Below are positions 1-23,082 of a stretch of 23,082 bases of DNA, piece after piece. The stretch lies in IMG/VR virus record IMGVR_UViG_3300025913_000020; one strand, given 5' to 3'. Source of the stretch: a virus (taxonomy: Duplodnaviria; Heunggongvirae; Uroviricota; Caudoviricetes). The position numbers and the translations under genes were made by a program. The notes beneath the pieces are model-generated. The model saw only the letters and a program-made list of their open reading frames with translations, was not told where the DNA came from and ran no database searches. The first letter of the stretch is position 1, and each line of letters opens with the position of its first letter.

Positions 1-923
1 TCATCGGGATTCTCCGGGGGATGGTCGTGAACAGTGTAGCCGAGCTTCTGGAAAACCAGCTTCGTCTTTTCGTGCCATTTCTCAGGGTCATTCGGATCAC
101 CGTGGACCAGTTCAACCGTGCGCTTGTTTTTGTCGATGTGATAGACCTGGCCGGTGGCCGGAACGACCCACTCAGCTTCTGACCGGAGCGTGCGGAGCAT
201 GTTATTGAACCAGGCCAGCACGTGCGGCGAGGGTTCCCATCCTTCCATCGTCTCCAGGAGGAAATCTGCGAACGGAAAGTTTGCCGATTCTTTTACTTCG
301 CCGGTGTTCTTCTTCACGCTGACTGCTTTATCGTCCCACAGCTCGATCATGTGATGGTCCTTCAGATTGGTGATTTCGAGGTCCGGCAGTTCATTGTCCT
401 TCAGCCATTTCTTGATGGCGTTGACTGACTTCTCATCATCTGCCCGAGCTGTGAAAATTTTGACTTTCTTTCCGTGGCCGACCCACCGGCGAATGCGCGC
501 CACCATTTTTGGCACCGGTTCACCGATCTTCGTGGCTCCCTTGTAACCGGTGTATTTCGCCAGGGTGCCGTCGAGATCGACGCCGATCCAGCCTTCTTCG
601 TCCTCGCTGTCCAGGAGCGCTGACACGATGGATTCCGCAGCTCCAACAATGCTTTGATTCTTGACCGGAAAGTAAGTCAATACCTTTCGACCGGATGTAT
701 CAGAGATGTGCCAGCCTTCACTGTCGAGAACTACAGGCATTCCCAGTCGGTGCGGCCAGGTGAGATGGGATGTGAAATCTTTGGTTTTGAAAATGGCCTC
801 TTTCGGTGTGTTTTCCAGCACCGTTACTTCTTCCGGCGCGCTTGCACGTGGGTTCACGTGGTTCGTCCTGATCCAGCGACTGCCGGGCAGCATTGCTTTC
901 TTGAACTCTGAGGCAAAATTCAT
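1..923 (-). CDS. Multidomain protein with HAD-superfamily (Pnkp 3'-phosphatase-like) domain; 3' end outside window
   Basis: Manual translation from ATG 923 (MNFASEFKKAMLPG...) stays open to the window edge. HAD motifs WIGVDLDGTL, KIFTAR, K and LWDD are present. Absent from the ORF track because there is no stop in the window. Confidence 0.85.
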   Translation of the reverse strand, partial: MNFASEFKKAMLPGSRWIRTNHVNPRASAPEEVTVLENTPKEAIFKTKDFTSHLTWPHRLGMPVVLDSEGWHISDTSGRKVLTYFPVKNQSIVGAAESIVSALLDSEDEEGWIGVDLDGTLAKYTGYKGATKIGEPVPKMVARIRRWVGHGKKVKIFTARADDEKSVNAIKKWLKDNELPDLEITNLKDHHMIELWDDKAVSVKKNTGEVKESANFPFADFLLETMEGWEPSPHVLAWFNNMLRTLRSEAEWVVPATGQVYHIDKNKRTVELVHGDPNDPEKWHEKTKLVFQKLGYTVHDHPPENPD

Positions 924-1038
924 GCGTCACCGTACTTACATTGGCGCTCCGAGCAGGACTTGCACCTGCAACCTTCGGTTTCGAAGACCGCCGCTCTGTC
1001 TCTTTGAGCTACCGGAGCAAATCTGTTCTAAAATTGCG

Positions 1039-1737
1039 ATGAGTAAAGAAAACCTTGAGCGAGTGCTAGAAAACGCCAACCAGGCGGACTGGGAAATTGC
1101 CAGCCAGGCGTGGTTTCGTTACAACAAGATCGTGGGCGGCATTGCAGAAAGATGTAATGCCACGACCCGCGTTGGAGCGGCTGTTTTCGCTGCTCTCAGC
1201 CCGAACAATGATTACCTTGGTAATTTACGCGACACGGCGCGCTTGCTGATCGCTGCTGACGGCGGTTTGAGCATCGACGATTTCAAGGTCTCAACTTACG
1301 GTGCAAACAAGGCCAAAGCGTGGCAGATCGCGCACGGGGTCGAACCTCTGCATTTGATCGTTGCACCGAAGACGCGCAATTTCTTTTTGAACGTGGCCAA
1401 TCCGATGGACCCTCACCCAGTAACCGTGGACGGTCATATTTTTAACGCGTGGGCGGCTAAGCGAATCCCGCTCAACAGCGCTCAGATGAAAGGGTTTTCC
1501 AAGCAGTACGATCGCGTGGCGGATACCATCCGTGAGATCGGACTGGAGCGTCGTCTTCTGCCGAACTTCGTTCAGGGCCTCATTTGGTACTGCTGGAAGC
1601 GAATGCACGGGATCAAGCTCGACGGCCAGATGGAATTTTGGGGTTCGGACTACCTGGTGGCCGGTCTTGGCTTTGAGATCGAGAGCAAGCCGGTCAAGGA
1701 CTGGCAGCAGGAGATCGCTGGTCAATTTGCTGCGTAA
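1039..1737 (+). CDS. Phage protein, HhH-GPD/endonuclease III-like DNA glycosylase-related
   Basis: Start trimmed to MSKENLE (ATG 1039). Motifs AALSP, KTRNFF, VTVDGH (GPD-like) and VQGLIW. Confidence 0.6.
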   Translation: MSKENLERVLENANQADWEIASQAWFRYNKIVGGIAERCNATTRVGAAVFAALSPNNDYLGNLRDTARLLIAADGGLSIDDFKVSTYGANKAKAWQIAHGVEPLHLIVAPKTRNFFLNVANPMDPHPVTVDGHIFNAWAAKRIPLNSAQMKGFSKQYDRVADTIREIGLERRLLPNFVQGLIWYCWKRMHGIKLDGQMEFWGSDYLVAGLGFEIESKPVKDWQQEIAGQFAA

Positions 1738-1738
1738 A

Positions 1739-1813
1739 TGGTGGAGACAACAGGAGTTGCACCTGAAACCTTCCGCGTGTCGAGCGGGTGCTCTACTTCA
1801 GAGCTATGCCTCC
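1739..1813 (-). tRNA. tRNA-Val(GAC)
   Basis: Cloverleaf, loop UC-GAC-AC (C33), T-loop UGCAACU, encoded CCA. Confidence 0.88.
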
Positions 1814-1824
1814 GTAATTAAGGT

Positions 1825-2481
1825 GTGAAAGTCGGCGAATTCGATGTCGAAGTGCAAAGCGCCCGCGTTGGCGGAGGCTGGCAGGCTGTGGGTATTCTTC
1901 CCGATGGAAAAAAGATCGTTTCCGGCCCGTGCAGCTCTCGTGAGACCGCAGAGCATGACATTAAGCAGCAAGCGCTTGCCCGGCTTTACGTTCAGCGTAA
2001 GTATGATGTAAACAGACCGTTTGAATCTATGAGCAAGCTTGGCGAAAATAAATTTCTGAAGGGCGCGATCAATCCTGATCACAAGGGTTATTGCACGCCG
2101 ATGAGCAAGAGCACCTGCACTCCGCGCCGCAAGGCGCTGGCGCGTCGTTTCAAAAAGGGCGGCGATCTGCACCACGAATCTCTCAGTGAAGCGGACATGG
2201 CCATCGTGCTGCACCAGGCGGACCAGCTCCTGGAAGATGCTCGCGATTACCTTGAACTTTCGCTCGACGGCAACCAGATCGAGCGTCCAGAATGTCCGCA
2301 TTGCGGCGGTGATCAGAGCGAGCCGGTCGGCGACGGTCGTCATAAATGCCCGCAATGTGGCGGCGTGTTCAGCGCCAATGTGAATCAGTATCCGGCAGGT
2401 CCGCTGCCTCCAGGTAAAGCTTCGTTTTACCCGAGCGACGGCGGCGGCACTGGTGGCGGCAGCGGTATGGCAAACATGTGA
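1825..2481 (+). CDS. Hypothetical virion-like protein with basic CTP-repeat motif and Zn ribbon
   Basis: 218 aa; KGYCTPMSKSTCTPRRKALARRFKK; CPHC...CPQC; GTAATTA motif 4 nt upstream. Confidence 0.75.
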   Translation: MKVGEFDVEVQSARVGGGWQAVGILPDGKKIVSGPCSSRETAEHDIKQQALARLYVQRKYDVNRPFESMSKLGENKFLKGAINPDHKGYCTPMSKSTCTPRRKALARRFKKGGDLHHESLSEADMAIVLHQADQLLEDARDYLELSLDGNQIERPECPHCGGDQSEPVGDGRHKCPQCGGVFSANVNQYPAGPLPPGKASFYPSDGGGTGGGSGMANM

Positions 2482-3221
2482 AACCGATAGGCAAAGGGTA
2501 CGGCGGATTTGATATTTATCCGACAGTCGAGAAGCGCTACAAGTGCGACCGCTGCGGGTATATCAGCAAACAGTCCACGAACACGTTTGAACCGACGTGG
2601 TCATGGGACCGCGTGAATGTTTGTCCCAACTGCCCGCCCTGGGCAAAGTACCCTCAGTTCGGCGGCCAGACGACGTGGACTTGCATCGACACGCCGGACA
2701 TGTTTCCAGACGAGGAGGCCGGAGAGCAGTCCATGTCGGAAGCAATCTTTCAGGAGGCCGATGCGTTGCTTCCATCACCTTCACAGGATACTGTTCTATT
2801 TGAGATGGGTGACGAGACCATAGAGCGAATGGACGTTTACGAACTTCCTAGCGATGAATCCATCGGTTTTACGGCCAAGGTTGATGGCGAATACATCGAA
2901 GGAGCGCAGCGCGGAGGTAATGGATTCCATCAGGGAATGATTATCGTAAGCAACCCGCAAAAGGCTCTCCAGATAGGTGAGCAAAAGGCTAAAAATGACG
3001 GTAAGAAGAAAGCTTACGTCGAGGTCCGCGATTTCAATTACAAGCAATTAAGGGCGGTTCTACAGGCGACCGGGGAGGGGGTATGGATGGATAGGGACGT
3101 ATTCATCAAGTTCAGGGATGCTTCCGATAAAGCAGGTGAACTAGGTCCAGACGACGCTCTTAGGAAATATCCTCTCGACGGTAAAAATTACTGGATTCAG
3201 CTTCCTCCAGGCCGAAGCTGA
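2478..3221 (+). CDS. Hypothetical protein with N-terminal Zn-binding motif
   Basis: 247 aa, 4-nt overlap with the upstream gene; CDRC...CPNC. Confidence 0.75.
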   Translation: MKPIGKGYGGFDIYPTVEKRYKCDRCGYISKQSTNTFEPTWSWDRVNVCPNCPPWAKYPQFGGQTTWTCIDTPDMFPDEEAGEQSMSEAIFQEADALLPSPSQDTVLFEMGDETIERMDVYELPSDESIGFTAKVDGEYIEGAQRGGNGFHQGMIIVSNPQKALQIGEQKAKNDGKKKAYVEVRDFNYKQLRAVLQATGEGVWMDRDVFIKFRDASDKAGELGPDDALRKYPLDGKNYWIQLPPGRS

Positions 3222-3222
3222 G

Positions 3223-3298
3223 TGGAGCCAGTCGCAGGAATTGCACCCGCCGTCTCCCGATTACAAGTCGGGCGCATCGCTGTCAATGCTTGACTGGC
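3223..3298 (-). tRNA. tRNA-Thr(UGU)
   Basis: Anticodon arm CCCGA-CU-UGU-AA-UCGGG, U73, CCA. Confidence 0.92.
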
Positions 3299-3371
3299 AT
3301 TTGTAAACATTTTCTAGTTGTGGGCACATCACCCACTGGTTGTCAACGAGGATAGGAACCAGATTGACGCC

Positions 3372-3635
3372 ATGAACCTCATGCACGTTGTACCCGCGTT
3401 TGGAGAAGTTACGTTCGGCGGTGGCGGAGACGGACTTGTCCACTCACTTTTCCTCGTTTTAATTATCGGCATCTGCGTCGCTCTCATTTGGGCGGTCGGA
3501 CGCTGGTTCATTCAGAAGCTCGGCGCGCCAGCGGTGGTAATGACCATCTGGAACGGTTTCTTCATCCTGGTCGGGTTGATCGTCGTGGTGAACTTCCTGC
3601 TCAGCCTCGCTGGACACCCGTTCATTCGGTTTTAG
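3372..3635 (+). CDS. Small two-TM membrane protein
   Basis: MNLMHVV...; two hydrophobic segments; fills the gap between tRNAs. Confidence 0.75.
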   Translation: MNLMHVVPAFGEVTFGGGGDGLVHSLFLVLIIGICVALIWAVGRWFIQKLGAPAVVMTIWNGFFILVGLIVVVNFLLSLAGHPFIRF

Positions 3636-3711
3636 TGGTGGGCCGCCTCGGTAATGCTCCGAGTTCTCCGGGGTAAAAGCCCGGTTCTTCGCTTTTCAAA
3701 GTTTGCAGCCC
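3636..3711 (-). tRNA. tRNA-Lys(UUU)
   Basis: CCGGG-CU-UUU-AC-CCCGG, T-loop AGCAUUA, CCA. Confidence 0.9.
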
Positions 3712-3717
3712 GTAAAT

Positions 3718-3793
3718 TGGTGCGTTGGGTCGGCAATGATCCGACACGCTTCCGGGTAAGAACCGGGTGCTCTGCCAGTTGAGCTACCAACGC
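3718..3793 (-). tRNA. tRNA-Lys(CUU)
   Basis: Loop UU-CUU-AC, standard D arm, CCA. Confidence 0.9.
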
Positions 3794-3817
3794 AAAAAAG
3801 GTCAATGATTTGATATT

Positions 3818-3874
3818 GTTTTAGGAAAACCCATTGTTTTACTAAATCAGTAAAACAATGGGTTTTCCTAAAAC
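3818..3874. repeat. Perfect 26-bp inverted repeat, 5-nt loop
   Basis: GTTTTAGGAAAACCCATTGTTTTACT-aaatc-AGTAAAACAATGGGTTTTCCTAAAAC. Confidence 0.95.
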
Positions 3875-3883
3875 CAAGAGTCG

Positions 3884-3939
3884 ATTTCACTAAAAAGGGT
3901 TGTTTCACTGCGCAGTAAAACAACCCTTTTTAGTGAAAT
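3884..3939. repeat. 28-bp inverted repeat with one mismatch
   Basis: ATTTCACTAAAAAGGGTTGTTTCACTGC / GCAGTAAAACAACCCTTTTTAGTGAAAT; the mismatch is a G-U pair on the minus strand. Confidence 0.95.
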
Positions 3940-4014
3940 TGGTCGCTCCGGGTGGACACGATCCACCGACCTTCAGCTTATGAAGCTGCTGCTCTCCCTC
4001 TGAGCTACGGAGCG
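3940..4014 (-). tRNA. tRNA with CAU anticodon (elongator Met or Ile2)
   Basis: Loop UU-CAU-AA, paired C1-G72 (not initiator-like), A73, CCA. Confidence 0.88.
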
Positions 4015-4082
4015 TTCGCCCGGCCTTGGTTCGCACCGTGTCTTCTGCACCACCACGCCAAGACAGGGCCGGGTTTGAAAAG

Positions 4083-4158
4083 TGGAGCCTGCTGACGGAA
4101 TTGCACCGTCCATTACCCGGTTACCGACCGGGGCCACCGCTGTCTGTGGGTAGCAGGC
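4083..4158 (-). tRNA. tRNA-Thr(GGU)
   Basis: CCCGG-UC-GGU-AA-CCGGG (C33), CCA. Confidence 0.88.
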
Positions 4159-4564
4159 TTTCGAGAGGTTCGATGACGACATCGGCCTCGACTGTAAAAA
4201 TTGGAATGACCTCCTGGAACTTTGCCGCCTTCAGCATGTCATTGCTGTATCGTGCCTCGACACCGTCAGCGACCGAGATCGTAATGTGCGGAAATTGATT
4301 TTCACTTTTCGCGCCAACCAGGACGGCTTGGGCTTTTTCATCGGAAGCGAATCCGAATACCGGTATCCGCAGGCGCTCACCTTCCAGGCTTTTATAGCGC
4401 TCCAGCGTTTGCGCGTCCGGTTTGAAGGCCATCGTGACGTGGTGTGCGTAAACAACCGCGTGCTGCGGTGGAAAACGGCGCAGCAGCTCTTGGTGGCTTT
4501 CCGGCGTCAGCACGGCACTGATGAATACGCCAGGTTCGTTCAGAGGTAATCGTTCGGTTGACAT
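4121..4564 (-). CDS. 2H phosphoesterase (2',3'-cyclic phosphodiesterase-like)
   Basis: Two HxT motifs, HHVTMAF and PHITISV. Confidence 0.85.
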   Translation of the reverse strand: MSTERLPLNEPGVFISAVLTPESHQELLRRFPPQHAVVYAHHVTMAFKPDAQTLERYKSLEGERLRIPVFGFASDEKAQAVLVGAKSENQFPHITISVADGVEARYSNDMLKAAKFQEVIPIFTVEADVVIEPLESLLPTDSGGPGR

Positions 4565-4776
4565 GGTGGTTCAGGTTGCGGCCAGCCGCCTTCAGGAGGC
4601 ATCGCTGGAGGCCATGCTGGCCCAGGGTAACAGTACCGGCAAAAAGCCCTTTCCTCGTTATATCCAGGAACGTCCTTGCGAACGTAAACAGTGTGGCCGC
4701 AGCTCAGTCCGAACTTTGCCAGAACGACTGTTCCGGTGCCTTCTTCACCGTGTTTGCAGACTATTTTCCTGAACAT
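4540..4776 (-). CDS. Small Cys/His-containing hypothetical protein
   Basis: 78 aa; LSCGH...CRYC; starts just after tRNA-Gly. Confidence 0.6.
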   Translation of the reverse strand: MFRKIVCKHGEEGTGTVVLAKFGLSCGHTVYVRKDVPGYNEERAFCRYCYPGPAWPPAMPPEGGWPQPEPPCQPNDYL

Positions 4777-4779
4777 AAA

Positions 4780-4854
4780 TGGTGCGCCATGTCGGTGCTG
4801 CCCCGACTTATCCTGTTTGGAAGACAGGCTCCTTAGCTGTTGGGATAATGGCGC
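4780..4854 (-). tRNA. tRNA-Gly(UCC)
   Basis: CCUGU-CU-UCC-AA-ACAGG, A73, CCA. Confidence 0.9.
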
Positions 4855-4855
4855 G

Positions 4856-5599
4856 TTAAGCTGGTATTTCGCCGCGTGAGCGATAAACTTGATCCATGTG
4901 GGCTTTGACCTCCTGGTCGTGCGTGGCGAAATCTTTTCTACCGAGCGAAGCCACGATCTCGGGATGCTCGGCCAGATCAGGAGGAAACTTTTCGTCCGGC
5001 ATCTCCATGATCTTTTTGATCAGCGGTTCAATGCGATCCTTGTTGTTCGCATTGTGCTTGATGATGTCTTTGTACGAATCAATCGTGTGCCGCTTGCAGT
5101 TGCCGTGGGAGGCGTTCGGGTCATGCACGCCGAATTCACGCTCGCACATGCCGCAGGACCGCCGCTCCGCTTCGATGACGAAGTTGACGATGCTTTCGAC
5201 GCACTCTGAAAAGTCGCTGCTCAATTTATCTAGCTCAGCGCGTTGAGTATCCAGCTCGCTTCGCCTTCCAGAAATATACTCATTTGCCAGAAAAGCAACA
5301 GCTTTTCTCAGCGTGTTCAAGGCGTCAGGCGGAAGCTTCTCGGTCTCCTGGGCCATCCGGGAAATTTTCACGATGTCGGACAGTGCCCGGCCAGGACCTT
5401 GGCGCAGAATGTTGTTCAGATCGGTTTTGGTGACCTTTCTGAATTGCTGGAGCCAGTTGACCAAGGCGTCGGCTACTGATCTTGGAGATTCCTGTGCGTC
5501 CACGGCGGCCTTGAGAAAGAGGTAGCCTGGACTCCAGATGTGGTCTGGATTCGTTTTGCCGCCCAGGTCGCTCCATTTGACTGCGCCGTATTTCTTCAT
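4856..5599 (-). CDS. Hypothetical protein (virion-like)
   Basis: 247 aa filling the inter-tRNA gap; CGMC...HGNCKRH motif; GTAGTTA upstream. Confidence 0.8.
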   Translation of the reverse strand: MKKYGAVKWSDLGGKTNPDHIWSPGYLFLKAAVDAQESPRSVADALVNWLQQFRKVTKTDLNNILRQGPGRALSDIVKISRMAQETEKLPPDALNTLRKAVAFLANEYISGRRSELDTQRAELDKLSSDFSECVESIVNFVIEAERRSCGMCEREFGVHDPNASHGNCKRHTIDSYKDIIKHNANNKDRIEPLIKKIMEMPDEKFPPDLAEHPEIVASLGRKDFATHDQEVKAHMDQVYRSRGEIPA

Positions 5600-5611
5600 C
5601 GCTTTAACTAC

Positions 5612-5687
5612 TGGAGGCCGGTATCAGAATTGCACTGATGTAATGCGGTTTTGCAGACCGCTGCCTTGCTTCTCGAACCAACCGGCC
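5612..5687 (-). tRNA. tRNA-Cys(GCA)
   Basis: GCGGU-CU-GCA-AA-ACCGC, U73, CCA. Confidence 0.92.
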
Positions 5688-5691
5688 AAAG

Positions 5692-5767
5692 TGGAGCCTC
5701 CGGTCAGAATTGCACTGACCATCTCCAGTTTACGAAACTGGCGCACCGCTGGCTGTGCGTCGGAGGC
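5692..5767 (-). tRNA. tRNA-Thr(CGU)
   Basis: CCAGU-UU-CGU-AA-ACUGG, CCA. Confidence 0.9.
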
Positions 5768-5771
5768 AAAA

Positions 5772-5845
5772 TGGTACCCCGTGACGGAATCTCACCGCCT
5801 CCATCACTTTGTAAGAGTGAGGCACTGATGTTATGCAAACGGGGC
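5772..5845 (-). tRNA. tRNA-Val(UAC)
   Basis: UCACU-CU-UAC-AA-AGUGA, CCA. Confidence 0.9.
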
Positions 5846-5850
5846 TGAAA

Positions 5851-5981
5851 TGGCGGGGATGATAACCGTTAAATATCGGTCCGTAAACGGACAAGGAGGT
5901 TCCAACGACTATTTGAGACTGGATTCGAACCAGCGACCTCCCGCTTTTCAGGCGGGCGCTCTACCGCTGAGCTACATCCCC
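5851..5981 (-). ncRNA. tRNA-Phe(GAA) body with 56-nt Y-RNA-like stem inserted between T arm and 3' acceptor strand
   Basis: Removing 5862-5917 leaves a canonical 75-nt tRNA (GGGGAUG/CAUCCCC-G-CCA, CU-GAA-AA, UUCGAAU). The insert has CUUGUCCGU-uu-ACGGACCGA...GGUUAU. Confidence 0.85.
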
Positions 5982-5987
5982 ATAAAA

Positions 5988-6064
5988 TGGTGCTCCAAAC
6001 AGGACTCGCACCTGTGACCTTTGGCTTCGCAGACCAACGCTCTATCTAACTGAGCTACTGGAGC
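5988..6064 (-). tRNA. tRNA-Arg(GCG)
   Basis: UUGGU-CU-GCG-AA-GCCAA, CCA. Confidence 0.9.
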
Positions 6065-6070
6065 AGAAAG

Positions 6071-6147
6071 TGGTACTCGCGGCTGGAATCGCACCAGCGG
6101 CCTGTTCCTTCGGAGAGAACCGCTCTGTCTAACTGAGCTACGCGAGC
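6071..6147 (-). tRNA. tRNA-Arg(CCG)
   Basis: GUUCU-CU-CCG-AA-GGAAC, CCA. Confidence 0.92.
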
Positions 6148-6249
6148 ATAAAAAACGAGGATTATTTTTCGCGGAGAGATACCTCTCGTTCAACAACTTG
6201 ATGGCTGTTTGCCATCGAAAAACGATGATCTTCGCGAGGATGTTAAAAA

Positions 6250-6327
6250 TGGTATCCGTGACCGGACTTGCACCGGTTAGGCCCTGCTTGAAGGGCAGGA
6301 TGCGCGAGCTGCTTTGCATTCACGGAC
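6250..6327 (-). tRNA. tRNA-Glu(UUC)
   Basis: CCUGC-CC-UUC-AA-GCAGG (C33), CCA. Confidence 0.85.
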
Positions 6328-6373
6328 TGAAAATCTTGTCAGAAAAAGTGGTGTGTTTTTCGGACAAAAAGCT

Positions 6374-6450
6374 TGGCGTCCCTGGCGGGGTACGATCCCG
6401 CAGTCTTCTGGTTGAGAACCAGATATGCTGACCAGTTGCACCACAGGGAC
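6374..6450 (-). tRNA. tRNA-Glu(CUC)
   Basis: UCUGG-UU-CUC-AA-CCAGA, G73, CCA. Confidence 0.92.
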
Positions 6451-6466
6451 GCGCCGAGGGTTAAGC

Positions 6467-6530
6467 TCACGGGCAAGATGGTTAGCGTGGGGTTTTCGAT
6501 GAATGATAACCCATGCTGTTCGGTCCGTGA
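6467..6530 (-). ncRNA. Minimal Y RNA-like gene (no tRNA domain)
   Basis: UCACGGAC-C-GAA...GGUUAUC...CUUGCCCGUGA; same bulged stem as the YrlA-like copies. Confidence 0.7.
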
Positions 6531-6533
6531 AAT

Positions 6534-6596
6534 TGGCGGGGCCGCCTGTCGATTCAGGTCACTGAGGACTCAGGCGGCTGGCCGGGCCGCAGCCCC
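6534..6596 (-). ncRNA. 63-nt miniature tRNA-like RNA with CCA and no anticodon loop
   Basis: 7-bp acceptor GGGGCUG/CGGCCCC-G-CCA plus three short hairpins. Confidence 0.6.
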
Positions 6597-6603
6597 ATAA
6601 AAG

Positions 6604-6680
6604 TGGTCCCAGGGGTCGGTATCGCACCGACGTACTCCGGTTTTTCAGACCGGCGCTAATACTATCTCAGCTACCCTGGG
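6604..6680 (-). tRNA. tRNA-Phe(GAA)
   Basis: CCGGU-CU-GAA-AA-ACCGG, A73, CCA. Confidence 0.92.
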
Positions 6681-6734
6681 ATTTCGAGGCATCCTCCTTG
6701 CGAACCAGTTTGATGAAAAGCCTCGTGTCGAAGA

Positions 6735-6808
6735 TGGTCCCCTATCGTGGTAACGCTCCACGGTCAACCGCTTATCAAGCGGACGCTCTGCTTTTGAGCT
6801 AATAGGGG
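6735..6808 (-). tRNA. tRNA-Ile(GAU)
   Basis: Loop UU-GAU-AA, CCA. Confidence 0.9.
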
Positions 6809-6809
6809 G

Positions 6810-7181
6810 TCAAGGTGGAAAATCCTGGCGGAGGCGCTTTTTCATGGCACCGGCCAGATTCGCGAACGGCAGATCGGCCAGCCACGGAAATTGCTTCGCG
6901 TCTGGGTGGTCTGGATTCGTTCGTTCGACCGTGGCCATGCTGTTCCAGGCTCCGGCCTTTTTTACTCTGAGCGCTTCGTCGTAAGTCGGACACATGACGT
7001 AAACGTCGCTCTCGTGAAAATGGATTCGGTCGGCGCTGATGCCCATGTCGATCAGAGCGGAGACAACATCGTCGTGAACGCCGCCGAGTTTGTCAGGAAT
7101 GCCGCTGACATCTTTCATGTCGTCATCCTCAGACTCTGTGACGAATGCGATGATGTGCTTAATTGAGTCGGTGCTTTGCAT
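6810..7181 (-). CDS. Hypothetical protein
   Basis: Start trimmed to MQSTDSIKHII (ATG 7181) to avoid a long overlap with the upstream gene; contains HESDVYV. Confidence 0.75.
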   Translation of the reverse strand: MQSTDSIKHIIAFVTESEDDDMKDVSGIPDKLGGVHDDVVSALIDMGISADRIHFHESDVYVMCPTYDEALRVKKAGAWNSMATVERTNPDHPDAKQFPWLADLPFANLAGAMKKRLRQDFPP

Positions 7182-7692
7182 CTTTCGATCTGAAAGCGAT
7201 GGCGGCGCGCCGCGTGGTTTCTTTTTCCTGGTCAGTAAAACTGCGCCAGGCTGCGAGAGCGTCTTCAAAAGGTTCGTCAATGCCAGCCATCTTTTGTAGT
7301 TGCTGGATCAGCTCCACACCTTCCCGCTCCTGCTTTGTAGGCGGTCGTGCTTTGGGCGGGCGCGGCGGAGGGTCTTCAGGAATATCCCGAGGCGCTTCCT
7401 GCCATGCCGTGAATTTCACTCGTTTGACGTAGTCCTCATCAAAATCTCGCTTTCCCTTGCGATACTCTGCGTTCAAGCGGTTAGCGACCCACTGGGCAAC
7501 GTAGCGATCCTTGGCACCTGGGTTCAGCCCGACAGAGACCTCTACGAAAATCCGGGTGTTAATGCCAGGATCAGGCGATGAATTGACTGTGACGTAAATG
7601 GCATGGCCCGCATGGTAAATGTGAAAGGGCCAGTCCTTGGCTTCACTTAAGATCGCCTGGACGATGTTGGCCGCATCTTCTTTGATGTTCAC
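7159..7692 (-). CDS. Hypothetical protein (virion-like)
   Basis: 177 aa, GTG start, GTAGTTA 5 nt upstream. Confidence 0.8.
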   Translation of the reverse strand: MNIKEDAANIVQAILSEAKDWPFHIYHAGHAIYVTVNSSPDPGINTRIFVEVSVGLNPGAKDRYVAQWVANRLNAEYRKGKRDFDEDYVKRVKFTAWQEAPRDIPEDPPPRPPKARPPTKQEREGVELIQQLQKMAGIDEPFEDALAAWRSFTDQEKETTRRAAIAFRSKDAKHRLN

Positions 7693-7835
7693 GCCTTTAA
7701 CTACAGCGTAAACATTTTATAGTTCAGGGGGATATACCCCTCTATGGCCGGTTTCGTTTTTATGCGAGAAATAGGAGTTGGGGTTTAATGGTCGGCTCTG
7801 ACCTCGTACTGAACACAGACCTGAAACTAAAATCT

Positions 7836-8210
7836 ATGAAAAAACACGAAACTACCGCTGTTGCGGACAAACCGGAACATGCAACTACCGCTGTTGTGGA
7901 TAAAACGGTCAGCTCGTTTGAAGCTGACCTCACTGCCATTGACAAGCAGATTGCTGATCTGAAAGCGAAACACCAGGCTCTGAATCCGAAAATCACTGCG
8001 GCCCTGGTGGAAGCTCAAAAAGCGTCGGCCACGCTCCGTGACAAAATCAATCCCCCGAATTCACCCACGCTCGCTGACTTGCAGGAACCGACACGGGCAC
8101 TGAATCATCAGATTCAGATCGTTCCTGTTCCGACGAAGGCTGAATCAAAAAAGGCTTTGGAAGACATCCAGGCCGCTTCGTTGGCTCTCCTGGGTGAAGT
8201 TGGCGAATAA
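7836..8210 (+). CDS. Coiled-coil hypothetical protein
   Basis: Likely start MKKHETT (ATG 7836); internal repeat HETTAVADK/HATTAVVDK; followed by a hairpin at about 8224-8252. Confidence 0.75.
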   Translation: MKKHETTAVADKPEHATTAVVDKTVSSFEADLTAIDKQIADLKAKHQALNPKITAALVEAQKASATLRDKINPPNSPTLADLQEPTRALNHQIQIVPVPTKAESKKALEDIQAASLALLGEVGE

Positions 8211-8259
8211 ACGTGTGGTTCTTGCTCGCTCCGTTGATTCAGCGGAGCGGGTCTAAAAT

Positions 8260-8348
8260 TGGCGGATGGTGCAGGAGTTCCACCTGCGCTGCCCGTGGGG
8301 CAGTCCACCGCTTTCGAGGCGGGAGCCTTGGTACTCGGCCAACCATCC
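8260..8348 (-). tRNA. tRNA-Ser(CGA)
   Basis: Loop CU-CGA-AA, long variable arm, G73, CCA. Confidence 0.9.
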
Positions 8349-8354
8349 AAAAAC

Positions 8355-8486
8355 TGACGGGCAAGTATCGCAGAGGATGTTTTAGCGCTTTACCGTTAAG
8401 CTATCCCGGCACAAAGCCGGGACTGGGATTCGAACCCAGAACTCCTCATTTTCCAGTGAGATAACCCTCCAACATTCGGCCCGTCA
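8355..8486 (-). ncRNA. YrlA-like Y RNA
   Basis: End-pairing stem UGACGGGC-C-GAAUG / CUUGCCCGUCA enclosing T arm (GGUUCGAAUCC), loop-closed acceptor-like stem and D arm in permuted order. Confidence 0.85.
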
Positions 8487-8491
8487 AAAGA

Positions 8492-8631
8492 TTTGGTGGA
8501 CAAGTAGCGGCGACGGTGTTTTAGGTGCTCTACCGTTAAGCTACTCTGCGGTCTGTGGTCGCAGAGCAAGGATTCGAACCTCGACAACCCGCTTTATGAT
8601 GCGATAACCATCATCCAGTCGGCCCACCAAA
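8492..8631 (-). ncRNA. YrlA-like Y RNA
   Basis: GGUGGGC-C-GAC / CUUGUCCACC stem; T arm, closed acceptor stem, D arm (UAGCUUAACGGUAGAGC). Confidence 0.85.
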
Positions 8632-8719
8632 ATTAAAAAGCAACCTGCGCTGGTCATCCGCTCGCTACCCATGTCGATTTTACGACCCAAAGCCTCGTCC
8701 GATGCGCGCAGGCTGTAAA

Positions 8720-8809
8720 TGGCGGATGGTGCAAGCTTCGCTCTTGCGCAGGTGTGACCCTGATCTCTGCCTTCCAAGCAGGTGCCTTGCTGGACTCGGC
8801 CAACCATCC
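8720..8809 (-). tRNA. tRNA-Ser(GGA)
   Basis: Loop UU-GGA-AG, long variable arm, G73, CCA. Confidence 0.9.
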
Positions 8810-8825
8810 AAAAAAGTTTACAAAG

Positions 8826-8913
8826 TGGCGGAGGGCACAGGAGTTCAACCTGTTCTGGTTTGACCCAGGCGTCGAGTTTCAAGCTCGCCCCGTTAGCGTT
8901 CCGGCAGCCCTCC
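8826..8913 (-). tRNA. tRNA-Ser(UGA)
   Basis: Loop CU-UGA-AA, long variable arm, G73, CCA. Confidence 0.88.
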
Positions 8914-8956
8914 ACGTGGGGTATTGACAATAAATGGTTAGCTCGTAGTTAATCTG

Positions 8957-9418
8957 ATGGCAACCGCAGAAATTAAAGAAACGCAGCATTCTGAAACACT
9001 CGCGTATCGGCTGTTGGAAAGATTTTCGTCCGAACGCGAGCAGGTTGAACGGTACACCGCTGTCGCTGAATTTTGTCCGATTCCTGCGTTTGTTGTAGCC
9101 CACGACGGCAGGACCGTCGTTTATGTCAACAAAGCTTATTACGACATGATGGGCGTCACACCGGAAGAAGGAAAGAATCTCCAGTGGAAAAAATCCATTC
9201 ACCCTGATGACATAAACCGCGTGGTCTGGGAATGGGAGCACATGATCGAGACCGAGCAGCCGCTTCATTCCGAACGCCGGTACATTGATCACACCGGCCA
9301 CGAATTCAGCGCAACGCTGGTAGCGCGCCGGGTCGAGAACAACGGTTTTGTCGGCTTCATCGTGCCTCACGAAATCAGCAGAGTGGTGCCCTCGGCAGGA
9401 TTCTCACCTGCAACCTGA
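8957..9418 (+). CDS. Stand-alone PAS-domain protein
   Basis: YVNKAYYDMMGVTPEE...WKKSIHPDD...ERRYIDHTG is a typical PAS/PAC signature. Confidence 0.88.
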   Translation: MATAEIKETQHSETLAYRLLERFSSEREQVERYTAVAEFCPIPAFVVAHDGRTVVYVNKAYYDMMGVTPEEGKNLQWKKSIHPDDINRVVWEWEHMIETEQPLHSERRYIDHTGHEFSATLVARRVENNGFVGFIVPHEISRVVPSAGFSPAT

Positions 9419-9459
9419 GTTTTAGGAAAACCCCGCGCTGTAATTTGCGCCACGAGGGC
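9384..9459 (-). tRNA. tRNA-Arg(CCU)
   Basis: GGGUU-UU-CCU-AA-AACUC, CCA. Confidence 0.88.
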
Positions 9460-9463
9460 AAAG

Positions 9464-9539
9464 TGGTGCTCTCGGCTGGAATCTCACCAGCGACATCCCG
9501 CTTAGAAGGCAGGCACTCTGATAACTGAGCTACGAGAGC
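9464..9539 (-). tRNA. tRNA-Arg(UCU)
   Basis: CCUGC-CU-UCU-AA-GCGGG, CCA. Confidence 0.92.
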
Positions 9540-9545
9540 AGAAAA

Positions 9546-9620
9546 TGGCTCCAGGAGTTGGACTCGCACCAACACTAAACCGCTTAACAGGCGGACGTGC
9601 TACTTTAACACTACCCTGGA
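9546..9620 (-). tRNA. tRNA-Asn(GUU)
   Basis: Loop CU-GUU-AA, U1-A72, G73, CCA. Confidence 0.92.
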
Positions 9621-9695
9621 TGGCAGCCCCGACTGGTTATGCTCCAATGCCTTTCGAGTCAGAGTCGAACGCGCTGCTGATTACGCTACGGGGCC
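9621..9695 (-). tRNA. tRNA-Gln(CUG)
   Basis: UUCGA-CU-CUG-AC-UCGAA, weak 1-72 pair, G73; zero spacer to tRNA-Asn. Confidence 0.9.
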
Positions 9696-9704
9696 AATAA
9701 TAAA

Positions 9705-9780
9705 TGGTCGGGATGGTCGGGTACGATCCGACAACCTCCGGGTCCCAAACCCGGCGCGCTGCCAATTACGCCACATCCCG
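9705..9780 (-). tRNA. tRNA-Pro(UGG)
   Basis: CCGGG-UU-UGG-GA-CCCGG, C1-G72, CCA. Confidence 0.93.
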
Positions 9781-9817
9781 CTTGTCATTCAAAAATAAAA
9801 TGTTTACTTTTCTGATC

Positions 9818-10048
9818 ATGAACTACGTTGCGCTCGCGGTCGCCTTTTTGATGATCACATTTCTCGGTCTCGACGCCACTTTGATCGTGATGATGTGGGG
9901 CGTCTTTGCCTGTATCGGTCTCGGCCTGATCGGCGAATTTATCATCACGCCGTGGCGCGACGAAATGCGCGAGAGAAAAAAGGGAAGCCCTTGCGTGCGC
10001 GACTCCATATCCGTGGCCCCGGAATCTGGCCGAGCTGATAAGCTCTAG
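9818..10048 (+). CDS. Small membrane protein
   Basis: MNYVALAVAFLMITFLG...; two hydrophobic stretches; start could be 9800. Confidence 0.55.
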   Translation: MNYVALAVAFLMITFLGLDATLIVMMWGVFACIGLGLIGEFIITPWRDEMRERKKGSPCVRDSISVAPESGRADKL

Positions 10049-10128
10049 TTCGCTGTGCATTACAAGTGGTCTGGACTCGCCGTCCTCCCACCGGCCCGGA
10101 TAAACACCGGGGGACTTCTCATAACAAA

Positions 10129-10205
10129 TGGTCAGTGTGGTGGGCTTCGATCCCACAGCCTCGTGTACCCGAAACACGCGCTCTACCAGGTTGAGCTACA
10201 CACTG
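10129..10205 (-). tRNA. tRNA-Pro(CGG)
   Basis: CGUGU-UU-CGG-GU-ACACG, CCA. Confidence 0.92.
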
Positions 10206-10213
10206 TTGAAAAA

Positions 10214-10288
10214 TGGTCGGGACGGTGAGGATTGCACTCACGATCTCCAGCACCCCATGCTGGCGCGTTACTGCTTCGCTACGCCCCG
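10214..10288 (-). tRNA. tRNA-Pro(GGG)
   Basis: CCAGC-AU-GGG-GU-GCUGG, CCA. Confidence 0.92.
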
Positions 10289-10291
10289 GAG

Positions 10292-10423
10292 CTGATGAGC
10301 AAGTGGCAGGAAGGGAGATACACCGATCAAAGATCGGCTGCCTTACCAATCGGCGGTCATCTCCACGAAAGAGATGACAGGATTCGAACCTGTTATAGAT
10401 AACCCTCACTTACGGCTCATCAG
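10292..10423 (-). ncRNA. YrlA-like Y RNA
   Basis: CUGAUGAGC-C-GUAAG / CUUGCUCAUCAG stem, GGUUAUC, T arm GGUUCGAAUCC, closed acceptor stem, D arm and one extra hairpin. Confidence 0.8.
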
Positions 10424-10426
10424 AAA

Positions 10427-10503
10427 TGGCGGGACTGACCGGACTCGCACCGGCTTACTTGGTCGTGACAGGACCCTGATTCGACTCCTTCATCTTCAGC
10501 CCC
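10427..10503 (-). tRNA. tRNA-Asp(GUC)
   Basis: Loop CU-GUC-AC, G73, CCA. Confidence 0.9.
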
Positions 10504-10509
10504 ATAAAT

Positions 10510-10591
10510 TGGCGTGAGGGGATGGACTTGAACCACCGACCTCCCGATGCCGGTTAAGGCACCAGGTGCTCTTTCACTGAGCTACCCCCAC
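10510..10591 (-). tRNA. Atypical tRNA with 9-bp anticodon stem; isotype undetermined
   Basis: CCUGGUGCC-UUAACC-GGCAUCGGG; normal D arm, UUCAAGU T-loop, G73, CCA. Confidence 0.7.
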
Positions 10592-10596
10592 AAAAT

Positions 10597-10682
10597 TGGT
10601 GCGCCAGGCAAGACTTGCACTTGCGAAGCCCGAAGGCAAGGGATTTACAGTCCCTCGGTTTTGCTGCTCCCACCACTGGCGC
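10597..10682 (-). tRNA. tRNA-Tyr(GUA)
   Basis: AGGGA-CU-GUA-AA-UCCCU, long variable arm, CCA. Confidence 0.92.
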
Positions 10683-10784
10683 GTCCCGCCTCCATCCAAG
10701 CACTGCGGCATTGTCTCCGTTACTTCGAGTGTGCTCTCTGGGAGACTTCAACCGTTTTTCGGACGGGGCGTGAGTATCTAAAAC

Positions 10785-11222
10785 ATGAATATCACTGAAA
10801 ATACCGGTATCGCGAATCTGGCTGAGGTTGAAGGAAATATCCTTCGTGGCGGCCAGCCGAATGCCGCAGGTTGGGACTTTCTTAAAACCTCCGGTATTAC
10901 GCGTGTGATAAAATTGAATTTGGATGGCGATTCACCGGATAAGCCCGGCGACGGCACCGAGCTGGTGAAGTGTCCCATTGATCTCGCGGATCAGATTATT
11001 TTCAGACCGAACTACGATCTGGTCATGCAGGCCGTCAACGCCATCCAGCCGGGCACCTTCATTCACTGCACGCACGGCCAGGATCGCACGGGTCTCGTGG
11101 TGGGTTGCTACCGCGTGTTGAAGCAGGGTTGGACGAAAGATGCGGCTTGGGCGGAAATGCTCCAGCACGGGTTTCATACTGAACTGCTTGGCCTCACTCT
11201 CTTTTGGGAGTGGGCGATCTGA
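10785..11222 (+). CDS. Tyrosine/dual-specificity phosphatase (CX5R)
   Basis: FIHCTHGQDRTG P-loop; N-terminal RGGQP. Confidence 0.92.
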   Translation: MNITENTGIANLAEVEGNILRGGQPNAAGWDFLKTSGITRVIKLNLDGDSPDKPGDGTELVKCPIDLADQIIFRPNYDLVMQAVNAIQPGTFIHCTHGQDRTGLVVGCYRVLKQGWTKDAAWAEMLQHGFHTELLGLTLFWEWAI

Positions 11223-11227
11223 AAGCG

Positions 11228-11306
11228 GCGGGCAAGTTGGCGCACTGGGTCGTTTCGGAATGGCTTAAGAGGCCACTGATGGCGATAATCCAGGGCATCG
11301 GCCCGC
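11228..11306 (-). ncRNA. Short Y RNA-like gene (no tRNA domain)
   Basis: GCGGGC-C-GAUG...GAUUAUC...CUUGCCCGC. Confidence 0.7.
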
Positions 11307-11311
11307 TAAAT

Positions 11312-11387
11312 TGGCACGGCGGGTCGGCAATGATCCGACAACCTTCGGTTTTGGAGACCGGTGCTCTGCCAGTTGAGCTACCGCCGT
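11312..11387 (-). tRNA. tRNA-Trp(CCA)
   Basis: Loop CU-CCA-AA, G73, CCA. Confidence 0.92.
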
Positions 11388-11571
11388 ATTGAAATCGCTC
11401 CCGTTGGGGACTTTTACCCCGATGCGTCGTTGTGTCCACGGGAATTCACGAACACCACGCGTTCTGCCCGACGAGGCATCTGCTCGTCGGAATAAAAATT
11501 GTTGACGAAAAAGTTTTAGGCCCCAAAGTGGTGCCGCCAACAGATTCTCAGCCGCGATCCAGGGAGCGCGG

Positions 11572-12030
11572 CTAACATTTTTCCCACAGGTTGCAGCAGC
11601 CGCCGCCTTCGATCGTACCTTCGACTTTGCCGCATCCAGCCTTCTCGTGAATGTCGGTGTCGGGATTGTCTTTTTCTTTGCCGCCCCAGTATTCGCAGAT
11701 CGCGCACTTGGTAGGACCTTCCTGCACGTATCCAGCCGAGGTCTTCGGCAGCAGCTTCAGCGGAGTGCCGCCGTTTTTGAAAATCGAGTCGCCACCCAGG
11801 AATGCTGCGCAGACGCCGTGTTTTGCATTGCAGGCAGCGGGGGAGGTCAAGAGGCATTCACTGCGATTGGCGTTGAAAAAGATGCAGGCCCCGCAGTGCG
11901 CGCCTTTTTCGTCGCCGATCTGTTCGGGTGTCAGGTAAACCGCAGCAGCCTGTTCGACTCTGCCGCCTTTACTTTCCTCAGCTTCTTCGCCTTCGCGAAG
12001 GCCGAGAATCCGTTTCAAAGTGGTATCCAC
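11572..12030 (-). CDS. Protein with two HiPIP-like 4-Cys repeats
   Basis: CGACIFF...C...GVCAAF and CAICEYW...CGKVEGTIEGGGCCNLW. Confidence 0.7.
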   Translation of the reverse strand: MDTTLKRILGLREGEEAEESKGGRVEQAAAVYLTPEQIGDEKGAHCGACIFFNANRSECLLTSPAACNAKHGVCAAFLGGDSIFKNGGTPLKLLPKTSAGYVQEGPTKCAICEYWGGKEKDNPDTDIHEKAGCGKVEGTIEGGGCCNLWEKC

Positions 12031-12043
12031 GCCGTAAATACGC

Positions 12044-12289
12044 GGTGACTCAGGCAGGGTTGTGCCTGCTTACTGTTTCAGTTTTTCGGCACCCGGAAGC
12101 AAAGTTGATCCTGGCGCTGCTTTGATCCAGGGACTCGTCACGTAGCATCAAATGCCGGACGTTAAGCTTATTTGCGTCGGCTGGCAGATAGTCAATGCCG
12201 CACTCAAGGACGCCGGACCTACTCCAGTTCCTCGTACGACTGTCACTGGAAACCGAGAGGGATTACCGTCCCCCTATCGCTGAGTCACC
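12044..12289 (-). ncRNA. Unassigned 246-nt structured RNA
   Basis: Perfect 10-bp terminal stem GGUGACUCAG/CUGAGUCACC with several internal hairpins; no credible ORF; strand inferred from the array. Confidence 0.55.
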
Positions 12290-12432
12290 AGTGGAAAGAA
12301 CTGAACGAGGCTTTGGGGCGCAGTGTATTCTGCCAAAGCGTTGATGTGGAGTTCATCGTCAGGCTGTGGGAACGCCTAGCCAATACAGGGGACTCCTTTT
12401 CCATCCGTGACCGTGTTTCAGGCTCGCTCAAA

Positions 12433-12558
12433 TGGTGGACCTTGCGGAAATCGCATCCGCTCGGCGCGCCCCCGTAGGGAAGCGCGCCTTTCTCTGGCCG
12501 GTCGCAAGCGGAGTGATTACCGCTGCCTTGATCGGTTTTATGCGCCGGATGAAGGCCC
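12433..12558 (-). ncRNA. 126-nt tRNA-like RNA with Ala identity elements and no anticodon
   Basis: GGGCCUU/AAGGUCC-A-CCA (G3-U70, A73), T arm GCGGA-UGCGAUU-UCCGC, long arm capped by C(UACG)G. Confidence 0.75.
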
Positions 12559-12567
12559 GAAAGGGAG

Positions 12568-12906
12568 GCGTGCGGCGGGGGTCGAACCCGCTCCCCCAGA
12601 TAAGTGTCATCGTCCGGGATTTAGTGCGGCTTCCCTTGGCCAACCAGCCCTGTGACACAAGAACTGGCCAGTTGTAGCCGCCACAGCCATACGAAGGTGC
12701 TGCTGCCAGCCTTTTGGGCCAGCGTCTTCTTCCCGCTCACGCCCAGACCAGGTCTCAGCTCACCTGGGCGCTTATGGACTTGAAGCAACAGTTATCCCCA
12801 CCGGACACCTGGTCTAAGACCGCCAGGCGCTATGTGCCGAGGCCCCGTGTCCCTGCGCAGAAACACAAGGCAAATGCCGTACCGGCTCAGAAGGATAACC
12901 CGCAGC
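12568..12906 (-). ncRNA. Unassigned ~340-nt multi-domain RNA with 3' T arm and possible pseudoknots
   Basis: Several closed domains, T arm GCGGG-UUCGACC-CCCGC, two loop-loop complementarities. Confidence 0.6.
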
Positions 12907-12911
12907 ATAAA

Positions 12912-12990
12912 TGGTGGAGAGCACGGGAATTGCACCCGTCTGAAATTCTCATTGCAAGTGAGACGACCACGCTAAGCAGTCCCGCTCCCC
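12912..12990 (-). tRNA. tRNA-Ala(UGC)
   Basis: UCUCA-CU-UGC-AA-UGAGA, G3-U70, A73, CCA. Confidence 0.92.
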
Positions 12991-13872
12991 TTAAAGTGTC
13001 GCGATGAACGCGTCGATCAAGTCTGATGAATCGGCCACGCATTTCGCTGCCGCTGCTTTCAAGTTGGCGATGTCATCGTCAGATGCACCGTCAATCGGCA
13101 GTGGCTGGTCGAGACGTGGAGAAATGCGAACATAACCGCCTTTCGTCATCAGTCGTTTCAAAATGTAATCCGGCAGATCGTCGTTGGCGTCGAACAGCAG
13201 GCTCAGTGTTTCCAGGCCGGTGTGGAGCAGACCGCTGTCCACGAGTTTGTCCGCTGAAAATTTGCTCTGGGCCTGGCCGCATCCAACCGAAAAGATGTTG
13301 AGTGATTCGCCGGGCCAGTCACGGATGGCTTCAGCCGCCGCGCACGCTGCCGGATTGTTGGCGACGTTGCCGCCATCCCAGAGTTGTTTATTGTCCAGGA
13401 TGAAGGCCGGGAAGTAGGTCTGCGCTGCTGACGTGGCTCGGGATACCTGCCAGAGCGCGTAATCGTCATCCATCACCGGCGACTTGAAAAAGTAAGGATC
13501 GTAGGAGACCAGGTCGAACGCCGGAACGAGCAGAAACTTTTTCAGATCGGAGAGACGGGTGTTGCCCAGGCGCGCCTTGAGGCAGTCTTCGATCTTGTTT
13601 GATCCGTAGCGGGCTTCGAAAATACCGTCGTGTCCAAAAATACGTTCGTGACCGAAGATCGTCGGACCATCCACTGTGAAAAACTCCAGGGCTTCAGTCG
13701 CTGACTTGCCGGAAGCGAGCAAGCAGGCCAGGATGCCGCCGATGGAGGTTCCGGCGAACATATCGAACATGTCGAAGCAAGCTTTGCCGGTGCGCTTTTC
13801 CAGCTCAACCAGGACGGAGCAGGGGATGTAACCCTTCATGCCGCCGCCATCAATGGACAGGATGTTCTTCAT
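12991..13872 (-). CDS. Patatin-like phospholipase
   Basis: DGGGMKG, GTSIG nucleophile elbow, ATSAA..YFP, DGG. Confidence 0.95.
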   Translation of the reverse strand: MKNILSIDGGGMKGYIPCSVLVELEKRTGKACFDMFDMFAGTSIGGILACLLASGKSATEALEFFTVDGPTIFGHERIFGHDGIFEARYGSNKIEDCLKARLGNTRLSDLKKFLLVPAFDLVSYDPYFFKSPVMDDDYALWQVSRATSAAQTYFPAFILDNKQLWDGGNVANNPAACAAAEAIRDWPGESLNIFSVGCGQAQSKFSADKLVDSGLLHTGLETLSLLFDANDDLPDYILKRLMTKGGYVRISPRLDQPLPIDGASDDDIANLKAAAAKCVADSSDLIDAFIATL

Positions 13873-13876
13873 GTCC

Positions 13877-13883
13877 TATTTAC
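13877..13883 (-). promoter_or_regulatory. GTAnnTA motif (representative of 10 copies), putative phage late promoter
   Basis: GTAAATA 4 nt before ATG; other copies are listed in findings. Confidence 0.6.
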
Positions 13884-13888
13884 GAAAG

Positions 13889-13962
13889 TGGTGCGGGCGG
13901 ACGGTAATGCTCCGTCGTCTCAGCGTTGGCAACGCCGTGTTCTGCTATTAAACCACGCCCGC
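13889..13962 (-). tRNA. tRNA-Gly(GCC)
   Basis: CGGCG-UU-GCC-AA-CGCUG, A73, CCA. Confidence 0.92.
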
Positions 13963-13967
13963 AGAAA

Positions 13968-14321
13968 TTAAGGAACGATATGGAGCATCATCGGCGCTCC
14001 AGGGTATGCAAATGAGATTGTGTCCGACAGATCGCTGTGGAGGCCGGTTGTCGGGTCCTGGGCGTCCACGTTGCACCAGTAAGTCATTCCACTTACCAGG
14101 TTGCTGACGACCGCATTGGTATCGGTGACCGGAACAATCTGGATGGCCCCGTTGGTGCCGGTGCCTGCCGGATTGTTCGTGTAAATGTAAACGTTGTACG
14201 TGAGTACCGGAAAATCGTCATTCGTGGAGGAGTTCCATTGGACATGGACGCTCTTGGCCATGGCGACGATGGCGGTGATTAGGATCGCTCCTATAAGCAT
14301 TGTTTTGCGTAATGTCTTCAT
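13968..14321 (-). CDS. Secreted fibronectin type III-like protein
   Basis: Signal peptide, then VQWNSS...YNVY...VVSNLVSGMTYWCNVDA...SDLS. Confidence 0.8.
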   Translation of the reverse strand: MKTLRKTMLIGAILITAIVAMAKSVHVQWNSSTNDDFPVLTYNVYIYTNNPAGTGTNGAIQIVPVTDTNAVVSNLVSGMTYWCNVDAQDPTTGLHSDLSDTISFAYPGAPMMLHIVP

Positions 14322-14343
14322 GCCCTACATACGCAGTCTGAAA

Positions 14344-14420
14344 TGGGGTGTCGTACGGGTTTCGATCCCGTTCTGCAAGTTTCACAAACTTGGGTGCTAA
14401 GCCATCACACTCACGACACC
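14344..14420 (-). tRNA. tRNA-His(GUG)
   Basis: CAAGU-UU-GUG-AA-ACUUG, G-1:C73, CCA. Confidence 0.92.
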
Positions 14421-14501
14421 ATTCACCAGGGAGCGAGGCTCGACCTGGGATGGAAATTGTAAGGGTACTGCGCCACGGTAAACATGGCCGCAGTACCCAT
14501 T

Positions 14502-14645
14502 TCAACAAAGAACGTACACCATTCCTCCGGTCTTTTTACGGACCTTGCCCACATGTATTGCTGGCGTCTTCGGCTTCCCTCGCCTGGACACCTTCGCGGT
14601 GGTCTTCACCAGATTATCGGCCTGGCTCTCGGCGCTTGCGCGCAT
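14502..14645 (-). CDS. Possible small basic protein (47 aa)
   Basis: MRASAESQADNLVKTTAKVSRRGKPKTPAIHVGKVRKKTGGMVYVLC; first ORF after the attenuator terminator. Confidence 0.4.
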   Translation of the reverse strand: MRASAESQADNLVKTTAKVSRRGKPKTPAIHVGKVRKKTGGMVYVLC

Positions 14646-14658
14646 AAATTCAAATCCT

Positions 14659-14705
14659 AAAAACGAAAAACCCTGCTATCTCATCGAGGTAGCAGGGTTT
14701 TTCGT
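14659..14705 (-). terminator. Intrinsic terminator (attenuator)
   Basis: CCCUGCUACCUC-gau-GAGAUAGCAGGG followed by UUUUUCGUUUUU. Confidence 0.85.
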
Positions 14706-14721
14706 GAAATTTCCTCGTGCC

Positions 14722-14868
14722 TTATCCTGCTACCTCCGATTTTGGTTCGAGTGTGCTACGCACGCTAAAGCACATCGTACCGACGCGATTCCACCCTTGA
14801 ATCGGGGCAGAATACTGCGCCCTATCCAAGCTAGGTTTCGCTGACGACGTTATGTGACTTAATTTCAT
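14722..14868 (-). CDS. Putative attenuator leader peptide (48 aa, all 20 amino acids)
   Basis: MKLSHITSSAKPSLDRAQYSAPIQGWNRVGTMCFSVRSTLEPKSEVAG; its last codons are complementary to the terminator 5' arm. Confidence 0.75.
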   Translation of the reverse strand: MKLSHITSSAKPSLDRAQYSAPIQGWNRVGTMCFSVRSTLEPKSEVAG

Positions 14869-14878
14869 TTTCGAGGCC

Positions 14879-14906
14879 ACTCTAAATCTTTTTTGTTTAC
14901 AGTCAA
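14879..14906 (-). promoter_or_regulatory. Sigma70-like promoter for the leader and RNA array
   Basis: TTGACT-16 nt-TAGAGT, 10 nt upstream of the leader ATG. Confidence 0.6.
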
Positions 14907-14925
14907 TAGTTTTCTCAAAAATTCT

Positions 14926-15447
14926 TCATTTATTTTTGTGATGGTCCTTAAAGTGGCTGCTACGCTTGATGATTTCGACTGCGTAGTCAAAGGCAGCTTG
15001 CAGCCCTTTTTCCATAAAGCGCTTACCGATTTCGACTTCAGCCTGCGCTCCTGTGGTAAAACCAGCCGACGCGAGGTTCTGGTTGGTGGCCAGATTCGTT
15101 GCACACAAAAAGTAAACGGACGAGAGCGCGATCTCCTTAGCAACAACACGCGCCGCCAGGTTTACGATGGCATCTCCCAGGTGTTCGAGCTGGCGCATTT
15201 CGATAGGTGACCTCACCTTGGTCGAAGGGACTTTCGGTAGGCGGCTTAATGGTGCCGCAGGTTCTTGCTTGCGCTGAAGGATAGCGGACATGCTTTGAGG
15301 AACGCAGCGCCAGTCGATTACGTTTCGCTTGCCGTTTTCACTGGGCATGAAAACGGGAGTGAAGCCGAAGATTCTTCCGATCTCGTGCCACTCGTCACGA
15401 CTGATCATCAGCTTGAGCTGTTTGCGTGTGATCGTGTCAGGGGTCAT
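14926..15447 (-). CDS. RNase III-like (mini-III-sized) domain protein
   Basis: RQLEHLGDAIVNL matches the RNase III signature; TNQNLA and AEVEIG; no dsRBD. Confidence 0.75.
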   Translation of the reverse strand: MTPDTITRKQLKLMISRDEWHEIGRIFGFTPVFMPSENGKRNVIDWRCVPQSMSAILQRKQEPAAPLSRLPKVPSTKVRSPIEMRQLEHLGDAIVNLAARVVAKEIALSSVYFLCATNLATNQNLASAGFTTGAQAEVEIGKRFMEKGLQAAFDYAVEIIKRSSHFKDHHKNK

Positions 15448-17459
15448 TCCTCAAGAGCCTCGCGGTGCATGACGGGCATCGGTTCACCCATCATGATGTA
15501 AAGCTCCTCCTCGCTGATTGTGCGCGTGCCCCATTTGGTCGCGGCTGCTGACTTGTTGTTTCCACCCCCGATGCCCTGCACTAAAAAGTCAACATTTTTG
15601 GTGACAGTGCCTTTGACCACTCCGCCTTTGGATTCAATCAGTGCGCTCACGTCATCGCGCTTGCCGCTCATCATGGTGCCGGTGATGCAGAAGGATTTTC
15701 CGCTGAGCGGCCCGGCAGACTTGCGGTCTTCGACGAACACAAATCCAAGCTCGGCCAGCCGCCTGATCTCATCGAAGTTGGTTTCGAGAAATTCCAGGAA
15801 TGTGTCACTGTTCACTTCCCCGATCAGTTTCCTCAGTTCGTCCAGGTCGCCGAGCATGGCGTCAAGGCTGGCGTAGCGAGTGGCGAGATTTTGGCAGGTG
15901 ACTTTGCCAATGCCTTCGATGTTGAGCGCCGAGAGCTTCCTCCAAAGCGGTGCAGCTTTGGCTTTGGCCAACCCGTCTTCGACTTTCTTGCGTTGCGCGG
16001 GTTTGAAGAAGCTGAAATCCGTGATGGCAAATAGATCAGAGAGTCGTTTGGCTCCAGCCTTGTTCACGAGCATGTGGACGCCCACTTCACCGCAGCCGTC
16101 GATGTTCAGCGCGTCTTTGCCCACGGCGTACACGAGTCGGGCCAGGACCTGGTCGTAGCAGTCGGTGTTGGGGCAGTAATAATGAACTTCTTTTTCTTTG
16201 CGCTTGAGGATGGGCGTGGCACAGCAAGGACACACCTTCGGCAGACGATAGGATTTGTTGTGGTCAGTCTTGGAGGACGAAGGGCGCGCCAAGGCGACGA
16301 TCTTCGGAATGACTTCGCCGCTGCGCTGCACCATCACGTAGTCACCCACGTCGATGCCGAGCCGGTCGAGTTCATCCTGGTTGCAGACCGATGCGCGCCG
16401 CACCATCGCGCCGCCGAGGGAGACCGGTTCCACTTCAGCCACTGGAGTAATCTGTCCGGTCTTGCCGACCTGCACTTTGATGCCAAGCAGGCGCGTTTCC
16501 TTCGCTTCAGGAGGAAACTTGTAGGCGCAGGCCCATTTTGGAGAGCGTGTTCCTTCACCGATGTCGCGTTGTGCCGCCAGGGAGGAGATTTTGATCACCA
16601 GCCCGTCAGTGTCCATGTCCAGCGCTTTGCGGTAGCTGTCCAGGAACTCGATGGAGGCCGTGAGATCGACCGGCTCGATCAGCGTCGTCACGTAGGGCAG
16701 GCCGTACATGTCTTTCGTCACGTCCAAGGTCATGGTGCTTCTGAAACCCAGGAATTCCAGGAAGGCCAGCATATCCTCCTGGGTCTCGATCTCGGCAGGC
16801 AGATCGGTCGGGACGCTGTAGGCCACGAAATCCAGGCGCGCCTTGGCCACTTCTTTGGAGTCGATCTGGCGCAGTACGCCGCTGGCACCGTTGCGTGGAT
16901 TGGCGTATTGCTCAGACTCCGGCACGCTCTCATTGTAGCGGTTGAAATTTGACAGCCTCCAGTAAGCCTCGCCTCGCACGTTCAAGGTGTAGGGTTTTCG
17001 AAGCTGGAGCGGAATGGTGCGGATGGTGCGGGCGTTTTCCGTAACGTCCTCGCCTTCGGTGCCATCGCCGCGAGTGACGCCCTGTTTCAACACGCCATTC
17101 TCGTAGCGGAGGTCAAGACTCAGCCCGTCAATCTTCATTTCGATGGTGGCTTCCTGGCCACGATATTTGTCGAGGAAGCGCAAGGTGTCGTCTAAGCTCT
17201 CGACGTTGTCCAGGGACAGCATTCGCACCTTGTGCTTCACCTTTCTCAGCCCTGTCGGTATCGGGGAACCCACGCGTACGGTCGGCGAGTTCAGGTCCGC
17301 CATCTCAGGGTGGTCTTTTTCAAGTTCCACCAGCTCGCGAAAAAGCTCGTCGTATTCCCGGTCGGAAATGATCGGGGAGTTGGAGACGTAGTAGCGGTAG
17401 CAGTGTTCGGTAAGTTGTTCGCGCAGTTCGAGAATCCGTTGGGCATCAGTGACGCTCAT
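15444..17459 (-). CDS. ligA: NAD-dependent DNA ligase
   Basis: MLSLDN, KIDG, TRGDG, NPRN, DGLVIK, AYKFP, Zn finger, C-terminal BRCT. Confidence 0.98.
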   Translation of the reverse strand: MSVTDAQRILELREQLTEHCYRYYVSNSPIISDREYDELFRELVELEKDHPEMADLNSPTVRVGSPIPTGLRKVKHKVRMLSLDNVESLDDTLRFLDKYRGQEATIEMKIDGLSLDLRYENGVLKQGVTRGDGTEGEDVTENARTIRTIPLQLRKPYTLNVRGEAYWRLSNFNRYNESVPESEQYANPRNGASGVLRQIDSKEVAKARLDFVAYSVPTDLPAEIETQEDMLAFLEFLGFRSTMTLDVTKDMYGLPYVTTLIEPVDLTASIEFLDSYRKALDMDTDGLVIKISSLAAQRDIGEGTRSPKWACAYKFPPEAKETRLLGIKVQVGKTGQITPVAEVEPVSLGGAMVRRASVCNQDELDRLGIDVGDYVMVQRSGEVIPKIVALARPSSSKTDHNKSYRLPKVCPCCATPILKRKEKEVHYYCPNTDCYDQVLARLVYAVGKDALNIDGCGEVGVHMLVNKAGAKRLSDLFAITDFSFFKPAQRKKVEDGLAKAKAAPLWRKLSALNIEGIGKVTCQNLATRYASLDAMLGDLDELRKLIGEVNSDTFLEFLETNFDEIRRLAELGFVFVEDRKSAGPLSGKSFCITGTMMSGKRDDVSALIESKGGVVKGTVTKNVDFLVQGIGGGNNKSAAATKWGTRTISEEELYIMMGEPMPVMHREALEE

Positions 17460-17479
17460 ATTTCGTTCTTTTCAAAACG

Positions 17480-17507
17480 ACATTACGAGTCTGATAAAAA
17501 AAGTAAA
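17480..17507 (-). promoter_or_regulatory. Possible sigma70-like promoter of ligA
   Basis: TTTACT-16 nt-TAATGT in an AT-rich divergent gap. Confidence 0.4.
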
Positions 17508-17518
17508 CATTTTTTTCT

Positions 17519-17920
17519 ATGATGCACGAATTGTTCCTGAATGTGGCGTACGTGTGTGGAATTGTGATCTGCGTGGTCGCCACGGTGATCGCAGTGAAGT
17601 TTTCATTCTGCTATGTCGTAAAGCGAAAAGAGTCTTTCGTTCCTGATAATCCGAAGGTTGAGGAGCGCACGCGGGCCGAGCATGTGTTGGAGATTTTGAA
17701 GCACGTGAAGACCGGGCCGCCTGAACTCAGGAAAAAGCCGATTCGTGTGAGCCTGCCGGAGCCTGCGCCCGCACCGGAGCAGGAACCTGAGCCGGAAATC
17801 GAGTGCGGTAATTGCGGCAAAGTGATCAACTCGGAACCAGTTGGTGGCGAGGCCAGAGACGGGAACGTATTCGTGCAAATTTATGAGTGCGCAAACTGTG
17901 GCGCTAAAGTCGAAGTCTAA
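17519..17920 (+). CDS. Membrane-anchored Zn-ribbon protein
   Basis: N-terminal TM helix, Pro/Glu linker, CGNC...CANC. Confidence 0.8.
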   Translation: MMHELFLNVAYVCGIVICVVATVIAVKFSFCYVVKRKESFVPDNPKVEERTRAEHVLEILKHVKTGPPELRKKPIRVSLPEPAPAPEQEPEPEIECGNCGKVINSEPVGGEARDGNVFVQIYECANCGAKVEV

Positions 17921-19203
17921 TCGGCAAGGTCGTCGCTCTCAATCACCCGGCGCACAATTTCCTGCGCCTCCTCAAACTGGCCGCCTTCATCACCGGCCAG
18001 CTCAGTTTTGATTTGAGCAGCGAGATCGCGCAGCATTTTCATGCCTCTCGGAGACTTGGCCAGGACTTCGCGCATGAAGGCGTTGAACTGGTCGTTGTCC
18101 ATTCGCTGGATCGCTGAGTAAAGGTGGAAGGTCAGCTCGCGCTCGTTCTCTGCGTCCACGGCCTCCACAAAGCTGTCCCAGAGTTTCGGCCCGAGCAGCA
18201 TGTGCCAGGCTTCCATGTCAGTGAGATCGGTTTTGTTCAGGATTTCTGCACGGTCTTCCGGGTCGTTTGGCAGACCGGCCATGGAAGAAAGCGAAGCCAG
18301 CTCGGTGAGACCTTTGATGAGTTCCTGGATCAGCACGGGGAAGCAGGCGGCCTGGGCTTGGACAATGGGACGGCCTTGAGGCGGTGGAGCTTCTTCTCCC
18401 ATCTGCTCCTCTGGCGCTTGTTCTTCAGGTTCTTCGCGACGCACCTGGGAGACGCCCACGTGCGTTTTTTCTTTCGCGCCTTGGAGCACTTTGCTCTGCG
18501 GAAAAATCCAATAACCGATCTCAGTGGCCACCATCAGGATGCCGTAAGCGTTGCGCAGACCAGGGTGAATCCGGTCGAGCTGCTGGCCCGCCAGTTCAAA
18601 GAGAAAGTCGTTGCTGACGGCTGAACCCTGGATCATGGCGTTCGTGAAGTGACGCCGTTGGACCATTTTCTCCATCCACTCCTGTTCAGCCGGAGTGCGC
18701 TGCTTTTCAGGCCGGTTGAGCGGGGCCTGGGCTTCCGGTTCATCGGAAGTCATCATGTCATCCGTGTTCAGCTCGCTCGTGTCGCTGACGATATTGGCGT
18801 CGATGAGAATTTCTTGATTCTCGTAAGCCTGGCGCGCCGTCTTAAATTCCGGCAGCGAGAACACCAGTTCGATGGCGAGGTTTTGTAAGTCTTCCTGGTG
18901 CTGGCTCTCAGCCTCCTGGATTGCCTGCATGGCCTCGATGGTCTTGATCTGGATGAGGCGCAAAGACTGGCGAGTGAGTGGGACGCCCAGGTAGCGTTGA
19001 GCCTTCTGAAGAATCTTCTGCCATTGTTTGCTGGCCAGAACCTCCTCATAGTTTTCAGCCGTGCCCTCCGCGCCGCGCTGGAATTGGGGATAGGCAGGGT
19101 GCCGACCGAGCGGGTGCTGGCCGGTGGCAAAAGCTTGGTGACGCTCCGGGTGAATCAGGCCGCTTGGATCGTCGATAGCCTCGATAAGCTGCCAGATTTT
19201 CAT
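17917..19203 (-). CDS. Hypothetical phage protein (virion-like)
   Basis: 428 aa helical acidic ORF, 4-nt overlap with the upstream gene. Confidence 0.85.
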   Translation of the reverse strand: MKIWQLIEAIDDPSGLIHPERHQAFATGQHPLGRHPAYPQFQRGAEGTAENYEEVLASKQWQKILQKAQRYLGVPLTRQSLRLIQIKTIEAMQAIQEAESQHQEDLQNLAIELVFSLPEFKTARQAYENQEILIDANIVSDTSELNTDDMMTSDEPEAQAPLNRPEKQRTPAEQEWMEKMVQRRHFTNAMIQGSAVSNDFLFELAGQQLDRIHPGLRNAYGILMVATEIGYWIFPQSKVLQGAKEKTHVGVSQVRREEPEEQAPEEQMGEEAPPPQGRPIVQAQAACFPVLIQELIKGLTELASLSSMAGLPNDPEDRAEILNKTDLTDMEAWHMLLGPKLWDSFVEAVDAENERELTFHLYSAIQRMDNDQFNAFMREVLAKSPRGMKMLRDLAAQIKTELAGDEGGQFEEAQEIVRRVIESDDLAD

Positions 19204-20030
19204 TCGTCGTCTTTTTCGTCGTCCTTTTTGTCCTTGGATTTGTCCTCGTCCTTGTCCTCTTTTTTGTCCTTGGACTTCTTCTCTTTCTTGGACTTATCCT
19301 TTTCTCCATCGGAATCTTTTTCCTTTTTGCTGTCCTTTTTGTCCCCGGATTCGTCGTCACCTTCTCCACCCTCGCCGCCCACGGTGCCGATGATCGCTTT
19401 CACAAGGTCGCTGACGGCACCCATGATCTCGCCAGCCTGGCTTCCGTCGATCTGAATGACCTCGATCGTACCTTCCTCGCCACCAGCAGCCGGTTCAGCC
19501 GGAGTGGGCGTGCGCCCTAAAATCATGTCGAGAGTGCCGTCCGCCGACTCCTTGGGTTCATCTTCACCTGCGGCGACCATCGCTTCGCCTTCGCCGAAGG
19601 GTGGATCGTCATTATCCAGGAAATCAGCTTCAGGCGGCATCGGCAGTCCTTCTTCGCTTTCAGCAAAGGCCATCTGGCCACCAAAAACACCGATTTCTTC
19701 AAGTTGGCCGCGTGAATAGACTTCGGTCGTGCCGTCGTCCAGCGCCAGGCGCAATTCATTGCCGTCCCAGTCCCAGTCGCGGATGGGTTGCTCGGTTGCT
19801 TCGAGCCAATTCTCGATCTCGGCAGATTCATCCTCGGCTTTGGGGCGCGGTTCCTGGCCTGGCTCCATGTCGGGCGGCATGGTCCACGGACTGCGGGACG
19901 GTCGCCGGGTCGGCCTTTCGGTCGGTCTCTCCGTGGGAGGGGCCTCGGTCGGTTCAACGGTAGGTTCGGCCACCGTCGCTTCGTCCAGAGAGGCGATCCG
20001 GTCAATAATGTCGCGTGGATGCAGTTGCAT
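19200..20030 (-). CDS. Acidic low-complexity protein (scaffold/prohead core-like)
   Basis: 276 aa; PTE repeats, D/E/K-rich tail; GTAGTTA upstream. Confidence 0.8.
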   Translation of the reverse strand: MQLHPRDIIDRIASLDEATVAEPTVEPTEAPPTERPTERPTRRPSRSPWTMPPDMEPGQEPRPKAEDESAEIENWLEATEQPIRDWDWDGNELRLALDDGTTEVYSRGQLEEIGVFGGQMAFAESEEGLPMPPEADFLDNDDPPFGEGEAMVAAGEDEPKESADGTLDMILGRTPTPAEPAAGGEEGTIEVIQIDGSQAGEIMGAVSDLVKAIIGTVGGEGGEGDDESGDKKDSKKEKDSDGEKDKSKKEKKSKDKKEDKDEDKSKDKKDDEKDDE

Positions 20031-20042
20031 ACGCTCTAACTA

Positions 20043-23000
20043 CTACTTCTTTTTCTTAGGTTGCAAAAGCTTCTCCCAGTCGGGGCTGTCACCGGATATT
20101 TTGTTGGTTTCCAGGTAATTCAGGCCCACTTCGCTGTCGCCTGCGAACGGCACGATCATCCAGGAAGTGTCGTAGTCTGGCAAGGTGCTTTCGATCACCG
20201 TGGGGATGTTGTTCATGACGCCGTTCACGATGGCGTGAACGTCCGGCAGCTCCGGGCGGTAGGCGTCGATGACCAAGCTGTCATGCACGGTCGATACCAG
20301 CAGGGACTTGAGATTAGCCTCGCGCATCATGGCTTCGATGGTGAACAGGCAGATGAGCATCATGTCCGACGCTGTGCTTTGAATCAGGTGATTGCAACCT
20401 GCGCGCAGGGCCTTACTGCTGGCCTCGCGATCCTCGCTGTAAACTTCTTCGAAGTCACGAACACGACCAAAGAGTGAGACGGCGCGCCCATTTTCCTCGA
20501 TGAAAGATTTGTAAACACCGAGGAACTTCTTCAGGGCCGGGTAGGCGTCAAAGAAGGTCGCGATGATGTCTTCGCACTCCTCCAAAGAAATGTAAACTTC
20601 GGCGTTCGCCAGCACGTTTTGCAGGCCGAACGCGCCACCGCCGTAACCGGTCAAAAAGTTTACAGTTTTTGCGACCTTGCGTTTCAGCTCCAGCTCTTTG
20701 GCCTGATCGCTCTTTCCGTGCTTTTGCAGTTCCTCCATGTGCTTCTTCGTGAACTGCTCGTACGGAATCTTGAAGACCTTGCTGGCAGTGAGTGAATGGA
20801 TGTCGATGTCTCGCTGGTAGGCGTCCACCATCGACTTGTCACCGCAGACGGCAGCCATCAGGCGCAATTCAATCTGGCTCAAGTCCGCCGCGTAAATGCA
20901 GCCGCGATCTCGGAACCGAGACGTGAACACCCGTTTGACCAGACCTTCGTTGGGAAGCTGCTGGAGGTTGGGGTCGCGGCACGAGAGACGACCCCCGCGT
21001 GTGCCGGTCAAGAGGAAGCTCGCGTGGATGCAGTGATCGACGGAGAGATGCGGCTCTTTTTCCCGCTGCTTCTTATCCAGGTGCGCGGACATCATGTTGC
21101 GCATAGGCCGGACGTAGGTGCTGTAGAGTTTGAACACTTTCCGGTACTCCTGGAGCGGGCGTAGGTTGGGATGATCCACAGCCAGCCGGTTCAGCGTGTA
21201 TTTGTCCACGGCGGCCAGCTCTTTCTGCTCCTCATAGGTCAGGTGCTGCCAATCACCAGGATCATCGCCGTAAAGCTTGCGACCGGCCTTGGTGAGGCGC
21301 TGAATTGGGCAGTGCAGCACGTCAAACAGCAGCTCTTTGAGCTGGCCTTTGTTTTCCAGATCGAGTTCCCATAGTGGCAGTTCACCCGCGCCAGTTTCCG
21401 CTCGCTTGAGCTTTGACTCCTGGAGCTTTTGCTGGCACCAGCGCTCGATGTCGGGATCGGCGTCACGCAGCTTGCGCTTGGCGGCCTGCACCATTTCAGG
21501 ATAGGTTCGTTCCTGGATCGACAGTTCTTCCGGGTCAATGTACATGCCACGCGCCATCATTTTGGTGAGCGTGCGCGAGGCGACTGAAACGACGTTGCGA
21601 TAAACCCAGTCGCGACTTGGGCATTGATAATAGCGGAAACTGCCTGGGCTGCCGGGTTTGGTCAGAGGTATTTTGTAAACTTTTGTCGTGGCCAGTTTTG
21701 CAGCGATGCCGTCACGCGCCTGGTAGGTCACTTCCACGTCGCCCATGACGTACGGTTCCAGATGTGATTTCCAAAGCTCCTTGGGGCACATGGCGTAGTG
21801 TCCGCCTTTACCGCTGGCCGGGTCCATGGCGTCGCCGTGCAGCTCGATCAGCAGCGTCATTTCTTCTTCGTAACCGGCGAGATCGTGGACCCAGTCGTAG
21901 GCCAGCACTTCGAGGCCGAGGCTGCCACGTTTCTGGAGCAGCGTGAAGGCCATGTGCCAGGTATCCCATTTTCCTTTTTCCGCGATTAGGTTGATGCGGT
22001 CCTGAAGGCACAGCCAATTCTCATTCCAAGTGCCGTCCGAGTTGAACGGCACGTATTCGTTCTCACGCCTACCCACGGTGGCGATGGTGAACAGCGCGTC
22101 GAAGGTATAGTTGTGGCCAACGATGTCGGCGAGCGCCAGCAGCCGGATCACATAGGGGCTGATCGTGTTCAAATGCGGGAGCAAGTCGCTTGTGGGATAA
22201 TCCCAGGGGAAGCCGATGGATTCCGGTTTTCCGGTTTCCGGGTTGGTCCAGCGGAACATCATGAAGACGATGGCCGGTGGCTTCGATGTTTCAATGAGGT
22301 CTTCGTCCTCTGGGTTGTCCGCGATGGCAGAGGTTGCGTCGCTTTTAGTGGCGGCGCGCACATGCCGGAAAAACGACCATGGTTTCAGGCCGGTGGTTTC
22401 CGTGTCGTAGGCAACGATGAAATTGTCGTAGGTCTCAGCAAACTTGATGGCGCGCTCCAGCGACTCCAGGATCACGCCAACATCTGTTGAAATGTTGTAC
22501 CACGACCGGATATAATTTGGAGGCGGAACATTTTTCTTTCCGATCTGAAGCGCGTAAATCAATTCCTTTTCCCACCGCGCTGTCACCAGTTCGTTCTGCG
22601 CTGCCAGGATCAAACGCGGCGTCTGGAGCGGCACCATCGGGATGCGCGTGGTCGGCGATGGCCCAAAGAGCGGATGGCCGCGAATGAACTTTCCTTCGTT
22701 CAGTGGATCAGGCCGGTCAAGGACGTAGTCTTTATCCGTGAGCCAGTCGTCAGGCCAACCGCGCCAGGTCAAGAGGCGACCGCTCCAATCGCCAGCGTTG
22801 CTCTTGTGCGAGAGCAGGCCGAGGGAAACGGTGCCAATGGGAATCACCACCTTGGGTGGGTGGTTCATCAAGTCTTGAACTGCGTACGTGCGGCACCAGT
22901 TGCCTTTGGTTTTGAAATTGGGAATTTTGGGTCCGCGCCCGGCGCAGCGAGTCACAGGAACCCAACGTATTTCGGCCAGGCTGACTCCGTGCTTTTCTTT

Positions 23001-23082
23001 CAGCTTGTGGATCAGAGCCGACATCCAGGAAGTGATGCCGCCCGCACCTATTCTGCCGGTCTCGTCTTCTTTCTTGCTGATG
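20043..23082 (-). CDS. polA: Family A DNA polymerase with 3'-5' exonuclease and UDG-like N-terminal domain (5' end outside window)
   Basis: DTETTG, GHNYTFD, DLSQIELR, RKVAKTVNF, TVHDS; frame stays open from 23024 to the window edge. Confidence 0.96.
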   Translation of the reverse strand, partial: ISKKEDETGRIGAGGITSWMSALIHKLKEKHGVSLAEIRWVPVTRCAGRGPKIPNFKTKGNWCRTYAVQDLMNHPPKVVIPIGTVSLGLLSHKSNAGDWSGRLLTWRGWPDDWLTDKDYVLDRPDPLNEGKFIRGHPLFGPSPTTRIPMVPLQTPRLILAAQNELVTARWEKELIYALQIGKKNVPPPNYIRSWYNISTDVGVILESLERAIKFAETYDNFIVAYDTETTGLKPWSFFRHVRAATKSDATSAIADNPEDEDLIETSKPPAIVFMMFRWTNPETGKPESIGFPWDYPTSDLLPHLNTISPYVIRLLALADIVGHNYTFDALFTIATVGRRENEYVPFNSDGTWNENWLCLQDRINLIAEKGKWDTWHMAFTLLQKRGSLGLEVLAYDWVHDLAGYEEEMTLLIELHGDAMDPASGKGGHYAMCPKELWKSHLEPYVMGDVEVTYQARDGIAAKLATTKVYKIPLTKPGSPGSFRYYQCPSRDWVYRNVVSVASRTLTKMMARGMYIDPEELSIQERTYPEMVQAAKRKLRDADPDIERWCQQKLQESKLKRAETGAGELPLWELDLENKGQLKELLFDVLHCPIQRLTKAGRKLYGDDPGDWQHLTYEEQKELAAVDKYTLNRLAVDHPNLRPLQEYRKVFKLYSTYVRPMRNMMSAHLDKKQREKEPHLSVDHCIHASFLLTGTRGGRLSCRDPNLQQLPNEGLVKRVFTSRFRDRGCIYAADLSQIELRLMAAVCGDKSMVDAYQRDIDIHSLTASKVFKIPYEQFTKKHMEELQKHGKSDQAKELELKRKVAKTVNFLTGYGGGAFGLQNVLANAEVYISLEECEDIIATFFDAYPALKKFLGVYKSFIEENGRAVSLFGRVRDFEEVYSEDREASSKALRAGCNHLIQSTASDMMLICLFTIEAMMREANLKSLLVSTVHDSLVIDAYRPELPDVHAIVNGVMNNIPTVIESTLPDYDTSWMIVPFAGDSEVGLNYLETNKISGDSPDWEKLLQPKKKK

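Follow-up and report, generated by a model that had tools for sequence, protein, structure and literature searches.

The tRNA array of this jumbo phage contains no amino-acid-decoding tRNA whose T-loop begins with UUC, a start that is otherwise nearly universal, and selection against this triplet is well supported at the level of sequence. The best explanation, to which we assign a probability of roughly 0.55, is that the set escapes a broad T-loop RNase and would keep translation going when ordinary tRNAs are cut. The avoidance noted in the first-pass annotation for all 32 standard tRNAs at positions 1739–14420 of the window (the whole stretch analyzed, 23,082 nt) was confirmed; these sense tRNAs are all CCA-ending and on the minus strand, and the count extends to 0/43 amino-acid-decoding tRNA genes on the 143-kb contig, the sequenced part of the phage. 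The 43 tRNA genes lie on one strand over 23 kb. Sense tRNAs are listed below with their T-loops:

942..1018, minus, tRNA-Arg(UCG), UGCAAGU; same array, just outside 1739–14420
1739..1813, minus, tRNA-Val(GAC), UGCAACU, C33
3223..3298, minus, tRNA-Thr(UGU), UGCAAUU
3636..3711, minus, tRNA-Lys(UUU), AGCAUUA (A54-U58)
3718..3793, minus, tRNA-Lys(CUU), AUCAUUG (G18/U55 kept, A54-U58)
3940..4014, minus, tRNA-Met(CAU), AUCGUGU
4083..4158, minus, tRNA-Thr(GGU), UGCAAUU, C33
4780..4854, minus, tRNA-Gly(UCC), GGCAGCA (G54, G58)
5612..5687, minus, tRNA-Cys(GCA), UGCAAUU
5692..5767, minus, tRNA-Thr(CGU), UGCAAUU
5772..5845, minus, tRNA-Val(UAC), UGAGAUU (A18/G55, U19/A56)
5988..6064, minus, tRNA-Arg(GCG), UGCGAGU
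6071..6147, minus, tRNA-Arg(CCG), UGCGAUU
6250..6327, minus, tRNA-Glu(UUC), UGCAAGU, C33; missed by default ARAGORN and Rfam
6374..6450, minus, tRNA-Glu(CUC), AUCGUAC
6604..6680, minus, tRNA-Phe(GAA), UGCGAUA
6735..6808, minus, tRNA-Ile(GAU), AGCGUUA
8260..8348, minus, tRNA-Ser(CGA), UGGAACU (A18/G55, C19/G56)
8720..8809, minus, tRNA-Ser(GGA), AGCGAAG
8826..8913, minus, tRNA-Ser(UGA), UUGAACU (G18/U55 kept, C19/G56)
9384..9459, minus, tRNA-Arg(CCU), UGAGAAU
9464..9539, minus, tRNA-Arg(UCU), UGAGAUU
9546..9620, minus, tRNA-Asn(GUU), UGCGAGU
9621..9695, minus, tRNA-Gln(CUG), AGCAUAA
9705..9780, minus, tRNA-Pro(UGG), AUCGUAC
10129..10205, minus, tRNA-Pro(CGG), AUCGAAG
10214..10288, minus, tRNA-Pro(GGG), UGCAAUC
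10427..10503, minus, tRNA-Asp(GUC), UGCGAGU
10597..10682, minus, tRNA-Tyr(GUA), UGCAAGU
11312..11387, minus, tRNA-Trp(CCA), AUCAUUG
12912..12990, minus, tRNA-Ala(UGC), UGCAAUU
13889..13962, minus, tRNA-Gly(GCC), AGCAUUA
14344..14419, minus, tRNA-His(GUG), AUCGAAA

T-loops of the 32 tRNAs begin with UGC (14), AUC (7), AGC (5), UGA (3), GGC, UGG or UUG (one each), and never UUC, which is the identical set of starts reported earlier. Ten further sense tRNAs upstream of this region, and a Leu-GAG tRNA read by eye at genome positions 24369–24450, also lack UUC. If columns 54, 55 and 56 were independent, 4.96 of 42 tRNAs would be expected to carry the triplet and none does (P = 0.00021, 100,000 shuffles), with the reservation that array tRNAs share ancestors and P values therefore overstate their independence. 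All nine U55 tRNAs have A54 or a base other than C at 56, so that U54, U55 and C56 are each tolerated singly and never all three together. UUC is not avoided in the anticodon loops, where it occurs in 11/42 tRNAs by script, or 12 counting Glu-UUC. ARAGORN at default settings reported only 26 genes in the window, and 25 of the window's 33 tRNAs pass the Rfam gathering score (RF00005); U54-U55-C56 with G18-G19, the canonical trait of that family, is present in 0/43. All 42 parsed genes nevertheless encode a canonical cloverleaf (7-bp acceptor, 5-bp T stem, 7-nt T-loop, CCA), with acceptor stems pairing at 6–7 of 7 positions and G53-C61 and CCA retained, features that suggest purifying selection as far as sequence can indicate it.

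The D-loops vary together with the T-loops. An alignment-free test asked whether the D-loop holds the 18–19 dinucleotide predicted from positions 55–56, and it does so in 41/42 tRNAs (shuffled mean 22.9, sd 2.2, 0/20,000), which bears out the proposed association of G55 with A18 and of U55 with G18. The sole miss, Glu-UUC, has a D-loop mis-parsed by the script, and its alignment shows AG. GG occurs in the D-loop of 7/7 U55/C56 tRNAs versus 2/29 G55/C56 tRNAs (p = 4e-6). The pairs described for position 56 are likewise present, A56 with U19 in Val-UAC, Arg-UCU and Arg-CCU (D-loop numbering being ambiguous for Arg-CCU) and G56 with C19 in Ser-CGA and Ser-UGA. Pooled over 2,114 tRNAs, GG accompanies 99% of UUC and 100% of AUC loops, and AG accompanies 98% of UGC loops. 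A third covarying pair, 54:58, was absent from the earlier description: A54 goes with U58 in 10/14 tRNAs and other bases at 54 do so in 0/28 (p = 7e-7), and A54-U58 is found in 112/136 of the pooled set.

A syntenic sister phage (G256; PolA 51%, ligase 48%, Ro60 53%) avoids UUC in 37 of its 44 sense tRNAs, mainly via A54 instead of G55 and with no UGC (AUC 24, UUG 6, UUA 3, UCC 2, AUU 1, ACG 1, UUC 7). Orthologous isotypes diverge in route: Arg-GCG has UGCGAGU versus UUAAAGU in the sister, and Thr-UGU has UGCAAUU versus AUCGAAG. That the sister phage removes UUC by different substitutions indicates that selection acts against the triplet. The trait is shared with 12 viral contigs besides this phage; G257 keeps UUC in 3/14 tRNAs (P = 0.16). 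A viral control sample chosen regardless of T-loop has UUC in 618/697 tRNAs, with no locus below 55% among 46 loci with at least five tRNAs.

Avoidance of UUC is common to the phage and to accessory tRNA arrays (HNH, RtcB, Ro60) of Verrucomicrobiota, the phylum to which we infer the host belongs and whose housekeeping tRNAs are canonical. In one Verrucomicrobiaceae genome, UUC is found in 43/44 dispersed tRNAs versus 2/19 array tRNAs. The share of UUC in arrays is 0–27% in 16 Verrucomicrobiota genomes versus 33–100% in 12 genomes of other phyla, and among partly converted arrays, which occur in many phyla, the prevailing variant is G55. Related arrays occur in 7/251 Verrucomicrobiota genomes. 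Their neighbors are HNH, RNA-damage genes (RtcB, TROVE, Band-7, RlaP) and a LysR-type regulator; the latter, upstream of 4/7 chromosomal arrays examined, is only suggestive of stress induction in the style of L-arrays.

Several non-standard RNAs lie among the tRNA genes:

5846..5987 (ends approximate), minus, Phe chimera; D, anticodon (GAA) and T arms all canonical, 3′ acceptor strand lacking, UUCGAAU
8355..8482, minus, YrlA-like RNA 1, UUCGAAU; Rfam RF02553 E = 0.00027, below gathering score
8495..8632 (ends approximate), minus, YrlA-like RNA 2, UUCGAAU; RF02553 E = 0.34
10303..10420 (ends approximate), minus, YrlA-like RNA 3, by eye, no Rfam match, UUCGAAU
10510..10591, minus, 82-nt tRNA, anticodon UUA (ochre), anticodon stem extended, UUCAAGU
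12433..12558, minus, 126-nt CCA-ending RNA, alanine-type acceptor stem (G3.U70, A73), non-standard body, UGCGAUU
12573..12910 (ends approximate), minus, ~340-nt structured RNA, terminal T arm UUCGACC

UUC is indeed retained, as had been stated, by the Phe chimera, the extended-stem tRNA, the ~340-nt RNA and all three YrlA-like RNAs. Outside the window it is also found upstream in a tmRNA and in a fourth YrlA-like RNA, and 37 kb downstream in an amber tRNA. Matches of the YrlA-like RNAs to RF02553 (E = 0.00027 to 0.34) are all below 69 bits; a Ro60 gene is on the same contig, and the 5′ part of the ~340-nt RNA has a homologue in the sister phage. The RNA at 12433–12558 carries UGC, so retention is not universal among the non-standard RNAs. 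The further proposal that mimics present UUC as decoys or signals finds no support beyond retention of an ancestral state: bacterial Y RNAs and tmRNA normally bear a pseudouridine T arm (PMC4201824), UUC being their default condition and no evidence for decoys, and the two suppressor tRNAs for stop codons, which are not mimics, have UUC as well.

A nuclease of the required specificity has been described. Cash, a CRISPR-associated Schlafen from a Chloroflexi type III locus, targets the T-loop UUC of many tRNAs and cuts the U54/U55 bond (5′ of U55), a single change at U54 or U55 abolishing cleavage; it also cleaves some anticodon loops at UC (PMC13462974, available part). Its site is the triplet missing from the phage set, every tRNA of which differs at 54, 55 or 56. 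The available part of that paper leaves targeting of phage tRNAs open, describes no resistant natural tRNA set, and does not place Cash in Verrucomicrobiota. CdiA-CT E479 cleaves the same bond (PMC9086364), whereas other bacterial Schlafens cleave the anticodon arm and not the T-loop (PMC13056530).

The earlier proposal of escape from a T-loop nuclease is partly supported. Selection against UUC is well supported by the within-genome exclusion, the sister phage's other substitutions and the canonical housekeeping tRNAs of the likely host phylum, and Cash supplies a published precedent; no T-loop nuclease was located. The phage and five related virus records lack Schlafen (PF04326), which is not enriched in array genomes (3/7 vs. 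141/251 in the Verrucomicrobiota sample) and is missing from G017 and G194, the two genomes whose arrays are most extreme. Retention of UUC by the tmRNA, both suppressor tRNAs, 7/44 tRNAs of the sister phage and 3/14 of G257 also counts against this reading, as do its presence in anticodon loops and the anticodon-arm cleavage by other Schlafens. Mechanistically, an RNase in the infected cell would cut ordinary tRNAs at the T-loop UUC, while a near-complete phage set, presumably expressed and charged, cleared of UUC along several routes and compensated at 18, 19 and 58, would sustain translation. The host would be a verrucomicrobium with canonical tRNAs, and the selecting agent a Cash-like T-loop RNase, defense effector or toxin, encoded outside the sequenced phage part. 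Bacterial array copies may serve as a regulated rescue kit of resistant spare tRNAs plus RtcB/Ro60 repair.

Two proteins in the window are of interest in this context:

3..923 (runs off the window), minus, HAD/polynucleotide-kinase-like phosphatase domain protein, common to three other UUC-avoiding phages
4121..4564, minus, 2H-phosphoesterase-like protein, weak PF08302 match (E = 2e-4), possibly an RNA end-healing enzyme

The contig also carries HNH and TROVE genes, and none of its 135 proteins scanned matched RtcB. The array HNH protein (190 aa, intact active site, no RuvC) has D120, H121, N135 and N144 invariant in 86 sequences, and its HNH domain resembles that of IscB/Cas9 (Z 10.6, rmsd 2.3, 77 aligned). 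Pfam finds no PLMP domain, yet in structural alignment both terminal parts (N and C) match the PLMP domain, which binds RNA, of IscB/IsrB (residues 1–59, Z 5.2–5.7), a middling fit recalling IshB (PLMP+HNH, ~180 aa; PMC10734217, available part).

This protein, or else a gene within the ~100 kb of unseen phage sequence (245-kb contig), would be the candidate if the phage or array itself encoded a T-loop RNase that destroys canonical host tRNAs and then replaces them. HNH is the only nuclease among five families common to four UUC-avoiding phages, and it adjoins 20 low-UUC arrays; its invariant active-site residues and the alignment to PLMP also speak for this reading. Such self-immunity is nonetheless quite improbable: the same family sits beside mostly canonical arrays (UUC in 17/18, 9/9 and 11/11 tRNAs at L461, L477 and L480) and without any adjoining tRNA at 47/80 loci, its tree needs six changes for low UUC, with a clade of nine high-UUC rows among low-UUC rows inside open forks, and the copies on chromosomes are found alongside housekeeping tRNAs of canonical form. 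A bolder version is speculative and unlikely, namely a parallel nuclease-proof tRNA code in Verrucomicrobiota and jumbo phages, in which an unnamed widespread RNase, possibly the IshB-like protein acting on RNA, destroys canonical tRNAs at the T-loop, translation switches wholesale to the rewired set, and UUC-bearing suppressor tRNAs and Y RNAs are sensors lost on firing. The HNH protein could alternatively suggest escape at the DNA level from a homing endonuclease or integrase reading the T-arm of tRNA genes, as SegB, a nuclease of the T4 tRNA cluster, recognizes GGTTCRANTCC plus a downstream CCA (PMC2330249, available part). This explanation is disfavored and very unlikely, since the cluster retains seven GGTTCRANTCC sites (two with acceptor and CCA after them), GTTCRANYC shows no depletion elsewhere in the genome (20 observed, 20–22 expected), 24/42 tRNAs would lack the 11-mer even with UUC restored, and in G194 a single chromosome carries both HNH and 42 canonical sites. 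SegB is a GIY-YIG enzyme acting on DNA, and T4, whose tRNAs are canonical, itself retains five sites according to the part of the literature available.

TruB and TrmA require U54/U55/C56, and loss of such modification would follow from the same T-loop changes. The set might be selected to fold by an alternative elbow without pseudouridine-55/T54, or to escape recognition by TruB, TrmA/TrmFO or some other UUC reader that is not a nuclease, for use when modification is limiting (fast infection, stress). The predominance of G55 in partly converted arrays favors this, as does the commonest loop, UGCRA, which with UGARA and UGGAA fits the YGNRA consensus of FMN/cobalamin riboswitch T-loops, here used in tRNA; by that fit, a G as second base of the loop is a proven T-loop fold, and the AUC, AGC, UUG, UUA and GGC loops fall outside it (10.1101/2022.12.26.521914, as far as available). 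We regard it as rather doubtful, because the sister phage mostly retains G18/U55 and alters 54, which is not the riboswitch design, TruB is present in 5/5 array genomes, and a set that merely does without modification would leave the strict exclusion of UUC unexplained. Relaxed selection or shared ancestry, whereby a small number of unusual ancestral tRNAs multiplied across the array or the genes are decaying, could account for T arms identical between isotypes (Lys-CUU and Trp) and suits supernumerary accessory tRNAs. It is scarcely credible given acceptors pairing at 6–7 of 7, CCA ends throughout and three compensated tertiary pairs, and the convergence of sister-phage orthologues by other routes largely refutes it.

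A literature search found no published account of a UUC-less T-loop tRNA set. Phage tRNAs that evade tRNA-cutting defenses are known (van den Berg 2023, as cited in PMC13056530; OLD-resistant Thr-UGU, 10.64898/2026.07.10.737580), and share with the present array large phage sets altered at the site read by a defense nuclease; as far as these sources were available, the known cases alter a single tRNA or a few, and in the anticodon arm, whereas here the T-loop of the entire set is changed with compensation in the D-loop and at 58. The array also resembles L-arrays and the Anabaena trn operon in being long, co-oriented, supernumerary, sited on a mobile or accessory locus and linked to HNH and RNA-repair genes. 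Those arrays are long, horizontally moved and supernumerary, with Verrucomicrobia among the carriers, and are co-regulated with rtcB and induced by translational stress; the main text, in its available part, has no mention of T-loop, T-arm, G18 or consensus (PMC8421152). Unlike the phage array, the cyanobacterial array examined has UUC in 21/24 tRNAs.

The 23,082-nt window occupies bases 30713–53794 of a linear virus record of 143,414 bases (CheckV completeness 83%), in which PolA, NAD ligase, RecA, DnaB and baseplate J were found among the 135 of 180 called proteins that were scanned. Since an identical copy of the HNH protein of the tRNA array also lies on a contig of 245,196 bases, some 100 kb of the jumbo phage likely lie outside this record. 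Upstream of the window lie a Ro60/TROVE gene, a tmRNA and the HNH gene.

Features of the phage record (L002 and L004 are stretches of it)
Genome 22.4–45.1 kb, minus strand: tRNA cluster
Genome 21276–21848 (L002:3276–3848), minus strand: array HNH, 190 aa, strongly conserved, site intact, one part PLMP-like
Genome 82640–82714 (L004): amber tRNA (CUA), canonical T-loop, adjoining a PTH2 peptidyl-tRNA hydrolase gene
Window 10510–10591: ochre tRNA (UUA), extended anticodon stem, canonical T-loop
Window 12433–12558: 126-nt RNA ending in CCA; alanine identity (G3.U70/A73), long hairpin, T-loop UGC
Window 12573–12910: structured RNA of about 340 nt with a canonical T arm at its end

Relaxed ARAGORN and our own scanner yielded 42 sense tRNAs across the contig (32 within window positions 1739–14420), and a Leu-GAG gene read by eye brings the contig total to 43; default ARAGORN called 26 genes in the window, and default tRNA finders recover 25 of its 33 sense genes. 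The first-pass annotation had stated that all 32 standard tRNAs of this stretch lack UUC at T-loop positions 54–56, which was confirmed (0/32) and extends to the contig (0/43). The loop starts counted within 1739–14420 (UGC 14, AUC 7, AGC 5, UGA 3, and GGC, UGG and UUG one each) are the very set it had listed. Each base of the triplet occurs among the 42 tRNAs (U54 in 64%, U55 in 21%, C56 in 86%) and 4.96 UUC loops would be expected; column shuffling, which like the covariation test takes the tRNAs as independent although they are not fully so, gave zero in 0.021% of 100,000 trials. The proposed covariation of the D-loop with positions 55–56 holds as well: the dinucleotide at 18–19 was as predicted in 41 of 42 cases, against 22.9 ± 2.2 after shuffling, and the sole mismatch (Glu-UUC) is a parsing error. 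A54 forms a third covarying pair with U58 (10/14, compared with 0/28 for other bases at 54), and G53-C61 and CCA are invariant across 29 aligned genes. We regard the T-loop rewiring of this phage as real.

UUC is kept by four YrlA-like RNAs, the Phe chimera, the 340-nt RNA, the tmRNA and the ochre and amber tRNAs, in line with the first-pass annotation, which had named the YrlA-like RNAs, the chimera, the extended-stem tRNA and the 340-nt RNA; the tmRNA and amber tRNA of the syntenic sister phage G256 keep it too. That such mimics serve as decoys is possible but unsupported, since a pseudouridine T arm is normal in Y RNAs and tmRNA (PMC4201824, accessible text) and UUC is thus their default state. 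Both the ochre and the amber tRNA have counterparts in G256, the 126-nt RNA occupies the position of its tRNA-Ala(GGC), and a 127-nt part of the 340-nt RNA is 72% identical there (L537:5911–6032); no Rfam family matched the side RNAs of window 12433–12910. Around the Ro60 gene, L002:10541–10953 and 9926–9995 hold the phage tmRNA (133.8 bits) together with small structured RNAs that are Y-like or unexplained, and more such RNAs lie among the tRNAs (window 6450–6600, 8640–8718 and 11221–11311). Between the Lys-CUU and Met-CAU genes lies a long, almost perfect inverted repeat (window 3811–3880), which drew chance miRNA matches in the Rfam search.

The strongest new evidence comes from G256 (199 kb; PolA 51%, ligase 48%, Ro60 53%, HNH 51%), whose 44 sense tRNAs (39 from the scanner, with four Leu and one Tyr found separately) begin their T-loops with AUC (24), UUG (6), UUA (3), UCC (2), AUU (1), ACG (1) or UUC (7), and none with UGC. 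They keep G18/U55 and change 54 or 56, whereas the first phage mostly carries A18/G55. As the same triplet was lost by different means in two relatives, this convergence at the sequence level points to selection against UUC and not for a G55 elbow. Genome G257 is only partly converted (UUC in 3/14, P = 0.16). Six of the seven UUC retainers of G256 have long variable arms (UUC in 6/9 long-arm vs 1/35 short-arm tRNAs, p = 8e-5), and across 62 mixed arrays UUC is kept in 153/193 long-arm vs 556/936 short-arm tRNAs (0/20,000 within-array shuffles). Because Leu tRNAs of mixed arrays are similar in both forms (UUC in 42/60 short-arm, 45/60 long-arm) and the Ser and Tyr tRNAs of the first phage are converted, this retention may reflect an isotype or synthetase constraint and not protection by the arm. 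All five Leu tRNAs of the first phage (genome 24369–30436, L002; 76–84 nt) lack the long variable arm, whereas G256 has Leu tRNAs with this arm that keep UUC; Streptomyces is known to have short-arm Leu tRNAs (PMC6614811, text in part).

Viral control loci (120, from 2 of 64 collection parts), picked by a Trp anticodon arm pattern that takes no account of the T-loop, keep UUC in 618 of 697 tRNAs, an upper estimate because ARAGORN favours canonical loops, and none of the 46 loci with at least five tRNAs falls below 55%. Two phage arrays of this sample show other partial routes from UUC with no G55 (UCC in 10/31 loops of L376, AUC in 9/21 of L338). The Verrucomicrobiaceae genome G001, with 60 Rfam tRNA matches in all, has UUC in 43 of the 44 parsed tRNAs outside its array (the one without it is an Ile-GAU whose triplet was read as UCU) vs 2/19 within it, and in G194 the chromosome that bears an array with 0/28 UUC holds 42 canonical T-arm-CCA sites. 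The G194 array lies near a Tn7-like TniQ/TniB module. UUC loss as a housekeeping trait of the phylum was rejected: at least three clustered G55 sites were found in just 7 of 251 genomes of an even phylum sample, seed included, which marks the array as accessory.

A search for two adjacent G55 T arms matched about 240 viral and 2,000 genome stretches (the tool's estimate). UUC shares among these loci, selected for G55, are therefore not prevalences: 12 viral contigs with at least nine tRNAs do not exceed about 17% and the rest are mixed, and titled genome loci with at least seven tRNAs give array shares of 0–27% in 16 Verrucomicrobiota genomes vs 33–100% in 12 genomes of other phyla. Among 2,114 distinct pooled tRNAs, GG accompanies UUC loops in 99% and AUC loops in 100% of cases, and AG accompanies UGC loops in 98%; the rarer loops have the predicted partner in only 4/8 (UGA) and 7/13 (UGG). 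Chromosomal arrays adjoin genes for HNH, RtcB, TROVE, Band-7, RlaP, a sigma factor and a LysR-type protein, all of which accompany the tRNAs in one recurring locus (L447–L452, L325). The named relatives of the array HNH are from Verrucomicrobiae and, with the shared loop vocabulary, suggest that the phage host is a verrucomicrobium. Single-protein scans of viral contigs (Ro60 and the protein of window 17917–19203) returned no close relatives, the HNH query found two short metagenomic contigs, and INPHARED blastn gave nothing beyond single-tRNA matches at 60–80%; a stretch of Streptomyces phage Daubenski has 8 well-formed tRNAs, all with canonical T-loops.

Cash, a Schlafen effector of type III CRISPR, acts on 28 E. 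coli tRNAs, for the most part by cleavage in the T-loop; its target is UUC, the cut falls 5′ of U55, and one substitution at either U54 or U55 is enough to prevent it (PMC13462974, accessible part). This target is the triplet avoided by the phage tRNAs, and the bond that Cash cuts is also cleaved by CdiA-CT E479 (PMC9086364, in excerpt). The tRNA set would escape an enzyme that works like Cash, cutting at T-loop UUC, and we put the probability that it does so at roughly 0.55. The escape from a T-loop nuclease proposed in the first-pass annotation thus stands in part: the avoided triplet matches the Cash site, but no Schlafen was found in this partial genome or in five related virus records, one of them complete. 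Schlafen domains occur in 141 of 251 phylum genomes, yet only in 3 of 7 array genomes, and the anticodon loops of the phage do not avoid UUC (11/42 by script); we therefore limit the claim to a Cash-like enzyme and do not extend it to Cash.

Alternatively, the set might fold and work without T-loop modification of the TruB/TrmA type, which we consider unlikely. All variant loops would lose the TruB/TrmA sites, and UGCRA matches the YGNRA T-loop of riboswitches (accessible text of 10.1101/2022.12.26.521914), but the AUC route of G256 does not follow this design and 5/5 array genomes have TruB, on which count a host without TruB was rejected. Self-immunity to a nuclease of the array itself seems improbable. 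The HNH protein, which often adjoins tRNA arrays, is among only five families common to both phages and the UUC-avoiding phages G259 and G261 (the others are PolA, TROVE, baseplate J and a HAD/PNK-like phosphatase), its active site is invariant, and its confident model (pLDDT 92.6) resembles the HNH of IscB/Cas9; the modelled likeness to a PLMP domain is weak, in a layout that would recall the HNH and PLMP of IshB (PMC10734217, partial text). Its family, however, also adjoins canonical arrays or no tRNAs, and its tree (43 rows, loci with at least eight tRNAs) requires 6 changes for UUC loss. We give little credence to escape at the DNA level from a tRNA-gene endonuclease like SegB, whose cut motif is GGTTCRANTCC (PMC2330249, in part): the cluster retains 7 such sites, a shorter motif is undepleted (20 observed vs 20–22), and 24/42 tRNAs would lack the 11-mer in any case. 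Decay or ancestry alone fits poorly with compensation and convergence and is very improbable.

Long accessory bacterial tRNA arrays (L-arrays) have been described (PMC8421152), in an available text where T-loop, T-arm, G18 and consensus gave no match, and the literature searched, with few subscription papers, held no prior description of set-wide T-loop rewiring. New here are the test for exclusion of UUC within one genome, the route through A54 in the sister phage, the predicted IshB-like fold and the tests against DNA-level and HNH explanations. The most conserved tRNA motif appears dispensable set-wide if the elbow partners change too, by at least two separate routes. Escape from a Cash-like enzyme would give long tRNA arrays a concrete job and point to a broad candidate tRNase in Verrucomicrobiota. 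Targeting of phage tRNAs, left as an open question by the authors of Cash (PMC13462974, accessible part), becomes assayable with natural substrates, and array tRNAs provide naturally occurring scaffolds for building tRNAs that are orthogonal or resist nucleases.

Bacterial Schlafens other than Cash cleave tRNAs in the anticodon arm (PMC13056530, in excerpt), and phage-tRNA escape via that arm is already known (cited therein). C33 replaces U33 in Val-GAC (1739–1813), Thr-GGU (4083–4158) and Glu-UUC (6250–6327) of the first phage and in Glu-UUC, Thr-UGU, Lys-CUU, Val-UAC, Ile-GAU and Ser-CGA of G256 (L536); control tRNAs have U33 in 683/708. This change might add another layer of escape, directed at anticodon nucleases.

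Follow-up and report, generated by a model that had tools for sequence, protein, structure and literature searches.

A conserved leader ORF and a predicted terminator/antiterminator switch precede the tRNA genes of a phage

The stretch of DNA analysed here (the window) is 23,082 nt long and comes from an uncultured phage of the Caudoviricetes (IMG/VR record IMGVR_UViG_3300025913_000020). All elements of the leader switch lie on the minus strand, and the four that a preliminary description had named, a promoter-like site, a 48-codon ORF, a complement of the terminator within this ORF and the terminator itself, were each found in place. The sigma-70-like promoter (14879..14906) consists of TTGACT (14906–14901) and TAGAGT (14884–14879), separated by 16 nt, and matches the consensus at nine of 12 positions. 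With one such site found in 4 kb and 1.8 expected, the match alone is not above chance. Of the 20 related loci (described below) for which 80 nt or more upstream of the leader are available, 15 have a TTGNNN-16..18-TANNNT pair before it, compared to 9% of shuffles. With 10 nt between the end of the −10 hexamer and the ATG, the predicted transcription start would leave a 5' UTR of only ≈3–4 nt, and the ORF of the window would be nearly leaderless. No clear Shine–Dalgarno sequence could be seen by eye in the printed upstream sequences of the leaders, the start codons of which are ATG or GTG.

The leader ORF (14722..14868) extends from the ATG at 14868 to a TAA at 14724–14722 and encodes the peptide MKLSHITSSAKPSLDRAQYSAPIQGWNRVGTMCFSVRSTLEPKSEVAG. 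Its 48 sense codons include 40 distinct codons and all 20 amino acids, with C, D, F, H, N, W and Y present in one copy each and no runs of any amino acid. The codons ATA, AGG and TTA, which the preliminary description had singled out as rare, occur at 2.6, 3.3 and 2.4 per thousand, respectively, in 55 long phage ORFs, and the mean ln RSCU of the leader falls at the 1.5th percentile among 48-codon gene windows. The proposed codon diversity was borne out by comparison with stop-free 48-codon windows of the genome, only two of 93,699 of which have 40 or more distinct codons. Under shuffled or uniform-codon null models, the probability of at least 40 distinct codons was 0.002–0.003, and that of at least 40 codons together with all 20 amino acids was 0.0002–0.0004. 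All 20 amino acids are also found in 41 of the 1,830 short ORF candidates (38–60 codons) of the genome, or 2.2%, which leaves a signal of no more than moderate strength in the single genome once multiple testing is taken into account. The evidence from this genome by itself is marginal.

An intrinsic terminator (14659..14705), predicted by folding, begins 16 nt past the stop codon of the leader ORF. It comprises the stem-loop ACGAAAAACCCTGCTACCTCGATGAGATAGCAGGGTTTTTCGT (14705–14663), with a single unpaired C/A position in the upper stem and a predicted stability of −23.7 kcal/mol, and a T-run that continues to 14659. (A simple terminator scanner did not pick it up.) Within the last four sense codons of the ORF, the strand GAGGTAGCAGG (14736–14726) is a perfect 11-nt complement of CCTGCTACCTC (14696–14686) in the 5' arm of the terminator, a match reached by none of 3000 shuffles. 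In 12 of 14 representative leaders, the corresponding complement had P ≤ 0.01 against shuffles. The predicted stabilities of the two structures overlap, at −14 to −27 kcal/mol for the antiterminator and −14 to −29 kcal/mol for the terminator. By its pairing, covariation (see below) and stability, the antiterminator is thus a mutually exclusive alternative that occupies the terminator 5' arm, as in an attenuator. The other hallmark, a short ORF upstream of an intrinsic terminator, is present in the window and in 26 relatives.

Directly after the terminator lies a conserved structured RNA, here denoted X (14455..14650), which displays compensatory changes in an alignment of the relatives (alignment A3). 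It comprises a hairpin (14643–14632), the invariant core CGAGAGCCAGGCCGATAATCTGG (14631–14609), a 3' core, GGTGT..GTTCTTTG (14520–14500), and a terminal hairpin (14498–14463). The X sequences of seven loci matched no Rfam family. A 47-codon ORF at 14645–14502 was rejected as a gene because it overlaps X and is not conserved; in locus L019, the frame stops after 13 codons.

The tRNA array begins downstream of X with tRNA-His (14419–14344). In the window (942..14419), 26 tRNAs were identified by ARAGORN, and the array extends past the window start. Its length had been put at about 13 kb in the preliminary description, and was found to be about 21 kb, with 30 tRNAs on the array strand that cover all 20 amino acids when a relaxed threshold is used. 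Same-strand tRNAs follow the leader in the window, in L010, in L013/L014 and in 17 of 25 other scanned loci; the loci without them mostly end early in sequence. X itself ends with a terminator-like hairpin ahead of the first tRNA, and a polymerase that has passed the first terminator would therefore not necessarily arrive at the tRNAs. The Y RNAs and repair genes that had also been assigned to the array left only traces: a single YrlA-like match (8355–8482) scored 34.8 bits, short of the gathering score of 69, and a single Pfam hint, to tRNA_lig_CPD (E = 2.3e-4), was below the cut-off. In the Rfam scan of the window, only tRNAs, among them the tRNA-His (14347–14419), reached the gathering score.

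The same layout is kept in about 26–27 related metagenomic and viral loci. All of these were found through the downstream X motif and they are related to each other, so the counts given here are not independent. No cultured relative or host was identified, since neither the leader region of the window nor the leader and X of one relative had a DNA match among isolated phages, and the proteins of isolated phages reach at most 36% identity for the ligase and 30% for PolA. Loci collected by means of the ligase were rejected as syntenic relatives because they were too distant. The 173-aa upstream protein had no relatives in viral contigs, and a scan of GTDB genomes with the X motif returned six matches, all of them chance occurrences in unrelated sequence without a leader.

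In the related loci, the leader frame is open in 26 of 26 cases, while the other two frames contain 78 and 79 stops; frames +1 and +2 are open in one and none of the 26 leaders, respectively. The ORF ranges from 41 to 54 codons, and both a Tyr codon in a hairpin loop (see below) and a GAA-CCN motif stay in frame across the relatives. In a near-identical contig, the ORF has a single, synonymous difference (AAA>AAG), compared to four differences in the flanks. These patterns suggest that the leader ORF is translated.

The end of the ORF is tied to the switch. In 22 of 26 leaders, the stop codon and the end of the antiterminator strand coincide to within 1 nt (range −6 to +6), and the strand itself is 7–12 nt long and located 22–41 nt upstream of its partner. 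At least eight covarying versions of the antiterminator and terminator sequences remain complementary, with a mean pairing score of 9.8 for matched and 6.3 for mismatched strands, and a terminator is found at the corresponding place in every relative. These helices were poorly represented in column-based analysis: RNAalifold, applied to a MAFFT alignment of the whole leaders (A2), yielded only four pairs, because indels shift the helices out of register, and in an alignment of the 3' part (A5) the register was still off by one base between clades. The helices were therefore counted sequence by sequence with scripts.

The complete amino acid set is also a property of the family. All 20 amino acids are present in 23 of 27 leaders, and the other four each lack one. 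Counted by distinct peptides, the set is complete in 20 of 24, and in eight of nine clusters below 60% identity, with a null probability of completeness of 0.7–6.8% per peptide. Single copies are the rule for C, D, F, H, W and Y across the family, and the single His, Phe and Asp are found at very different positions in different clades. In 20 of the 23 complete leaders, the set is already complete within codons 1 to n−7. The residue that completes it is, in many members, the Glu at position −8. This residue belongs to the conserved GAACC motif (14744..14748), encoding Glu-Pro 8 and 7 codons before the stop, in which GAA is invariant and CC nearly so (A2); correspondingly, the peptide alignment (A4) has an invariant E41 followed by a P42 that hardly varies. 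Codon diversity exceeded the expectation from uniform codon usage in all 26 leaders (z = 1.1–4.4), and that from a null in which synonymous codons were redrawn with the peptide held fixed, again in 26 of 26 (mean z = 1.49). A descent-aware null, in which residues shared with any representative were fixed, retained 33–44 of the 41–54 residues and was over-conservative.

The alternative structures were folded, as secondary structures free of pseudoknots, with a ribosome footprint placed at successive codons. In all six representatives modelled, the antiterminator forms before the 3' arm of the terminator exists (P = 0.93–1.0), both without a ribosome and with the A-site at any codon from 1 to about n−8, and is abolished with a ribosome on the last 6–8 codons or the stop. 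In the model, only a ribosome in this terminal position masks the antiterminator, as the preliminary description had proposed. At equilibrium and without a ribosome, the terminator is favored in five of the six leaders (P = 0.74–0.99), so any read-through would require that the antiterminator be trapped kinetically.

Ahead of the phage tRNA array, then, stand a conserved leader ORF and a terminator/antiterminator switch. The core of the preliminary description, a leader-ORF attenuator in which the last codons form the antiterminator strand, the ORF is built to sample every amino acid and many codons, and the tRNA array is gated, is strongly supported by comparison with the 26 related loci, in which an analogous layout had been predicted and was found, with covariation. 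This reading draws on the conservation of the ORF, of its stop position, of the alternative pairing (with covariation) and of the full amino acid set. The Y-RNA and repair content attached to it is less secure.

The folding model suggests how the position of the ribosome may control termination. RNA polymerase would make the leader with a ribosome trailing behind. If this ribosome reached the last 6–8 codons or the stop before the 3' arm was made, it would cover the antiterminator strand, the terminator would fold and transcription would stop. If the ribosome were absent, or held at any earlier codon, the antiterminator strand would pair first with the terminator 5' arm, and the polymerase would read on into X and the tRNA genes. 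The leader is thus probably a ribosome-mediated attenuator that terminates only if translation keeps pace, and would thereby sense any shortage of charged tRNA. Since the sensing part of the ORF contains every amino acid, encoded by varied codons of which some are rare, shortage of or damage to any tRNA would raise tRNA transcription. Once decoding was restored, the switch would shut off again, and supply would follow demand.

More tentatively, the ORF may be a pangram, carried by phages with full tRNA sets and selected to hold every amino acid at least once, so that any decoding deficit turns on the phage tRNA supply, with X as a second control module; we consider this possible. The deficit might arise from starvation, from decay of the host tRNAs or from anticodon nucleases, with the tRNAs exerting negative feedback, and X might, for instance, act in cis on the 21-kb array as a signal for antitermination or processing. 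The involvement of anticodon nucleases is speculative.

Overall, the leader RNA is predicted to be strongly structured (z = −5.2), with two further helical regions. The first is a mid-ORF hairpin region (14788..14822), identified by folding and in the relatives, in which P1 is formed by GGGCGCAG (14822–14815) and CTGCCCC (14810–14804), with the Tyr codon UAU in its loop, while an alternative, P1', pairs ATTCTGCCC (14813–14805) with GGGTGGAAT (14796–14788). Most relatives have a hairpin with UAU or UAC in or beside the loop, although the stem sequences differ. As a guess, P1 might be a pause site for RNA polymerase. The second, helix E, pairs TGTGCTTTA in codons 32–35 (14766..14774) with TAAGGCACG, which runs from the stop codon on (14716..14724), with P = 0.01 against shuffles in the window. 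P1 and E are conserved helices that were not part of the preliminary description, and the simple attenuator model does without them. These covarying helices account for part of the conservation of the peptide, and they could make sensing dependent on position.

Helix E, in particular, could act as an anti-antiterminator, by analogy with region 1:2 of trp, in which case read-through would result only from stalls near codons 28–38. The leader would then be a position-specific attenuator of the trp type, in which helix E sequesters the antiterminator region of an untranslated leader, stalls at a few codons matter and the complete amino acid set has some other cause. This arrangement is attractive insofar as helix E scores at least 6.5 in 19 of 26 relatives, in eight covarying sequence versions, and starts 0–3 nt after the stop codon across the leaders. 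Furthermore, the minimum-free-energy fold of the full-length leader consists of helix E and the terminator, and the layout resembles regions 1:2, 2:3 and 3:4 of classical attenuators. A full-length match to the Rfam Thr_leader family (RF00506; 33.1 bits, E = 1e-4) points in the same direction, but is below the gathering score of 55 and owes most of its score to the terminator; besides tRNA-His, it was accompanied only by chance-level matches in the scan of 14300–15000. However, helix E is not paired with the antiterminator strand itself, and the antiterminator, with 9–12 bp, is predicted to prevail over E once the terminator 5' arm exists and the leader is free (P = 0.94–1.0). Helix E is also weak or absent in seven of 26 leaders, and a trp-type arrangement leaves unexplained why the single His, Phe and Asp shift along the whole ORF. 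We therefore consider it unlikely.

The conservation of frame, start and stop might also be expected if the ORF encoded a functional small protein of about 45 residues, followed by a regulated or ordinary terminator. The pairing would then tune the expression or stability of its own message, and the array would have its own promoters, in keeping with the terminator-like hairpin at the end of X. The peptides do share conserved Tyr, Trp, Cys, Arg-(Ser)-Thr and Glu-Pro residues. However, identity between clades is only 13–55%, and the one invariant column coincides with a conserved RNA motif. The peptide had no match to a Pfam family, and in a peptide-alignment search of 5.8 billion predicted proteins, none of 98 candidates had E ≤ 0.01, so the leader ORF is not on record as a predicted protein, a result that need not mean absence. 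Nor would a folded 45-mer need single rare residues at shifting positions, or a stop codon tied to an antiterminator strand. A protein function of this kind is very unlikely.

It is similarly improbable that the leader is a non-coding structured RNA with an incidental reading frame, either a small RNA that brings a terminator of its own or a riboswitch-like leader to which a ligand, a protein or a tRNA binds. The strength of the predicted structure, the covarying hairpins within the ORF, the lack of a Shine–Dalgarno sequence to the eye in the upstream regions inspected and the RNA-level conservation of the loop UAU and of GAACC would all suit such an RNA. Against this, in-frame stops are absent from all 26 leaders, compared to about three per sequence in each other frame, and changes in length between conserved anchors are always multiples of three. 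GAACC is retained together with a Pro codon that differs at its third position (CCA/CCC/CCG), the complete amino acid set is maintained, and no Rfam family, T-box included, was matched at threshold. That a spurious ORF and a terminator came together by chance, as the chance-level promoter match and the 2.2% of short ORFs with all 20 amino acids might suggest, is in effect refuted by the comparative data, since 26 related loci drawn from different metagenomes conserve every feature and show covariation.

Among the answers proposed to the old question of why phages carry tRNA genes are codon compensation, the replacement of a host pool that decays and an escape from anticodon nucleases (PMC10264068, PMC11464382). 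In our literature search, no paper was found that describes control of the attenuator kind discussed here for tRNA genes or phages. If the ribosome-mediated attenuator is correct, these phages would make tRNAs on demand, in response to decoding capacity as such, which would favor the replacement and defense-escape views and make them testable with a 210-nt element. The leader would further offer a small, naturally occurring and general readout of stress on translation elongation, and a clear example of selection on the composition of a peptide, the complete amino acid set, and not on its sequence.

Like the trpL, hisL, thrL, leuL, pheL and ilv leaders, the phage leader has a short ORF and an antiterminator that shares the terminator 5' arm, and the position of the ribosome is likewise proposed, from the folding model, to decide the fold. 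In contrast to these classical attenuators, it has no run of regulatory codons, the downstream genes encode tRNAs and not biosynthetic enzymes, the antiterminator strand lies at the very end of the ORF, and there is no clear sequestering 1:2 structure. Attenuators of the erm/cat and vmlR-like type control resistance genes through drug-dependent arrest at particular peptide motifs. The proposed response of the phage leader, terminator read-through upon stalling or slowing of a ribosome on a short leader ORF, is similar, but an arrest motif was not identified in its peptide. In the pyrBI and pyrE leaders of enterobacteria, the ORF, of about 44 codons, extends across the terminator, and termination is prevented if a ribosome follows closely. 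The outcome would hang on the distance between ribosome and polymerase over the leader ORF in the phage as well, but the stop codon of the phage ORF precedes the terminator, and termination would be favored by a ribosome close behind. T-box riboswitches sense the status of tRNA and choose between an antiterminator and a terminator, whereas sensing by the phage leader would proceed via translation. The T-box model (RF00230) had no match at E ≤ 10 in 14300–15000, and a T-box reading of the window was rejected because its GGGUGG..CGCG-like stretch is absent as a conserved feature from L010 and L014 and matched no model.

The closest tested analogue of the phage leader is the uORF of mycobacterial whiB7 (preprint by Poulton et al. 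2023; PMC10274678). In M. smegmatis, this uORF contains 19 of 20 amino acids, and pathways for 18 of the 20 activate it. Its composition sets which shortages are sensed, such that Trp-less and His-less variants lose the corresponding signal (PMC10274678). A claim that no known leader samples many amino acids would consequently be too strong. Both systems combine a leader ORF with a choice between antiterminator and terminator, with stalling giving read-through in whiB7, and both sample most amino acids, the phage leader all 20, as do 23 of 27 members of its family. In the same account, loss of the whiB7 start codon leads to higher basal read-through and expression (PMC10274678), in agreement with the modelled read-through default of the phage leader. 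The likeness is one of operation: whiB7 is a bacterial stress regulator, while the phage element lies upstream not of whiB7 but of a structured RNA followed by tRNA genes. The whiB7 uORF is described there as alanine-enriched, variable and incomplete, with several amino acids missing in M. tuberculosis (PMC10274678). In the phage leaders, by comparison with that description, it is completeness itself, all 20 amino acids within 41–54 codons, that is conserved.

The window spans positions 30713-53794 of an IMG/VR virus record 143 kb long (G+C 55%, CheckV completeness 83). Its minus strand carries a family-A DNA polymerase (PolA, 23024-20043), an NAD-dependent DNA ligase (17459-15444), two proteins without assigned function listed between them, and an unknown 173-aa protein (15447-14926), followed by the leader region and then a long tRNA array on the same strand. 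No close cultured phage was found: there were no DNA matches, and the best protein identities were 36% for the ligase and 30% for PolA.

On the same strand, a promoter-like element (TTGACT, 16-nt spacer, TAGAGT; 14906-14879) precedes the leader ORF, which starts with ATG at 14868 and has 48 sense codons and a TAA stop at 14724-14722. Its last codons form the putative antiterminator strand GAGGTAGCAGG (14736-14726), which is perfectly complementary to CCTGCTACCTC (14696-14686) in the 5' arm of a terminator hairpin (14705-14663, T-run to 14659) with one C/A mismatch and a predicted stability of -23.7 kcal/mol. The preliminary description, which had read this region as a pan-codon leader-peptide attenuator, placed all of these elements correctly. 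The ORF uses 40 distinct codons and all 20 amino acids, and this codon diversity is extreme for the genome, where at least 40 distinct codons occurred in 2 of 93,699 stop-free windows. Under random nulls, the probability of at least 40 distinct codons was 0.002-0.003, falling to 0.0002-0.0004 when all 20 kinds were also required. The leader codons are also rarer than those in gene windows (1.5th percentile). However, all 20 kinds were found in 41 of 1,830 short ORF candidates from the same genome, and the promoter-like match was no better than chance level, so the window alone would not carry the claim.

A search based on PolA yielded three relatives, L010 and L013/L014, that are syntenic and carry tRNA arrays; in them the leader region could be aligned, the ORF was retained and the pairing covaried. 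The conserved motif that follows the terminator, GAGAGCCNGGCCGNTAATC, was then used as a query and returned 4 viral and 111 metagenomic stretches. A simple filter retained 32 of the 109 distinct stretches; three unrelated ones (L046, L049 and L114) were removed by eye, and L115 and L117 were added. The remaining distinct stretches, also judged by eye, had no terminator or leader and resembled chance matches, mostly in coding sequence. After removal of near-duplicates (L107, L117 and L127) and the truncated L099, the final set comprised 27 leaders including the window. (Most counts are based on 26, since L085 was a later addition.) The layout described for the window is present at 26 other loci.

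Judged by sequence comparison, the leader ORF is a genuinely maintained reading frame. None of the 26 leaders has a stop in frame 0, compared to 78 stops in frame +1 and 79 in frame +2, which were open in 1/26 and 0/26 leaders, respectively. The ORFs are 41-54 codons long and start with ATG or GTG, and a Tyr codon in the loop of a mid-ORF hairpin, a GAA-CCN motif and the stop share one frame throughout. A near-identical contig has five listed differences in 14560-14926, of which the single one in the ORF is synonymous (14740, AAA>AAG). Similarity to this contig is lost at ~14926, just 5' of the promoter, suggesting a modular promoter-leader unit. In other soil metagenomes, near-identical contigs diverge at 14920-14926, with different sequence beyond, indicating a mosaic boundary of the block made up of promoter, leader, the structured RNA that follows (X) and tRNAs; the 173-aa gene is not shared. 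A TTGNNN-16..18-TANNNT pair lies upstream of the ORF at 15 of the 20 loci with enough upstream sequence, versus 9% of shuffled sequences. Almost no 5' UTR precedes the ORF in the window, L032 and L097, while other leaders have one of ~25-60 nt; visual inspection of upstream sequences gave no clear Shine-Dalgarno motif. One clade (L026, L080, L029, L087, L098 and L019) has a covarying 5'-UTR hairpin, e.g., GGGGTTTGGTGCCCC, located 40-60 nt upstream of the start codon, in contrast to the near-leaderless window.

The complete amino-acid set is, by the same comparison, conserved. All 20 amino acids were present in 23 of 27 leaders (20 of 24 distinct peptides) within those 41-54 codons, and the other four each lack one: I in L115, F in L119, H in L105 and D in L064. 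The peptides fall into nine clusters at <60% identity, with mutual identities of 13-55%, and eight of the nine representatives are complete. The chance probability of completeness is 0.7-6.8% per peptide (uniform-codon or pooled-composition nulls), but these probabilities cannot simply be multiplied, because the clusters share descent. Rare residues usually occur once per leader, at shifting positions: counted from the stop, His is found at -44, -24, -14, -36, -16 and -27, Phe at -15, -28, -43 and -11, and Asp at -34, -22, -36, -17 and -11. Such movement points to turnover with the amino-acid set maintained. Codon diversity exceeded the uniform-codon expectation in 26/26 leaders (z 1.1-4.4), as well as a null in which the peptide was fixed and synonymous codons were redrawn (26/26; mean z 1.49), indicating that repeated amino acids tend toward different codons.

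The predicted terminator/antiterminator switch is likewise conserved and covaries across the leaders. In 22 of 26, no more than 1 nt separates the stop codon from the end of the strand complementary to the terminator 5' arm. This strand is 7-12 nt long and pairs without gaps to an arm 22-41 nt downstream; in L019 and L040 the complement takes a bulged form. Compared to shuffles, the complement had P <= 0.01 in 12 of 14 representatives, and the mean match score was 9.8 against a leader's own terminator versus 6.3 against those of other clades. There are at least eight complementary versions, including GGTAGCAGG/CCTGCTACC, GGTAAGCAGG/CCTGCTTACC, GGTAAGCGGG/CCCGCTTACC, GGCAGGTGGG/CCCACTTGCC, GGAGCAGTGG/CCACTGCTCC and GGAGCAGCAGG/CCTGCTGCTCC. 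The predicted stabilities are comparable, at -14 to -27 kcal/mol for the antiterminator and -14 to -29 kcal/mol for the terminator.

We modeled folding in six representatives with a ribosome that masks the mRNA to 12 nt past the A-site codon. In all six, the antiterminator formed with P 0.93-1.0 before the terminator 3' arm exists, for A-site positions from codon 1 to ~n-8, and likewise when no ribosome was present. Once the ribosome occupied the stop or any of the last 6-8 codons, the antiterminator was lost. All 20 amino acids fall within codons 1 to n-7 in 20 of 23 complete leaders, and in many cases the set is completed by a conserved Glu codon at -8. The simplest reading is attenuation by ribosome pacing, in which the terminator would be used only if the ribosome stays close behind the polymerase until the ORF ends; any delay within the leader would lead to read-through. 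At equilibrium without a ribosome, the terminator was favored in 5/6 representatives, so the effect would have to be kinetic. Two further covarying helices, a hairpin with UAU/UAC in its loop and helix E, in which codons 32-35 pair with the bases directly 3' of the stop, are not required by the ribosome model and may be pause signals. The main rival reading is that helix E may act as an anti-antiterminator, which is favored by its covariation and its presence in 19/26 leaders in eight versions. The layout, the covariation and the retention of the full set in relatives lend partial support to the attenuator interpretation.

Directly after the leader terminator lies X (~14650-14455, minus strand), which is 130-190 nt long across loci. 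An alignment (A3) of the window, L026:1481-1675, L013:16337-16535 and 17 other loci showed invariant blocks (CGAGAGCC.GGCCG.TAATC.GG and GGTGT.TGTTC) and compensatory pairs; X has a CCAC/GUGG helix, a hairpin that covaries and, just ahead of the first tRNA, a terminator-like end hairpin. It matched no Rfam family and may serve the tRNA operon as a second module for regulation or processing. The tRNA genes come next, often starting with tRNA-Gly(GCC); besides the window, L010 and L013/L014, 17 of 25 further loci have them downstream, and the sequence of most remaining loci is too short to tell.

Within the window ARAGORN identified 26 tRNAs, and across ~21 kb of the genome 30; at a relaxed threshold, all 20 amino acids are covered by the array. 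A suppressor-type tRNA in the array (10510-10591, minus strand) has the anticodon UUA and would decode UAA; another tRNA, with CUA as its anticodon and labeled "Pyl" by ARAGORN, lies elsewhere in the genome (C1:82640-82714, minus strand). The leader stop is UAA, and table 11 reads the early genes normally. Recoding of stop codons late in infection is conceivable. Protein genes are scattered through the array (12991-13872, 13968-14321 and 4121-4564, all minus strand): one encodes a patatin-like phospholipase (E 3e-25), another a small protein with a weak fibronectin-III hint, and a third a protein of 147 aa whose match to a tRNA-ligase cyclic phosphodiesterase domain is weak and sub-threshold. 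Matches to the Y-RNA-like family YrlA in the window (8355-8482, minus strand; 34.8 bits) and in the arrays of relatives (L097:2263-2390, 49.8 bits; L040:2556-2657, 28.7 bits) stayed under the gathering threshold of 69; the arrays may therefore contain Y-RNA-like genes.

In its structure, the region fits the definition of a leader-peptide attenuator. It differs from the classical attenuators of amino-acid operons in that both the regulatory codon run and the downstream biosynthetic genes are absent, and the Rfam Thr_leader match (33.1 bits) was below the threshold of 55 bits. Among tested systems, the nearest analogue is the whiB7 uORF of mycobacteria. According to PMC10274678, the M. smegmatis uORF contains 19 of the 20 amino acids and is activated by depletion tied to 18 of 20; Trp-less and His-less variants lost the corresponding signal, and removal of the start codon raised basal expression. 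We found no description in the literature of such control ahead of a phage tRNA array with a conserved complete set. The new aspects are the location in a phage, in front of a full tRNA array, and the fact that completeness of the amino-acid set is conserved.
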